Shown one piece after another: positions 1 to 64,000 of a stretch of 64,000 nucleotides of DNA. The translations under genes and the position numbers were made by a program. The number at the start of each line of letters is the position of its first letter. Within the stretch, counting starts at the first letter, position 1. This stretch comes from a virus. Where the stretch lies: the IMG/VR virus record IMGVR_UViG_3300032116_000031, positions 64,001-128,000 of that record; one strand, given 5' to 3'. The notes below the pieces were generated by a model. That model did no database searches and was not told where the DNA came from. It saw nothing but the letters and a program-made list of their open reading frames with translations.

Positions 1-92
1 AACTCCAATTCGTCCCCTAAATTTCGCTTCATTACAGGTAGCAAATTTTCAGGAAATGGAACCTCTCTATTTAATAATTTACTATTTGCCAT
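1..92 (-). CDS. 5' end of a hypothetical protein running off the window (MANSKLLNREVPFPENF...)
   Basis: ATG at 92-90, frame open to the window edge. Confidence 0.5.
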   Translation of the reverse strand, partial: MANSKLLNREVPFPENLLPVMKRNLGDELE

Positions 93-97
93 AATTT

Positions 98-203
98 ATA
101 ATGTATTGATTTTTAGTTAATTATAAAGGAAAAAATATGCTTTTGGGTTTTCGACACTGTTATATAATAATTTACTAAAAGCATATTAGTTTTCTATATA
201 TTA
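98..203. repeat. Copy 1 of a ~90-105 bp palindromic intergenic element
   Basis: AATATGCTTTTGG(134-146)...CTAAAAGCATATT(175-187); near-identical to 26291-26380 and 26481-26586. Confidence 0.9.
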
Positions 204-650
204 TTTAAGCAAATCCGTAAGTTCTTTTGTATAGTTTTCAGGCATTTTATTCCAATCTACTTCCTGCATTATATCTTTTAGGATTATAGCAACAACCTCA
301 TTAAAATTATCTTCTTCAACGTTAGTCAGATTGGTTTTAAATGTTAAATAAGCTTGTTTTAAACCCTTTTCATTTAAAATATCTAAAATATTTATTTCGC
401 TAATTTTTTCATTAGTTTTAACCTCTTGTTCTTGTTCTTCCTCCTCTTGTTCTCTAACAAACCAACCGTTAGGGTATGTTTGTGTGAACTGACTTGCTTG
501 TGTCACAAAATCATCTGTTGTAGGTTGAGGTGTATTTCTGATCCTTGACAATCTAACTTCTTTATTTGAGGTAGGCATATCACCTTCAATAAAAGATAAA
601 TCAGCATTTATAATTTCCTTTAATAAACTTTCTGGTACGATAATTTTCAT
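201..650 (-). CDS. Hypothetical protein with MKIIV..LLKE leader, possible head-internal protein
   Basis: ORF 201..689; ATG at 650 lies just downstream of a TATTTATA box, so it is the preferred start. Confidence 0.65.
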   Translation of the reverse strand: MKIIVPESLLKEIINADLSFIEGDMPTSNKEVRLSRIRNTPQPTTDDFVTQASQFTQTYPNGWFVREQEEEEQEQEVKTNEKISEINILDILNEKGLKQAYLTFKTNLTNVEEDNFNEVVAIILKDIMQEVDWNKMPENYTKELTDLLK

Positions 651-658
651 TTTATGTT

Positions 659-675
659 TATTTATATTATAAATA
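659..675. promoter_or_regulatory. Back-to-back TATTTATA boxes (candidate late promoters) for divergent genes
   Basis: TATTTATA at 659-666 (+) and 668-675 (-); the same box recurs upstream of many structural genes. Confidence 0.55.
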
Positions 676-682
676 TAAAGAC

Positions 683-2329
683 TTGGCATATATTAACAGG
701 AATTATCCGACATTATTAGATTTAAGGTTATCTGATAAAGATTATTATGACATACAAATGTCTGATTACAGTGTTATTTGTAATTGCAATGACATTGTAA
801 ATCCTATTATCTGTATGAATTTTAATTCAACAGATGTAGTTTATAGTGATAATGAATGGGATATGGCTATATCTCCTTCTGGTGTTACGATAACTAATTT
901 TGGTATAACTGGATATGATAATCGTTTTTCTGATAGTTTAGATTCTTCTTGGGGGTTGGACGGCGAAAAGAGATTTTTTGTGAAGAAGGTGGACGGCGAT
1001 AATTTTTGCTACGATATTCTTAGTGGATCAACTACTCAATTATGCGGGGGCTTTTATCAGGGATTCTATAAGTTAGAAGGTTATGATTACCAGACATTAC
1101 CCGACTACTATAAAGATGGATGGACCGCAGAATTTTATTTGGCTAAAAGCGGATGTACTTGCATTTCAGAGTTACCAACCCTAAACGAAACTTATCCTAA
1201 TAACGAAGGAATATTTTATTATTACGGTACAAGAGCTGAAAATAAGTTCTGCTCTGTAAAAGAGCATTTACTCTCCTATGAGGTTTCAAGTGGGGTAACT
1301 TTCCTAAGCTCAATTATAAAAGATACTTCCCATGTAACTCCTCCAAGTGATACAGCTTCTTTCTTATTTTATAATTGTCCTACATTAAATGAATTCTATT
1401 TGAATGCAACAGGTGTGACTTTTACTCTTCCTGATTGTTGCGATAATTTAAAATACAATGCCCTCGCTTTTAGGATTACAGATGAAGGCAAAATAGGTTA
1501 TAGATACTTAGCAACTTCTGGGACTTGTGTAGCTGGTAAATACGAAGAGGATTTAATGGTTTTTGAAAAATATAGTACCGAAAACATTTTTGTAGATGAC
1601 ACATTTAGGTTAGTTACCATTAAATTTAAAAACGATGAACACTTAACCTGCAAACCCGAAGAACAAACTTTTGGTGTACTTAGCATATACGTTGACGGTT
1701 ATTTGAAATTAAGGGAATATAATTTCCCTAATATTATACCTCAAGCCTTTGATGATTTAGCTTCTAAACAATTAGGTGTACCATACAACATAAGTATTGG
1801 CGGTGGAACCCAAGGCTTGTTAGAAATGCAGACCGATACTCCAACTGAATATGAAGTTTGTGATTATAAATTTTATTTAAAGAAAGATCAAAAATTCAAA
1901 GGAGCTAGGATAAACGGAGTCGATTATTTTACAGTTGTAGATTACGATATTACTATACCTGATGAAATAGTCTCATTCTTAACGCAGCACTTGGATAATA
2001 AATTCGCTGAAATAGAAACTAAAATAACCAGCAATTATGTTGAATTTATTTGTAGATTTGTAGTAGATGATTTCGAGAAAGTATTTTATTCTGTTGATGT
2101 AACTGAAGGTATAACAGACGCTTGTTGTAATCCTAATTTACCAGAATATTCACAAAGCAGTCTTTTGAAAATAAATTGTTTTAAATTCACCACTGATAAC
2201 AATATTTGTGGTATTTTAGAAGAAAATTTTGCAGGTAGCTTTATAGGTCAAATAAAAAGCTTTTGTTTATACGGTCAACCCTTAGATTATCAAGCTATTA
2301 AATGTAATTACAATATATATAACTCTTAA
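683..2329 (+). CDS. Cys-rich virion structural protein with LamG/concanavalin-like segments
   Basis: 548 aa ORF; LSIYVDGYLK and FIGQIKSFCLYGQPL resemble LamG strands; 21 Cys. Confidence 0.5.
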   Translation: MAYINRNYPTLLDLRLSDKDYYDIQMSDYSVICNCNDIVNPIICMNFNSTDVVYSDNEWDMAISPSGVTITNFGITGYDNRFSDSLDSSWGLDGEKRFFVKKVDGDNFCYDILSGSTTQLCGGFYQGFYKLEGYDYQTLPDYYKDGWTAEFYLAKSGCTCISELPTLNETYPNNEGIFYYYGTRAENKFCSVKEHLLSYEVSSGVTFLSSIIKDTSHVTPPSDTASFLFYNCPTLNEFYLNATGVTFTLPDCCDNLKYNALAFRITDEGKIGYRYLATSGTCVAGKYEEDLMVFEKYSTENIFVDDTFRLVTIKFKNDEHLTCKPEEQTFGVLSIYVDGYLKLREYNFPNIIPQAFDDLASKQLGVPYNISIGGGTQGLLEMQTDTPTEYEVCDYKFYLKKDQKFKGARINGVDYFTVVDYDITIPDEIVSFLTQHLDNKFAEIETKITSNYVEFICRFVVDDFEKVFYSVDVTEGITDACCNPNLPEYSQSSLLKINCFKFTTDNNICGILEENFAGSFIGQIKSFCLYGQPLDYQAIKCNYNIYNS

Positions 2330-2339
2330 AGACCATAAT

Positions 2340-2693
2340 ATGAACTTTTATATAAAAGAAAATTCAACTTTACCTGTTCTAACAATGGAATTAATACAGA
2401 ATGGTATTAGTTCAAATAAAACTATGAATGAGCGGTTACAGAATGCAAACATTACTTTTTTTATGGAAGAAGTAGGTAGTTGTATTCCTGTAATTCAATG
2501 TGCGCCTTGCTGTATCTTGGTAGAACAAGAATGCAGCGATTGTCATGAAAAGGTTTACATTCAATATAAGTGGACCTTAGAGGATACAGCTAGAAAAGGT
2601 AAATATAAAGGGTGGTTTGAAATAACCTTTAATGACGATCAATCTGTTTTAATTGCACCCATTAGACAAACTCTTGATATAACAATTTTGTAA
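2340..2693 (+). CDS. Small virion protein, BppU N-terminal-like Ig fold
   Basis: FYIKENSTLP...YIQYKWTLEDT..KG.YKGWFEITF pattern. Confidence 0.45.
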   Translation: MNFYIKENSTLPVLTMELIQNGISSNKTMNERLQNANITFFMEEVGSCIPVIQCAPCCILVEQECSDCHEKVYIQYKWTLEDTARKGKYKGWFEITFNDDQSVLIAPIRQTLDITIL

Positions 2694-2698
2694 AAATA

Positions 2699-2730
2699 TT
2701 TGAGTTTTAAGGATTTTATGTTTACCTTTG
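2699..2730 (+). promoter_or_regulatory. Bacteroidota sigma70-type promoter (-33 TTTG / -7 TAnnTTTG) for the DNA polymerase
   Basis: TTTG 2699-2702, 20 nt spacer, TACCTTTG 2723-2730. Confidence 0.7.
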
Positions 2731-2749
2731 CAGAAATATTATTTTTGTT

Positions 2750-5700
2750 ATGAAAGGTGAATTAAAACGATTAAAAATTGAAGATATTGAATCCCTTCTT
2801 CACGGCTTTGATCCAGAGGAAGGGATTCGTTATATCGACTGTAATAACTTTTCTAATGAAGTTAAAATCTTTATTAGAAAAAACAGTGATGATAATGTAA
2901 CTATTAAAAAAGATACTTATAGACCTTTTTTATGGTTTAAGGGATTTGATTTTGATAGGGATTTTAAGTGGGAATATTTCGCCGTCCACATCACAGACTA
3001 CAACAAAGAAGAAAATACAATCTTCTATGATAATAAAATTCACCATCTAAATGAACACTTAGAAGTTGTAGGTGAAGTTAATAATGGTAGTGAATGTGTT
3101 CTAAGACGCTATCTATCTGATATAAAAGATAGACGTAAACTTTGCTTTAACAAAATGAAGCAATACAACGTCGAAATATCAGAGCAAATAACCCATATAG
3201 ATGAATCCAATAAAGTCGAAAGGCTCGAGGAGGGCTTCAAATATTTGGTTCATATAAATCCCCCACAAGAAGAAACCAAATACGATAACCCCTTAATATG
3301 TTACAATAAGAAAGGCGAAATCAAAAAAATCAATGGTAGTTTCAATAACCTAATTGATTTCTTCTTTGAGGGTGGTTTAGATATATGGAAAAGATCAGGT
3401 ATTTTCCTTGACCCATCTAAATTAAAGAGCTTTTGGTCCGATTCAACTGATTACCAAAAGCTGCTATTCTTTTTTGGCTTCCCAGCTAAAAACTTATTAT
3501 TTTCATTCCTAGATAAAAACGATGAAAATAATGAATACTTAGATCAGGATATACTAAAAAATAGTAGCGAAATTGATTATGAAGAAATCATCCATTTAAC
3601 ATTTGTAATATTCAATGAGAATGTTAGACAATCAAAATTATTTGAATTCTACGAAAAGAAAATCAAGAATAATGATATAGAGTTTCTTCAAAACCATAGT
3701 GATAAATTTGTTAAACATCTTAAACTAAAAATAGATGAAAATAAATTAGACTTCTTAGTGCAAGAAGAATTCTCTTTTGATTCTAAAAAAGGTTTTGCTA
3801 ATCTTAATACTCTATTCATAGATAACGGAATTGATTTATTTGTAGGTGAAGATAAGGTTTTCTATAAACTATCCGCTATTGAACAATATATGATTCAAAG
3901 TGGCAAAAGATTATTTAAGGGCTTTGAAGAATATCCTGAACTGAAAAGTTTAACAATGGATATTGAAACTAAAGGTCTACCTGAATTCTCATACAGGAAA
4001 GATGCAGCCTTGCATCCTACAATGGGTATGATCTTTAAAATAGGTATGTATTGCAACAATGGATATGAGAAAGTACTAAACGCAACGAATCAGGAAGAAG
4101 AATTAGAAATAATAGAGGAATTCTTTAGGATAACAATGGAGTTAAATCCAGACTTATTCTTGACATATAACGGCGAAGGCTTTGACTTTCCATTTATAGT
4201 TAAAAGATACGAAATATTAAAGAAATTATCAGATGAATATGAAACTTTTAATGCTATTAGGGATTTAATAAAAGATTATTATAAAAACCCTGAAGAAATT
4301 TATATTTCAAAAAATAATCTCTTTAACAGAAGAGAAGGTAATCTTAAAGTAGGTGGTAATAGTGAAACTTACACACAGACAAGCATATTAGGTATTAATA
4401 TGTGTGATACAATGTTTGCTGTAAAAAGAGCTTCCGCTATCAATAAATCTATCCCGAACTTTAAATTGAAAGATAACATTAAGTTTGCTAAATTAGCTAA
4501 ACCTAATCGTGTTTATGTTGAAGGAAATAAAATTGGCGATATTGAAAATTCTACTGCTCCATTCTATCTGAATGTTGAAAACGGTGATTGGTTTAAATAC
4601 CAAAAGGAAATTGCTTTTGAAAAAGGTATATATTCTTTTGATAAAGTAAAAAGGAAATCATTACAAACACAAGTATACGACAATGAGAACACATTATATC
4701 TTTGGGATGAAGAATATGATAAGATGTTTATGGATTCTTGTGTGAACACCTTAAAATTCACACCTGATGATGTAGAAGGCTTCTTTAAAACTGTATATGA
4801 GAAGTTTAAGAATTACGATAGACTGTGCTTTAGAATTGATGAATTTGTAGGTAAATGGTTAGAAAAGGAAGATAAAGTTAAATATGATTTTTTATATAAT
4901 GAATTAAAAAAATTAAGAACTAATTTAACTAATATCTCACTGTTCTATCCTGATAAAGATCTATCAAAATATATTAAAACTACTGGTGAAGATATTATCA
5001 GAAGATATTTGATAGATGATTTATGGGAAACGAATAAGTTAGATGAATTTTACAGTCAAGCTACTTTTTTGATTTCTAAGTGGTTGCCTACTTCATATCA
5101 AAGGGCTGCAACTATGGGTGGTGCTTCTGTATGGAAATTGCTTTTATCCGCATATTCTTACCAATATGGTTTAGGTATACCTAATTACGATGAACCAAAA
5201 GAATTTACTGGAGGACTTGTAGCAATGATTTCAGCGGGATATCACGGTAAGTCTTTTAAAGCCGACTTTTCTTCCCTTTATCCAGCTGAATTTTACGTGC
5301 ATGTTAATTCGCCTAAAATTGACTTGTACGGGGTTTATAAGCTCTTTATGTATTACGGCTGGTCTACTAGGATAAAGTACAAGCAGCTGATGAATGAGCA
5401 TAAAGAGAAGGGAGAATTGAGCCTAAGTAAGAAGTTTGAAGTACGTCAGTTACCTATCAAAATTCTTATCAACAGTTTTTATGGTATGATGGGTGCAGCT
5501 GGTGTAACACCATTTGCTGATTTGGTTGTAGCGCAAGGTATTACTTGTAATGGAAGACAACATTTGAGGCATCTTATTAAATGGTTTGCTGAAAAGGGAT
5601 ATGTTGCTACTATTGCTCACACTGACGGTGTTTTCTTTTCAATTAACGATGTTGATTTGGAATACAAGTACACTGGTAGAGGTATAAATTGGTTGGTAAC

Positions 5701-6838
5701 TAAAGGAAAAGAATATGTAGGCATTGCGGCACACGTTGCTGAATATAATGATTCTTTCATGAAGGGTATTATGGGTTTAGATATTGATGAAATTGTTGAA
5801 TCAGTTATTAACTTTTCAAAAGGTAATTACATTTACTTAAAAGAAGTTAAAGACAAGAAGACTGGTGAGGTGACAAATAAAATTGAAGTTATTGGAGGAG
5901 CTATCATTAAGAAGACTCAATCTGAATATATCACTGAATTTGTAGATAAAGAGGTTATTAAGTTAATGCAAAACAAACCCTTGGAATTTATAAATGCTTA
6001 TTGGGATTATATTAAGAAGATTGAAGAACAAAAAATTAATGTGAAGCTTATTGCATCTAAGGCTAAAATTAAAAAGACAAAAGCAGAATACTTGCAACAT
6101 ATTAAGGGGACTAATAAAAATGGTGCTCCACTGAATAGGCAAGTGCATATGGAATTATTGATTAATAACGATTTGGATATAGAACTTGGTGATGTAGTAT
6201 ATTATGTTAATAGCGGTAAATCCAAGGACGATAAAGACAGTTTGAGTCCTGCTACTACATTTGCTACTTGTGAATTAGGTGAATTGGATTTGAAGCAAAT
6301 TAACAATGTGATTAAAACAAGGAATCCTGAATACATTAAAACATTTCTATTAGGTATTCATAATAGAGGTTTATTAACTGTTAATCAGAAGGTGTTGGAC
6401 GGCGATATTTATGCAATTTTGGATGATATTGATAAGTGGAAAAATATCAAAACCAAAATTAGGAACTTGAAAAAAGGTGTGTTCGTGGATTTTATTAAGG
6501 TTGAATATGTGATTAACTGTTCTATTATTGATAGTTTCTCTGATTCACAAACAGTCAACTATAACACTGATCTTTATATCAATAAGTTCAATTCGGCTGT
6601 ACACCCACTTTTCGTATGTTTTAAACCAGAGATTAGAGAAAAGCTTATGATTAACTCATACGAAGATAGGCCCTTTATTTTAGAGCAAGATTTGACTTTG
6701 ATTAATAGCATACCATTCGAGAACCAAGCTAAAAATCAAGCTACTTATGAAGAAGTAATGGTTGTTACACCTGAAGAAATGGAGTATTGGAATTTAGTAG
6801 AAACTAATCCCGAAGACTTTGTTATAGAGCGTAAATAA
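2750..6838 (+). CDS. polB: Family B DNA polymerase with large insertions
   Basis: ExoI DIET, ExoII YNGEGFDFPFI, ExoIII YLIDD, motif A DFSSLYP, motif B KILINSFYG, motif C HTDG. Confidence 0.93.
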   Translation: MKGELKRLKIEDIESLLHGFDPEEGIRYIDCNNFSNEVKIFIRKNSDDNVTIKKDTYRPFLWFKGFDFDRDFKWEYFAVHITDYNKEENTIFYDNKIHHLNEHLEVVGEVNNGSECVLRRYLSDIKDRRKLCFNKMKQYNVEISEQITHIDESNKVERLEEGFKYLVHINPPQEETKYDNPLICYNKKGEIKKINGSFNNLIDFFFEGGLDIWKRSGIFLDPSKLKSFWSDSTDYQKLLFFFGFPAKNLLFSFLDKNDENNEYLDQDILKNSSEIDYEEIIHLTFVIFNENVRQSKLFEFYEKKIKNNDIEFLQNHSDKFVKHLKLKIDENKLDFLVQEEFSFDSKKGFANLNTLFIDNGIDLFVGEDKVFYKLSAIEQYMIQSGKRLFKGFEEYPELKSLTMDIETKGLPEFSYRKDAALHPTMGMIFKIGMYCNNGYEKVLNATNQEEELEIIEEFFRITMELNPDLFLTYNGEGFDFPFIVKRYEILKKLSDEYETFNAIRDLIKDYYKNPEEIYISKNNLFNRREGNLKVGGNSETYTQTSILGINMCDTMFAVKRASAINKSIPNFKLKDNIKFAKLAKPNRVYVEGNKIGDIENSTAPFYLNVENGDWFKYQKEIAFEKGIYSFDKVKRKSLQTQVYDNENTLYLWDEEYDKMFMDSCVNTLKFTPDDVEGFFKTVYEKFKNYDRLCFRIDEFVGKWLEKEDKVKYDFLYNELKKLRTNLTNISLFYPDKDLSKYIKTTGEDIIRRYLIDDLWETNKLDEFYSQATFLISKWLPTSYQRAATMGGASVWKLLLSAYSYQYGLGIPNYDEPKEFTGGLVAMISAGYHGKSFKADFSSLYPAEFYVHVNSPKIDLYGVYKLFMYYGWSTRIKYKQLMNEHKEKGELSLSKKFEVRQLPIKILINSFYGMMGAAGVTPFADLVVAQGITCNGRQHLRHLIKWFAEKGYVATIAHTDGVFFSINDVDLEYKYTGRGINWLVTKGKEYVGIAAHVAEYNDSFMKGIMGLDIDEIVESVINFSKGNYIYLKEVKDKKTGEVTNKIEVIGGAIIKKTQSEYITEFVDKEVIKLMQNKPLEFINAYWDYIKKIEEQKINVKLIASKAKIKKTKAEYLQHIKGTNKNGAPLNRQVHMELLINNDLDIELGDVVYYVNSGKSKDDKDSLSPATTFATCELGELDLKQINNVIKTRNPEYIKTFLLGIHNRGLLTVNQKVLDGDIYAILDDIDKWKNIKTKIRNLKKGVFVDFIKVEYVINCSIIDSFSDSQTVNYNTDLYINKFNSAVHPLFVCFKPEIREKLMINSYEDRPFILEQDLTLINSIPFENQAKNQATYEEVMVVTPEEMEYWNLVETNPEDFVIERK

Positions 6839-6840
6839 TG

Positions 6841-6875
6841 AAAAAGCGGTTGATTCATTTCAACCGCTTTTTTTT
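6841..6875. terminator. Bidirectional intrinsic terminator
   Basis: AAAAAGCGGTTGA-loop-TCAACCGCTTTTT between convergent genes. Confidence 0.85.
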
Positions 6876-7251
6876 ATTCCTCGTATATTTTTCTATTTAT
6901 ATATCCGTATTTCTTTACAAGTTCGCCTGCCTTAGCATTTGCTTCATTTTCTATATCTCCACCTACATCTTTAATTTCGCCGTCCAACTCCCTATCCTCA
7001 TACTGCTTATAGTGAACTAACTCATGTGCTAAACTTCTCATTATATCAGCTAATAATCTATTCTTACCATAAACCATTATAATAGGCTTAAATCCAGAAT
7101 TCTTATCAAAGCTAAAATTAGCAAATGTTTTTAACCCATCCTTGTTATTCTTAATAACAATACTAGGATATTTTTTTAAGGATAATTCCTTATAGCAAAA
7201 TTCGCAAAAATTAATTAACGTCTGCTTTCTATGTTTTCCTAAAAAACTCAT
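6874..7251 (-). CDS. Small zincin-like metallopeptidase
   Basis: LAHELVH (HExxH) and a downstream ENEA. Confidence 0.65.
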   Translation of the reverse strand: MSFLGKHRKQTLINFCEFCYKELSLKKYPSIVIKNNKDGLKTFANFSFDKNSGFKPIIMVYGKNRLLADIMRSLAHELVHYKQYEDRELDGEIKDVGGDIENEANAKAGELVKKYGYINRKIYEE

Positions 7252-7288
7252 AACTATAAATATATTTATATTATAAATTTTTAATCAA

Positions 7289-7984
7289 TTGTTGCAAAAG
7301 ACTTATGTATTGGGAGATTTGCATAATAACTATAAAGGTCTTATGCAACTGTTTGAGAAAGTGAATTTTAATCCTAAGAACGATGCTCTATATTTTATAG
7401 GGGATATATTTGAAGGTACAGCTAAAGATAGCTACGAATGCTTAAAGGAATTATCAAAAATAAATCATCTCTATCCATGTATGGGAAACCATGATTTATG
7501 GGTAAAACAATGGATTATAACTGGTAAAATTAATAAGTCTTGGCTTAAATCTGGTGGATCTATAACAATAGAGAACTTAACTAAACACGAAGATTATTTA
7601 ATACTCCTAAGTGATTACTTTAAAAAAGTAAAGTACTGGTATAACTACAATCAATACTTCTTATGCCACGCAGGCTTTGATACCCGTAAATCAGTAACCT
7701 CCCAAAAAGAAATTAATTTTACTATTAATAGATCCCTTTGGCAAAAAGCTTTGGTTGCAGATAGTCAAAATAAAAAATTGAAATATAATTTTAACAATAT
7801 GAATTTCACATTTGAAAAAGTAATTATAGGGCATACGCCTACAACATCCCATAAACCAGAGATATTATCAAATGTTATTAACATTGATACAGGTTCGGGA
7901 AATGTAGGAAGATTGACCTTGATGGATTTAAACAACCAAGAATATTATCAAAGTGATTTATTAAAAAAACTTTATAAGCTTTAG
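7289..7984 (+). CDS. Metallophosphoesterase (lambda Ser/Thr phosphatase-like)
   Basis: GDLH, GD, GNHD, HAG, GHT, IDTG motifs. Confidence 0.88.
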   Translation: MLQKTYVLGDLHNNYKGLMQLFEKVNFNPKNDALYFIGDIFEGTAKDSYECLKELSKINHLYPCMGNHDLWVKQWIITGKINKSWLKSGGSITIENLTKHEDYLILLSDYFKKVKYWYNYNQYFLCHAGFDTRKSVTSQKEINFTINRSLWQKALVADSQNKKLKYNFNNMNFTFEKVIIGHTPTTSHKPEILSNVINIDTGSGNVGRLTLMDLNNQEYYQSDLLKKLYKL

Positions 7985-8157
7985 TCTTTTAATTCAAATG
8001 TTTCTGGATCACGCCCTTGCTTATTTGCAGTAGCATAGTAAACTGCTTTAGCTCTTTTCTTACCGTATTTCTCAATCATTTTATTCATTACTGATTTATC
8101 GTATTCAGACATAATATCTTCAAACTCCTTCAAATTCATTTTTAAAATTTTTGCCAT
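7981..8157 (-). CDS. 58 aa hypothetical protein below the ORF-track cutoff (MAKILKMNLKEFEDIMSE...YYATANKQGRDPETFELKD)
   Basis: Fills the gap exactly; TATTTATT box upstream at 8176-8183. Confidence 0.7.
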   Translation of the reverse strand: MAKILKMNLKEFEDIMSEYDKSVMNKMIEKYGKKRAKAVYYATANKQGRDPETFELKD

Positions 8158-8191
8158 AATTTTCTTATATTTCTAAATAAATATCATTTAT

Positions 8192-8707
8192 ATGAGAAAA
8201 CCTACACCAGAATACTTAGAAAGAAGTATTAAATTTGTGGATAATGAAGTGCAATTATCGAAATATCTGAAAGTAAAAGACTTTATTAAATCCGAAACAG
8301 CAACAGCACGTAAAATAGATAATAGGCTTCCTGAAAGCCTACTTGAAAACGCTAAGAAAATAGCGGCAATGTATGATGCAATCTATGACAGGTTTAACGG
8401 TAATATCAGTTTAAATTCTGGCTATAGATCCCCAAGACTAAACACTGCTGTTCGTGGATCATCAACTTCCCAACATGTATTCGCATTAGCTATTGATGTT
8501 AGAGGTAAAAATGGCGTTAAAAATGCAGATATATTGAATTGGGTTAGGAGCAATATGAAATATCAACAGCTAATATGGGAATACGGTACAAGTAAAGAAC
8601 CTAAATGGGTTCATATAGGACATGGTACCAAAATGCAATTTTTGAGAATTGGAGTAGCTACAACAAGAGGCTTGGGGTTGCATTTATCCGATGCTGGAGA
8701 TATTTAA
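8192..8707 (+). CDS. Peptidase M15A family endolysin
   Basis: SGYRS...SQH...AIDV...WVHI zinc-ligand pattern. Confidence 0.85.
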   Translation: MRKPTPEYLERSIKFVDNEVQLSKYLKVKDFIKSETATARKIDNRLPESLLENAKKIAAMYDAIYDRFNGNISLNSGYRSPRLNTAVRGSSTSQHVFALAIDVRGKNGVKNADILNWVRSNMKYQQLIWEYGTSKEPKWVHIGHGTKMQFLRIGVATTRGLGLHLSDAGDI

Positions 8708-9081
8708 AGCTTAAGATTCAAAATATCTTTAACTAAAAAAGCGCCATTGTTATAACTATATAAAACATCTAATGATACAGTGTGATCCTGATATTCAACA
8801 TTAACCGAGTCTATGTTAATACCTTGCATATTGGATTGCACTGTACCTATTATTTCTGATTTTATCATATCAATTGTTTGAGTATCGGCTGGTTCAAACA
8901 AATATTCTACGAGGTTACATCCGAAATCAGGTTTGTATAATCTGTTACCTTTTTTTGTTAATAAAAGATGTATTAAGTTTGATTTAACTTGTTCCTTTGT
9001 TGACTTTGTCAAGTCAAAATAGAAGCCATTATTGCTATTTTTAAAAGGGAATCTGATTCCCAAGAATTTAGTTATACTCAT
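8704..9081 (-). CDS. Baseplate wedge protein, gp25-like
   Basis: NLIHLLLTKKGNRLYKPDFGCNL..YLFEP; start MSITKFLGI chosen. Confidence 0.88.
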   Translation of the reverse strand: MSITKFLGIRFPFKNSNNGFYFDLTKSTKEQVKSNLIHLLLTKKGNRLYKPDFGCNLVEYLFEPADTQTIDMIKSEIIGTVQSNMQGINIDSVNVEYQDHTVSLDVLYSYNNGAFLVKDILNLKL

Positions 9082-9137
9082 TTTTATTTTTTTTTGATTT
9101 TTATAATATATATATAAGTCCAACGTCTGATTTATAT

Positions 9138-9755
9138 ATGGCTAATTATGTTATTGATAATCTTATGATTATATTCTCCGCGCTTTTTTCTGGCGGCGCA
9201 GGTGTTAAAATAGTGGAATATTACTTAAAAACATTAAATAAAGCAAAAGCAGAAGACTTTTTTAATGATACAAAAGAAGTAATAGATATTATAACACAAC
9301 TATCAGAAAACCCCATTATAGATAATGTTTTAATATTTAGAGGCGGCAATGGTGGTTCTGTACCCAGAGTTGGAAAAGATTATTATCTTAAATGTATATT
9401 TGAAGCACATAAAGAAGAGCCTGAAATATCTTCTTTAAAGCTCTATGAAAATATAATCCCAGATTCTAATTATATCACTATTCTTTTAACTTTGATGCAA
9501 AATAAAATGATGAATTTCAATATATCAACTATGGAAGATGGTTTATTGAAAAAAATATATTTAGCCGAAGGATTAAAATATTCCAAAATATTCACTTTAC
9601 ATCAAACAAAAGAATTTATTTTCTATATACAAATATCAACCACACAAAAAAACAATCTTGAAGATGATGTTATATTAAGATTAGAAATGGAATCTAAAAT
9701 CTTTAAATTAAGACAAATCTTCAAGAAACACTATGAAGACGGTTTTTTTAATTAA
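9138..9755 (+). CDS. Single-TM membrane protein, candidate holin
   Basis: N-terminal hydrophobic helix plus a ~170 aa soluble domain; lies near the endolysin. Confidence 0.4.
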   Translation: MANYVIDNLMIIFSALFSGGAGVKIVEYYLKTLNKAKAEDFFNDTKEVIDIITQLSENPIIDNVLIFRGGNGGSVPRVGKDYYLKCIFEAHKEEPEISSLKLYENIIPDSNYITILLTLMQNKMMNFNISTMEDGLLKKIYLAEGLKYSKIFTLHQTKEFIFYIQISTTQKNNLEDDVILRLEMESKIFKLRQIFKKHYEDGFFN

Positions 9756-10209
9756 AAAGACCTTTAATCTGTTCTTTTGCTTTCTTTCTTAATAGATCCA
9801 AACCCCAATGTAATTTTGATGAAGGGAATTTAAAAAACTCTTCAACGGTCATCCATTTATAATCTGAAACTTCTATCTCATAATCTACCGTTTGAACATT
9901 AACAAGTGGGATAAATTCTTCATAGACAATTCCTATAAAATTGTAGTAATCCATTTCACCTGTTGTATTAACAAATGAAGGGATTATTTTTATTGGTACA
10001 ATCTTACCTGTTTCTTCGTAGAATTCTCTTATAGCAGTTTCATAAGGTGTTTCATAGTTATTAGCCTTACCTCCAAAGTCGCACCATTTATTAGGCTCCT
10101 TCTCTAATTTAGGTCCTCTTTTACCCAAAAGAATTCTACCTGTGCTCAAACACACAGGTAGAACTCCAGCAGCATATTTTTTATTTTCGATTTTTATTTT
10201 TTCAATCAT
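9748..10209 (-). CDS. NUDIX hydrolase
   Basis: GGKANNYETPYETAIREFYEETG Nudix box. Confidence 0.92.
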   Translation of the reverse strand: MIEKIKIENKKYAAGVLPVCLSTGRILLGKRGPKLEKEPNKWCDFGGKANNYETPYETAIREFYEETGKIVPIKIIPSFVNTTGEMDYYNFIGIVYEEFIPLVNVQTVDYEIEVSDYKWMTVEEFFKFPSSKLHWGLDLLRKKAKEQIKGLFN

Positions 10210-10576
10210 ATAACATTGGTTCTAAAATTCTAGTGTTTTTCATTTTTAACAAAAAAGAACATTTTTCATATTCTTCTCTTGTTTCAAAATATTTTATCAG
10301 TCTTTCAATTAATATAGGTTCTACATTTTCATCTATATTTAATCTGTGATAAGTAACATAATAAAATAGTTCGATGTTATCAGGAATAGGTAAGCTACCA
10401 TTTAGATTGAAGTAATCTATGGCTTCAATGTCTTGAATGCTATTAAAGCCTTCCTGTTGTAAATTGGTGTAAATAGAAAAAGCAGCCTCGTCCGCATCAT
10501 CGACGCTAGCTGCTTTTATTGATCCACCGTAAAAACTGCCCTCCTTTGTCTTAATTGACAATACATAGTTGCTCAT
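10202..10576 (-). CDS. Hypothetical protein
   Basis: 124 aa ORF; C-terminal YFETREEYEKC helix resembling a UVR motif. Confidence 0.6.
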   Translation of the reverse strand: MSNYVLSIKTKEGSFYGGSIKAASVDDADEAAFSIYTNLQQEGFNSIQDIEAIDYFNLNGSLPIPDNIELFYYVTYHRLNIDENVEPILIERLIKYFETREEYEKCSFLLKMKNTRILEPMLYD

Positions 10577-10638
10577 ATGTACTTCCCATTTTATATAAAT
10601 ATAAATATTAAGTTAGGAAAACAGCATTACTATTTTTT

Positions 10639-11814
10639 TTATCCGTCACAAGACAAGCAAGATAGATCAGTTGCTTTGGCTGCTATATCTCCTCTTAATA
10701 CTGATTCTGTTCTCATGTAATAAAGAGTTTTTACACCTTGCCTCCAAGCTTCTAGGTGGACGGCGTTAATGAATTTTGGATCCGCTTGTGCAGGAAATGC
10801 TAAATTCAATGACACCGCTTGATCTATATATTGTTGTCTTACTCCAGCTTGTTTAACTAAGTCCAATTGATTAATTTCCTTGAAAGTTTTAAACACATCT
10901 TTAACTGTATATGCTTTTGTTTCAAAATCCTCCTTAGAAATTTCAGAAACCTTTGTTAATTTGCCATCGAGATAACACCATTCATCTAAGAAATCTAATC
11001 CCTGAACTGAACCAGCATCTTGTAATATTTGGTCCCAAACTTGCTTAGTGTTATAACCAATATGATCCAAAACCTTTTCTAATTCATTGTTCTTTCTAAT
11101 AAACGTTCCTTTTAAGGATTGTTCGGTAAACAAATTAGAAGCCCACGGTTCAATTCCAGCACTAACGTTTCCGCTTAGCTTAGAATTAGAAACTGTTGGT
11201 GCAATAGCTCTAAGATGGGTATTTCTATAACCACTCTCTTTACACCATAATGGTTCTCCATATTCTGTTGCTAAATCTCTACTTGCCTTTTCTGATTCAA
11301 TTTTTAATTGGGAGAATATTTTACGGGTTTCAAATTGTGCCCTCAATCCCTCAAAAGGTAATCCTCTTTGTTGGAGGTAGGTATGCCAACCTAAAGTATT
11401 ATGTATAACGTATTTAACACCATTATTTGAACTAGTAAAATAATTATGATGTTCATCTACTGTTAAATCCGAATATTCAATATCAATATTTTCAGGTTGC
11501 CAAATTTCAACAATGGTGTTTAAATTATTATCTTGACTAACCATTACATTACCAACACTTAATTCATCTGCTCTAACATAATCAAGTGAACCATCTTTCA
11601 TTATAGTTAAGGTTGGATGCCATAATGAAGTATAAATAATACTACCACAATCTAATTTAATTGCTATCTGATCTTTAACTTCAACAATGGGTTTATGTGT
11701 TTCTAATATTTCCCTATAACATTTTTTTCTTTTATTTATGTCATAAGATAACACAAAATCACCGCATTTAGCATTTTCAATTGCTATTTCTTTTTTATTT
11801 ATTTTTATATTCAT
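10639..11814 (-). CDS. nrdA: Split-intein C-fragment (139 aa) fused to the C-terminal part of ribonucleotide reductase alpha
   Basis: Intein blocks TSLWHP, YSDLTVDEHHNYF, VIHN|T; then AIAPTVSNS, GIEP, QQYIDQAVSLN, KTLYY, CLSC. Confidence 0.92.
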   Translation of the reverse strand: MNIKINKKEIAIENAKCGDFVLSYDINKRKKCYREILETHKPIVEVKDQIAIKLDCGSIIYTSLWHPTLTIMKDGSLDYVRADELSVGNVMVSQDNNLNTIVEIWQPENIDIEYSDLTVDEHHNYFTSSNNGVKYVIHNTLGWHTYLQQRGLPFEGLRAQFETRKIFSQLKIESEKASRDLATEYGEPLWCKESGYRNTHLRAIAPTVSNSKLSGNVSAGIEPWASNLFTEQSLKGTFIRKNNELEKVLDHIGYNTKQVWDQILQDAGSVQGLDFLDEWCYLDGKLTKVSEISKEDFETKAYTVKDVFKTFKEINQLDLVKQAGVRQQYIDQAVSLNLAFPAQADPKFINAVHLEAWRQGVKTLYYMRTESVLRGDIAAKATDLSCLSCDG

Positions 11815-11816
11815 AA

Positions 11817-12851
11817 TTAATTTTTATTTTTTTTTGAGAAATTACCTTTTAACCATCCTTTTTCTAAAAAGGAATTTAATTCTTCTTTTTCTATAAATTT
11901 TATTTCAACGCCATTATTAATACAAATTCTTCCTTTATTACTCGTTTTTTTAGATAAACACCCTAATACCCACCCTTTTTCTAAATACTCTTTTGTATTT
12001 TCTTTAGGTATGTATTTGTTTACTAATCCATTATTTATACCAATAGATCCTTTTTCAATGGTCCCTTTTATTGTATCTGTTGACCAACCGTTGTTTAAAT
12101 GATCTTTTATTTCTGCTTCATCTATCAACTTTGTTTTACCATCTTTTATTACTTTCTTTTTATTTTTTATAGATTTTTCTTTCAATTTTTTCTTTAATTG
12201 ATTATTAAAACCTATAAACCATCCATCCATTAAATAATACTCTAAGTCTTTTTTATCAATATATTTATGTTTTCCATCTTTATTAATACAGATATGACCG
12301 ACTTCTATTGAACCTTTATTTGTTTTTTTACGGATAGTTATACCTTTAAACCATCCTTCAGGTAACTCCGCGTCTAATTTAATAAATTTGTTATTAATAC
12401 CATTTGTAATACAAACAGTATTGTTAGTAGTGCCTTTAGTTTTTACCCATCCTTTTTTTTCTAAAAGTTGTTTTAAGTGTTTTGGAAAAAATCTTGTTTT
12501 ACCAGTTTTAGGGTTAACTAATTTAATCATGTCTTTTGCATTAAAATGTTTATTACCAAATTGATTATAACAAACATTTACACATCTTTTCCTACCATAT
12601 CTTTCGAAAGCTTTTTTTATTAAATTTGATTCATAATCATTAATAATCTTTCTATCAAAAGATAAATCGAATGAATTTATTATAATCCTATTCCATTTAC
12701 AATTATCGAATTCCATTTCATAAGAGAGGTATTTAGAAGAACTTACATATTTATCATCTAAATACCCCTTATGTGAACCAATATATATAAACGGTAAATC
12801 AGTATTATAATATCTATCAGATGAATACCATATATAAATAAATTGCTTCAT
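11817..12851 (-). CDS. Free-standing GIY-YIG homing endonuclease with ~6 C-terminal repeats
   Basis: FIYIW...FIYIGSH N-terminus; repeats I.NG...K.I....L..GW..G. Confidence 0.8.
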   Translation of the reverse strand: MKQFIYIWYSSDRYYNTDLPFIYIGSHKGYLDDKYVSSSKYLSYEMEFDNCKWNRIIINSFDLSFDRKIINDYESNLIKKAFERYGRKRCVNVCYNQFGNKHFNAKDMIKLVNPKTGKTRFFPKHLKQLLEKKGWVKTKGTTNNTVCITNGINNKFIKLDAELPEGWFKGITIRKKTNKGSIEVGHICINKDGKHKYIDKKDLEYYLMDGWFIGFNNQLKKKLKEKSIKNKKKVIKDGKTKLIDEAEIKDHLNNGWSTDTIKGTIEKGSIGINNGLVNKYIPKENTKEYLEKGWVLGCLSKKTSNKGRICINNGVEIKFIEKEELNSFLEKGWLKGNFSKKNKN

Positions 12852-12862
12852 TTCAACTTGAA

Positions 12863-14026
12863 TTAATCTATTTCTATTGTTTTTATCAGTGTAGATACTT
12901 TTATTTTTTCTCCGTTTAATTCAATGAAATCTTCAAGATTATAATTAATTCCATCAATTTCAACTGAATCTATCACTTCAATTTTAGATCCTTTTGATAC
13001 ACAACCTAGACCCAAAGCGCGGCCCTTCTCGGCTGATCTAACAGCGTTCTCAAAGCCTTTCATATTCTTTGCTTTCTGAATAAACTCTTCCAGTACGCCG
13101 TCCAAGAACCAAGTAGCTGTATAAATTAAATCAGTGTCTTTCCATTCATCATATTTTGCCAAATTAAGAGAACTTAGGCAACACACAAAAGAATGTTGTT
13201 CATCGGTATGTAAAGCAATCTCTGAACAAATATTTGTCATGTGTACCTTCAACCCATTCTTTTTATACATTTCAGGATTACTTTTATTAACATTACCCTT
13301 AAACATAATATAAGGCTCACCTGTTGCTTTTCTCTTTTGTAACAATTTACCCCACTTCCTTCTTGCCTCTACGTCACCTTCTTCTAATTTACGCATAAAG
13401 CTGTCGCTAATGACGGCGCATTGATGTAAATTCAAAGACTGTCTATTAACATCTCCTTTTGGTTCTCTAATTTCCAACCATTCCTCAAAATCTGGGTGAT
13501 CAATTTTGATGTTAACAGAAGCAGCACCTCTTCTAACAGCACCTTGATTCGTAGCTAAAATAGTAGAATCATAAATCTTACAAAATGGTACAACGCCATC
13601 TGAAGTGCCATTGTTGGTAATTTTAGCACCAGCAGGTCTAATCATATTGATACCAATACCTACACCCCCACCATGTTTAGCTAGCATCATTAATTCAAGG
13701 TTCTTTGAACCTATCTCGTAGATACTATCGCCTACATCAATACCAAAACAACTGATAGGTAAACCTCTATCTGTACCAGTGTTAGCTAATACAGGTGTCG
13801 CTAAGTTTAACCAACCTCTCCAAATATAATCGAAGAATTTAGTTGCTAAATGTGGTTTGTTCAAACGTTTGGCAACAGTTGTAGATACGCGCCAATAAGC
13901 GTCTTTTGGTTTTTCACCTTGTAGAAGGTATTCTTTAGAAATGGTTTTTACATAGACTTCGGTATTACCCCATTCAGGGAAGTCAACTCCAACTTCCCAA
14001 CCGAACTCTGCTCCATGATTTATCAT
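12863..14026 (-). CDS. nrdA: N-terminal part of ribonucleotide reductase alpha fused to a split-intein N-fragment (46 aa)
   Basis: ATPVLAN, ISCF, GGGVG, QGAVRRGA, TNICSEI, CCLSSLNL, RALGLG|CVSKGSKI. Confidence 0.92.
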   Translation of the reverse strand: MINHGAEFGWEVGVDFPEWGNTEVYVKTISKEYLLQGEKPKDAYWRVSTTVAKRLNKPHLATKFFDYIWRGWLNLATPVLANTGTDRGLPISCFGIDVGDSIYEIGSKNLELMMLAKHGGGVGIGINMIRPAGAKITNNGTSDGVVPFCKIYDSTILATNQGAVRRGAASVNIKIDHPDFEEWLEIREPKGDVNRQSLNLHQCAVISDSFMRKLEEGDVEARRKWGKLLQKRKATGEPYIMFKGNVNKSNPEMYKKNGLKVHMTNICSEIALHTDEQHSFVCCLSSLNLAKYDEWKDTDLIYTATWFLDGVLEEFIQKAKNMKGFENAVRSAEKGRALGLGCVSKGSKIEVIDSVEIDGINYNLEDFIELNGEKIKVSTLIKTIEID

Positions 14027-14089
14027 ATTAAAATATATTTTTAGTAAAAATAATTAGTACAGTTAAAAATTAACGATGAAAAAAATTTA

Positions 14090-15088
14090 TTACCATAATC
14101 CACTATCCCAATCTTCACCTTCATTTGCCTTACTATAATCAGTAGGTCTTACAGCAAAGAAATCAGTGTGGGTCAATCCACCAGTGAGATGATAAAACCA
14201 ATCTAATTCTGATGCCTTTTCTTCGTTATATTGGAATTGTGCTTTATATCCTAATTCAATCAATTTTTCATTTGTTCTTTTAATAATAAAATGTTTTAAA
14301 TCTTCCTTTTTCAAATTATCTAAATCCCCTTGCTCAAACATTTTATCAATAAAACTATGTTCCAATTTAATAATTAAATCAGCGGCTTCAAAAATAGATT
14401 GTTGAGCTGCATCTTTCAATTCGGGAAATTCTTCACACATATGTTTAAACAATTGGCACCCCATTTTTGAATGCAAAGATTCATCACGAACACTCCATTT
14501 CATTTGCTGCCCGATACCTTTTAACATATTTCTCATTTGGAATGAATATAGAACTGCAAATGAAGAATATAAAGCAACACCTTCAGCAAAAGCAGAGAAA
14601 ATGGCTAAGCTACGCCCAACTTCAACTCTTGCTTGTGGATTATTAATTATATCATTAGGTGAATAATCAGCACTAACTTCTGTTAACATTTCAAATCTGG
14701 CTTTTGTAGCAGGCTCGTGTAAAAAAGCTTCAAAATCTTCAAGACCTAAAGTTTCATTTAGATATGAATAAGCAACGGCGTGAATAGTTTCCTGTGAACC
14801 AAAAGCCATAGCCATCTGCCTAATTTCATGTTTTGGAAACCATTTTGTTACCATTCCAGTCCAATAATCAGATACGGCACATTCAGTTTGAGCGAAACCT
14901 AAAAGAATATTTCCTACCAAATGCTTCTCATGGCTTTTTAATTTCTCGTTCCAATCTTTTATATCACTTTGCATTGGAATTTCAGTATGTAACCAAAAGG
15001 CTTGCATTTGTTTTAGCCAACCTTCATTATAATATTCTGGATATTCGAATGGCTTATAAGGAACTCTTTCTGTGAATAGTTTACTCAT
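14090..15088 (-). CDS. nrdB: Ribonucleotide reductase class Ia beta subunit
   Basis: ETIH.YS, EGVALYSSF, RDESLH, DFF motifs. Confidence 0.95.
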   Translation of the reverse strand: MSKLFTERVPYKPFEYPEYYNEGWLKQMQAFWLHTEIPMQSDIKDWNEKLKSHEKHLVGNILLGFAQTECAVSDYWTGMVTKWFPKHEIRQMAMAFGSQETIHAVAYSYLNETLGLEDFEAFLHEPATKARFEMLTEVSADYSPNDIINNPQARVEVGRSLAIFSAFAEGVALYSSFAVLYSFQMRNMLKGIGQQMKWSVRDESLHSKMGCQLFKHMCEEFPELKDAAQQSIFEAADLIIKLEHSFIDKMFEQGDLDNLKKEDLKHFIIKRTNEKLIELGYKAQFQYNEEKASELDWFYHLTGGLTHTDFFAVRPTDYSKANEGEDWDSGLW

Positions 15089-15097
15089 AGTATGTAT

Positions 15098-16483
15098 TTA
15101 ATTTTTATTTTTTTTGTTAGCTTCTAATGAACTTGTTATATTAAAGTCTTCTATTTTAATTTTGACCTTAGCATTATTAAATATGCAATTTTCAAATTTC
15201 AATCGACCCTGACCTAAGCGATTTTTCCAAAAGTTTACATTGGCTAATGCTGATATTTCTTGCTCTTCATCTTTACCAACGGTGATCAATACGTGAGCTA
15301 TCTTTAAAAGGTCAACGGAGCCACCTAACATCGTCGGTAAGACATCTTTCATACCATGTGAATCCTTTTTACCTTGAATCAAAACCCACGCAGCACAATT
15401 GAATTTTTCCTCGCTTATTGAATGTTCTATTTGTCTTAAAACCTCTGGACCAGCCATAAAATCTCTTTCACCATAATCCTTTTCACTTTTAATACAATCT
15501 AAATAGTCAATAATAATCAAATCCAATTTATGCCCTAATACTTTCTCGATGTAAAACATTGTTTGTTCAATATCACTCCATTTTGTATTAATAGCATCAA
15601 ACTTTTTAACAATTAATCTACCACCTGCTTTCTCCCCTTTCTTCAGATATTTTTTGCATTCTAATTCTACAAGTTCTTTGTTTTTATTTTTTCTAGTTTC
15701 ATTGATTTCCAATCCAGTCCAATGTGCTTGGAATTTAGAAATCAATTGATCTTGAGCACCTTCAAAATAAACGTACAATACTGTCTTACCTTGATTGAAT
15801 GCTGCACTAGAAGTAACAACAGAGAAAGTAGTCTTACCAACGCCGTAACCAGCCCCTAGAACGCATAAATCGCCTCTTGAAGGCCCACCACTTAAAGCAC
15901 TATCGAAAGACACTCCTAGGCCAGTTGAGATAGGAATTCGGTTCATATCATCAACTGTTTTAAATGTTTCGCTATCGAAGATTAACGGTCTTTTTTCTAA
16001 GTCATTAATCTCAATAGATTTTCTCACTTTATCAACAGCATCTTCAAAGGATTTGATTTTATTCTCCTTCAATCCTTTTCTAATAGAATCTACTGATGTG
16101 AAGAAGTTTTGTTGTTGAACAAAGTTTTTAGCGTTGTTCCTGATATGATCTACGTTTTCAATAACTACGTTTTCAATATCATCTAAGAACTGAAAAAAGA
16201 TTTCTTTATCTTCTTTACTCTGTGAGGAGTATATTTCCCTAATCGTATCGTAGAAAGGAATACTACGGTATTTTTCGTAATATTCCTTCACGATAGATAA
16301 AAGAAACTTTGAAGATGGAAGAAAGAAGTGATTGCTTTTTAGAATAGGTAAAATTGTAAGACCAAAATCAACATCTCTGTAAATTTCCTTTCCTTTAAGG
16401 ATTCGCCGTCCAATCACCTGATTCCAAAATTTAATCTCAAACCGTTCACCAAAAAATGAAAGGTTTTCGTTCATTGTATCCAT
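15098..16483 (-). CDS. Replicative helicase, DnaB/T4 gp41-like
   Basis: AGYGVGKT Walker A, IIIDYLD Walker B, KNR arginine finger. Confidence 0.88.
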   Translation of the reverse strand: MDTMNENLSFFGERFEIKFWNQVIGRRILKGKEIYRDVDFGLTILPILKSNHFFLPSSKFLLSIVKEYYEKYRSIPFYDTIREIYSSQSKEDKEIFFQFLDDIENVVIENVDHIRNNAKNFVQQQNFFTSVDSIRKGLKENKIKSFEDAVDKVRKSIEINDLEKRPLIFDSETFKTVDDMNRIPISTGLGVSFDSALSGGPSRGDLCVLGAGYGVGKTTFSVVTSSAAFNQGKTVLYVYFEGAQDQLISKFQAHWTGLEINETRKNKNKELVELECKKYLKKGEKAGGRLIVKKFDAINTKWSDIEQTMFYIEKVLGHKLDLIIIDYLDCIKSEKDYGERDFMAGPEVLRQIEHSISEEKFNCAAWVLIQGKKDSHGMKDVLPTMLGGSVDLLKIAHVLITVGKDEEQEISALANVNFWKNRLGQGRLKFENCIFNNAKVKIKIEDFNITSSLEANKKNKN

Positions 16484-16530
16484 AATAAATTTCTTTTGTA
16501 AAATAAAAAAATAACAATTGAATAATAAAA

Positions 16531-17091
16531 TTAGAGTTGATAACTATTTACACAGAAAGTGTTTTTAACGCCAGTGAAAGGAGTGAAAAATCTGTTTGTG
16601 TAATAATTCAAAGATAACAAGTCTTTCAACAAACTTCTGATACCTTTAAAATTAGGACCATCTTTCCAAATAGGGAGAATAGATAGTTGAGGAACAGCGT
16701 AGAAATCATTAGCATTAATTTCTTGCTGATAGATTACCCTTACTTCTTTTTCATCTGTTAGTTTACCTTGATTTCTCACTGATGCTGAATGGTCAACTAA
16801 TTTAAAGATGTAACGTGAATTTGGGTTTTGGTGGGTGGACGGCGAAATTCCGTTCTCATAATTTTTGTAAAGATAATCCTCCGTAATACCCCTCATATAA
16901 TCATGGAACAAGCCAGTAATCTGTTGAAAGGTGTGAACAATCTCTACTGAATTTTCAACCGCTAAATCAGGGTTTCCAAATTCTTTTGGTGTGGCAAAGA
17001 AATTCAACATAGACATCTCTTGTGCTGTTGAACCATCGTAGTAAATCAAGTGAAAAGTAAATTTTGTAGTAAACTCTTGATTTTCTTTCAT
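16531..17091 (-). CDS. Hypothetical protein
   Basis: 186 aa ORF in the replication cluster. Confidence 0.65.
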   Translation of the reverse strand: MKENQEFTTKFTFHLIYYDGSTAQEMSMLNFFATPKEFGNPDLAVENSVEIVHTFQQITGLFHDYMRGITEDYLYKNYENGISPSTHQNPNSRYIFKLVDHSASVRNQGKLTDEKEVRVIYQQEINANDFYAVPQLSILPIWKDGPNFKGIRSLLKDLLSLNYYTNRFFTPFTGVKNTFCVNSYQL

Positions 17092-17094
17092 AAA

Positions 17095-18102
17095 TCAAAT
17101 TTTGTTTGTTAAAAAATATGGTTGAATAAAAAAGTTTAAATCTCCATCGAAATCTAAATCTGTTACTATTTGTTTGTGTATCTCTGTGCCTTTAATCTTA
17201 TTTATAAAAGCCTTCTTATCAAAATTCAAGAACTTAATGTTTGCTATTTCGTCCTTGCAATCTTGTGTCACAAAGGTACTACTTTTTAGATTAATTAGTG
17301 ACTCTGTGAGCAAAAATTTTTCATCTTTTTCTAAAAATTCTATTAAGGTTCCTAAACGCTTCCCTTTCTTATTTTTCTCCCTTTGTTTATAACAGTATTC
17401 AAGTAAACTTGTTCTGTCATATTCTCGTCTAACAAACATAGGGATTTCTTTAACAATCGACTTTTCAGAGAATCCATTGGCACCTATAATATTATCAGAT
17501 TCATCCCCCATAATGACCTTTCTTAGTAATATATTCTTGGGATTGTAATCAAAATAATATTCAAAATTTTCAGAATTAATCAATAAGTTTTTTGGATACA
17601 AGAAGTCGCCAGTCTTTATCCTATTCATATAATAAACATATACTGTCTTATCAACTAATTGAAAATAATCATGATCGTTTGATAATATCAATATATTTTC
17701 CTTATCCTTATTTTGCCTGACATATTCTGCAATGCAATCATCTGTTTCAACGAATTCATGTTGATATGAAACTATACCCAATAGCTCCATTAATTCTTTT
17801 AAAACATTTATTTGATTGTAATAAGGATCAATACCGTTAAAAAACCTCTTACGTTTTTCTTTGTATTGTGGATACAATTCCCTTCTTAACTTTCCACTTT
17901 CAGGGCCATCCCAAAATAAAACCGTTTTATTAATTTGATATGTATGATTATTTACATTCTCATTTAATATTCCTCTCAACTTTTTTAAAAATCCCCAAAC
18001 AGCGTGAATATTTTGTTTTTGGAGGGCGTAAGATTTTACGCCCTCGAAAACAATCTTGTATAAGTTAGTTGCGTCTACAACCAGAGTAGCTCTATTCTTC
18101 AT
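17095..18102 (-). CDS. 5'-3' exonuclease / T4 RNase H-like flap nuclease
   Basis: VVDA, FWDG, YK.KR, ETDD, SNDHDYFQL, GDESDNI.G. Confidence 0.9.
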   Translation of the reverse strand: MKNRATLVVDATNLYKIVFEGVKSYALQKQNIHAVWGFLKKLRGILNENVNNHTYQINKTVLFWDGPESGKLRRELYPQYKEKRKRFFNGIDPYYNQINVLKELMELLGIVSYQHEFVETDDCIAEYVRQNKDKENILILSNDHDYFQLVDKTVYVYYMNRIKTGDFLYPKNLLINSENFEYYFDYNPKNILLRKVIMGDESDNIIGANGFSEKSIVKEIPMFVRREYDRTSLLEYCYKQREKNKKGKRLGTLIEFLEKDEKFLLTESLINLKSSTFVTQDCKDEIANIKFLNFDKKAFINKIKGTEIHKQIVTDLDFDGDLNFFIQPYFLTNKI

Positions 18103-19141
18103 TCTCGATTATTTCTAAGTTTTCAGAATTATGAACAGCCAACACATTTTTGAAATACTCCACAATGGATTCTTTATTCTCCTTCTTATACTTATCAAAA
18201 TCATCACTGTTAATAAAACCATGTGGAGTTATCAATAAACTACCTTCACTGTTAATCCCAGTAAAATGATTTTTTAACATTCGTAGTCTTGTTTCTTTAG
18301 CTAATACTACTGTCTGACCATTGATAGTGTAGGACTTAGTTTTTAATGCCGCTTCTAATTTACCACCGCAATAAATCTTAACACCCATATCATAAGCAAA
18401 AGCTAAGCCACCTGTTTCCGTTGGATTAATAGAACCACTTCCTTGACTTAACCTCAAGATAGATACAAAAGTAATAGAACGCTTGTATTTTTTATATCTT
18501 GAATTAGTAACCATTGGCTCAATGAAACCAGAGAAATAATTCTTATGCACCTTAGCGTTGTGCATAGGTAAATCCATATTATCCTCTTCGATTTTATTCA
18601 TAGCAGCCTCACACTTCAATTTATTAATACTATCAACAAAGAAACATACATCGTAAGGGAAATTCTTTTTTTCATCTAATACATCATTACAGATACTAAT
18701 AATGTATTTATACATTTCCTCTAGGTTTTCAAAGCCGTCCTTAAAAAGGAAAAAGCCTTGGTCCCAAATCTTTATTAGCTCACCTGTTTCCTCATCTACT
18801 TCTTCTCTGTAATCACAATCCATACCCATAAACTTAGCATGATGAAAAGAAAACTTTCCTTCAGTAGAAATAATAACAGGTAGAATTTTTTTACGCTGAC
18901 ATTCAATAACACCTTCTAATAACAATGTTGTTTTACCTGTATCAGAATAACCAGAAATAGATATACAATTTGACATAGGAAATCCCTCGAAACCTAGTGC
19001 CTTTTTTACTGGATCTGAAAAATAAATGTAACTAAATGGTTTTTGTGGTTTAGGTTGGTTTTTCTCTGATCTTTTATACGTAGATAAAAAATCAAGAACC
19101 TCACCTTCTTTGGGTTCGATATTTGAATTTTTTTTAGCCAT
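18092..19141 (-). CDS. uvsX: UvsX/RecA-like recombinase
   Basis: GYSDTGKT, TEGK, FVDSI, TGG.A, KNH. Confidence 0.88.
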   Translation of the reverse strand: MAKKNSNIEPKEGEVLDFLSTYKRSEKNQPKPQKPFSYIYFSDPVKKALGFEGFPMSNCISISGYSDTGKTTLLLEGVIECQRKKILPVIISTEGKFSFHHAKFMGMDCDYREEVDEETGELIKIWDQGFFLFKDGFENLEEMYKYIISICNDVLDEKKNFPYDVCFFVDSINKLKCEAAMNKIEEDNMDLPMHNAKVHKNYFSGFIEPMVTNSRYKKYKRSITFVSILRLSQGSGSINPTETGGLAFAYDMGVKIYCGGKLEAALKTKSYTINGQTVVLAKETRLRMLKNHFTGINSEGSLLITPHGFINSDDFDKYKKENKESIVEYFKNVLAVHNSENLEIIENEE

Positions 19142-19156
19142 AACTTAAAATTTAAG

Positions 19157-19194
19157 AAAAAAATGGGGGCAAAACAATTAAGTTGTTTGCCCCC
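19157..19194 (-). terminator. Intrinsic terminator downstream of the SSB gene
   Basis: GGGGGCAAA..loop..TTTGCCCCC stem next to an A run on the + strand. Confidence 0.65.
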
Positions 19195-19221
19195 GAAAAT
19201 AAGTAAAAGTAGTGATTTTAA

Positions 19222-20232
19222 TTAAAATGGAAGTTCGGAATCATCTGATTCGTATCCATCATCTTCATATAAAGAATCCTCAATCGCACTTGAAGTAGCA
19301 GCGGCGGTTACAATTGGAGAAGTAACCTGTTGACCGAGGTTCAAATCATCTAATTCAGACCCAATTTTGGAATAACGATACTTTACTGTACCATCTTGAT
19401 TGGTTCCGTTTGGAACAAGCTCATACCCCAATTCTTTGATTTTTTCTAAAAACAAATCGTTAATAGCCGAAATCAAATACTGTGTGATGAACTTTTCATA
19501 AAAGTTATCCATGCTAACACGAAGAATGTCATTGGAACCTTTATGCTCTTCCAAAATTGAAAGATACTTTTCATTCCAACTGTCGTGCTTAACATAAGAA
19601 TTGTCGGTAGGATTACCGAAACGGTCGCGAATCACATTATCTCCTTGCTTAAGGAAGACGTTGTAGATTTTTTTACCTTTAATTACGATAGGAGTTTTGT
19701 AGTTAGATTCTTTACTTCTAGCTGGAATAACACTAATTGAAACCATCTCATTAGATGATTTATCAATGTTACTCAACTTTGAAATCATCTCTTTACCTTT
19801 CAAAGAAAAAGCTGTTTTTACAATGTAAGTTGCTCCAACTACTTTTCCATTTTTAGGATTGTTTGGATCCTCTGATTCAAATGGATTGTGGTAAGTAGCA
19901 TTTGGATCAAAAAGAACGATTTGAATCTTCTTAGAAGGCTTATTGTTAATAGTTTCCTGAATAACAGAAACCGATTTCAAATAGCCGCTAACAGATGTGT
20001 CATTTGGAATATTGTAATATTCCTTTCCGCCAGTCATGTTCATAATTCGGCTGTTACGCTTCATCTCATCATCAAGAAGAAGAACACACCGAAAATGAAC
20101 AGTGTCATTAACACCTTTTACATAATCTTTATCTTCTGAAGATAAAGTATTGCTGAAAAGGTTTAGTACAAAAGTTTGGTACCCTACAAATGGATTTTGT
20201 GAACTGTTTTGTTTTTGCTGATTTCCTAACAT
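19222..20232 (-). CDS. Probable single-stranded DNA-binding protein
   Basis: Acidic C-terminus ending SDDSELPF; lies upstream of uvsX. Confidence 0.6.
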   Translation of the reverse strand: MLGNQQKQNSSQNPFVGYQTFVLNLFSNTLSSEDKDYVKGVNDTVHFRCVLLLDDEMKRNSRIMNMTGGKEYYNIPNDTSVSGYLKSVSVIQETINNKPSKKIQIVLFDPNATYHNPFESEDPNNPKNGKVVGATYIVKTAFSLKGKEMISKLSNIDKSSNEMVSISVIPARSKESNYKTPIVIKGKKIYNVFLKQGDNVIRDRFGNPTDNSYVKHDSWNEKYLSILEEHKGSNDILRVSMDNFYEKFITQYLISAINDLFLEKIKELGYELVPNGTNQDGTVKYRYSKIGSELDDLNLGQQVTSPIVTAAATSSAIEDSLYEDDGYESDDSELPF

Positions 20233-20279
20233 AGTAACTTAAAATTTTTGTTTGTGTATAATGTGTTGTAATTATGATG

Positions 20280-20311
20280 CAAAGATAAGGTATTTCTTTC
20301 GAATAATCAAA
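20280..20311 (-). promoter_or_regulatory. Bacteroidota-type promoter for the SSB/recombination operon
   Basis: Minus strand TTTG (20311-20308), 20 nt spacer, TATCTTTG (20287-20280). Confidence 0.7.
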
Positions 20312-20330
20312 ATATTTTTTCGACTTTTTT

Positions 20331-20990
20331 TTAAAAACTTTTTCTAACGGTATTTTCGTTATAGTCTTTCATAACATCAGACTGCTTTAAAACGTATTCT
20401 TGATCCTTTTGTTCAGCGTTTTCAGAAGAATTTTCATTATTATTTAATCCAGCGTTAGCAATGGCATACTTGTTTTTATCTTCTTGAGAAGGAACCCAAT
20501 AATCAGTTAATTTAACATTATAAGGGAAGCTACTCAAAGAACGCATTTGCAATTGTTCAATTGGTGTAGGGACTCTTTTCTCCAATTCAGAATTAACCTT
20601 AGAAATAGTTTCTTTAGTTTTAGTTTCAAGATTCTCAATTCTATCACCCAAGTCTTTTTTTAGGGAATCGTTGTTGGTGATTAATGTATCAATTTTAGAC
20701 AATAAGTCCTGAACTGTTTTATTGATTTCATCTTGCTTTAATACTAAACCTGTTACATCAACTTGAACAGTATTATCGTCTGGTTTAACTTCAACAGGAG
20801 GCATACCATCGGCGTTAGCATCAGATGCAAGAGAATCTTGTTTTTCTTCTCCTTCTTTTTCTTCACCTCCTTCACCTTCTGCTCCAGCAGGATTTAACCC
20901 TAAGATGTCATCTATTTCATCTTCTTTTAGGAGTTCTTTTGGTCCTCTGCCATAATAATTGTAATTGCTGATATAATCAAATCTATTCAT
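20331..20990 (-). CDS. Hypothetical acidic coiled-coil protein, likely virion or head assembly
   Basis: 219 aa ORF; LLKE site, acidic linker, heptad region. Confidence 0.6.
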   Translation of the reverse strand: MNRFDYISNYNYYGRGPKELLKEDEIDDILGLNPAGAEGEGGEEKEGEEKQDSLASDANADGMPPVEVKPDDNTVQVDVTGLVLKQDEINKTVQDLLSKIDTLITNNDSLKKDLGDRIENLETKTKETISKVNSELEKRVPTPIEQLQMRSLSSFPYNVKLTDYWVPSQEDKNKYAIANAGLNNNENSSENAEQKDQEYVLKQSDVMKDYNENTVRKSF

Positions 20991-20998
20991 GGTTATAA

Positions 20999-21169
20999 TT
21001 AGTCGTTTAATAATTGTCTGCCGTCTTCAACTAAAATTGTCTTTTCTACAACTTCAACTAAGCCGTCATTTTTTTTATATACTTTTTTCTTTTTTGCATT
21101 AACATTCTTTTGTTCATCTTCTTTGAAGATGTCAGGATTATTCAAATACTTACTTAAAAAATTTTTCAT
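20999..21169 (-). CDS. 56 aa hypothetical protein (MKNFLSKYL...DGLVEVVEKTILVEDGRQLLND)
   Basis: Open frame filling the gap; TATTTATA box at 21185-21192. Confidence 0.7.
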   Translation of the reverse strand: MKNFLSKYLNNPDIFKEDEQKNVNAKKKKVYKKNDGLVEVVEKTILVEDGRQLLND

Positions 21170-21202
21170 AATATGATATTTTATTATAAATATGTTAAAA
21201 AT

Positions 21203-24200
21203 TTAATTATTTGCAACAATGTTTCTTAATTTATCTAAGAAAGGATAAAATGCAATAGGTACAAATCCGCTATCAGGTTCCTGTTTTACTCTACTTGAAA
21301 CTAGATTATAAAATTGATTATTATAAAATATTCCAACGTGTGTAACAACAGAAAAATCAAAATTACTGTTCATAGGTGATCTATTATTTGTTCTCATTAT
21401 ATTTTTCCTAGAAGTTCTATTAGGGAAATTAACAGGATCATTCATTTGATTATAAGCCTTTGTTTTAAAGCTTGATCCTTGTGAGTAACCAAATAAAAGA
21501 CTTCCATTTGGAATCCCTTTTGCTACAAGGTCGCTATTAGACCAATTATTTAATTTATCATTAGCTGTAAAATAACCCATTCTACCGTCTTCTGGTAATC
21601 CCATGAACCAATTCCAAGCATCTCCTATCTTATCAACAGCACCTATCCTAACTACTCCTAATTGTTCTAATGCGGTTCTTGCCCAAGTAGCACAAACATT
21701 ATTTCCTAAACCAAAAGTAGAGACGTTATTACTGGTAAATAAATTGCTTAATTCTGTGTTAAGGACCGCAGTGTTAACACTTGTAGAAACGCTAAATTTA
21801 GCCACAGCACCTCTATATTCTATTGTAAATAATGTATTCTGACTATTTAAAGCAGTATTCGCACTACCAGCACCAGTTTGTTGAATTTCTCTAAGTATTG
21901 TAGAATCGATATTTTTACTGTTAGTATTAACTGTGCCTCTATCTTCACCGTTAGAAAAGTCGCTTTCATTTGATAAAGGTACTGTTAATTCACTTGAGCT
22001 TATGGAATTAGATAATTCTAAATTTAAGAAGGTAGTCATCTTATCTATAATTGGATAAGTGAACTTAGAAATTCTCATTCCACTAAAAGTAGTTGTCATA
22101 TTATTAGGCGTAATTTCGTGTTTAACGCTAGTAATCATATGCGCTCCATGGAACAATGGTACATTATCTAATTGAAAATATTGTGTAGGTAAAATTTGAG
22201 TATTACCTAAACATTCAACAGTAGTGGAATAACTTCTAACAGCATAAACATTATATAAATCCATACCTGTATAAAGACGTTTTGTTGCGCCTTTACCACC
22301 AGCAAGTTCATTCAATATTAAAATAGATTCAGCTGTTTCACGATGTTCTTGTTGGCTTACTTCTATCCTCTTAAATATATTTTGATTTTGGTCGGCATAA
22401 GCAACCCTAAAAACACTTAAATTATATTTAGCTAAGTAATCCTTTAAATCTGCTCCAGTTAATTGAGTTTGACTTATATTTCTATTTAGAATTGATTTAG
22501 GTAAATTAGTATCTATTATTGCATTGGCATTAAAATCAAAACTGTCATTGAAATAACCTACCCTATTGTTTAAATCCAAAACTTTACTATTACCTGCAAC
22601 ATATTGAAAAACGAAACACGAACCACCAGTCGGTTTATCATCCGAAAAATTAACATTTTCATTTAAGGTGGTAAAAGGTTTAAACATCTCCATAACATCT
22701 TGCTTATCGTAATAATTCACGAAGCTAGGAATATTATAGATATTAAAATTGTTGTCCTTTAAAACCCTTGACATTAAGAAATAGATGTTACCATCTGTTT
22801 GATTAGCATAAATCAACAGGGGTTTTGGATTAAGAACAGCTTTATCTCCAATATAAGACCAAGTTCTATCAATAAAGTAACAATGATCGATAAGTTTCTT
22901 TTTAGTGTCGGTGTTTCCATTTACGAAATAATTGGCAAAATTATAAATTTTGCCGTCCACCGTACTATAAGACAACCATTTATCATAGATATTTTTTAAG
23001 TGCTCATAAATCTGAATTTTAATATTTTTATCGGTAATTATATTATTAATTTCATCTTGTCTTATTCTTTGTTTTTCAGTTAGTTTTGTATTAATAAATT
23101 TTTTAGCAGCATTGATAAAACCAGAAAGATATTTACTTATAACATTAGAATTAGGTTCTATGATAGGCTGTTTGAATAATTCCCTAGGAGAAATTATAGC
23201 AACTTCTTTATAGGCTTTAATTCTATTTAATATAGTATCAAAAGCTGTTTCATATTCACCTATTGTGTTATCAGACTTTGGATCGAATGTCACATAATTA
23301 TAAACATAATTACTGAATCCACCTGCATTATACTCTTCTACAAATTTATCAAAGGCATCTACAAAAAATTTGAAACCCTCGTCTGATAACAAATTTTCAA
23401 ATTCACTTTTAGGTACCCAAGTTCTATTATATCGAGCATTATAATCTCCAACATTTGTATATTCTGGGTCAGATTTAATATCATCAACTAAAAAATTATA
23501 ACCTTGATAATGGATTTGATGTGAATGTTTTAATATCCCGCCTATATATGCAACATACAATTCAGTCATATTTAAAACGCAACTAAATTTATTAGCATAT
23601 TCCCTGAAATGATAATAATCTTTATAACCTATTGTTTCTAAAAATAGAAACGCCTTTGCATTAATGTTGTTTTTATCATAGTAAAATAAGTCAAAGATTT
23701 TAACAAATTGTTTATATTGAGTTATACTTCTACCGATTTTATACCTTGAGTTATTAGCTCTATCACCAGATACATTTCCAGATGTGGTATCAGCCCCAAC
23801 TATTCCAGCAGCGGTGCCATCTATAACATTCAGATTGTACATAGAACTAATAGAAGCAGCACTACCACTTGAAATATTTTTTAAATATTTGTTAAGATCA
23901 TCATTATTAAAAACATTTGTTAAATCAGCTGTTACGTTAAAGTAATTCTGATCAAAAATAAAATAGTCTGGATTTATTAAATTCCTAAAAATAAACGCTT
24001 GAATGGTTTTAGTATCAGCAAAATAAGTATTTAAAGCAGGTGACAAGGCCTTTGAAGTATAACTAGCTCTATCTCCTGCTAAGTACTGTAAGTTACTATT
24101 ATCAATAAACGATATAGGTGAAAAGACTAATCCAGTGTTATTATCATTAAATTGATAAGGGGCAATAGTTACATCGTCATTTGTAAAATTGTAAGCTAAA

Positions 24201-26269
24201 CCATTGTTAACAAATGTAGCAGGATCTAAAGTATTGATAAATTTTAATATCTTATCATTCTCTATTTGGTCTATAAAATAAGATGCTTCTATTTCAGAAT
24301 AACTTATAACATAATTTTCACCATTAAAAGGATCAAAAATACTGTAAGAATATAATATTCTCAAACGTTTCAATATTTCTTTATATAGTTCGCTTAGGGT
24401 TGCATCACCGTAATCAAAGTTTTGGCTTAAAGATAAACCATTTTCCCTATAATCAAGAATGTTTATAGGTATCCATTTATATATGGCCGTAGGACTAAAA
24501 GAATATGGGTTATCAGGTATATCAAATAACTCGTTTGAAGTTAAGCCTTTAATAATATCATTTACTATTTCCAATTCTGGAAAGTTAGGATTATTGTTTC
24601 CAACTACGTCACCTAACCATATTCTTTCTCCATTTGTATCAAATACAGCTGGGAATGGGTAAATTTTATTTTCTGATATAGGAATATCAGTTGAACCTCC
24701 TGATAAATTACTTTGAATAGAATAATAGTCTTTTAACCCTTGAATCCTAATATCGCCTATGCTTTCAGCCTTTCTACAAGTTTCATATAATATATTTAAA
24801 AATACATCAACGTTGCCGAAGATTATTTCAAATACATTATATACAGTTGGATTAAAGCCAATATCAGTTGTGAATGCCCCGTTAAGCTGATCTACTATTT
24901 TTTCTTCTAATTCTGTTTTTTTATTTTTTAGTAATTTCCTTTTTTCGTGCACATTATCTCTAACACTATAAAAAGAATAAAAGGAAACAGGTGTGAATGA
25001 ATCAAACTTGCTCTGTATGAATGTTATACTACTCTGATAATTAGATAGATAACTTGTGTTTTCATTTGAAATTATTTCTGTATCAATAATTTGAAGTAAA
25101 GCGTCGTTTACATCATTATAAGAAATAGATTTAGATAATGTAAAATTATTTAAAAAATAATTGTTTAAGTCAGGATATTTACCTTTGTTTAAATTAATTA
25201 AGCTATTATACTCGTTAATTAAGCTATTAACGTTATTTTGCATTTCATCTAAATTAGGAATTAGTTTATCCGAAAATAAACCTATATCTCTAAAAAAGTA
25301 ATATCCTTCTCCTGTTTTAAATTGTTCATAGTTTAAGTTTAACCCTGTTGGGTTTGTTATTAGTTTGGACGGCGAATTAATAATTTCTGTTATTTCATCT
25401 GCTTTTATCTGTAACGTATTAATAATAGTTAATTGAGAATAATCAGTATCCTTCTGTTTAAACTTTTCAGTATAATTAGCAATTTCAGTATATTTTATTA
25501 ATAATTCGGTTATTGATGATAACCCAATAGATCCATCTTTTTTTATGTAATTCTTTAAATAATCTTTACCTGCATTAGTGGCATTCAAAGCCATAACGTA
25601 TTTAGTAATAACATCAGATAAAAAGGAAAACTGATAACCTAAAAATTTACAATTAATAATGAAATCACTACTACCCTCATCAAACGAAGCTTTAAAATCA
25701 ATCATGTTTAAATAGTAAGTAGTAGGCCGCCCATAGTAACCCTTAACTGTTAATTCATAAATTGGATAAGGTAATCTAAAAAAAGAATTATATTTAGATA
25801 TATTTTCAACGCCTTCGCCATCGAAATACTCATAATTATTAAAAACAGCTGAACCCTTAACATCAACAAAATCAATTTCCACCTTTGGAGGTGTCATCAT
25901 AGCAGTTTCGATTGAAATTCGGGTAATACCTAATCCTTCATGAGTAGTTTCATTTAAACCTATGTTGGTATAATTGGTAGTTAAATAACCTGTTTTACCA
26001 TCAGCCTCATTCTCACTGGAAGTAGCAATAAAAGAAATAGAATCAGCTTCCCTACTCTTAGAAGAGTAAACATTATCAGAGGTAATAACACTCCTATTTT
26101 GAGGGAAAGATCTTAGTCTAACAAAGATAAACAAGTCTTCAGGGTTAACCAAAACATTGTCTGTTGGATTAGGATCAACAACGTAAGTGAAGAATGGAGT
26201 TTTGCCGTCAGGACCAGTTCCACTGTTTATAGTTCCTACATTGTAATTATAATTACTTAAATTAGCCAT
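21203..26269 (-). CDS. Large baseplate hub-like protein with a C-terminal Cys/His peptidoglycan hydrolase-like domain
   Basis: 1688 aa in the tail cluster; hub-like N-terminus; C-terminal NVCATWAR...GDAW...HVGIF. Confidence 0.6.
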   Translation of the reverse strand: MANLSNYNYNVGTINSGTGPDGKTPFFTYVVDPNPTDNVLVNPEDLFIFVRLRSFPQNRSVITSDNVYSSKSREADSISFIATSSENEADGKTGYLTTNYTNIGLNETTHEGLGITRISIETAMMTPPKVEIDFVDVKGSAVFNNYEYFDGEGVENISKYNSFFRLPYPIYELTVKGYYGRPTTYYLNMIDFKASFDEGSSDFIINCKFLGYQFSFLSDVITKYVMALNATNAGKDYLKNYIKKDGSIGLSSITELLIKYTEIANYTEKFKQKDTDYSQLTIINTLQIKADEITEIINSPSKLITNPTGLNLNYEQFKTGEGYYFFRDIGLFSDKLIPNLDEMQNNVNSLINEYNSLINLNKGKYPDLNNYFLNNFTLSKSISYNDVNDALLQIIDTEIISNENTSYLSNYQSSITFIQSKFDSFTPVSFYSFYSVRDNVHEKRKLLKNKKTELEEKIVDQLNGAFTTDIGFNPTVYNVFEIIFGNVDVFLNILYETCRKAESIGDIRIQGLKDYYSIQSNLSGGSTDIPISENKIYPFPAVFDTNGERIWLGDVVGNNNPNFPELEIVNDIIKGLTSNELFDIPDNPYSFSPTAIYKWIPINILDYRENGLSLSQNFDYGDATLSELYKEILKRLRILYSYSIFDPFNGENYVISYSEIEASYFIDQIENDKILKFINTLDPATFVNNGLAYNFTNDDVTIAPYQFNDNNTGLVFSPISFIDNSNLQYLAGDRASYTSKALSPALNTYFADTKTIQAFIFRNLINPDYFIFDQNYFNVTADLTNVFNNDDLNKYLKNISSGSAASISSMYNLNVIDGTAAGIVGADTTSGNVSGDRANNSRYKIGRSITQYKQFVKIFDLFYYDKNNINAKAFLFLETIGYKDYYHFREYANKFSCVLNMTELYVAYIGGILKHSHQIHYQGYNFLVDDIKSDPEYTNVGDYNARYNRTWVPKSEFENLLSDEGFKFFVDAFDKFVEEYNAGGFSNYVYNYVTFDPKSDNTIGEYETAFDTILNRIKAYKEVAIISPRELFKQPIIEPNSNVISKYLSGFINAAKKFINTKLTEKQRIRQDEINNIITDKNIKIQIYEHLKNIYDKWLSYSTVDGKIYNFANYFVNGNTDTKKKLIDHCYFIDRTWSYIGDKAVLNPKPLLIYANQTDGNIYFLMSRVLKDNNFNIYNIPSFVNYYDKQDVMEMFKPFTTLNENVNFSDDKPTGGSCFVFQYVAGNSKVLDLNNRVGYFNDSFDFNANAIIDTNLPKSILNRNISQTQLTGADLKDYLAKYNLSVFRVAYADQNQNIFKRIEVSQQEHRETAESILILNELAGGKGATKRLYTGMDLYNVYAVRSYSTTVECLGNTQILPTQYFQLDNVPLFHGAHMITSVKHEITPNNMTTTFSGMRISKFTYPIIDKMTTFLNLELSNSISSSELTVPLSNESDFSNGEDRGTVNTNSKNIDSTILREIQQTGAGSANTALNSQNTLFTIEYRGAVAKFSVSTSVNTAVLNTELSNLFTSNNVSTFGLGNNVCATWARTALEQLGVVRIGAVDKIGDAWNWFMGLPEDGRMGYFTANDKLNNWSNSDLVAKGIPNGSLLFGYSQGSSFKTKAYNQMNDPVNFPNRTSRKNIMRTNNRSPMNSNFDFSVVTHVGIFYNNQFYNLVSSRVKQEPDSGFVPIAFYPFLDKLRNIVANN

Positions 26270-26290
26270 TAATTTTATTTTCTTTAATTT

Positions 26291-26586
26291 GTAAATTACT
26301 GATAAACAGTGAATTACAAGCGAAAAAATATGCTTTTAGCTTTTCGACACTGTTATATAATAATTTACTAAAAGCATATTTGTCTTAGTTGTATATATAT
26401 TATATCTACCGCAAATAACAATAAAAACAAAATGGAAATTTTAACGCTTTATTTTCAATAAATATTATTTCTTGTTATTTGTATCTCATTGATTATTAGT
26501 TATTTACAAGCGAAAAAATATGCTTTTAGCTTTTCGACACTGTTATATAATAATTTACTAAAAGCATATTAGTTTTCTATATATTA
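26291..26586. repeat. Copies 2 and 3 of the palindromic element; 67 bp perfect direct repeat with a 190 bp period
   Basis: 26314-26380 is identical to 26504-26570; each holds a 13 bp inverted repeat around 28 nt. Confidence 0.95.
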
Positions 26587-26895
26587 TTAATAATACAGCT
26601 TCAATTTTTCCACCTCGTTTATCCACCTTTGAAGCGCATCTTGATACGGAAAAGGAATAATTAAAAGAGTGCCATCGGGGATTTCATCTTCATTTTTGCA
26701 AATAGTAGCGTTAGCCATTAAAATAAGCCTTCCACCAAAGGGATTAGAATAGAACCGTTCAGAAACAGTATCCATCCTATCGCTTAGTTTATTCCACACA
26801 TAAGTTAAATCACTGTTTTTTTTTGGTAATTTAACAAAGGGTATATCAGATGTCTTCTCACCTACTTTGAAAGGTGTATAAAAATTATAATACAT
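26587..26895 (-). CDS. LysM/gp53-like baseplate wedge protein
   Basis: RMDTVSERFY...LILMAN...IPDG..LIIP. Confidence 0.7.
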   Translation of the reverse strand: MYYNFYTPFKVGEKTSDIPFVKLPKKNSDLTYVWNKLSDRMDTVSERFYSNPFGGRLILMANATICKNEDEIPDGTLLIIPFPYQDALQRWINEVEKLKLYY

Positions 26896-26898
26896 ATT

Positions 26899-29800
26899 TT
26901 AATCTATTTGACCATTGTTTGAAGTTAAGGCTGAAACTACCTTTTTTTGCACTATATTATTAAATGTTTTTAATTGTTCAGTGTCAGTTATTTTTTCTCT
27001 ATCTATTTCTGCATCATTTTTTACAGGCATTCTATCAATCACTTTATACCTTGACGTATCTTCACCTTTTTCTGATTTAGACTCCACATATTCTATAGTT
27101 GAAGATCTGGGATCAAACATATTCATTGAAGAGTAGAAGTTAAAGGATAGAGCATTTTGTAACCTATTAATTGGACCTTGTAAAGATTGCCCGCCTATGA
27201 AAACGATATTTAAAGTTATTTTTGCTATCATAGGTGCAACAAAACCTTCTGGGTTTAAATCCCATTTGATACCATCATTTCCTTCAAATTGTATATCCAT
27301 ACTGTTGATTAATATTTTACTATAGTAAAAATCGCCAATTTTTAATATGCAGACAGGTGGACGGCCAAATGCTAAATTTGTAATATTATCTACCCCGTCA
27401 ACACCTATGTTCCTTGATTGCCTAGTACATTGATGTAAGAAATTCAATCTACTATTAAAGCCTTCAGGTGTCATTGAATGGAAAGCTGGATGGAAATATT
27501 TAATTTTCTCTGAAATAGTTTTCAGATGTTGTGGTTCATATGTTTCCAGATATTCAAAAACATCACATTCCCTAATATCAGCTAACATATCCATTAAATC
27601 AGAGTTTTCATCTTCGATGACAATTGGCTCTGAATCTACTAAATCATTATCTTGATCTAAATTATCATCATCAATAATATCATCGACAGTTTTATCTTCT
27701 TCCACTTCTACGGGCTTTTCTTCATTACCATAACTAATTACTATTTCAGCTCTCCTAGCTTCAACTGCTGCTTTATTCCCCCTTGGTACATTATCACCAG
27801 TATTAGGAGAATCTTTGTCAGATACGGCTAATGGTTCATTAATAATAATAAAAGAAGCTAAATCCCCTAAATCATTATTTTCTTTATATTCATTTAATTT
27901 TTTTAGAAACCATAACCTAGCGTTTGCAGCTCTATCGTAAGACAATTTGTAATTAGTGGTGTCTAATGGTAGAGCTTGACTAGCTGAACCAAAAAAATCA
28001 ACATAAATATATGTATTCTCTAATATTCTTGCAGTATCAAAAACATCTTTGAATTTATCATTTATATATTGATCATTAAAAAAATCATCATTTAAAAAAT
28101 AATTTGTTCTATTGTCATATGCTAAACCTGTTGTTTTATCTCTTTTAACATCTTTATAATAAGTATAATCTAAACCAGCAAGTTGATATTTAGATTGATA
28201 CCCTGCATTTTCTCTTAAATCTCCATTTCTAGGAGGAATGTTAGAAACATTATTTGGAAAATAAATGTTAATAAATGTTAATACAACACTACTCCCCTTT
28301 TTTATAATAGCTTCTTCAACTTTTGCTTCCTCTTTTTGTTTCTCTTCTTTTACTTCTTCAGTTGTTATTTTTACTTTTGGTTTAGTAGTTTTCTTTCTAT
28401 TTTCATCTAATATATCAATATTGCTTTTTTTTCTTTTTAATCTTGAAATTTCATCAATAACTGATTTATCACCTTTGAAATATCTTTCCCATATTTCATT
28501 TCTTTCGCCTCTTAGTTTGTTAACTACTGCTGGATAGTCTACAATCATAGTAAAACTTAAAGAACCACTTCTATCTGTATTATTATAAGAATAAACATTT
28601 TCACCCCTCCCAATAAAGCTATGTGTTTCCCAATTAACTGAAACTGATTCACTGAAAGTTAAATCGTAAGGTGGAAACCACATCACTCTTCCTTTATGCC
28701 CTGATAATAAATCACCCGTACCTTTCTCACAGTCTTCCAACCCATTTGTAAAACCTTCCCAAGCAAGATTCTCAATAGAGAACATATAATTTTTTAAGTT
28801 TGCACCAGTGGAAGAACGATAAGTAGGAGCAAAGTTTAATAAACCGTTATCACCTAAAACACTTAATTTAGAGTTTTCTCTAAATAATCCCCTGCTAGAT
28901 ATAGCTCTATTTAATTTAGTATGTTTTCTTTCCTTAGTAAAAACCCTAAAAAAATCACCTTTTGAAACAATATAAGCCTCGTTTGCAGGACCTTCATCTA
29001 CAAACCAACCTGCTTTTGCTGTGACAGCATCACCTCTTGAAATTTTAACTTGCTTCCCGTTTTGAATAATATCAAAATCTTTTTCAACAGATGAAATAAA
29101 CGGCCCAACTTTATTGTTCCTTGTTGAATTAACTATTTCCTTTGTTTTGAATAATAGAGATTTACTGTTGAATTTATTTTCAGTTGTTGCATCCCAAACA
29201 GCTGCAATATTATTTTTATTAAATGGCGCATTTTTAGTTTCATCTTCATTGTAGAAAAAATCTTCAGATGAACTAATTAGATTAGGTACAGTTTCATTTT
29301 TTATAATAGAATTAACGCCGTATATAGGATCATAAACTGTTTCCTTATACTTAAATCTTTTTATTTGTGTACCTAATTTATCGGTGACAAATTCAAAATC
29401 TTCAAGGACAACTGTTTCAGCGTTGAAATCACTTAAATTAGTAAAAGGCTCTGGCGCATCAGAACCAATATAAACGTATTGGTTATCTTTTACAATAAAT
29501 TCACCTTTTTCGTTCTGTAAAGTAGGAGTATACCCGTTCTCATTTTCAAGTGTTCTTAAATGAGTGTACAAGGCTTCTTTTTGCCCTGCACCTGTGTATT
29601 CCAATAATATTTTAGTTTGCTCTGATTGCGAGAATTGAGATTTTCTATTAATATTAAAAGCATCGTCAGGTAAAAAACTAAATGGAACATAAGATCCAGT
29701 TAATTTTTCTAAGAATAAACCTACTTTTCCAATAGCACTTTTAGGAACTGTAATATCATACGGTAATCTTAATGGATTACCATCCTGTAACAACCTAAAT

Positions 29801-30405
29801 GGGCTAGTCTGTAAATATTCGCTAGCTATTTGACCAGCGTTATTACTTAAATTTCTTCTAAAATGGTCACTCAATGCCTCTGAACCTATAAGACCTAACT
29901 TGGTATCAGTAGTCTTCAATCCGTTGAATATAGACAAAGTATCAAATATTGTAGAAGTAGATTGAACCCTTCTGATATACTCTAAATAATCAGTTTCTTG
30001 TTCTTCAAATGGTGGGCAAGGTTCTAATCCTATAAATTGATATTCAGGATTAGCGTATAAATTACAAGGGATAATATCTCTATAAAAACCTTCAGAAACA
30101 TCAGATATTGAAGGCATATCTATAACGGATATATCTCCAAAATCAACGCTCCTAACTTCAAATATATCAGGTCTAGTTAAGTTTAAATCATATAAATCAT
30201 CTAAATAATTAGCACCTATTTCCAAAGGATCAGGAGAATAGTTTAAGGGGTTTCCATTAAAAGGAATACGTGCTTCTTCAAAGAAACCATCAAGATCATA
30301 TTGTGTATCAATATTCTTTTTTGCTTCTGAAGTAGGATATAATATTTTGCTTTTATCTTCTTCCCTCTTATTTGTAGCTATTAAATCTAACAGAGTTTTG
30401 CACAT
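26899..30405 (-). CDS. Tail tube initiator/baseplate protein with an inserted OmpA-like domain
   Basis: FPPYDLTFSES..VNW....IGR.E..YSY.NT.RSGSLSF; IYFPNN...GSAS...NYKLSYDRA...RRAEI. Confidence 0.55.
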   Translation of the reverse strand: MCKTLLDLIATNKREEDKSKILYPTSEAKKNIDTQYDLDGFFEEARIPFNGNPLNYSPDPLEIGANYLDDLYDLNLTRPDIFEVRSVDFGDISVIDMPSISDVSEGFYRDIIPCNLYANPEYQFIGLEPCPPFEEQETDYLEYIRRVQSTSTIFDTLSIFNGLKTTDTKLGLIGSEALSDHFRRNLSNNAGQIASEYLQTSPFRLLQDGNPLRLPYDITVPKSAIGKVGLFLEKLTGSYVPFSFLPDDAFNINRKSQFSQSEQTKILLEYTGAGQKEALYTHLRTLENENGYTPTLQNEKGEFIVKDNQYVYIGSDAPEPFTNLSDFNAETVVLEDFEFVTDKLGTQIKRFKYKETVYDPIYGVNSIIKNETVPNLISSSEDFFYNEDETKNAPFNKNNIAAVWDATTENKFNSKSLLFKTKEIVNSTRNNKVGPFISSVEKDFDIIQNGKQVKISRGDAVTAKAGWFVDEGPANEAYIVSKGDFFRVFTKERKHTKLNRAISSRGLFRENSKLSVLGDNGLLNFAPTYRSSTGANLKNYMFSIENLAWEGFTNGLEDCEKGTGDLLSGHKGRVMWFPPYDLTFSESVSVNWETHSFIGRGENVYSYNNTDRSGSLSFTMIVDYPAVVNKLRGERNEIWERYFKGDKSVIDEISRLKRKKSNIDILDENRKKTTKPKVKITTEEVKEEKQKEEAKVEEAIIKKGSSVVLTFINIYFPNNVSNIPPRNGDLRENAGYQSKYQLAGLDYTYYKDVKRDKTTGLAYDNRTNYFLNDDFFNDQYINDKFKDVFDTARILENTYIYVDFFGSASQALPLDTTNYKLSYDRAANARLWFLKKLNEYKENNDLGDLASFIIINEPLAVSDKDSPNTGDNVPRGNKAAVEARRAEIVISYGNEEKPVEVEEDKTVDDIIDDDNLDQDNDLVDSEPIVIEDENSDLMDMLADIRECDVFEYLETYEPQHLKTISEKIKYFHPAFHSMTPEGFNSRLNFLHQCTRQSRNIGVDGVDNITNLAFGRPPVCILKIGDFYYSKILINSMDIQFEGNDGIKWDLNPEGFVAPMIAKITLNIVFIGGQSLQGPINRLQNALSFNFYSSMNMFDPRSSTIEYVESKSEKGEDTSRYKVIDRMPVKNDAEIDREKITDTEQLKTFNNIVQKKVVSALTSNNGQID

Positions 30406-30461
30406 ATTCTCTTTATTTCTTATTGTAATAAATAGAATAAGATAAAATTTACCTACTCTAT

Positions 30462-32360
30462 TTAAAATGGACCTGTGTTTCTACCGCCATTTGAATTAGT
30501 ACCTTTAAATAAATTTTCTATGTCTTGTTTAAATTTATTATCTTTTGATAAATCTACTTTTGTTGAAGGCTTACCATTAACATTAACATCAATTACAAAT
30601 GGTGCACCTGTTGAGGATACCTGAATCTGACCATTAGTTGTATTTGTTGTTGTATAATTTCCACCTGTTTGTTGTTGGACGGCGTTTGCTGATTTAAGAG
30701 TATTATCTTGGGGTTTAAATGATGTGTCTTTATTTTTATCTTTATCTGTAGGTGGTGACATTATACCTAAACCTGTTAATGTAGCATAAGTTAAAGGATT
30801 AGTAAACAACAACCCTTTTTTAACAGTGTTAATAAAACCAGTACCCCAATCTTCATCTCTAACAAATTTACCCGCACTTTCAGCTGCCCCTTGCTTTGCT
30901 TTATTTACAGTGTCAATTCCTTTATATAACTTACTATCAGGATCCCTTAACATTTGATTAAAATAAAATACGCCGTCTTTTGCATTTTTAGTTTCAATCG
31001 CTAAGGTTTCTAAATTATTAGAAGATTCTATTACTTTTTCTGCAAAATGTTGTAATTTTTCCACCATAGTTTGATTAGCTGTCGCTAAACTATCAAAACT
31101 ACTTTTTCCTTCTTCTGATGTTACTGTACTTAATCTTAAAATTTCTTGTTCAGTTAAATCTCTAACTGCTTTCGTTTGACCATCTACTTTAACAGTAGCA
31201 ACTCCTTGCTCAAAACTAGCCATTCCAGCTATTTTAGTTGCATATTCTCTTAAATTGGGTGATAACGTTCTTTCAATAATATCTTCTTTTTTCCCTAATT
31301 TAGCTTGTTGAGCTAATTCTTCCACCGATTGACCCGTTATTTTTGATAAATCTCTTAATGTACGATTTTCCATAGATGAAAGGTCAATCATACCTGTTTG
31401 CTTATTTAAAGCACCCATCCCTTTTGTAACTTCTGATAACTTTTCAGTGAAAGCCTCTAAATCGTTATTAGCGTCATATAATAAACTAAATGGATCACCC
31501 AACTTAGCAAATTCCCCACCTAACATTTGTAAACTTGCCGCAGCCTCTATCGCTCCTTCAGGGTCATAAACTTGGTCAGCAAAATTAGATATAGATTCCA
31601 TTTTCATACCTAATGCGTTAGCCTTTTTAACCATTTCACCTAATCCAGCTACACCATTCTTAAAATTAAATTTATCTATTAATCTAATATTGCTTTCAAT
31701 ATCATCAAATACTTTTTTAGTATTTAAACCTAACTTATTAACCTTTTTGTTTGTCTCATCTAAAAAATCAAAAGTATTTTCAATTGATGCACCGTATAAT
31801 TTAGTTAACCCGAATAATTCATTATAATTTTTACCTAATGTGTTAGAAATTTTAGTCATATCTGTCAATTCATCACCAGATAACATTATATTTCTACCGT
31901 AATTTTCAGTAAAAGTTTTATATGTTTCAGTTAATTCTTTTTGACCAAAACCTAAATCTTTTGTTTTACCACCCGCTATTAAGATATTTTCTTTGATTTG
32001 TTCTGAAAAACTACCTGCTATACCTAATTGTTTATTAGCACTATTAACTGCTCTTAACGTTTCATCCCAATATTTAGTAGCACCAAAAGGAACATTAAAT
32101 TCACTACCTAATTTAATGTTAAAAGTTTGTAGCAAATCGCTACTTTCAAGGTAGTTAGTAACAGCTTGTGCTCCTTTTAATTTTAAATAATCAAAACCAT
32201 AAATGTAAGTTTTAACAGCACCTTCAATAATAGGTAAAACTTGATCAAAAACGTTTGACGCAAGATTCATAGTTTTAGCTGCTTTTGCAGCACCACCAGA
32301 AAGTTTGCCTATATTACCGCCTAACGAAGCCATGCTTCTAAATATCGCTGCCCATGCCAT
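30462..32360 (-). CDS. Tape measure-like protein
   Basis: Ala/Gly/Lys-rich helical 632 aa ORF directly downstream of the tube and chaperone genes. Confidence 0.7.
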   Translation of the reverse strand: MAWAAIFRSMASLGGNIGKLSGGAAKAAKTMNLASNVFDQVLPIIEGAVKTYIYGFDYLKLKGAQAVTNYLESSDLLQTFNIKLGSEFNVPFGATKYWDETLRAVNSANKQLGIAGSFSEQIKENILIAGGKTKDLGFGQKELTETYKTFTENYGRNIMLSGDELTDMTKISNTLGKNYNELFGLTKLYGASIENTFDFLDETNKKVNKLGLNTKKVFDDIESNIRLIDKFNFKNGVAGLGEMVKKANALGMKMESISNFADQVYDPEGAIEAAASLQMLGGEFAKLGDPFSLLYDANNDLEAFTEKLSEVTKGMGALNKQTGMIDLSSMENRTLRDLSKITGQSVEELAQQAKLGKKEDIIERTLSPNLREYATKIAGMASFEQGVATVKVDGQTKAVRDLTEQEILRLSTVTSEEGKSSFDSLATANQTMVEKLQHFAEKVIESSNNLETLAIETKNAKDGVFYFNQMLRDPDSKLYKGIDTVNKAKQGAAESAGKFVRDEDWGTGFINTVKKGLLFTNPLTYATLTGLGIMSPPTDKDKNKDTSFKPQDNTLKSANAVQQQTGGNYTTTNTTNGQIQVSSTGAPFVIDVNVNGKPSTKVDLSKDNKFKQDIENLFKGTNSNGGRNTGPF

Positions 32361-32399
32361 ATGTTATTATTTTTTTATAATAAATAACGGCCAAAAAAA

Positions 32400-32603
32400 T
32401 TATTCATTTTTCTGACCGTTTTCAATTTTAATATATTCTACCAATTTTTCCAAATGAAATTTTCTTTCTAAAATTGGCATAGTTCTAACGTCTTCCCTTG
32501 TAAAATTACCATATTTTACAAGTAAAAGTAATTCTTCTAAGAAAACTTTAACATAATCTATCGAAACATCAAATATTCTACTACATATCTTTATATACTC
32601 GGA
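32400..32603 (-). CDS. -1 frame extension of the tail assembly chaperone (gpT/gp51-like, 67 aa)
   Basis: Frame open from the T9 run to TAA at 32402-32400: SEYIKICSRIFDVSIDYVKVFLEELLLLVKYGNFTREDVRTMPILERNFHLEKLVEYIKIENGQKNE. Confidence 0.75.
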   Translation of the reverse strand, partial: SEYIKICSRIFDVSIDYVKVFLEELLLLVKYGNFTREDVRTMPILERKFHLEKLVEYIKIENGQKNE

Positions 32604-33313
32604 AAAAAAAACTCACTTGTCAGTTCTAAACTTTGCTTTTTTAATTTCCCTGTTACAGGGCTTATAACTTCAATGTCTAAATCAAATGATGGCGTTACAT
32701 CACTCATATATTTAATTAGGTTATTAGCATCAACAATATTCATTTGTTTCACAAATGCAGAAATAACCATTTTATCTTTTTCGCCGTCCACTGAAGTAAT
32801 CAAACGTTCTAATCTAATAATTTTACTTAAAGGTGCATTTGAAGACATTTTCATAGCAGCCATTCTAATTTCTATTTCATCTTCTCCAGTCATTAATCTA
32901 AAAGTTACTCTTTTCTTAGATTTAGGTAATAAAAAATCAAATTCATTATTTTCATTTGGTTTAATATTAATTTCTTTTAATTTTAAAGTTGTTAAATCAA
33001 AATCAGCATATTGGCCGTCTACCTCAATCCTATAAATATTATCCATAGTCACCCTTAGAAAAATAAGAAGTGCTAATCTATCGCCTAACAACATTTTTCT
33101 AGGTGCAATAAAAGGAGTCTGTTCGTCTACCATTGTAACTTTCCTTTCCAATAACTTGTCAATCATTTCACCTGAATTAATTAAATTAGGTGAAGTCATA
33201 ATTTCTTCATCTGCTAATGTTAAATGATAAACTTTAACTTTTTCACATTTATTAGCATAAAATTTACCTTCAGAAGGTAAAGAAACTATATCGTATTTTG
33301 GTTCTGAAAACAT
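32591..33313 (-). CDS. Tail assembly chaperone / T4 gp26-like hub assembly protein
   Basis: YDIVSLPSEGKFY, LTLADEEI, FRLMTGEDE, EFFFP; sits between tube and tape measure. Confidence 0.75.
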   Translation of the reverse strand: MFSEPKYDIVSLPSEGKFYANKCEKVKVYHLTLADEEIMTSPNLINSGEMIDKLLERKVTMVDEQTPFIAPRKMLLGDRLALLIFLRVTMDNIYRIEVDGQYADFDLTTLKLKEINIKPNENNEFDFLLPKSKKRVTFRLMTGEDEIEIRMAAMKMSSNAPLSKIIRLERLITSVDGEKDKMVISAFVKQMNIVDANNLIKYMSDVTPSFDLDIEVISPVTGKLKKQSLELTSEFFFPSI

Positions 33314-33361
33314 ATATTTTTATTTGTTATTTTTTAAATATAAGGAAATTAAAATAATTCT

Positions 33362-33402
33362 AAAAAAATGCCATAAACCGAATAGTTCAGTTCATGGCAT
33401 TT
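33362..33402 (-). terminator. Probable terminator after the tail tube gene
   Basis: AAATGCCAT...ATGGCATTT imperfect stem with an A run on the + strand. Confidence 0.55.
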
Positions 33403-33425
33403 CAATATAATATATGAAAAAAATA

Positions 33426-33920
33426 TTAATATAACAATACACAATATTGTGGTTGTATGGTAAAAGATAACTCCAAAACATCATCATTATCATAAGATAA
33501 ACTGCCGCCAAAATCAATTGATTCCGTTAAAATACAGTTTACACATAACCATTCAGAAATTCTAACCCCAGTTGGATCAAGTAATTCTAAATTGATTGTT
33601 TTAGATGAACCTACATTATAAACCATACGTCCAGTTACAGATTCAGCATGTAAACGAAGCCATTCGATTAAACCTTGAGATGTGGACGGAGCAATGAAAT
33701 CTCTAACAGTAATAGCCATACTAGACCAAGTATATGAACCATTCACATATGTAGAAGTATTAATGAACTTCATTTCATTTGTAGTAATATTCATTTTAGG
33801 GGCATTAACAGATTTACAAGCCCAAGTTTGAATGCCTATATCGGTAGGGAATCTTAAAAGCCATCTATTTTGCTTTTTTGGTTCTGCTTTAAGTGGTGAT
33901 GACAATAGTAAATCAGCCAT
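33426..33920 (-). CDS. Tail tube protein, gp19-like
   Basis: EPKKQNRW...LDPTG....W; 164 aa, downstream of the sheath gene. Confidence 0.85.
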   Translation of the reverse strand: MADLLLSSPLKAEPKKQNRWLLRFPTDIGIQTWACKSVNAPKMNITTNEMKFINTSTYVNGSYTWSSMAITVRDFIAPSTSQGLIEWLRLHAESVTGRMVYNVGSSKTINLELLDPTGVRISEWLCVNCILTESIDFGGSLSYDNDDVLELSFTIQPQYCVLLY

Positions 33921-33973
33921 AATTATTTCTTTATTTAGTTGTTTTTTATTTTATAAATATATGTTTAAAAAAA

Positions 33974-35107
33974 TTATCTAGCGTATCCACCAAAAGAAGC
34001 TAATAAATTAGTTAAACGATTATTGGGACTTTTTAAATATTGTAACCTATCATCTAATAATTTTTTTATAACATTTTCAATTCTATCGTTTAATTCAGAG
34101 TTTTCTCTTGCTATATAGGCTGCGATCAAAGCTAACATTTTATCTATGTTTTTATCTCCGCTAATATTTATTGCCACTAATTCGTCAGCTGTTCTTTTCA
34201 TTACTGCTTTTGTAACTAATGCTGCTGCACTACTTCCGCCTCCTTTACTAATTTTTTTATATTCTTCTGCACTAATGTTTTCCATAACATCTCTAATAAG
34301 AGCATTTGTTTTTTTATTAAAGCCTAATAAAAAATTTATAGAAAATATTAATCTACTCATATTAGCATTTGTAAAAAAACCTTCGTTTATCTGTTCAGGT
34401 AATTGTTGAGGCGCTGGTTGCTGATTTGGTAGCAAATTTGGTAAATTACTTTTAATATCAGCAAAAGCAGTATTGTTTTTAATTAAAGATGTAATTTTAC
34501 TATCCAAGCCTTTAAACTCATTTGGAAAACTGTATTTACCACCTAAAAGAACATAAAAATATGTATACATTGCTTTTTTGATAGCATTATCTACTTTTTT
34601 ATTTCCAGTAAAAGAGCTTTTAGTTCCAAAGAAAGTAGAAGTAGGTTTAAAATAAAAATAAGTTATAAAATCTATATAAAACTTATAAACTTCTCTTTTA
34701 AGTTTAGGTAAATCACTATTTTTACCTAATGAATATAAAGCAATTGTTATAAATAAAGCTTGGTTATCTCCATATTTTTCTTTTATATATTCAACAAAAT
34801 CATCATAATTAGATAAATTGTTAATAAAAGTTTCATTTGTTTGTCTAATAAGTTCTTGTTTTTGATTTTTTGGTAACAAAAGAAATTTTTTAATTATCTC
34901 TTCTGGTTCTGCAACATCAGGAGAATCTTTATCATTATTCGATTGATTCAATTGATTTGCTTTATTATTTTTTGGGTTATATACTAAATTAGTAGGATTA
35001 ATTCGAGCTTCACACAAAGAAAGAAGGTTTCCGACAACGTATTGTCGGAAAACTTCTTCTTTAACTATATCCTTAATTGATTTATTATCAGTTATTAAAT
35101 TAAACAT
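33974..35107 (-). CDS. Hypothetical protein with IVKEE/INEG sites, possible head-internal protein
   Basis: ORF 33974..35122; ATG at 35107 overlaps the sheath stop. Confidence 0.6.
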   Translation of the reverse strand: MFNLITDNKSIKDIVKEEVFRQYVVGNLLSLCEARINPTNLVYNPKNNKANQLNQSNNDKDSPDVAEPEEIIKKFLLLPKNQKQELIRQTNETFINNLSNYDDFVEYIKEKYGDNQALFITIALYSLGKNSDLPKLKREVYKFYIDFITYFYFKPTSTFFGTKSSFTGNKKVDNAIKKAMYTYFYVLLGGKYSFPNEFKGLDSKITSLIKNNTAFADIKSNLPNLLPNQQPAPQQLPEQINEGFFTNANMSRLIFSINFLLGFNKKTNALIRDVMENISAEEYKKISKGGGSSAAALVTKAVMKRTADELVAINISGDKNIDKMLALIAAYIARENSELNDRIENVIKKLLDDRLQYLKSPNNRLTNLLASFGGYAR

Positions 35108-38100
35108 TGTCAAAGCTTGCACTATTATTTGTTAATGTGAAACCAATATTGATTTGTTCTAAGGCCAATGTTGGTTGAATTAAAATCTTACCATTAAGCT
35201 CATTTGTTTCAAATGCTCTTGGGTTGTTATCTAATTCAATTCTGAAGTTAATGATACCTCTTTCGTTTCTGATATTAGATAATATCGGATTTACAAGGCT
35301 TTCAAACTGTCTACGAACTGTTTCATCATTTTGCTCGAATAACAAATTAACTGAAACGTCAGCCAACAACTGTCTGATATAGATCATCAATCTTCTAACA
35401 TTGATTCTATCTAAAACTGTTTCTTCTATCTGAAGTGTTTTATTACCCCAAGTAGTAACAATTCCAGCATCTCTCCACATACTATTGATACGTCCTGTGT
35501 ACAAGTCATCTCTTTCGTCCTGTGTTGGATTTTTAACAACATCTACGAAGATACTACCACCACGTCTTTTACCGCTAGGTGCGAACCAAACTCTTGAAAT
35601 TCTATCATTCACGGCGTAGATGCGAGGCATATCAACACTTGCAGGAACATAAACGTAAGTATTGTTTTCCAAATCGTTATAGATACAATCATAAGCATAT
35701 GTAGCGGCAAATGAAGTAGAATATAAACCATCTAATCTATCAGCCAAGAATTTAGCACTGTAAGGAACGCCGTCCACATCCCTAGAAGGAGTATCAGCAA
35801 TATAGAAAGCATCACAACGAACTTCCTCCAACATTTCAATCATTTCTTCAACCAAATTAGAGTTATCAAAAGTATTGATATTAGGAGTAACAACTAAGTT
35901 ATATTTAACTGCTTCTGGGTTAGCTATCGCTCTAATACCTTTTAGGTAAGCATAGTAATCAGAATTAATAACAGTTGAAACTTCGCCGTCGAAATCTTCT
36001 AAAACATAAGTATCAAAAGCGCTAGAAGCCAATCCTAAAATACCGTTAGTTCCATTTACCACATATTGATCTCCATTACTTCTGTTACCAGTAGTCAATC
36101 TGTGAATATCCCATCCATCAAAGCCACCGTAGAAAGCCAAAGTAAACTTCCTAGCATTTAACTTAGCATATTGAGTACCTTCCAAATCAGCATCATTTCT
36201 GAATTCAGCGTTACCAACTTGGAAAGACAATGAACCTACACCGTCAACAGAAGCAGTTGTAGCATCAACGTCAAGGTGGAAACCATCCGTTGTACCTGTA
36301 AATGAAAGTACACCTGAACTTGGTTGACCGTGCCAATCAAATAAATCTTGATCGTAACCATCATTACTATTTAAACCCAAGAATTCATAACGTACTTTAT
36401 CGGTAGTTTCATAATTGGTTTTGTATTGAATAGTAGGTGCAACCGCGCAATCACCGTAATCTACAACAGGGTATCCTTCGTAACCAGCAGGGAAAGCATC
36501 ATAAACACAAGTTGCAGCTACATCTACACTTATATACATTGATTGTTGTGGATAAATATCGTTAAGAGCTTTACCACCAATCAATCTTGCAATATAATTA
36601 TTGCTCTGAACATCCAAAGAACAGTTAGCAAATTGCTCCAATATTACAGGGTTCTTATCTGTATCGTTATAACTTCTTACCAATACATCAAACAATCTTC
36701 TATCAGGACGAATGTTTGTGATACTAATTTTAATATATCTATTAGAAGAATCACCATCGCCTAATGTTAAGAACTTAAACAATCTAACAACTTTATTACC
36801 ACGTAATTCAGATACAATATATGGGGTTTCTGCACCACGATATTCTTGCTTGTAATTCCATAAAGTAGTGTTATGGCAAATTGTAGGCTTGATGCAGTGG
36901 ATTTTATTCAAAGCCACCATGTTATCAAACATTTTCTGATACAATTCAGAAATGAACAATGGAGAATCACTCTCACAGCAATTTGCTCTTACACCAAAAA
37001 CTTTATTGATATAATTTTTCTTTCTTGTATCCAATGATACAATATAAGAAAATTCAGCACCGCTAGTATCAGTTCCAGTTAATCTGAAATCATCATATGG
37101 CTTAATCATTTGGCCAGCAACTAATGGCTCAATTAAAATATTAGTGTTCTTAACTCTAAACTCTAACTCTTCATTTCCATTATATGAACCAACACTTCTT
37201 AAACCACAAACAATCTGATTTTCGAATTCAGCAAGAGCAATTGCAGTTAATTCAGTTGCGCTACCACTTAATTGAATGGTAACAATACCAGAAGGAATCT
37301 GAATTTCAGTGGTGCTGCTTCCTGATTGGAATACAGGAGTATTAATTACAGTTGTACCAGTAACAATGGTATAACCAGTACCGTTAATTCCATTGCAATC
37401 GTATTCTACTAAATTAGAACCTAATTCGCAAATTTTGTATAGAGTACCGTTTAAAATGTCGCCGTTAGGTAAAGTAATTGTACCATTTTGAATGGTGATG
37501 CTTTCATCGGCATTATGTGTTATTGTACCACCTTTAATCACTATCAAACCAGCGCTAACAGGTTGTACTTCACTTGAATTTTGATCGACAATTACAATTG
37601 GAGTAGTAACTGTGATATTCAAAGTAGAGCCAATTGTTTGTGTTCCAACACCAAACTGAACAGAGCAAGTTTCAGTGATTGAACTTTGATAAACATATCC
37701 ACCTTGGGTTGTTACACCAGTAAGACAAATATATTGATCATCTCTACCAGTAACAACAGCATCAAATCTGCTGCTATAAAAATTACCGTCACAGTTAGAT
37801 ACAAAACCATCTAAACTAGTGTAAGATAAAGTAGTACCAGTAGATACGTTATAACCACCTAATGTATCAGCAGTTAAAAACCCTGCATCGAACATATCTT
37901 GTAAGGTGGAATTGCTAAAACTACCTGATGTTAATACACCATTAGCATATTGGATTTCGCCTGTGAAATTGCTAACAGCTCCTTCAGTAATAGTATTGGT
38001 ATCAACACTACCACCAACGGTAATGCCCCAAAGATCACCTGCATCGTATCCAGATAACCCCAATACCCTACAAACATACATTTCATTTGATTCTTGTAGG

Positions 38101-38351
38101 AATTGTTTTGCCGTATATGCCCCTTGGAATTTTAATTGATTCGTATTTTTGTATTTACAAGGATTCAATGAACCGAATTTAGCAGAAAATTCGTTATAGT
38201 TAGAAACCCTTGTTATATCAAAAGCCGAACCGTATTCAAATTCACCCATAATCATCAATTTGGTTAAAGCAAATTGACGTTGTGTTGTAAAACTTAAATC
38301 ACGCTCGGTAAAATTAACAGAAGGTGAAACTCTTATTCTATTATTTGCCAT
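35100..38351 (-). CDS. Contractile tail sheath protein, gp18-like, with large insertions
   Basis: SPSV.F.E.DLS N-terminus; WFAPSG..RG, WGNKTLQ, DRINVRRL, LFEQND. Confidence 0.93.
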   Translation of the reverse strand: MANNRIRVSPSVNFTERDLSFTTQRQFALTKLMIMGEFEYGSAFDITRVSNYNEFSAKFGSLNPCKYKNTNQLKFQGAYTAKQFLQESNEMYVCRVLGLSGYDAGDLWGITVGGSVDTNTITEGAVSNFTGEIQYANGVLTSGSFSNSTLQDMFDAGFLTADTLGGYNVSTGTTLSYTSLDGFVSNCDGNFYSSRFDAVVTGRDDQYICLTGVTTQGGYVYQSSITETCSVQFGVGTQTIGSTLNITVTTPIVIVDQNSSEVQPVSAGLIVIKGGTITHNADESITIQNGTITLPNGDILNGTLYKICELGSNLVEYDCNGINGTGYTIVTGTTVINTPVFQSGSSTTEIQIPSGIVTIQLSGSATELTAIALAEFENQIVCGLRSVGSYNGNEELEFRVKNTNILIEPLVAGQMIKPYDDFRLTGTDTSGAEFSYIVSLDTRKKNYINKVFGVRANCCESDSPLFISELYQKMFDNMVALNKIHCIKPTICHNTTLWNYKQEYRGAETPYIVSELRGNKVVRLFKFLTLGDGDSSNRYIKISITNIRPDRRLFDVLVRSYNDTDKNPVILEQFANCSLDVQSNNYIARLIGGKALNDIYPQQSMYISVDVAATCVYDAFPAGYEGYPVVDYGDCAVAPTIQYKTNYETTDKVRYEFLGLNSNDGYDQDLFDWHGQPSSGVLSFTGTTDGFHLDVDATTASVDGVGSLSFQVGNAEFRNDADLEGTQYAKLNARKFTLAFYGGFDGWDIHRLTTGNRSNGDQYVVNGTNGILGLASSAFDTYVLEDFDGEVSTVINSDYYAYLKGIRAIANPEAVKYNLVVTPNINTFDNSNLVEEMIEMLEEVRCDAFYIADTPSRDVDGVPYSAKFLADRLDGLYSTSFAATYAYDCIYNDLENNTYVYVPASVDMPRIYAVNDRISRVWFAPSGKRRGGSIFVDVVKNPTQDERDDLYTGRINSMWRDAGIVTTWGNKTLQIEETVLDRINVRRLMIYIRQLLADVSVNLLFEQNDETVRRQFESLVNPILSNIRNERGIINFRIELDNNPRAFETNELNGKILIQPTLALEQINIGFTLTNNSASFDNV

Positions 38352-38397
38352 TATTATTTTGATTTTTATATAAATATGTCTTATATTTGTGAATTAA

Positions 38398-39483
38398 TCA
38401 TAAACTTTCGCCACATAGTCTTATTTGAACTGTTTTCGTAATTGATTTATTATAAACTAATTTTAAAATGTCACCTATATTAATATTAAAAGGTATAGTT
38501 ACAGGAACATTATTCACAAAATAACTTACATTATTTCCAGTATTCGATTGATTATCATATGTTACATTGAAGTCAAAAGTCATTTTATATTCGATAGTTT
38601 TATTTGATTTTTTATTCAAATTAAAAACCAAACATTTACTACAAGAATCAAATCCCCCAACCGTTTCTATCCTACAAGGAGAATCATTTTTAGGCTCATC
38701 TCCTTTTATATCCATCTTAATTGAATTGAACGATCGTTTTATAACATAATCGTTTTCACCTATTATGAATGCCTGCATATCTATCACATACATACTTCTA
38801 TAATATCTTCTTTCTTCTATCTCTCTTTTATGGCTTTCCGATATATCATTTAGTTTAATTTCCATATTATGTCCAAAGACATTAATAGTGGGTGTGGTAT
38901 TTCTCTTAAATAAATTTAAAATCAATTCGTTAAACTTATTTATTTCCCGTAGACTATTGGAGAATAAATTAATTTTATATTGTAAATCGACATAAGTGGG
39001 TTCAGAAACCTCAACGTATTCATATATTGTTTGCCCATTAATTACTTTGGGGATACGATATAATGGGAATGTAATATTTACTGGTAATACACCATTTATA
39101 GTATTAAGGTAAGTACCCTTTTTTGCAGGGCTTTCCTTTGTTATAGTTATAATTGGTAATGGATGTTGACTTTCGCCGTCCAAATTACCCCAAGTCTGGA
39201 TTAATTCAGATAATCTTTGATTAGTGAATAAATAAACAGGTACTTTTTTACCATCTAATTCGAAATTAAAATTATCTACCCAAGTTTTAAATGAATTATC
39301 CAAATCAGTTATGTCTATTTTTTTAGGGACAAACAATTGATCTTTTACAACCTCTTGGGTTATAATTTCTGTAACAAGTTCATTATTTTCAACTAATTGT
39401 TGCTTAGGCACATTAGGCAAGTCAACCGCCTTATCTGCATAATTACTAGGCTTCTTTATTATTATTGACTTAGGTGGTTGCAT
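38398..39483 (-). CDS. Tail terminator / sheath stabiliser, gp15-like
   Basis: VPV, LPIITI, P.YVDLQYKI; position upstream of the sheath gene. Confidence 0.55.
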   Translation of the reverse strand: MQPPKSIIIKKPSNYADKAVDLPNVPKQQLVENNELVTEIITQEVVKDQLFVPKKIDITDLDNSFKTWVDNFNFELDGKKVPVYLFTNQRLSELIQTWGNLDGESQHPLPIITITKESPAKKGTYLNTINGVLPVNITFPLYRIPKVINGQTIYEYVEVSEPTYVDLQYKINLFSNSLREINKFNELILNLFKRNTTPTINVFGHNMEIKLNDISESHKREIEERRYYRSMYVIDMQAFIIGENDYVIKRSFNSIKMDIKGDEPKNDSPCRIETVGGFDSCSKCLVFNLNKKSNKTIEYKMTFDFNVTYDNQSNTGNNVSYFVNNVPVTIPFNINIGDILKLVYNKSITKTVQIRLCGESL

Positions 39484-40872
39484 TTAAAAGAATATTTGGT
39501 TTGTTATTACATTGAATTTAATTTTGTTTTCGTAAGTCTTAACTGTTTGTTTGTTTACGACTTTAAAATCAATGATGTATGTTTGTGGTATCATCCAACT
39601 AGTATCCAGCAGAAACCAATTTTCACAGACACCTCTATTCACAGGCATCCAATCTATAATAGTTACTTCATCATAATTACCTTCTTTTAAATACACTTTA
39701 TAGAATACATTATCTACTGAAATTGATTTTGTGGGGTTGGACGGCGATTTTATATCTACGAAAATTTTACGGACATCCCCTTGCTTAATAATCTCATCTC
39801 TCTGTATCCCCCTAAAAGAAAAATGGAAATTAGTTACAGGTACAGGTGTATTATAACCGAATCCATAATAATCACTAGCAGGTAATATATTGAATTTAAA
39901 GGATTGATTTGGTAGACTTTTTCCATTTATAGAAATTGCCGTCCAAACATCCTTCCAAGCATAACATTTATCTATATTTGCAGAATCAATTTCGAACTCA
40001 ACGTAGTAAATACCTAAATCCTGACAAGTACCTGTTAAAGTGAATTGCAAAGCATTAGTTTCATCGTATATATTAACTATTGGGTTTTCATCTAATTTTA
40101 CAGGTTCGCCGTCCACCGTCGCATACAAATATAACCTATTCAACTTATCTAAATAAAACTTAGCCCTATCATCATAGATAGCATTAACATATTCAGTTTC
40201 TAAATAAGGCTCATAAAAAGTATTCGTTTCTTTACCAAAGAAAACAACATGATTCTCTGTATCATTTAATTCCCTCTCCAAATCATAATGGAAAGCTAAA
40301 CCAAAACCATAGTTAGGAACATCATTCAAAATTAAATCATTCACTATATCTGTAACATCCATCCTCAAATCTAAACTGTTACAATTAACCTCCTGACATA
40401 ACAAATAAGTAGGTGTACTGTATAATGAATCAAACACGCCTTCTTCTGACCAAGTAGTACCTGATTGAGCGTAAAACCAGTTGGACGGCGATTTATCTAC
40501 CGTGCAATTTAATTCAGCAAAAGAAGTACACCCCTGCGCACAAGAATTACTAACCCCACAACCTTCATCCCAAGGTTGATCCAATCTAAACAAACAGATG
40601 TTATAGCTATTAGGCATACAAGCATTAGCCTTCTGGGTAAAACCACTGTGCTTAAAATTCAAATAATGTTTAACAGTAGTTAAATCACCTAATTCACAAT
40701 TCAAAAATTGATTTTTCAATTCAATCACATCGAACTGAAACAAATACCTTGAAAAATTAGGATTACTTACTCCACCACCGTAAAATAAATCAACGATAGG
40801 TAAATTGCCATAATTAAATTCTGATTTATATGTTATAGTGTTATCCTTGGAAAAGTAGGTCCTTTTATACAT
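39484..40872 (-). CDS. Cys-rich virion structural protein
   Basis: 462 aa; SRYLFQFD, WDEG.G, P.LE pattern typical of DNRLRE-like beta domains. Confidence 0.5.
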   Translation of the reverse strand: MYKRTYFSKDNTITYKSEFNYGNLPIVDLFYGGGVSNPNFSRYLFQFDVIELKNQFLNCELGDLTTVKHYLNFKHSGFTQKANACMPNSYNICLFRLDQPWDEGCGVSNSCAQGCTSFAELNCTVDKSPSNWFYAQSGTTWSEEGVFDSLYSTPTYLLCQEVNCNSLDLRMDVTDIVNDLILNDVPNYGFGLAFHYDLERELNDTENHVVFFGKETNTFYEPYLETEYVNAIYDDRAKFYLDKLNRLYLYATVDGEPVKLDENPIVNIYDETNALQFTLTGTCQDLGIYYVEFEIDSANIDKCYAWKDVWTAISINGKSLPNQSFKFNILPASDYYGFGYNTPVPVTNFHFSFRGIQRDEIIKQGDVRKIFVDIKSPSNPTKSISVDNVFYKVYLKEGNYDEVTIIDWMPVNRGVCENWFLLDTSWMIPQTYIIDFKVVNKQTVKTYENKIKFNVITNQIFF

Positions 40873-40929
40873 TGGAAAATATTTTTTTAAATAAATATAA
40901 AAAATCTAAACTCTTTGGAAAAAATACCG

Positions 40930-40937
40930 TACATTTG
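40930..40937 (+). promoter_or_regulatory. Bacteroidota -7 promoter element
   Basis: TACATTTG 35 nt upstream of ATG 40973. Confidence 0.55.
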
Positions 40938-40972
40938 CAGCACTGTTTAACTTCTAACAAGAATAACAAAAT

Positions 40973-43900
40973 ATGATTTCATTCTTTAAAAAAGTAGATC
41001 GCACTGCGATACCTGACAATTCTGTAAATTTAGACGATGTTTTTAACGAAATTAAAAACCCTGAATTCAAAAAACTAATCGAATTAGCTAGAAAAAGCGG
41101 CAAAAGTACGCCAACCAATTTCAACAGTGGAACTTATTATTTAGACTATGATGAATATCATAAAATACTCAAATACGATTATATCGTAAAAGAGTTAAAT
41201 GATATTATCGACAACACCTTATTAGATGTAGTATATTACTCTGAAAGATTATCTGCTCAAGACATTAAAAAATCCCTAACCAACTTAGGGGTTAAGTATT
41301 CCGATTGCGTAAAAATCGAGGACTTCTATTCATTCTTTGAATACAAGAATTATAATGTAGCTTTCATTTGCTTAGTCTGGGGCGGATTTGATACTATTAA
41401 ACAAGAGAAGACAGGCCAAAAAGGTGAATTTAAAGTCACCATCAGAAACATGTATAACTTTATTAAATCAGCAAAAACTCCAGTAGTTACTTGGAACGCT
41501 GACTTTGATAATAAAAGGTCACTTAAAAATATCAAAAGCCTTTCTGGATACATCTATATGGATGTAGATGATTTCAGTGTTATCAGCCAAGCAGAGGTTC
41601 GTAGAATCTTAACAGATAATGCCTTAGACTTCGTAAAAGCTGTTTGGGATTCATTTGGCGGCAACGGTATCGGTTTCTTGGTTAAAGTAGATAACCTGAC
41701 CGTAGACAATTTCAAATGGACATGGACATCTGTTGTTAAAAAGTTCGATGGAATCAATATCAAAATTGATAAGGCCACAAAAGATATTACCAGAATCAAT
41801 GTTTTATCGTACGATGAAAATATATTCATCAGGGAAAACTGTAATAGTATTTTAGCAATAGAAGAAAAGCCACAAGATCAACTTTCAATAAAAGTATCCC
41901 CGCTAACAGACGAGTTTAAAAATGATGTTTTAGAGCAAAGTGTATCTAACCTATACTTTGATGAATCTTTTTTTAATACTTATGAAGATAGATTAGCTTA
42001 TAGATTTTACCAAGTGTTATTCTCAAAAACAAATCATATTGGGATAACATTAGATGAAACCTTTGCTTTCCTATTAAAGTATGAGAAAGACTATCCGAAC
42101 ATTCTTAACAATAAGAAATATAGCCGAAACGAAATTTACAGTATTGGTAAGAACCAATATGATAGTTACGCCGATCAATTTGGTACAGTTACAGTAGAAA
42201 CAAATCATCACCTTTCAAAGGATTATATTTTAGTAAACATTTACAAAGAATATTCTGGTGATGTTAAATTGAAGCTACACGACATATTAGAAAAAGCTAT
42301 CTTAAAAGAAAGCAATGATATGCAAGCCGCTTTGGTTTATCTTATCTTAAACGCTAAGAGAACAGGTATCCTTATGAAGGATCTTAGTTCTTTTATTGAG
42401 AAAAAGTATGGTTACAATCCAGAGAATACTATTAAGATTAAGAAAATCTACACTAATTCAAAATATCCTTTTGGTATCGTAGCTAAATTGAAGCCAACTG
42501 TTATCCAAGAAAGAAGACAGAAGTTCATAGAGAAAGCAGAAGCAGAGAATAAAAAAGTAATCATATCTGAAAGCCTGAATTTTGCTGAACAAACAAAAAT
42601 CGTAACAGAACTATTCAATAAGATTTTTGGTCAAACCAGACTTACAGATAAGAACATCATATTCTTGGTAAAAACATATTTCAAGGAATGTAATTCCTTT
42701 GGGATTTCCCTTATAACTGCAAGAGAGTACTTAAATAGTAATGCTAACTTTCATTCTATTGAACGGTACTCTAACCACTATGGAAATGATATATACGAAA
42801 TGTATAAGGTGTTCTTTGGGTTGAGAATTATTACTTTAGTTGAAGATAAAAAAAAAATTAATAATTTAAGTCAACTTAAAAACGATCAAAAACTAAGCGA
42901 TATAAACCTATCGTTGGATGACAATACAATTTTGTGGGCTGATACAGGTATGGGTAAGACTACTTGGGCCTGCACCGAAGTAGAAGGTAAAAAAATCATA
43001 TTGGTTCCAACGATAGGTGCTCTTAAAAATATAGAACACAAATATAAAGCAGCTTCATTCTATGAAACGAACAAAAATGTTTCAGAGAAAGATCAATTAA
43101 TTGTATGCACATACTCTTCAGCTCCAACCCTATTCAAAACAATTAAGAGCTGGAAAGGTGGCTTGAAAGAGTATATTTTGATTGTCGACGAACAACATAA
43201 TTTTGCAGTTTCATCTTCTAAAAATTATAGGAATAAAGAATTAAATTATGTTTTAGATAACATTGATTCTTTTAAGAAGCGCATTTTTATGACAGGAACT
43301 TATTTTCCAGTTGAACACCCATCATTAAAAGAATTTAAAATTCATAGGGTTAAATGGGAAGATAAGAAAGTTAAGAATGCTACTGTGGTATTTTATGAAA
43401 ATAAAATCAAAGCAATCGAAAGCCGTTTAGTCAGAGGTAAGAAAAATATCATTTATCTCCAAGACAAACGTATGGATAAAGAGTTAGGTAAGTTAATAAC
43501 CCACCTTAAAAGTAATAATTGGGATAAAATCCATTTATTGAATTCCAACCAAAAGAAGGAGAACCATTTTAAGGATTTATTGACAACTGAATACCTACAA
43601 GAAGATGCTGAAATAATTATCACAACTTCAATCACAATTGAAGCTATCAACATTTTAAATAAAGACGTTGAAACAATTCACTTCATGACATTTGAAAACC
43701 CTAGGCTGATGGAGCAGATGGTTAATAGAATGCGTGAAAAATTACCCAGCAACATTTTTATTTATAAGAAAATTAAAACAGATAAATTACAAATAGAAGA
43801 ATCATTTAATGCTATTGCCAAACAAAAAGCAATAATATCTAATGCCGAATCTTTATTGAATTATTTGTCTAACCCAAAACAAAAGAAGATTAATAGCTAC

Positions 43901-45076
43901 GATGAAGTTGCCGCTCAAAAGTTGTTTGCTAATCAAATTTTCGAGAACTCTTCTATTTTTAAGGTTAATGAAAATCTTAATGTTTGGGAAATAGATTATT
44001 TGTCTATTGCAAATAAAGTTTTCAATGAGGAAACAAAGCACTCTAAAAATAATTTTGATTACTTCAAAAGTATTTTAAATGAATACGGTTGGGAATTCAA
44101 TCCTGAACAGGTAGATCTTTTAAAGATGACCGCAAAAGATAAGAAGGTTATTAAAGAAGAAAAAGAAAAAAGATCAGCAGAAATGTTGGAATATTCCTTG
44201 GATGTGCTTAACTTTGTGTCTCAATCGGATATTGATTCATTGAAGAAAGAAGTAGATAATAAAAACACATTTGATAATAAGAAGTATCCTGATATTGAAT
44301 GGAATATTAGAATTAAGGTTCTTAAATTATCTAAATATATGTCTTTTAATGAATCTTGTAAGCTGGTTAATATCTTAATTTCTGAATACGATAATTCTGA
44401 TATTAAGTTTAACAAAGCGATGAGGGAAGTAGCTGTTAAAATAGCTCGAGAAAGTGGAGTGTTCAATAATAATTTAGATTTTAATACTCCTTTTAGTAAA
44501 GCTATATTGAGGGATTATTTTAATATCAAGAAAAAGAATATTGTTCTTTCTAATCAAGATGTTATTTCCTTATTCAATAAGCGTAAGAATCTTTTGGATG
44601 TGGTGGACGGCGAAATGGATGCCTTCAAAATTCTAAGAAAGTATTTTGAAATCAAATCTATTCTGCATAAAGGTGAAATAAAATTCAAGCTGGGTGGATT
44701 GAATGTTTCAAATGATGTATCTAAATTCACAGCCGAATTTTATGAATGGATTAAAGAAATACATTCCGAGCAGAAGATTTTAACTTCAATTGAAATAGCA
44801 AATCAAATCAATCTTATTCGATCTAAATTGCCATTTCTTTCTAAGTTTAAATTGTCGAACAAGCAAGCATTAGCTCTATTGGAGGATTACGTTACAATTA
44901 AAAAGACAACAAAAAAATCCGAAGGTAAAATAGTGACATCGTATAAGGTTATTGATTTGGAACCAAAGATGACAAAAGGCATTGAGGTTAAAATAAATCA
45001 AAAAATTATAATCAATAATTTAAACGAAATTCAAGAAATAGAAGAGTTCACTCAAAAAATAACAGCTAATCAATAG
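40973..45076 (+). CDS. Primase (VirE-N/BT4734-like) fused to a superfamily 2 helicase
   Basis: SGYIYMDVD, SFGGNG, DKATKDITR...SYD; ADTGMGKT, IVDEQH, QMVNRMR. Confidence 0.75.
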   Translation: MISFFKKVDRTAIPDNSVNLDDVFNEIKNPEFKKLIELARKSGKSTPTNFNSGTYYLDYDEYHKILKYDYIVKELNDIIDNTLLDVVYYSERLSAQDIKKSLTNLGVKYSDCVKIEDFYSFFEYKNYNVAFICLVWGGFDTIKQEKTGQKGEFKVTIRNMYNFIKSAKTPVVTWNADFDNKRSLKNIKSLSGYIYMDVDDFSVISQAEVRRILTDNALDFVKAVWDSFGGNGIGFLVKVDNLTVDNFKWTWTSVVKKFDGINIKIDKATKDITRINVLSYDENIFIRENCNSILAIEEKPQDQLSIKVSPLTDEFKNDVLEQSVSNLYFDESFFNTYEDRLAYRFYQVLFSKTNHIGITLDETFAFLLKYEKDYPNILNNKKYSRNEIYSIGKNQYDSYADQFGTVTVETNHHLSKDYILVNIYKEYSGDVKLKLHDILEKAILKESNDMQAALVYLILNAKRTGILMKDLSSFIEKKYGYNPENTIKIKKIYTNSKYPFGIVAKLKPTVIQERRQKFIEKAEAENKKVIISESLNFAEQTKIVTELFNKIFGQTRLTDKNIIFLVKTYFKECNSFGISLITAREYLNSNANFHSIERYSNHYGNDIYEMYKVFFGLRIITLVEDKKKINNLSQLKNDQKLSDINLSLDDNTILWADTGMGKTTWACTEVEGKKIILVPTIGALKNIEHKYKAASFYETNKNVSEKDQLIVCTYSSAPTLFKTIKSWKGGLKEYILIVDEQHNFAVSSSKNYRNKELNYVLDNIDSFKKRIFMTGTYFPVEHPSLKEFKIHRVKWEDKKVKNATVVFYENKIKAIESRLVRGKKNIIYLQDKRMDKELGKLITHLKSNNWDKIHLLNSNQKKENHFKDLLTTEYLQEDAEIIITTSITIEAINILNKDVETIHFMTFENPRLMEQMVNRMREKLPSNIFIYKKIKTDKLQIEESFNAIAKQKAIISNAESLLNYLSNPKQKKINSYDEVAAQKLFANQIFENSSIFKVNENLNVWEIDYLSIANKVFNEETKHSKNNFDYFKSILNEYGWEFNPEQVDLLKMTAKDKKVIKEEKEKRSAEMLEYSLDVLNFVSQSDIDSLKKEVDNKNTFDNKKYPDIEWNIRIKVLKLSKYMSFNESCKLVNILISEYDNSDIKFNKAMREVAVKIARESGVFNNNLDFNTPFSKAILRDYFNIKKKNIVLSNQDVISLFNKRKNLLDVVDGEMDAFKILRKYFEIKSILHKGEIKFKLGGLNVSNDVSKFTAEFYEWIKEIHSEQKILTSIEIANQINLIRSKLPFLSKFKLSNKQALALLEDYVTIKKTTKKSEGKIVTSYKVIDLEPKMTKGIEVKINQKIIINNLNEIQEIEEFTQKITANQ

Positions 45077-45128
45077 AATTAAAAAGTAATAGTTACAAAT
45101 AAATTTTAACATTTTTTAAAAAAGTATT

Positions 45129-46607
45129 ATGGATTTCAAACCTAGTATATACCAAGAACAAATTTTTGAAACTTGGCAAAACACAGACAAGAATATTTTG
45201 GTTGAAGCTGTTGCGGGTAGTGGTAAAACAACTACCATCATTGAATTGATGAAGCGAACAGATGCAAGCAAAATTGGAATGTATGTGGCGTTCAACAAAC
45301 ACATTGTTGAGGAAATTAAAGCCAAGAATCCGCCGTCCAACTTCACAATAGGAACCTTACATAGCAGAGGTTATCAATCTATTGCAATGAATCATAGAGG
45401 TTCATTGAAATTAGATGATTGGAAAACATTCAAATTGCTTAAACCATTAACAGCTAATTGGAAGAACGTACCGAAGAAAAAGATTAATGCTAAAATATAC
45501 AACTTAACAGAGTTCTACAACTATTATAGGTTAACACATCAAAAAGACTTGTCTAATTTTGATCAGATGATTAAAAAATATGACCTGTCTTTGGATGCAA
45601 CAGATATTCCTAAAATACAGGAGATGCTTAGTCACATCGACCTGTATAATTCAAGGCATAATTTCCATAAAGAATTTATGATTGATTTTGTGGATATGAT
45701 GTATCTACCAGTTCATTTGAATTTGTTTATCAAAACGGTAGATGTTCTGATGGTAGATGAAGCACAGGATCTTTCCGCCGTCCAACACGAATTCATCAAT
45801 AAAATGATGAAAAAAGACAGTAGAATAATCGTTGTAGGTGATCCACATCAGGCTATATATGGTTTTTCTGGTAGCGATGTAGATAGCTGGGATAAATTTA
45901 AAAGCTTGGAAAATAGCGTCCAATTACCTCTATCTTATTGTTACAGGTGCGGCAAGAAAATCGTGGAACTATCTAATAAAATATACGACATCATGGAATC
46001 CCCAGATTGGATGCACGATGGAGAAGTAGTTGAAGAAGGTAATTTGTTGTATGTTAAAACAGGTGATTTCATCCTGTGTAGAAATACTAAACCCCTAGTA
46101 GAATTATATTTCAATTTGTTAACCTTAGAAAAACCTTGTTACATTAAAGGGAGTGATATAGGTAAGGGATTAGTTAAAGTGCTGGATGAATATAAGAATC
46201 TTTCAAGTAAAGATACTGTAACAGCAATGCACAAAGAACTAAATTCAATCTATAAATTGCTAATATCTAATGGCATACAACAACCACAAAAACATCAAAA
46301 GTATCTCAACTACGCTGAAAAGATTGAAATTATAACATTGTTTTCAGAGAAGTATGAAAAAACTATTGAAGTGATTAAAGCAATAGAAAACATATTTAAA
46401 GAAGATGGTGAAGGTATTATTCTATCGACTATACACAAAGCAAAAGGATTAGAAAGCGATATTGTATATCTTTACTTACCTCACCTGCTTCCTTCTAAAT
46501 ACGCCAAAATGCCTTGGGAATTGCAACAAGAAGATAACCTTTATTATGTAGCAGTGACCAGAGCAAAAAAGAAGCTGATAATAGTTAAAGAAGTATTTAC
46601 ATTATAA
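45129..46607 (+). CDS. UvrD/Rep-like SF1 helicase
   Basis: AVAGSGKT, VDEAQD, GDPHQAIYGF, YRC, STIHKAKGLE, YVAVTRAK. Confidence 0.93.
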   Translation: MDFKPSIYQEQIFETWQNTDKNILVEAVAGSGKTTTIIELMKRTDASKIGMYVAFNKHIVEEIKAKNPPSNFTIGTLHSRGYQSIAMNHRGSLKLDDWKTFKLLKPLTANWKNVPKKKINAKIYNLTEFYNYYRLTHQKDLSNFDQMIKKYDLSLDATDIPKIQEMLSHIDLYNSRHNFHKEFMIDFVDMMYLPVHLNLFIKTVDVLMVDEAQDLSAVQHEFINKMMKKDSRIIVVGDPHQAIYGFSGSDVDSWDKFKSLENSVQLPLSYCYRCGKKIVELSNKIYDIMESPDWMHDGEVVEEGNLLYVKTGDFILCRNTKPLVELYFNLLTLEKPCYIKGSDIGKGLVKVLDEYKNLSSKDTVTAMHKELNSIYKLLISNGIQQPQKHQKYLNYAEKIEIITLFSEKYEKTIEVIKAIENIFKEDGEGIILSTIHKAKGLESDIVYLYLPHLLPSKYAKMPWELQQEDNLYYVAVTRAKKKLIIVKEVFTL

Positions 46608-46608
46608 C

Positions 46609-46643
46609 AAAAAAACGCAAGCAAAATCTGCTTGCGTTTTTTT
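46609..46643. terminator. Bidirectional intrinsic terminator
   Basis: AAAAAAACGCAAGCA-AAATC-TGCTTGCGTTTTTTT between convergent genes. Confidence 0.88.
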
Positions 46644-46650
46644 TATGATT

Positions 46651-48039
46651 TTATTTAGTTATTATAAAACCACTAACATCACATACAGTTTTAACATCTT
46701 CTTCTGTAAATTCATGTTTGTTAATCTGATTTGAACAATAAAAAGAATTAGCAGATTTCGGAGCACCTTCAAGAGAAGTTAAATTACAACCACTGCAATC
46801 TATAATTCCAACTTTTTCAGGTGATTTTTTTAAAGAGGTTATGTTCGAGTTATTTTTTAAAATAAATAATCTAACATATTCAGTTGGAGCTCCATCAAGT
46901 GAGTTTAAATCACAACGATTACAAAAATAATCTTTAGCTCTCTTTGGCCCCCATTTTAGAGAAGATAATTGCCGATTATATGAACATTTAAACTCACCGC
47001 CCACTTCACTTGGGCAATTTTTTAATGAAAGTAATTTATTGTGACTGACATCAAAATTACCTTTAACCTCACCAAATTTTATTGGTATTTCTATTAATCC
47101 TTTGTCAGATAAATCAACGTCGCCATTAACATCCACAGTACCATCTTCATTAATAGTATAATTTTTAATTTTAAAATATTCTAATATTCTTTCAGGTGGC
47201 ACGTCTTTCGAATTAGAAGACTTAAATTGCTTGCCAGCATCAGCATATAATTTTTCATCTAATCTAAATACCCCTGTTTTTTCTTCTTGGGCTTTGTCAA
47301 GGACATTAACTAATGTTTTAACATATTCGGGATTATCTTTACCGTATTTAACCTTATTGTGTTCGATACCATACAATACTTCATCCTTATTATCTAGTTC
47401 CAAGTAAGGCTTAATTAAAATCCTTCCTATGGGATTTTTAATATTCTTATCTGTTGGATTGACAAGAAATGAAACCAATGTCCCTAATTTAATATCAATA
47501 GGTACAAAATGTTTATTAACTCCACCTCTTAAGTTCATACAAGAAAAATCCCATTTTCTATCAGTTGTCATCCCACCCAAATCATAAGGGGACTTGCTAA
47601 TAACCATGATGTAATCTTCAGCGACGGCGCTTTCAGATTTTGCACTGTCATAATCATTCAGCTTATCAACAGATTTCAAAAGCTCGTAGTTTCTCTGGAG
47701 CTTTGAAGCCGTTGGATCATTCTTTCCCAATATACTTAACACCTTTACAATCTTAACATTGTTTTTATCCCCCATCTTTCTTACCAAGCCACCCTTATAA
47801 TCCACAATCTCATAGTTATTTGCTTTAAGATACCTGTGGAGTTTATCCTCCAATGGAGATGCGGATATTTCAAAGAACAATCTGTCACCATTTCTATTGG
47901 TGCTATCCGCTTGGGATTTTAGTTTATCCCAGATGCCCCCAATACGCTTCATTGCTAAATCTCGACCTACTTGCATAAGCTCTCTAAACTCCGATGGTTT
48001 AAGTGCCTCGAAAAGATAATTATCAACGATTATTTTCAT
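46651..48039 (-). CDS. Hypothetical protein with MKIIV..LFE leader and C-terminal LRR-like repeats
   Basis: About six ~22 aa repeats of type D/C-S-xN-xL-xSL-xG-xP. Confidence 0.65.
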   Translation of the reverse strand: MKIIVDNYLFEALKPSEFRELMQVGRDLAMKRIGGIWDKLKSQADSTNRNGDRLFFEISASPLEDKLHRYLKANNYEIVDYKGGLVRKMGDKNNVKIVKVLSILGKNDPTASKLQRNYELLKSVDKLNDYDSAKSESAVAEDYIMVISKSPYDLGGMTTDRKWDFSCMNLRGGVNKHFVPIDIKLGTLVSFLVNPTDKNIKNPIGRILIKPYLELDNKDEVLYGIEHNKVKYGKDNPEYVKTLVNVLDKAQEEKTGVFRLDEKLYADAGKQFKSSNSKDVPPERILEYFKIKNYTINEDGTVDVNGDVDLSDKGLIEIPIKFGEVKGNFDVSHNKLLSLKNCPSEVGGEFKCSYNRQLSSLKWGPKRAKDYFCNRCDLNSLDGAPTEYVRLFILKNNSNITSLKKSPEKVGIIDCSGCNLTSLEGAPKSANSFYCSNQINKHEFTEEDVKTVCDVSGFIITK

Positions 48040-48049
48040 ATATTAAATT

Positions 48050-49189
48050 TTAAATCGCCCAAATACCATTTGGAACGAATTTTAGTGTTGTATTAAGATT
48101 TGTTGCTTCATTTGCTCTTCTTTCAAGCATTTTATCTGAACGTAATTCCAATAACCACTCTTGTAGTTCTAAAATTAACGCGCCTTTTTCTTCCTTGGCT
48201 TCTGCTAATAAGGTTTCATTATCCATGCTCACCTCTGCATTTGGAACCTTCAATGCGCCGCTGAATTTACCTCTTACTCTACCTAATGTTTCCTTCGATA
48301 AAGCTGTTAGGTATTTTCTCACCCATATTTTAGACATGTCGTTTAAATCACAGAAATCCAGTTTATTTAAAGGGACTTCGCTTGGGTATTTTATTATGTC
48401 ATCACATTCTTGAATACATTTGTTTTTAGCTTCAGCGTCCATATCTGTTGTATCGTAATAAAAATACCAAACCTTACATTTATAATTCTGTCTTCTAGCT
48501 CCGATTGTATTACCATTATTAGGTATTGAATATAAATGTAATAATTTGGTACCGTTTGGACCTGCTGTGATTGAATATGTCAAATCTGATTGTCTAAGCC
48601 TATTTTTTAACCCAGTATCCATAGCTCTTAACATAACATCAAAAGCAGGTGCAATGTAATAAGCGCTATTAAAAAATGCGCCATTACCCCATCCAGTGTA
48701 ATAAAAGCTGTCACCAAAGCCACCAATAGCTCCGAATGAGTTTTGATATGCTAATGATTGTGCCAAGGCTTGATCTATATCTGATGGTGTTTCCCACAAA
48801 ACTCTATTAACTAATCTACCTGCTGGTATTTCGTAAGTTTGGATACCTTCGATAACATCAATGTAATCTTTCTTCAATTCGTAATTGCCTCTACTTTGTA
48901 AACCAACTTGTTTGGAATATGCTATACTGAAGTCATATTCATAGTCTAGGCTTCTTGTAGTTAGCCCTAAACAGATGTCTGTTAAATTAGCAGGCTTACC
49001 TACTAGATTAGACCAACGTTCGCTTATGAGGTGTTTTTGAAGGTGTAGGACCAATTCTTCAACAGATAATTTAAGAAGAGTGCAAAATGCTTCTTCTGTT
49101 ATCTCTATTTTTCTTATCCCACCTCCTAATAAATGTTTAACATCTTCTATCAAACAAAGTTTTTCGGTATTTTCTATGCAATCTGCCAT
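48050..49189 (-). CDS. Neck protein, gp13-like
   Basis: LLGG....EI N-terminus; WVRKY..ALSKETLG.VRGKF.G...P. Confidence 0.75.
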   Translation of the reverse strand: MADCIENTEKLCLIEDVKHLLGGGIRKIEITEEAFCTLLKLSVEELVLHLQKHLISERWSNLVGKPANLTDICLGLTTRSLDYEYDFSIAYSKQVGLQSRGNYELKKDYIDVIEGIQTYEIPAGRLVNRVLWETPSDIDQALAQSLAYQNSFGAIGGFGDSFYYTGWGNGAFFNSAYYIAPAFDVMLRAMDTGLKNRLRQSDLTYSITAGPNGTKLLHLYSIPNNGNTIGARRQNYKCKVWYFYYDTTDMDAEAKNKCIQECDDIIKYPSEVPLNKLDFCDLNDMSKIWVRKYLTALSKETLGRVRGKFSGALKVPNAEVSMDNETLLAEAKEEKGALILELQEWLLELRSDKMLERRANEATNLNTTLKFVPNGIWAI

Positions 49190-49227
49190 TTTTTTATCTA
49201 TTTATATAAAGATAAATATAACTTAAT

Positions 49228-49935
49228 ATGCAAACATACTATAAATTAAATGATTTTTTAGAAGGGATGCGGAAGGATGTGGACGGCGAATTCTATTATG
49301 AAATAAAAAACGACGGAATTTATAAAATTGAATTCTCCCATGCAGGTAAAAAAGGAGGTAGCGTCTTTGAATATAAATTCTATCCAGAATTAAATAACAA
49401 ATTTAAAGAAGTAGAAGCCTTAGAAATTTACGATATTGATAAAGGGACGGAATTATTTATGGATTGGTTTTCAGAAAATAACCAAAATATAGAAATTATG
49501 ACCAAAGAAGAGGTGAAAAACTTTTTGGATAAGAATGTTATCGAGGAATCAAATTCTTGCTGGAAGAATCCAAAACAATTAGCAAAAGCAATTAAAAACG
49601 GCTTGGAAGTACCTAATTGTATCCCTGATGAAAAGTACGCCCTGAAAGAATCGAATTACTTTATCGGTAATAAGAAAAGAGAATTGAATAAAAAATATGA
49701 GAAGATAATGGATTGGTTGGAAGAAGTGGTCGAAAGTGGGGATAAAGATTACGCTGAAAAGATAATGAAGATAATTGAAAAGTGGAAGAAAAGCTATGAA
49801 GACAAAATAAGAAATGCTAAAAGCTATTTGAGAGAAAATAAAGATATTAAAATCCTTGACTTAAAAGAATATATAACAAAAAATGAAACTGCTAAAAACA
49901 AGATTAGCAGTTTCATTAAAAATTACGGCAATTAA
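49228..49935 (+). CDS. Hypothetical protein
   Basis: 235 aa; TATTTATA box at 49199-49206; several [ILV]xE sites. Confidence 0.65.
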   Translation: MQTYYKLNDFLEGMRKDVDGEFYYEIKNDGIYKIEFSHAGKKGGSVFEYKFYPELNNKFKEVEALEIYDIDKGTELFMDWFSENNQNIEIMTKEEVKNFLDKNVIEESNSCWKNPKQLAKAIKNGLEVPNCIPDEKYALKESNYFIGNKKRELNKKYEKIMDWLEEVVESGDKDYAEKIMKIIEKWKKSYEDKIRNAKSYLRENKDIKILDLKEYITKNETAKNKISSFIKNYGN

Positions 49936-51914
49936 TTTTGCATGAAAATTTGCTTATTTTCTTGCTTTTGTTTTGATCGCTCGAATACTTCTTCTTCATG
50001 TGAATTTTCGAACAAGCAGTAGTAAACGGATACATCTTCTGTTCTGCCTATCCTCCAACTTCTTGCTTCTGCTTGTTCGTGTTCACCGCTATTCCAATCT
50101 GGGCTATTGATAATGGCTATATCACCCTTCGTTAAATTGTGACCTGTTCCTAAAGTTTTAATATTACCGATGATAACTTTAACATCATCATCTTTTTGGA
50201 ATCTATCAATCAACTCCTGTTTCTTTTGTTGGGTCATTGTCGCATTAATCCCCACAGCTATTTTACCGAAATGCTTTAGGAACCCCTCATATTCTTCCTT
50301 GAAATGGGTGAAGATAATCACCTTTAACCCTTCGTCTATTTTATTGTCTACAAAATTCGTGGTATGAGGAATCTTGATTTTTGATAAAAATTCCCTCATT
50401 TTTATTGATTGACTTACGACCATTAAATCCTCCACGTTCACATTTTTAATATTCTTCTCAAGCATATATTCTTTCCATAATTCCCGATATTTTAATTTTT
50501 CGTTTGGGGATAATTCAAAATATAAAGGGAAAACATATTTTGTTGGGAAAAAGTCCAAAACTTCTGTTTTTTTACGAATTATTTGTGCATGTTTAATTCT
50601 TTGATATAGTTCTTCACTGTTAGTGTTTTCTACCTTTTTATCACCTATTTTTCTACCTAACACTATCACCTTTTTTCTATTATCTTCAAAGCCGCTTCTT
50701 AGGAGCGCATCACAATCAGATGAAGTTAAATCTGAAACAGACTTGTTTTGATTATTGACGTTAATACTCCATGTTTTACTTCGACCATTTCTAGCACCCT
50801 TTTGTTGAATTATATTCAGGATTGTTTTAACCCTTGAATGACCTTTAACATTAGACGATAGCAGTTCTAAAATTTCTGCTTTCAAGGCTTTGGTTTTAGC
50901 GCTATCCATTACTTGTTCATAGGCATTACAGTAGGTGAAGGCATATTCTTTATATTTCTCTAAAACATCTTGGAACCAGCCTTCTACTACAATTACATCT
51001 GAAATGTTTTTATTTATTGTCCTACAAATATTATAGAAATCAATATTTCTTTCTATTGGTGTTCCAGATAAACCGATGATTTTTTGAACAGACCTTTGGG
51101 ATGCCAACATTTTTATACAACTAGATTGTATGCTAGTTGGGTTTTTAGCTCTGTGTATTTCATCTAATATAATACAGTCAAAGTTCTGTAAAAGAAGATC
51201 ATTAGTTGCTTTATCTGTATTCTTTGATTTTTTTACAGATATGAAATTTTTTAGGATTTCGTAGTTTATTATTGTGAAGGTGGACGGCGAATTATCCCAT
51301 ACTGATCCTGAAATTATTTTCGCTGTTTCATTGTAGGTTTCTATTTCCCTACGCCAATTTAACTTCAAACTGGCCAATGTAATAACCAGTATGTTTTTAT
51401 AGCCATTATCCAAGGCTGCAACAATAGATTGACAAGTTTTACCTAAACCCATATCATCCCAATTAAAAGCTGGGTTACGTAACTTCATAAATTTAATCCC
51501 TTCAATCTGGTGAGGAAATAATTTACGATTAGCCTTGTTGTTATTGTCCCATTTTTCAGCGTCGAATGTTACTTGATTAATTTGTTTTTTGAAGGGATTT
51601 TCGCAATCATCTTTATAAACAAAGAAACTTCTATTCTTATATGCAAAATGATAAATCTCGGATGTTTCACCGTATAGGTAATTAATTTTAATTTCAGTAA
51701 ACTCACTGTTTGTGCCGAATTGCTTGTTTAAATATTCCACATTTCGCCGTCCAACATTCAAACTAAGATTACCAAAATCATAACCAGAATACCTGAAATT
51801 CATTTTCAAATACTCATTATCAAATGGAGATAACCTTCCACCACTTTCCATCATCTTTTTCAGATGTTTGATGTAAGGATTGAAACCCCCATAATCCCTT
51901 AATAATTCTTCCAT
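49932..51914 (-). CDS. SNF2-family helicase
   Basis: DDMGLGKT, ILDEIH, LSGTP, GTGHNLT, QAEARSWRIG; start MEELL chosen to avoid overlap with tnpB. Confidence 0.9.
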   Translation of the reverse strand: MEELLRDYGGFNPYIKHLKKMMESGGRLSPFDNEYLKMNFRYSGYDFGNLSLNVGRRNVEYLNKQFGTNSEFTEIKINYLYGETSEIYHFAYKNRSFFVYKDDCENPFKKQINQVTFDAEKWDNNNKANRKLFPHQIEGIKFMKLRNPAFNWDDMGLGKTCQSIVAALDNGYKNILVITLASLKLNWRREIETYNETAKIISGSVWDNSPSTFTIINYEILKNFISVKKSKNTDKATNDLLLQNFDCIILDEIHRAKNPTSIQSSCIKMLASQRSVQKIIGLSGTPIERNIDFYNICRTINKNISDVIVVEGWFQDVLEKYKEYAFTYCNAYEQVMDSAKTKALKAEILELLSSNVKGHSRVKTILNIIQQKGARNGRSKTWSINVNNQNKSVSDLTSSDCDALLRSGFEDNRKKVIVLGRKIGDKKVENTNSEELYQRIKHAQIIRKKTEVLDFFPTKYVFPLYFELSPNEKLKYRELWKEYMLEKNIKNVNVEDLMVVSQSIKMREFLSKIKIPHTTNFVDNKIDEGLKVIIFTHFKEEYEGFLKHFGKIAVGINATMTQQKKQELIDRFQKDDDVKVIIGNIKTLGTGHNLTKGDIAIINSPDWNSGEHEQAEARSWRIGRTEDVSVYYCLFENSHEEEVFERSKQKQENKQIFMQN

Positions 51915-51984
51915 AACTTTTATTTTAAATTTTAGTGTTTTGATATTTATAAAGGACAAATATAATTCCGTAAAATTATGAAAT

Positions 51985-53211
51985 TTAATGAATCTCAATA
52001 ACTTTACATTCTTTTCCAATTTCTTTCCCTTTTTTCAGGGATTTCCCAGAGCCTATTGGCTTACTGTCCATTGGCGTTGATTCGGGCGAACTCAACCCTA
52101 TTTTTAATTTTAAACCTTCTTTTAGAATATTGTTTGCTGCATTAATATCTCGATCATGTTCAGAACCACAACTTAGACATGTCCAAAAACGATCATTTAA
52201 TTTCAAATCATCATTTTTTGCACCGCAACAGCCGCATTGTTTGCTTGAAGGAAAGAATCGGTTTATTTCAATCACTTCTTTATTATTCCAAATTGCTTTG
52301 TATTGAAGTATCGATTTAAACCTATACCAACTAACGTCTTGTATTGATGCAGCTAATTTATGGTTTTTCATCATTCCCTTAACGTTGAGGTTTTCAATTA
52401 CAATAATTTGGTTTTCATTAAGCAACTGATTTACAACGCTATGCAAATAATATTCTTTTTTATTAGTTATTTTTTCAAAATGTTTTGCCAGCTTTACTCT
52501 TGCCTTTTCGCGGCCTTTAGAACCTTTTTTCGTTCTACTTAGCCACCGTTGCAAACGAGCTGTCTTATTCTTATTTTTTTTATTCAGTTTTAAATTATCA
52601 AACTTTTGGCCATCAGATGTTATGACAAAATCTTTTATCCCCAGATCAATCCCAATAGCGCTATCCGTTTCAGGGAATGATTTGATAAGTTCGGTGTCAA
52701 TCAAAACAGAGATAAAATATTTACCCGTTCTTGTTTTGGATAAGGTTAATGATTTAACATTGTTTTGATTCTCGTTTAAGATCCTTTCATCCCTTACAGA
52801 GCATTTAAAATGAATATCTTTCAAGACCTTTATCAAAGATATCCTGTTACCTTTAATGCCCATAAAAGCATCATTAGGGAACCTACAAGAGCTTTTAGTA
52901 TCCCTTTTTGATTTGAATTTGGGTTTATCCGATATCTTTTTGAAAAAGTTATTAAAGGCTTTATCCAAATCAATAGCACTTTGTTGAAGAACCTTTGAAT
53001 GAACCTCTTTCAAAAAAGGAAAATCAGATTTTAAAGAGGTTAGATACTTACCAGCTTCCGCAAAAGAAATCGATTTTTTTGAGCTTTCATAACTTTCATT
53101 TTTGTAATGTAGCAATTTGTTATAAACAAAACGACAAGACCCCAACAGGTTTGCAATATAGTGCTCCTGTTCATTATTTGGGTAAATTCTTATCTTAATT
53201 GCTTTTAACAT
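51985..53211 (-). mobile_element. tnpB: IS200/IS605-family TnpB RNA-guided nuclease, with no tnpA nearby
   Basis: HTH KAIKIRIYP..EQ, RuvC GIDLG / IENL / DRDINAA, Zn finger CGCC..CLSC. Confidence 0.92.
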
Positions 53212-53290
53212 AAAATTAATTTTATTATTAATTAATTGCCATTCTCGTTTTTGTTTAAAAAACAAAAAATCAATGAAATTAACGAGATGA

Positions 53291-54379
53291 TTACTTGTTA
53301 AATCTATCGAATGTGTTTTTTGATATATGGTCCACTGTTGCAGTTTTTTTGAATTCTGCTATTGTTTTACAACCTGAATAAGACATAGCTGATTTCAAAT
53401 AGTCTTGAAAATTTTCAATCCAACCAGCCAAGGTATATTCAACATAATTAATCTTTTCGATACCTTCTGATGATCTGAATTCAGTTTTACCCCAATCCTT
53501 TTGGACTGATTTTGTAGACATGCCTCTGAACGTAGAGGTTATCATTCTATATTTAATTAGTGAGCTAACATCTGTATCTAATATAAATTCATAAGATGTA
53601 TTAGTTAAATCGGATGTAAATTCCAAAGTACCGTCTTCTTTCACCCTAAGAATATCAGTTACCTTACTTTGATCCTCATCATCATACATAACGATGCTTT
53701 TTTGGGAGCAAGATTCTAAAGTTTTGTTGAGTATACCCCCTAACATTACATAATCTGCTCCGAGGGCTAGTGCTAATATAACGTCCCTATATGTTCTAAA
53801 TCCTCCGTCTGCAACGATTTGGGTGTTTATATGGGGTTTAACCATTTTTAAAGCACTCAAAGAGCTTTTGCAATCTGCTATAAGAGTTGCCATACCTTGA
53901 CCAACAGCAGTATGAACACTCGTAAGACATCCAGATCCAGATCCAACTCCTGCTCTGATATAATCACAACCAGTGCTAGCTAATGCTACAAATGCTTCTT
54001 TAGAAGCGATATTCCCTGACATTATGATTACATTTGGGTATTTTGATTTTGCATTACGGATAGCGTTATGTAGTGCAGGCATATTACCGTTTGCAACATC
54101 AATACAAATTTTTTTGTGGTTCAAATCAATTGATTTGATCATTTCTTCGAATTCTACTAATCCAACAGAAATGAAATCTTCTTCATTAACTTCTACACCA
54201 GCATTTCTGGGAAAACATAAATTAATTCCCGCATTTTTAAAAACTTGTGCGTTGTCTTTTGACAGGACAGTGTCCATAGGGGCATTAAAAATTGGAAAGT
54301 ATTCCAAATTAACTTCTGAACGACTGTTCAAACCGACTGGTTTTTGAACCAGTACCAAATCATTAAAATCTAATTGCAT
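53291..54379 (-). CDS. guaC: GMP reductase / IMPDH-family enzyme
   Basis: APMDTV, IDVANG, GVGSGSGCLT, ADGG, GADYVMLG, FRGMS; no CBS domain; TACCTTTG at 54404-54397 favours start MQLDF. Confidence 0.75.
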   Translation of the reverse strand: MQLDFNDLVLVQKPVGLNSRSEVNLEYFPIFNAPMDTVLSKDNAQVFKNAGINLCFPRNAGVEVNEEDFISVGLVEFEEMIKSIDLNHKKICIDVANGNMPALHNAIRNAKSKYPNVIIMSGNIASKEAFVALASTGCDYIRAGVGSGSGCLTSVHTAVGQGMATLIADCKSSLSALKMVKPHINTQIVADGGFRTYRDVILALALGADYVMLGGILNKTLESCSQKSIVMYDDEDQSKVTDILRVKEDGTLEFTSDLTNTSYEFILDTDVSSLIKYRMITSTFRGMSTKSVQKDWGKTEFRSSEGIEKINYVEYTLAGWIENFQDYLKSAMSYSGCKTIAEFKKTATVDHISKNTFDRFNK

Positions 54380-54437
54380 ATTATTGTTATTTTCCACAAA
54401 GGTAATGAAAAAAACAATATGGTTAAAATTTTTTTAA

Positions 54438-54962
54438 TTAAAATTCAAACTTTAATTCATTTTTATCAACTGGAGTACAAATTAGTGTTTTAAAGTGTGA
54501 TTTAAAACCTCCCCAGCTTCTAACGTTTTCATAAGTTTTAATTGAATCGTCTGCTATTTGATACACCAAAGGGAACGGCGCTTTTAACCCATCATCTATC
54601 ATATATACAATATAGTCACCGTATTTAGGTATAGCATTTTTAAATTTGAGTTCTGGTATTAAAACGTGTATTAATAGATTACCTAATTCTTTTAATCTAA
54701 AACTGTTGTCATCGTTGTAGGATTGATTCTTAGGCTCTACTACATCTACCATTGCATATAGTTCAATTGGATCATTTAAGTAAACTTCATTAGATTCATT
54801 TTCGTGGTATAAAGAATCTCTGTTATTATTATTAAAATCAACTGTATATAGATACACTTTTTGATTAATATCTGATAAATATTCATAAGCCATTCTGACT
54901 TCTAAATCATATTCGTTTTCATCAAAAAATTTATCTATCCTATTGTTTGTAATTTGGTCCAT
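54438..54962 (-). CDS. Probable neck / head-closure protein, gp14-like
   Basis: VYLY.VD...LY.E...P.EL...GD.I pattern. Confidence 0.5.
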   Translation of the reverse strand: MDQITNNRIDKFFDENEYDLEVRMAYEYLSDINQKVYLYTVDFNNNNRDSLYHENESNEVYLNDPIELYAMVDVVEPKNQSYNDDNSFRLKELGNLLIHVLIPELKFKNAIPKYGDYIVYMIDDGLKAPFPLVYQIADDSIKTYENVRSWGGFKSHFKTLICTPVDKNELKFEF

Positions 54963-55046
54963 TTATTTTATTCTGGGTCTTTTTTTATTTTTTGAATTTC
55001 GATTAATGGTAACTCTTTTGCTAAAATGATAGCTTTCTTTTTCATA

Positions 55047-55457
55047 TTAATAAAGCAATTGTTTAAGTTTAATATTAATCAACTTTAAATTGTCAATCTC
55101 CTCCTTTAGATAATCAACTCTATTAGCTAGCAATTTTAATAGACCATCATCATCATATTTAAAGCTCCTTTGTTCATATTCTGTCAAAGGCCCTCCTATA
55201 ATTAAAGATTCAAAATGTAATAAAGAACTGTTGTTTTCACGTATATCAGAAATACAATCATCTAATTTATTAACGATATACGTGAAACTCAACTGTTCTT
55301 GACTTTCGTTATTTTGTGCTATTGTTTCTTTTTCCATGTTTACTTCTAATCTATCAATGTAATTTGTTTCAGAGCTTTGATAAAAGGAATCAGAAAATAA
55401 ACTGTCTAAGTTTCTTCTAGCTAATTCGGAATCAAATTTATGTTTATTCTTACTCAT
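55047..55457 (-). CDS. Hypothetical protein
   Basis: 136 aa ORF; TATATTTG just upstream. Confidence 0.6.
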   Translation of the reverse strand: MSKNKHKFDSELARRNLDSLFSDSFYQSSETNYIDRLEVNMEKETIAQNNESQEQLSFTYIVNKLDDCISDIRENNSSLLHFESLIIGGPLTEYEQRSFKYDDDGLLKLLANRVDYLKEEIDNLKLINIKLKQLLY

Positions 55458-55487
55458 ATAATCAAATATAAGTAAAAATAAAGAAAA

Positions 55488-56300
55488 TTAAAGCAAAAAT
55501 TCTTTGTAAGTATTTTTCTCTTTATGTCCGTTCACCACTTGGAAATTAGGTGTTTGTGGATAACCTGCCTTAGAAACTTGTTCGTGGATTCTTTTAAACA
55601 TCTGATAGTAATTCAAAGCTTTATTAGAATCATTAGCTAAAACTTTTTCTAGGCTAGCTGTGAAGAGGCCCATAGGTCTTTTATCTATAAAAGATTTTAG
55701 GTCATAAGAAACTTGGAATTCAGTAGAAGAAGAATAAGCTATAATATTACAAGCTAAATCACTTTCTTCAATTAGATTTGTTGGTAATTCCAATTCCTTT
55801 TTTAGACCTGCAACTTTAAGAATATCAGAGAAATCCAGTGATCTAACTTGTGCATCATCATTTTCGCCGTCCAAATCAATCGACTTAAAATTATCTCTTG
55901 CATGACAGCAATCTGATACCCATACAATATTAACACCTTCTTTAAACTTCTTTAAAAATTCCTTGGTTTCATAATCCCAAACTATTCTATCATATAGGCA
56001 TAAAGCAGTTCTTCTTTTTTCTTTACCTCCACCTTCATAGTCTTCGTAAGTACCATGACAAGAGATATTAAAAAAGAAAGTGTCACCAGCTTCCAATTCT
56101 TCTGAAAGTTTGTTTAAAAAATCGACATATACTTGGTAAGTAGCTTTCTCGGATAAGAAAACATTAGTTTCAAATCCTTTTTCTTTTGCTAAGCTTTCCA
56201 TAAAAATAATGTCGTTTTCACAACCTCTCAAATCATTACCTGAACCGTAATAATTTGGATCAAATTTGTTAATACCAAAATGCAATGATACTTTTTTCAT
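55488..56300 (-). CDS. Metacaspase / peptidase C14
   Basis: GIN, LRGCEND, SCHG (catalytic His), SDCCH (catalytic Cys), GLFT, QTP. Confidence 0.88.
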   Translation of the reverse strand: MKKVSLHFGINKFDPNYYGSGNDLRGCENDIIFMESLAKEKGFETNVFLSEKATYQVYVDFLNKLSEELEAGDTFFFNISCHGTYEDYEGGGKEKRRTALCLYDRIVWDYETKEFLKKFKEGVNIVWVSDCCHARDNFKSIDLDGENDDAQVRSLDFSDILKVAGLKKELELPTNLIEESDLACNIIAYSSSTEFQVSYDLKSFIDKRPMGLFTASLEKVLANDSNKALNYYQMFKRIHEQVSKAGYPQTPNFQVVNGHKEKNTYKEFLL

Positions 56301-56335
56301 ATTTTGTTTTTTTATATAAATATATTTTTTTGTAA

Positions 56336-57427
56336 TTAATAGAGTAAATTTTCGGCTAATTGAATAATTAAATCTGTAACTTGGTCTACTTTATTGGAAT
56401 CTTTATCACAGGCGTTATAAATCATATCGCGTTCATTTTTAGCGATATTTTTATAATTAACCGTTGCACTTTTAGGTTTTGCGATTTCGCCGTCCACCTC
56501 CCAATACTGATCCATAACAAAATCAGAAACCAATAAAAGCCCATCATTATTATAAACAAAACTTTCCACGAACTTATTTAATAAATTCTTATAAGTACCA
56601 GATTTAGAATAATAATTCTCAATGAAATAATCAAGATCATCTCTATCAGATTCAGCTATTTTAACATAACCAAAAATACCTTTCAGTAAATGTGTATCGT
56701 ACCTATCATCATCTTGGAGCAATATTGGAATTATTTTTCTGTTATAAACTAAAAAATCAGAATCTCCAACCATCATAACAAAAACGTCATTCTTGTTATT
56801 AAAATCCAAATCAACTGATGCCTTCTCTCCCTTTTTAGGCTCTTCTTTCAATTGAGCTAAAATCTCATTTACCTTCTCTTTTGAAATAACCCCCTTTCTA
56901 ACTAAATCACTGTATAGACCCTTAGCTAAAAAGTCTTTTACAGTACTTAGATAATAATCCTTGGTTAATTTATACCCAGCAGGAGAAAAGCCACCAGAAT
57001 CACTATCAGGATTCCTCTTCAAATATTCTCTCAAAACAATCTTACCGAATCCCCAACCCTTATATTCATTTACAGTAGTAACCAACACTGATCCTAAAAA
57101 ATCCATAGCAACTGATACCCTCACATCATCTTCATCAAAGATACCAATATTGCCTTTATCAGACATTTTAACTTTAAAGTCAGCATTGTTGACTTTAATA
57201 TTATTTATCAGCTTTGGATATGCCTTGTATCCAATATTAGGATTTTCTTTATAACTTAATTCTTCAGCGTAGGAAGAGTTATAAAGTTCTGGGGAATGTG
57301 ACTTACCGCTTTTATTAATATATTTATCACGATATTCCTCCCAAGTCATTAAAGCAGGTTCAACAGATTTGTTTTCAAATTCGTTAGTTGCTTCATTGAT
57401 TGTTGCTTCACTGATAATAATTTTCAT
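56336..57427 (-). CDS. GNAT-like protein with MKIIISE..INE leader
   Basis: VNEYKGWGFGKIV acetyl-CoA-binding motif; SGGFSPAG. Confidence 0.55.
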   Translation of the reverse strand: MKIIISEATINEATNEFENKSVEPALMTWEEYRDKYINKSGKSHSPELYNSSYAEELSYKENPNIGYKAYPKLINNIKVNNADFKVKMSDKGNIGIFDEDDVRVSVAMDFLGSVLVTTVNEYKGWGFGKIVLREYLKRNPDSDSGGFSPAGYKLTKDYYLSTVKDFLAKGLYSDLVRKGVISKEKVNEILAQLKEEPKKGEKASVDLDFNNKNDVFVMMVGDSDFLVYNRKIIPILLQDDDRYDTHLLKGIFGYVKIAESDRDDLDYFIENYYSKSGTYKNLLNKFVESFVYNNDGLLLVSDFVMDQYWEVDGEIAKPKSATVNYKNIAKNERDMIYNACDKDSNKVDQVTDLIIQLAENLLY

Positions 57428-57429
57428 AA

Positions 57430-58593
57430 TTATTTAATTAATTTTAAAAAGTTTTCTGTTTCTAATTGGTTGATTTTCTCACCTAATTCTTTACCTTTGA
57501 CGTTATATTCTTTAGCAACATCATCTCCACTTAAAGATAGTTGAAATTTTATAAAAGCGTCGGAGAAGCTTTCATTAAATCCTAAAATTTCATTTAAGAA
57601 ATATCTCAAATCATTATCAGAAATAATCACCTTAGAGATTTTTCTTTTTAAGATTGGGGCATTTTCAGCACTTAAATTCTTCAAGGAAATTAAAGTAGAT
57701 ATATTATAGGCTTCTTTACTTGTGTATTTATAATTGTTTAATTTAGAGCTTACCAATTCAGGACTGTTGTTTAACAATAAGGTAGCTATTATTATTTCAG
57801 GGTTTTTATATTCAATAAAATCGTAATTGACTTTCAAATCAGGGAATATTTGAGGGAATAAATCCAAGTCTTTTATCATGTTTAAATAAAACACTGTGGA
57901 TTTAGCTTTACTTAAGCCCTTTAAAAATTCATCTCTAATTCTTTCAAATGATACTCCTTTTAGAGAGTTGTTGGATTGGACGGCGGATTTAATATCTGGG
58001 TTCAAATCAGAATTAGTTATTGCCGCAAATCTTATAGCTCTCAATATTCTAATTCTATCTTCATTGAATCTATCCTCTGCATTGCCCACAGTTCTTATCT
58101 GACCGCTTTTTATGTCATCAACGCCTCCAACTAAGTCAATTACTTTATCCTTCGTTATATCGTAATATAGAGCGTTTATAGTTAAATCACGTCTTTTAAC
58201 GTCTGAATCAATATTCGCAAATTTAATAGATTCTGGTCTTCTACCATCTTTATATTCACCATCTTCTCTGAAGGTAGCTATTTCATATTCTTCACCGTTT
58301 ATGATAACAGAAATTACGCCAAAAGATTTGCCCTTTGGAATTATGGTATCATAACCTTCTTTTTCCAATATTTCAATTACTCTATCTGGGTTAGCATCAG
58401 TAGCTAAATCGTAATCTTTTGGTTCTTTACCGTAAAATAAGTCCCTGACAGCTCCACCCACAATGAATAAATCGTGCCCATTTCTATTAAATTGTTTTGC
58501 TAAAACTTTAATGTCACTTGGAACATTCATTTTTAAGTTTTCAGATTCTTCGTTTAGTCTTCTAATTATAGACTCATTTATTAAAATTTTCAT
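57430..58593 (-). CDS. cca: CCA tRNA nucleotidyltransferase (class II)
   Basis: VGGAVRD, DYD, TFR, RRDLTINAL, EDRIRILRAIRF, ERI. Confidence 0.88.
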   Translation of the reverse strand: MKILINESIIRRLNEESENLKMNVPSDIKVLAKQFNRNGHDLFIVGGAVRDLFYGKEPKDYDLATDANPDRVIEILEKEGYDTIIPKGKSFGVISVIINGEEYEIATFREDGEYKDGRRPESIKFANIDSDVKRRDLTINALYYDITKDKVIDLVGGVDDIKSGQIRTVGNAEDRFNEDRIRILRAIRFAAITNSDLNPDIKSAVQSNNSLKGVSFERIRDEFLKGLSKAKSTVFYLNMIKDLDLFPQIFPDLKVNYDFIEYKNPEIIIATLLLNNSPELVSSKLNNYKYTSKEAYNISTLISLKNLSAENAPILKRKISKVIISDNDLRYFLNEILGFNESFSDAFIKFQLSLSGDDVAKEYNVKGKELGEKINQLETENFLKLIK

Positions 58594-58664
58594 ATTTTAA
58601 CCTTTATTGTTTACAATAAATATGTAATTTTGATATATTTATAATAAAATATTATATATAAACT

Positions 58665-59468
58665 ATGAAAATGACCGTTAAAGAATTCAAAGAATTAATG
58701 TCAACTGACGATAATGAATTATTAGATGAAGGATTATTAGATTTCTTCAGAAAGAAAAAACCAGCTGAAGCAGAACAAGAACCATCAGGAGAGGAACCAT
58801 CAAACAATACATCGCAACAAACGATTGCTATGTTAGAAGATTTCAGGGATTTATACGATGATATGAAATCTTTTGCAGCAATTGTAAAAATCAATAGAGA
58901 TGAAGTATATGATCTATCAGTTATTGAAACTAAATTAGATTTAATTGATGATATTAAAGCTAATAGAGGGATGAGCGAAAGCGAGAAACAAAACAGAATT
59001 AAGAAACATGTTGACATGTTGAGAAATAAACTTATCCCTGAATTGTTGCAATCATTAGCTAATAACTACGGAAAATCAGGAACGTTTAAAAAATCATTTG
59101 ATGATAGAATATTAATGTTGTATGGTATTAAAATACCAGAGGTAAAGATGACTTCCACTAAATACCCATTAAGTTCGTTACCAGAAATAGTTGATTCAAT
59201 GATTGAATTTGCTTCATCAAAAGGGTATAAAAAGACATATATGAATAAATTAAACTTGTTAAAGAGAAGAGCTATACATCTTAGTTCACTTGAAAAACAA
59301 GGCCCTGAAGCGTTAAGCCAAAATGCCGATGTAGTTGAAAATTTAGTTACAATACTAAAAAATACATTAAGAGCATGGAGAAGAAAATTTGATGAAACTA
59401 TTTACAATGAGTTACCTTACAACGTTAAAAAGTTTGCATTAAACGAAAATAAAAAGAGAAGAGGATAA
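58665..59468 (+). CDS. Hypothetical protein with MKMTVKEF..LLDEG leader
   Basis: 267 aa; TATTTATA box at 58636-58643. Confidence 0.65.
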   Translation: MKMTVKEFKELMSTDDNELLDEGLLDFFRKKKPAEAEQEPSGEEPSNNTSQQTIAMLEDFRDLYDDMKSFAAIVKINRDEVYDLSVIETKLDLIDDIKANRGMSESEKQNRIKKHVDMLRNKLIPELLQSLANNYGKSGTFKKSFDDRILMLYGIKIPEVKMTSTKYPLSSLPEIVDSMIEFASSKGYKKTYMNKLNLLKRRAIHLSSLEKQGPEALSQNADVVENLVTILKNTLRAWRRKFDETIYNELPYNVKKFALNENKKRRG

Positions 59469-59469
59469 C

Positions 59470-59500
59470 AAAAAAGGGGACCAAATGGGTCCCCTTTTTT
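59470..59500. terminator. Bidirectional intrinsic terminator
   Basis: AAAAAAGGGGACC-AAATG-GGTCCCCTTTTTT between convergent genes. Confidence 0.88.
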
Positions 59501-61374
59501 TATTCGTATGTTTTTTCAAATTTCCAATTGCCACAATCCCAAACCCTATCAAAACCCAAATAAATCATCATTTCTTTTTCCGTCATTGAGCTATCCAATT
59601 CAGGATATTCTTTAAGGATTTTATGTTTTTGGTACCGCATTCTATTGAATAGCTTTGCACCGTATTTTTTATTATAATAATGGTACACTGGAGGTTGCTG
59701 TTCAATTAGTTTGAAACCTAGTTTTGTATATAGGTTATTTTCTCCATCTGGTGTCCATCTTATATCTGCGAATGTTTTTATTTTGGACGGCGAAAAATCT
59801 CGCTCAAATTTTCTTAACATTTTTGATGCCAAACCCCGAATATGATAATTGTAGTTTGTGGCATATCTGTTCAAATCATATACACCTGCTTCACTTGTCC
59901 TTTTAAAAGTCATAACCCCCACCATTTCGCCGTCCAACACCGCACCATACCGTATAGGAGAAGTATCACCCCCCTGTATATGATATTTCTCTAAAAAATC
60001 AAAACTCTCATTGTGAGAAATCTCAATTATTTCACACGACCTAGCGTGCCCCTTCTTACCTAAATTTAAACCACAAGCATTTAATATCTTATTCCTTAAT
60101 AAATCTGGTTTCTCAAGATACTCATTCTCAAATATATGATACAATTTAATTCCATCTTCCTTGGCTTGATTTGTCTTATCTAAATGATAATATCTATCCT
60201 TACCACCATTATTCAAACTGCCATTAACCAAACCCTCACAATGATAAAGCAAACCGTTAGCCTCAAAACCAATGTTGCCATAAACAACATCCACCTCCTT
60301 ATTATTAGATAATTTTTTCTTGGAAATCTTCTCACCCGTAACCTCCGTTATCACTTCTCCTACCCATTGCTCGAACTTAGAAAAAGTACTTGCACAACTA
60401 GGACAACCAGACTTTAATGTCATATGTTCATTCTGCGACTTCTTGAAAACCCCATGTTTAGGACATATAATATCCATCTTCGTTTTACTATTTACATTCT
60501 CCGTACATAAAGAATAATCATATTTATCCTTATGTATTTTTCGAGATTTTTCGATAAATTCATTTAAACAAAATCTACTAGCCTCTAATGAACATTCAGG
60601 ACAACCACTACCTCCAACATGATTATCAAATCTTTGATGAAACCATCCGTGTTTATTGCATTTTATTTTAATTTTACTGCCAATATTAGTATATTCTGTA
60701 AAATCATATTCGTATTTATCAGAATGAACAGCTATAACTTTCAATAAAAGTTCCTCATCAGTAAAACGTTGGAGTTCAGCTCCTTCTATTTTAGCACATA
60801 CAGGGCATTTTTGCCCCTGTAAATGAGCTGAAACTACCTGTGAAAATTCACCATGTGTAGGGCATATTATCGTTATTTTATCAGTGTTAATTTTAAAAGA
60901 AGCTTTACTATAATCATAACCCCTATCTTTATGAATAATTTTACATTTCTCTAAAAATGCGGTTAATTTTTCTTCAGGAGTACCACCATACTTACAAACA
61001 GGACATTTATACCCCTTTTTATGAACAGCAGGGATAGTTTGAAATTCACCGTGTTTTCTACAAATAATAGTTACAGGTGTTTTGTCATTTATATATTCAA
61101 CCTTAGAATAATCGAATTCATCACCGTGAATAGTTTTTGCCCTTTCTATAAATTCATTGGTTTTAGATAAATCAACAACAGGGATTTTCTTACACTCCCT
61201 GCATTTAGCACCCCTCAAATGAACGCTTGCTATAACCTCAAAATCACCATGTTTTGAACAAGTAATAATAACAGGTTTTTTGGTGTTAATAAAATTAACT
61301 TTTTCGTAGGAATATTCATCCCCATGAACCTTTCGCGCCATTTCAATAAATTCTTCTTGCGTAGTTTTTTTCAT
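59500..61374 (-). CDS. Putative homing endonuclease with five Zn-ribbon (DUF723/CapR-like) repeats and a PD-(D/E)xK-like nuclease
   Basis: 5x F...H..Y.Y...I.C..HG.F...H..G..C..C; EVD...GFEANG..YH; TACCTTTG at 61397-61390 favours start MKKTT. Confidence 0.75.
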   Translation of the reverse strand: MKKTTQEEFIEMARKVHGDEYSYEKVNFINTKKPVIITCSKHGDFEVIASVHLRGAKCRECKKIPVVDLSKTNEFIERAKTIHGDEFDYSKVEYINDKTPVTIICRKHGEFQTIPAVHKKGYKCPVCKYGGTPEEKLTAFLEKCKIIHKDRGYDYSKASFKINTDKITIICPTHGEFSQVVSAHLQGQKCPVCAKIEGAELQRFTDEELLLKVIAVHSDKYEYDFTEYTNIGSKIKIKCNKHGWFHQRFDNHVGGSGCPECSLEASRFCLNEFIEKSRKIHKDKYDYSLCTENVNSKTKMDIICPKHGVFKKSQNEHMTLKSGCPSCASTFSKFEQWVGEVITEVTGEKISKKKLSNNKEVDVVYGNIGFEANGLLYHCEGLVNGSLNNGGKDRYYHLDKTNQAKEDGIKLYHIFENEYLEKPDLLRNKILNACGLNLGKKGHARSCEIIEISHNESFDFLEKYHIQGGDTSPIRYGAVLDGEMVGVMTFKRTSEAGVYDLNRYATNYNYHIRGLASKMLRKFERDFSPSKIKTFADIRWTPDGENNLYTKLGFKLIEQQPPVYHYYNKKYGAKLFNRMRYQKHKILKEYPELDSSMTEKEMMIYLGFDRVWDCGNWKFEKTYE

Positions 61375-61412
61375 ATTCGTTATTTTACGCAAAGGTAAGA
61401 AAATTATATTAA

Positions 61413-61452
61413 TAAAAAAAGGCCCATGAAAAAAATTCCATGGACCTTTTTT
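61413..61452 (-). terminator. Probable terminator after the major capsid gene
   Basis: AAAAAAGG.CCATG...CATGG.CCTTTTTT imperfect stem. Confidence 0.65.
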
Positions 61453-61473
61453 ATAATTCGTTGATAATCAATA

Positions 61474-63300
61474 TTATCTCAATTCGATTGGATCGAAGGT
61501 CTGGATATTATCAACCTTGATGTAGCCATAGTAACGGTTATTCACCATCTTCGTAGCGTAACGAGTAGCAATACCTTTTACCATAGTCAAGCTATCTGGA
61601 TCTGTGATAGTTGGGGTAAGTTGCAATGGAAGATATGGTGCATAAATGTAACCAGTATCCAACAAAGAAGTACCTTTGTGACCGATAAGAACGTCAAATG
61701 CAGAAGCATAAGGATCTACATATACTTTGTAACGGCCATTAACAGTACCTACCTGCTTCATACCAAGATTGTAAGAGTAATCCTCTAAATCATGGCTAGT
61801 TGGTAAGAACGCATCCAAATCATCGAAAATTGCACTTACTTCAGAAGATACAACGATAAAGTTAGCACCTCCGCGCAAAGTTGATTTGTGGATTTGAGCA
61901 GAAATCTGGTTGATACGAGTGATAAGAGTCTGGTTCCACTCTTTTTGAGTGTACTTTTGAGCACCAGTACCTTTCCATCCGTAGTAGTTCCAACGGAGTT
62001 TCCAAGCTGCACCGCGCTTCAATTCGCGCAATACTTGACGGTCAATTTCCATTGCAATCTGTTCAGACAACAATGCTGTCAATTCCGCTTCTGCTTCAAT
62101 GTTGTGGTATGCTTGAATATCAGTTGCCAATTCTGGAGTCCAACGAGCGCGAAGCTTACGAGATTCAACAGAAACAGTTACTTTCTTAATTTCGAAAGTT
62201 ACTTCACCGATTTCAGTTTCGTTTTCAAGAGTGTCATAGCGTCTCCAAGCGAATGCCAAGTCAGCAGCAGCGAAGGTAGTACCAGAAGCAGCACCAACGT
62301 ATCCGTCGTAGCTATCGCATGTAGCGCAATTCAATGGGTGAGTCAAGTCGATTTCAACGTACAATGTACCGTTTTGATCGCAGATGTCAGAAATATCTGT
62401 CAAACCTTTACCGTAAGCCTGTGCAGGGAAACGGAAGTTAACTGCATCACCAGTCTTGTAGATAACGTTACCTTGTGGGTCAAGGATGTCAGAACCAGCG
62501 TTGATAACACTGAAAGAAGCCAAGAACTCTTCTGTATCAACTTCCAAACCATTACCTTTGTACATACGTGCAGTAAAGTTGTTCAAGTTGGTAGAATTAC
62601 GTCCCAAGAATCCATCGATTCCGAACTTAGCGTAACGGATAGAACCGTCTTGTGCCAATTTCAAAGTGTTAGTTGCTGTCCAGCAGCTATTTTCATCCAA
62701 TTCAACAGGAGAACCTGATGCAGTGATGATTGTGAAGTTACCCTTGCTGTGATCGTACAATTCATCGTTGTAGAAACGATCGTACAAAGAACGGCATCCT
62801 TCGTAAGTCACATCAGGACAGTTAGAACCTACCAATAAACAAGCAGGCTTTTTGCCGATAGATGGAGCATGTGAAGATGTAGTCTGACCAGCTTGGTTAG
62901 TATCTTCGATTCTTTCAGAAATGTTCGGATAGAAGAAGAACAAAGCACCAGTTGGCTGTGTCATTGCTTGTACAGAAACGATGTCGTTAGCCAACAAACG
63001 GCTATAAATACGACGAATCATTGGGAAAGCCTGTGCTTCAAAACCACCAGAAGAACCTGAATTAGTTTCTTCGTTAAGTACGTTTTTGAAGTATTTAGCT
63101 TGATTCTCATAAAGAAGAGCTACGTTATCACGAACGTGACCTTCCAAATTACGAAGCCAGTTTTGGCCTTCGTTTACCCACTCACCACCGTTTGTTCTTT
63201 TACCTCCTACGTGCTGATAACGCTCGATGATTTCTTCACGTAAAAGTTGTTCGCGGTTGGTTTGGATATCTCCTAATTTACCAGATTTTACAAAACTCAT
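61474..63300 (-). CDS. Major capsid protein, T4 gp23-like
   Basis: LYENQ, VSVQAMTQPTG, RKLRARWTPELATDI.AYH, EIDR, YAPY.PL, TRY. Confidence 0.95.
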   Translation of the reverse strand: MSFVKSGKLGDIQTNREQLLREEIIERYQHVGGKRTNGGEWVNEGQNWLRNLEGHVRDNVALLYENQAKYFKNVLNEETNSGSSGGFEAQAFPMIRRIYSRLLANDIVSVQAMTQPTGALFFFYPNISERIEDTNQAGQTTSSHAPSIGKKPACLLVGSNCPDVTYEGCRSLYDRFYNDELYDHSKGNFTIITASGSPVELDENSCWTATNTLKLAQDGSIRYAKFGIDGFLGRNSTNLNNFTARMYKGNGLEVDTEEFLASFSVINAGSDILDPQGNVIYKTGDAVNFRFPAQAYGKGLTDISDICDQNGTLYVEIDLTHPLNCATCDSYDGYVGAASGTTFAAADLAFAWRRYDTLENETEIGEVTFEIKKVTVSVESRKLRARWTPELATDIQAYHNIEAEAELTALLSEQIAMEIDRQVLRELKRGAAWKLRWNYYGWKGTGAQKYTQKEWNQTLITRINQISAQIHKSTLRGGANFIVVSSEVSAIFDDLDAFLPTSHDLEDYSYNLGMKQVGTVNGRYKVYVDPYASAFDVLIGHKGTSLLDTGYIYAPYLPLQLTPTITDPDSLTMVKGIATRYATKMVNNRYYGYIKVDNIQTFDPIELR

Positions 63301-63333
63301 TTTATAAATGTTTTTTAATTTTTTTGTGTGTTT

Positions 63334-64000
63334 TTAGATTTTATAATTTACTAATTTATTAAACTTATCAAAGTCGGGATCATTAAATGTTTTTTCTTCT
63401 TTAATAATGTCCTTCTTTGAAGACTCGTTAATGCTATCTTTCAAGTCCTTCAATTCATTCTTTCCAGAAATAGTTTTTTTAGGAAGAGTCTTAGAAAGAG
63501 CCTCGAAAAGAATTTTTGATTCATTAATTGTTGTTACAGAATCAAATTGTTCAGCAATTTGAACTTTCTCATCTCTGCTAACAGTTTGTTCAGTAAACAA
63601 TTTTGTTATATGTAAAAGATTAGTGTTGTGAACAGCCAATTGGTCTAACATATTCTTAGATTCAGTTAAAGCTTGATCGTATTTAGCTTTCTGATTTTTC
63701 AATCTAAGATTTTCTGCTACCTTGGTAGAAACTTCCTCCTTCAAGACTTTAATTTTCTCATTATAAGCCTTTTGCATTCTGTTTAATTTCTGTTCGTACT
63801 GTTCAACGATGACTTTGTACTCATTAATACGAGCCTCCATTTTGCTTTCTTGTAGAGCTTCTTTGATCCACTCGTCAAGCTTTTCCTCTTCATCTTCCAT
63901 ATCATCATCGTCACCCATTTCAATTTCCATATCGTCGTCCATGTCCATATCTTCATCATCCATGTTCATGTCGTCTTCCATGTCCATATCTTGATCGTCG
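63334..64000 (-). CDS. Prohead scaffold/core protein (gp22-like), 5' end outside the window
   Basis: Acidic D/M/E low-complexity tract, coiled coil, many [IL]xE sites; directly upstream of the capsid gene. Confidence 0.7.
   Translation of the reverse strand, partial: DDQDMDMEDDMNMDDEDMDMDDDMEIEMGDDDDMEDEEEKLDEWIKEALQESKMEARINEYKVIVEQYEQKLNRMQKAYNEKIKVLKEEVSTKVAENLRLKNQKAKYDQALTESKNMLDQLAVHNTNLLHITKLFTEQTVSRDEKVQIAEQFDSVTTINESKILFEALSKTLPKKTISGKNELKDLKDSINESSKKDIIKEEKTFNDPDFDKFNKLVNYKI

What the first reader, a model, noticed from the sequence alone, without database searches (positions are those of the whole stretch)
957..59936. A GC-rich 9-10 bp signal (KTGGACGGCG) is written into the coding sequence across the window
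Seen: exact TGGACGGCG on + at 957, 990, 6396, 10757, 16836, 25366, 30676, 39738, 40482, 44604, 49280, 51281, 57977, 59784. Its reverse complement CGCCGTCCA starts at 2980, 6978, 13096, 16404, 32782, 35768, 39174, 40107, 45331, 45776, 51745, 55865, 56488, 59928. That is 28 copies, 14 per strand, about one per 2.3 kb. One-mismatch copies occur at 22951, 27358, 33683, 35984 and 39937. The base 5' of the 9-mer is always G or T and the 3' flank is usually A then A/T (consensus KTGGACGGCGAWW). All copies lie inside genes and are read in four frames: [LV]DG 14x, [SP]PS 7x, AV[HQ] 5x, GRR 2x. They use GC-rich codons (GAC GGC, TCG CCG TCC, GCC GTC, CGG CGA) that are otherwise scarce here. A base-composition estimate at ~29% GC gives about 0.02 expected copies, so enrichment is roughly a thousand-fold. 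Inference: selection acts on the DNA, as for uptake sequences, Chi, KOPS or HIP1, which is not a typical lytic phage feature. The motif is non-palindromic and unpolarised. Candidate roles are binding sites for a phage protein that coats, organises, packages or ejects the genome; mimicry of a host Chi-like or self mark against nucleases or spacer acquisition; or decoys that titrate a host defence protein. The shared GCCGTC core with the Neisseria DUS may be coincidence.
Basis: partly seen in the sequence, partly recalled or inferred. Interest (0 to 1): 0.92.

Follow-up and report, generated by a model that had tools for sequence, protein, structure and literature searches.

The report
Strand-specific DNA word across giant phage
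A giant phage of environmental bacteria writes one nine-letter DNA word about every 2,000 bases on both strands, even through its genes; the word is kept by selection, probably as a signal for the phage's own DNA-copying machinery, but its reader is unproven.

Summary
TGGACGGCG occurs 28 times in the window (0 in 100 shuffles). It occurs 67 times in the 136-kb contig, against a mean of 6.6 (max 10) in 200 synonymous-codon shuffles. Seven copies belong to a protein repeat. The other 60 (32 +, 28 -) are a DNA-level signal: a G/T-rich, C-poor tract of about 18 nt, then GnGK-TGGACGGCG-AAA.

The word reshapes the proteome. [LV]DG[EV] occurs 27 times against 2.5 expected, and 25 of those 27 are spelled by the word. 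Relatives at 62-76% nucleotide identity keep 61-83% of sites letter for letter, against 3-14% for control 9-mers.

The word is confined to one lineage of T4-like jumbo phages, probably of Bacteroidota. Two complete relatives carry 1-2 copies in 356-401 kb.

The word-bearing lineage carries an archaeo-eukaryotic-type primase fused to a helicase, and no T4-type primase was found in it. The wordless relatives show the reverse.

My best guess, about 30%, is that these are preferred priming sites. A Chi-like role, protein docking, nicks and uptake-like roles remain open. Host genomes could not be tested.

This scan noted analogous evenly spaced strand-specific words before, in crAss-like phages.

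The parts
957..965 (+). exact word, sense to gene, read LDG(E)
990..998 (+). exact word, sense, read VDG(D); 33 nt after the previous copy (tandem)
2980..2988 (-). exact word, antisense to the DNA polymerase gene, read FAVH
6396..6404 (+). exact word, sense in the DNA polymerase gene, read LDG(D)
6978..6986 (-). exact word, sense, read LDG(E)
10757..10765 (+). exact word, antisense in the nrdA C-terminal piece, read NAVH
13096..13104 (-). exact word, sense in the nrdA N-terminal piece, read LDG(V)
16404..16412 (-). exact word, sense in the DnaB-like helicase gene, read GRR
16836..16844 (+). exact word, antisense, read SPS(T)
25366..25374 (+). exact word, antisense in the 1688-aa gene, read SPS(K)
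30676..30684 (+). exact word, antisense, read NAVQ
32782..32790 (-). exact word, sense, read VDG(E); kept in relative L088
35768..35776 (-). exact word, sense in the tail sheath gene, read VDG(V); relatives have D-G in AT-rich codons here
39174..39182 (-). exact word, sense, read LDG(E)
39738..39746 (+). exact word, antisense, read SPS(N); kept in L139
40107..40115 (-). exact word, sense, read VDG(E)
40482..40490 (+). exact word, antisense, read SPS(N)
44604..44612 (+). exact word, sense inside the primase-helicase gene, read VDG(E)
45331..45339 (-). exact word, antisense in the UvrD/RecB-like helicase gene, read PPS(N)
45776..45784 (-). exact word, antisense in the same helicase gene, read SAVQ
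49280..49288 (+). exact word, sense, read VDG(E)
51281..51289 (+). exact word, antisense in the SF2 helicase gene, read SPS(T); kept in L098, absent in L002
51745..51753 (-). exact word, sense, read GRR; kept in L002 and L098
55865..55873 (-). exact word, sense in the caspase-like gene, read LDG(E); absent at the same place in L002
56488..56496 (-). exact word, sense, read VDG(E)
57977..57985 (+). exact word, antisense in the CCA-adding enzyme gene, read SAVQ
59784..59792 (+). exact word, antisense, read SPS(K); convergent pair with 59928 (144 nt)
59928..59936 (-). exact word, sense, read LDG(E)
22951..22959 (-). one-mismatch copy TGGACGGCA with the usual flanks (ggTGGACGGCAaaa)
27358..27366 (+). 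one-mismatch copy TGGACGGCC
33683..33691 (+). one-mismatch copy TGGACGGAG; relatives L088, L139 and L174 have the exact word here
35984..35992 (-). one-mismatch copy TCGACGGCG
39937..39945 (-). one-mismatch copy TGGACGGCA
40973..45076 (+). candidate reader (inferred): 1367-aa protein with a BT4734-like archaeo-eukaryotic primase domain (residues 167-285) and a DEAD/ResIII helicase core (647-777). It is present wherever word-bearing contigs cover this region and absent from the wordless relatives.

Best explanation
The word is the core of an oriented DNA signal about 30 nt long: a G/T-rich, C-poor tract, then GnGK, TGGACGGCG, AAA. One lineage of T4-like jumbo phages keeps it by selection about every 4-5 kb on each strand. 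I think a phage-encoded enzyme that works on one strand most likely reads it. My specific proposal is that these are preferred start sites for primer synthesis by the lineage's own primase-helicase, the 1367-aa BT4734-like AEP primase fused to an SF2 helicase. In this model the complementary strand (5'-TTT CGCCGTCCA MC, then an A/C-rich tract, 3') is the template. The GC-rich core is the recognition element. Synthesis starts opposite the T run, giving an A-started primer. The 3' flank serves as a docking platform. A T4-like phage replicates largely by recombination, so forks cross any region in either direction. Sites are therefore needed on both strands without polarity, and close convergent pairs in intergenic DNA could act as two-way start points. 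What is shown: DNA-level selection, orientation, the flanks, lineage restriction, and co-occurrence with the primase type. What is inferred: who reads the word, which strand is read, and that priming is the function.
For: (1) DNA-level selection. 67 copies against a mean of 6.6 in 200 codon shuffles. 25 of 27 [LV]DG[EV] peptides are spelled by the word, and that peptide is 11-fold over-represented (27 against 2.5). Exact conservation is 25 of 30 sites against 14.5% of control 9-mers in G002, 14 of 23 against 3.0% in G001, and 10 of 15 against 3.3% in G003.
(2) Strand-specific architecture. Positions -20 to -3 are 66-72% G+T (background about 50%) and 8-9% C, in the sense, antisense and intergenic classes alike. 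The logo from 187 distinct sites agrees.
(3) Spacing on each strand is more even than random in G000. The + strand has CV 0.57 (P<0.001) and the - strand 0.69 (P=0.027). Orientation alternates more than chance (38 runs against 30.8, P=0.04). With the 8-mer the values are 0.58 and 0.68. Mean spacing is 4.3-4.9 kb per strand. That lies inside the 1-6 kb Okazaki range quoted for T7 (PMC12839067, section 3.5 and Discussion).
(4) Published parallels. G/T-rich flanks raise T7 primase binding up to 10-fold (PMC6136900, abstract). The 3' flanks select about 26 strong sites in T7 (PMC12839067, abstract). The AEP primase of pRN1 primes only at GTG and starts just 5' of it with ATP (PMC2965215, passages).
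(5) Co-occurrence. The AEP primase-helicase is present in G000, G001, G003 and L247-L251, all rich in the word. PF08800 finds none in G005-G008, which have 0, 0, 2 and 1 copies. The two complete wordless genomes have a T4 gp61-like Toprim primase instead. No homologue of it was found in G000-G003 or in any word-bearing locus. In G007 it sits between homologues of two G000 genes whose interval in G000 is fully sequenced and lacks it.
(6) Dialect. In L251 the primase-helicase is only 37% identical, and there the core relaxes to TGGACGG (22 copies in 20 kb, 9 with CG).
(7) Close opposite-strand pairs are always convergent: 9 against 0 at 100 nt or less (P=0.004).
Against: The link with the primase rests on a single evolutionary split, so phylogeny alone could explain it. 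About two dozen other genes are likewise shared by word-bearing contigs and missing from G007 at E<=1e-5. Several have no known function, for example g045, g082, g100 and g102. All word-bearing genomes are fragments (CheckV 3-41%), so a T4-type primase may lie in unsequenced DNA. Even spacing was not significant in G003 (P 0.40 and 0.69) or G004 (0.26 and 0.21), and only partly in G001 (0.047 and 0.14). G002 (0.054 and 0.027) shares sites with G000. Loss of a site is not visibly compensated by a nearby same-strand gain (5 same against 4 opposite). Known primases use 3-5 nt words, and a 9-nt invariant core would be unprecedented. The fold model of the primase part is poor (mean pLDDT 59), and Foldseek gave no hit at E<=0.001. 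A later check noted by this scan on a similar priming idea for crAss-like phages priced it low. No biochemical or read-end data exist.
Confidence: 0.3

Rival explanations
1. Chi-like sites. A helicase-nuclease travels from a DNA end and recognises the word on one strand. The enzyme could be the host's AddAB/RecBCD or a phage enzyme. It then stops degrading and loads the recombinase onto the G/T-rich tract 5' of the word. This protects phage DNA and feeds recombination-dependent replication.
For: The word is oriented and G-rich, and it has a G/T-rich, C-poor tract on exactly the side that would become the 3' tail. Both orientations are present and each is fairly evenly spaced, as needed if ends can arise anywhere. 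The phage has a RecA/UvsX-like protein and a UvrD/RecB/AddA-like SF1 helicase next to the primase-helicase gene. Some lambdoid phages strongly over-represent host Chi (PMC3784561, abstract).
Against: Known Chi words are 5-8 nt (recalled). This one has 9 invariant positions plus informative flanks. In lambdoids the Chi-rich phages are those without their own recombinase, and their Chi sites are concentrated and polar between the origin and the packaging site (PMC3784561, abstract). This phage has a recombinase, and its sites are unpolarised. The word follows the phage lineage and shifts dialect with it. The UvrD-like helicase is also present in wordless G007 (33% identity). Chi logic does not predict that close pairs are always convergent. 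The host chromosome could not be examined.
Confidence: 0.2
2. Docking sites on double-stranded DNA for a lineage-specific phage protein that binds as a monomer. Candidates are a genome-organising, condensing or packaging-associated protein, or a global transcription factor or roadblock like the stoperator repressors of some mycobacteriophages.
For: High information content (9 invariant bases plus flanks). Restriction to one lineage, with many lineage-specific genes of unknown function. Intergenic convergent pairs could be dimer operators between small genes (L130).
Against: Orientation is independent of transcription: 30 sense and 24 antisense. Stoperators follow the direction of transcription and are mostly intergenic (recalled). 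A dsDNA binder gives no reason for each strand's sites to be evenly spaced on their own, or for a 20-nt compositional tract on one side only. No DNA-binding protein could be tied to the word.
Confidence: 0.15
3. Sites of programmed single-strand nicks in virion DNA, as in T5, phiKMV-like phages and the tf/Rembedalsseter group.
For: Those nicks sit at conserved 9-nt-scale words that are enriched across a phage group and lie inside genes (PMC11780129, passages). Their function is unknown, so nothing excludes a similar enzyme here.
Against: In Rembedalsseter all 13 words are on one strand. Here there are 32 on + and 28 on -, at roughly two to three times the density. Convergent copies only 24-37 nt apart (G000 7890/7918; four pairs in L130; one in L211) would turn two nicks into a double-strand break. 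This last point is inference. It could not be tested, because all runs that hold the phage are kept as contigs and not as reads.
Confidence: 0.08
4. A mark borrowed from or aimed at the host. It could mimic a host uptake signal or self mark, act as a decoy for a host defence protein, or be the target of a sequence-specific base modification.
For: The genome statistics match uptake sequences closely: a 9-nt core with A/T flank, both strands, few tolerated reading frames, distorted peptide frequencies and some intergenic inverted pairs (compare PMC2817400, abstract). The phage encodes purine-nucleotide enzymes that might go with modified DNA: a MazZ-like dGTP diphosphohydrolase, an HD protein and a GMP-reductase-like protein.
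Against: The paired form of the word was sought in one genome for each of 185,579 species. It gave 18 stretches. Seventeen are single chance palindromes in DNA of 41-74% GC. One is a phage-like contig in a bin that is otherwise not enriched (62 against 51 for the reversed word). Two capped scans of IMG/VR listed 108 and 111 stretches. Every low-GC contig with several dispersed copies belonged to this lineage, or (L130) is syntenic with its relative G007. A target for modification or restriction would not be expected to be enriched.
Confidence: 0.1
5. A miniature mobile or gene-conversion element that spreads the word without benefit to the phage.
For: Where a relative lacks a site it usually differs at 3-7 of the 9 positions and not at 1. 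There are only 17 one-mismatch copies beside 67 exact ones.
Against: Gains replace sequence of the same length, with no target duplication. They often sit at a pre-existing L/V-D-G peptide and reach the word through synonymous changes, for example TTAGATGGT against TTGGACGGC. No hairpin partner exists for 64 of 67 copies. Sites are held for long periods at fixed orthologous places.
Confidence: 0.05

Closest known systems
DNA uptake sequences of Pasteurellaceae (USS) and Neisseriaceae (DUS)
   Same: A 9-12 nt non-palindromic core with a weaker A/T-rich flank. About one copy per 1-2 kb. Equal numbers on both strands. Coding copies are confined to a few reading frames, and the encoded peptides are over-represented. 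Some intergenic inverted pairs exist (PMC2817400, abstract). Even spacing of USS is recalled, not read.
   Different: Those signals belong to chromosomes of naturally competent bacteria and are read by the uptake machinery. This one belongs to a lytic-type T4-like jumbo phage lineage. No bacterial carrier was found. The effect on peptides is about 11-fold here, against about 2-fold there.
Strong priming sites of phage and plasmid primases (T7 gene 4 primase; pRN1 ORF904 AEP primase)
   Same: An oriented word read on one strand. Flank composition matters (G/T-rich flanks, 3' flank elements). Spacing lies in the 1-6 kb range. A primase with strict template specificity exists in the AEP superfamily.
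   Different: Known recognition words are 3-5 nt and are not visibly written into the genome by selection. Here 9 positions are invariant and the proteome is bent to fit them. No priming data exist for BT4734-like primases fused to SF2 helicases.
Chi sites, including Chi-rich lambdoid phages
   Same: A G-rich oriented word, hugely over-represented and embedded in genes, with a plausible link to recombination-dependent replication.
   Different: The word is longer. It is unpolarised. The phage has its own recombinase. The word follows the phage lineage. The host's word is unknown.
Nick-associated words of T5, phiKMV-like phages and tf/Rembedalsseter (WACTRTGAC)
   Same: A conserved word of about 9 nt, enriched across a phage group, lying within genes, with unknown function.
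   Different: Those words lie on one strand and number 4-13 per 40-45 kb. Here both strands carry the word at 0.5-0.9 per kb, with close convergent pairs.
Evenly spaced, strand-alternating GC-rich words of crAss-like phages
   Same: GC-rich core beside a compositionally biased tract. Both strands, inside genes, per-strand even spacing, lineage-specific dialects, a Bacteroidota phage.
   Different: A different word in an unrelated phage group (a T4-like jumbo myovirus). Density is about three times higher (every 4-5 kb per strand against 5-8 kb). Their reader is unknown too.

Membership tests
Chi (crossover hotspot instigator) sites | Recognised by the host RecBCD/AddAB enzyme and over-represented, with replication-oriented skew, in the host chromosome | not testable with these tools
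No host genome handle could be obtained. Only the paired form was scanned across species genomes.
Chi (crossover hotspot instigator) sites | Short word of 5-8 nt (recalled range) | tested here: not met
   9 invariant positions, plus information at -5, -4, -2, -1 and +1 to +4.
Chi (crossover hotspot instigator) sites | In Chi-rich phages: polar and concentrated between origin and packaging site; the phage lacks its own recombinase (PMC3784561, abstract) | tested here: not met
   The cumulative orientation count stays between 1 and 6 across 136 kb. A RecA/UvsX-like gene is present.
DNA uptake sequences (USS/DUS) | Core of about 9-12 nt with flanking consensus, both strands, frame-restricted coding copies that raise the encoded peptides | tested here: met
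DNA uptake sequences (USS/DUS) | Carried by the chromosome of a naturally competent bacterium whose uptake machinery prefers it | tested here: not met
   The carrier is a phage lineage. The scan of 185,579 species genomes for paired words gave no low-GC bacterial carrier. Single-copy enrichment in the true host remains untested.
Nick-associated phage words | A strand interruption at each word in virion DNA | not testable with these tools
   All 24 runs listed are kept as contigs, so no read ends are visible.
Nick-associated phage words | Words confined to one strand (Rembedalsseter: 13 of 13) | tested here: not met
   32 on + and 28 on -. PMC11780129, passages.
Primase recognition / strong priming sites | A cognate primase encoded by the same genome and co-distributed with the word | tested here: met
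   The BT4734-like AEP-helicase is in all word-bearing contigs that cover the region and in none of G005-G008. This is a single evolutionary contrast.
Primase recognition / strong priming sites | Per-strand spacing compatible with Okazaki fragments and more even than chance | tested here: inconclusive
   Significant in G000 and G002, partly in G001, not in G003 or G004.
Primase recognition / strong priming sites | Primers start at the word in vitro or in vivo | not testable with these tools
   Needs biochemistry or 5'-end mapping.
Stoperator-type repressor sites (Cluster A mycobacteriophages; features recalled) | Asymmetric sites oriented with the direction of transcription, mostly between genes | tested here: not met
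   30 sense, 24 antisense, and only 6 of 60 intergenic.
Miniature mobile repeats (REP/MITE-like) | Insertion that adds length, with own secondary structure or target duplication | tested here: not met
   Same-length substitutions at orthologous places. 64 of 67 copies have no inverted partner. No Rfam family in the window.

The most novel reading that the evidence does not exclude
This phage lineage swapped the T4-type primase for an archaeo-eukaryotic-type primase-helicase with an unusually long template specificity. It then wrote that enzyme's start signal into its genome every 4-5 kb on each strand, changing hundreds of codons and many amino acids to do so. Lagging-strand initiation would then be programmed by sequence, and convergent intergenic pairs would serve as two-way origins. 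The same logic may explain the analogous words that this scan noted in crAss-like phages.
Probability: 0.25. Interest if true: 0.85.

Novelty: new variant of a known kind. Interest (0 to 1): 0.72.

Why it matters
Genome-wide oriented words such as Chi, uptake sequences and KOPS have each revealed a machine that reads DNA while moving along it. Here such a word is far stronger than in those classic cases: about 870-fold over composition, with the main encoded peptide 11-fold enriched. It sits in an uncultured jumbo-phage lineage whose near-identical DNA is held by contigs of runs from 13 studies. Either way the word is a sharp diagnostic tag for this lineage in metagenomes.

Tried and rejected
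Protein repeat. Only 7 of 67 copies, the GWTAQFHN repeat in three giant genes at genome 2-11938, outside the window, are explained this way.

Hairpin, terminator or RNA element. Only the cluster at genome 7890-7944 has an inverted partner. Ordinary terminators in the contig use other stems. Rfam gave 0 matches in the window.

Other words in other relatives. The enriched 8-9-mers in 80 MCP-related loci were terminator hairpins (L075) or protein repeats (L036, L047). Complete G007 has no dispersed GC-rich word; its top word is the promoter-like TATCTTTGCA.

Host test. TnpB as a host clue gave at most 43% identity to plasmids of many phyla. The single genome-contig scan went on the paired form. 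I could not count the single word in any Bacteroidota genome.

Nick or polymorphism test. The runs are held as contigs only, and the variant table showed 40 of 1387 places. That gave no test of read ends or of variation at the words.

Compensatory turnover. Not significant: 3 against 1, 5 against 4, and 5 against 5 at 300, 600 and 1000 nt.

Even spacing in G003 and G004. Not significant.

Fold of the primase part. Mean pLDDT was 59 and pTM 0.28. Foldseek found nothing at E<=0.001. The best weak rows were AEP enzymes: LigD polymerase domain (E 0.09), ASFV PrimPol, human Pri1 and RepB'. The PDB sequence search found nothing at E<=1. PHROGs, Pfam and NCBIfam left most lineage-specific genes unnamed.

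L295. This contig has 4 copies but is an unrelated iteron-like cluster within 250 nt. L243 has a single pair.

Literature. A search for the word itself listed only unrelated papers (20 of 647 listed). Searches on phage nicks, primase sites and over-represented words found no description of this word or lineage. Supplements are closed, so Table S2 of PMC12839067 was not seen.

Full report
WHAT IS THERE. The window is bases 64001-128000 of a single 136,214-bp virus contig with 31.5% GC. IMG/VR classes it as linear and CheckV rates it 41% complete. It encodes a T4-type major head protein, a tail sheath, a family-B DNA polymerase, a DnaB-like helicase, RNase H, a RecA/UvsX-like protein and ribonucleotide reductase. 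Its nearest GenBank head proteins are about 40% identical, from Microcystis phage Mel-JY01 and the Flavobacterium 'immuto' phages. Relatives in IMG/VR reach 356-412 kb, so this is a fragment of a jumbo phage. Intergenic DNA is enriched for TATAAATA (4.0 per kb against 0.32 per kb genome-wide). It also holds several copies of CCTTATCTTTGCA-like words. From recalled consensus sequences I read these as T4-type late promoters and Bacteroidota TAnnTTTG promoters. That fits a Bacteroidota host, but it is inference.

TGGACGGCG occurs at all 28 stated places, 14 per strand, and in none of 100 dinucleotide shuffles. The contig has 67 copies (39 +, 28 -) against 0.077 expected from composition. No other family of k-mers comes near it. 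Shuffling synonymous codons within each gene keeps the word's own rare codons and so favours chance. It still gives a mean of 6.6 and a maximum of 10 in 200 trials. The five listed one-mismatch copies are real, and the window has two more. The contig has 17, five of them TGGACGGCA.

TWO CLASSES OF COPY. Seven copies, all followed by CAA, encode W-T-A-Q in a repeated peptide (GWTAQFHN). The repeat lies in three giant plus-strand genes outside the window. The other 60 fall into these groups:
- 28 sense copies read [LV]DG
- 2 sense copies read GRR
- 16 antisense copies read SPS
- 8 antisense copies read AV[HQ]
- 6 intergenic copies

THE PROTEOME IS BENT TO THE WORD. [LV]DG[EV] occurs 27 times against 2.5 in residue-shuffled proteins (maximum 7 of 300). 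In 25 of those 27 cases it is spelled K-TG-GAC-GGC-G, although GAC is 18% of Asp codons and GGC is 13% of Gly codons.

THE SIGNAL IS LONGER AND ORIENTED. In 67 sites, and again in 187 distinct sites pooled from five contigs, there is information at -5, -4, -2 (G) and -1 (G/T). There is also information at +1 to +3 (A) and +4 (T). Positions -20 to -3 are G/T-rich (66-72% against about 50%) and C-poor (8-9% against 14-18%). This holds separately in the sense, antisense and intergenic copies, with P<0.001 against random windows of the matching strand for the sense and antisense classes. It is therefore a property of the DNA and not of codons.

RELATIVES.
- Word-bearing contigs: 49 copies in 66 kb, 34 in 72 kb, 42 in 45 kb and 28 in 40 kb. 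The reversed control word occurs 0 times in each. Smaller contigs also carry it.
- These contigs share 50-90% amino-acid identity with the window's genome.
- Relatives with 45-52% head-protein identity lack the word: 0 in 72.6 kb, 0 in 56 kb, 2 in a complete 356-kb genome and 1 in a complete 401-kb genome. The 356-kb genome has no other dispersed GC-rich word.
- L130 has no homologue in this contig but carries 10 copies. Two of its genes match that 356-kb genome in the same order around 180-184 kb. It probably comes from the unsequenced part of the same lineage.
- Two capped IMG/VR scans listed 108 and 111 stretches. They produced no unrelated low-GC phage with dispersed copies. L295 is a local iteron-like cluster.

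CONSERVATION AND TURNOVER. All nine letters are identical in 25 of 30 mapped sites in G002, against 14.5% of 22,539 control 9-mers. The figures are 14 of 23 against 3.0% in G001, and 10 of 15 against 3.3% in G003. Sites also turn over: 5 to 10 are private to G000, and 8 to 30 are private to each relative. Where a site is missing, the orthologous place often encodes the same L/V-D-G in AT-rich codons, or other residues, with no change in length. Sites therefore arise by substitution under selection, not by insertion.

ARRANGEMENT. There is no polarity along the contig. On each strand taken alone, spacing is more even than random in G000. The + strand has CV 0.57 (P<0.001) and the - strand has CV 0.69 (P=0.027). 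Orientation alternates more than chance (P=0.04). G002 gives 0.64 and 0.61 (P=0.054 and 0.027), but it shares many sites with G000. G001 gives 0.72 and 0.75 (P=0.047 and 0.14). G003 and G004 are not significant. I found no sign that a lost site is replaced by a nearby site on the same strand.

Opposite-strand neighbours 100 nt or less apart are convergent in 9 of 9 cases, with the A-runs facing each other (P=0.004). At 300 nt or less the count is 18 convergent to 6 divergent. In L130, L211 and genome 7890-7918 such pairs lie 24-37 nt apart in intergenic DNA.

WHO MIGHT READ IT. Many G000 genes are shared with word-bearing contigs and missing from the complete wordless G007. One has a domain that acts on DNA in a template-specific way. 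It is the 1367-aa product of window 40973-45076, with a BT4734-like N-terminal domain (PF08800, E=6e-11) and a DEAD/ResIII helicase core. The BT4734-like family is an independent family of the archaeo-eukaryotic primase superfamily (PMC5862659 and PMC11724360, passages). Its invariant Y-M-D-V-D-D stretch fits motif I, hhhDhD.

PF08800 finds no match in G005-G008. The two complete wordless genomes have instead a 341-359-aa Toprim protein of T4 gp61 size. Neither search found it in G000-G003 or in any word-bearing locus held. In G007 that gene lies between homologues of two G000 genes. The interval between those genes in G000 is fully sequenced and does not contain it.

In L251 the primase-helicase is only 37% identical while the sheath is 68% identical. 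There the word relaxes to TGGACGG: 22 copies in 20 kb, of which 9 have CG.

The fold model of the first 620 residues was poor. Foldseek gave nothing significant, though the best weak rows were AEP enzymes.

READING. The signal is oriented, lies on both strands, tends to be evenly spaced per strand and has a one-sided compositional tract. To me this points to an enzyme that reads one strand while moving along the DNA. Because of the primase swap I favour preferred priming sites, at about 30%. Three published results make this conceivable:
- T7 primase binds up to 10-fold better with G/T-rich flanks (PMC6136900, abstract).
- T7 primase chooses about 26 strong sites, spaced 1-6 kb, through 3' flank elements (PMC12839067, abstract and two sections).
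- An AEP primase can be strictly word-specific and start with ATP just 5' of its word (PMC2965215, passages).

Main weaknesses of this reading:
- It rests on one phylogenetic contrast.
- All word-bearing genomes are fragments.
- The spacing statistics are mixed.
- No known primase has a 9-nt word.

A Chi-like role (about 20%) would also explain the orientation and the G/T-rich tract. It fits less well with the word's length, the phage's own recombinase, the lack of polarity and the lineage-bound dialect (PMC3784561, abstract). Docking of a duplex-binding protein, nick sites, host mimicry or a modification target, and a selfish repeat are less likely, for the reasons given under the rivals.

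COMPARISON AND NOVELTY. In its genome statistics the word behaves most like an uptake sequence, but it fails that family's defining feature, a competent bacterial carrier. It fails tested features of Chi, nick words, stoperators and mobile repeats. It meets the testable features of priming sites only in part. My searches found no description of this word or of such a signal in this phage group. Earlier notes of this scan describe analogous, sparser words in crAss-like phages, also without a known reader. I therefore file it as a new variant of the known kind 'oriented genome-wide recognition words', with its function unproven.

Noticed in passing
window 51985-53265 (-), and 51964-54964: A 426-aa TnpB / Cas12f-like IS605 OrfB gene (HTH, OrfB and TNB domains) sits in the phage genome. 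Contigs of three runs join 51964 to 54964 on opposite strands. In other strains the 3-kb segment therefore appears inverted. It holds TnpB, the IMPDH/GMP-reductase-like gene and a small ORF.
   Followed up: partly
window 10639-14026 (-): The ribonucleotide reductase large subunit is split into two genes. The downstream piece begins with a HINT/intein-like domain, and a 344-aa gene with a weak HNH-endonuclease match lies between the pieces.
   Followed up: no
L189:13703-17155 (genome 13.7-17.2 kb) and window 53291-54397: A MazZ-like dATP/dGTP diphosphohydrolase N-domain fused to a 5'-nucleotidase-like region, an HD-domain protein and an IMPDH/GMP-reductase-like protein. This may be a purine-pool or DNA-base modification pathway. 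No PurZ-like gene was looked for.
   Followed up: no
genome 2-11938 (L189), outside the window: Three giant plus-strand genes (986, 1620 and 1319 aa) share a repeated peptide, GWTAQFHN. Its codons happen to contain the 9-mer. WTAQ occurs 10 times against 0.1 expected.
   Followed up: partly
window 93-200 and 26270-26586: A shared intergenic element of about 60-90 nt containing AAAAAATATGCTTTT...TTTTCGACACTGTTATATAATAATTTACTAAAAGCATAT, with internal inverted repeats, occurs at two places 26 kb apart.
   Followed up: no
window 55488-58593 (-): A caspase-like peptidase C14 gene and a CCA-adding / poly(A) polymerase-family gene lie close together. G007 has no homologue of either.
   Followed up: no
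window 59500-61392 (-): A 630-aa protein next to the head gene matches PHROG 'HNH endonuclease' families strongly (E=3e-135). It carries DUF723 / treble-clef zinc-finger repeats and a GNAT acetyltransferase-like C-terminus.
   Followed up: no
window 19222-20232 (-): A 336-aa protein with no family match ends in a strongly acidic tail (…EDDGYESDDSELPF), as single-stranded-DNA-binding proteins of T4-like phages do (recalled). G007 has no homologue at E<=1e-5.
   Followed up: no
L295:3180-3540: An unrelated viral contig holds four direct repeats of about 34 nt (…ACTGACCCGTTGGACGGCGAA…) within 250 nt of intergenic DNA. This is an iteron-like cluster that shares the 9-mer by chance.
   Followed up: partly
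L211 (contig of a bin labelled Nitrososphaerota): A 3,953-bp contig with 6 copies of the word, including a convergent pair, sits in a 2.3-Mb bin. The bin is otherwise not enriched (62 copies against 51 for the reversed word). It looks like a mis-binned fragment of this phage lineage.
   Followed up: partly
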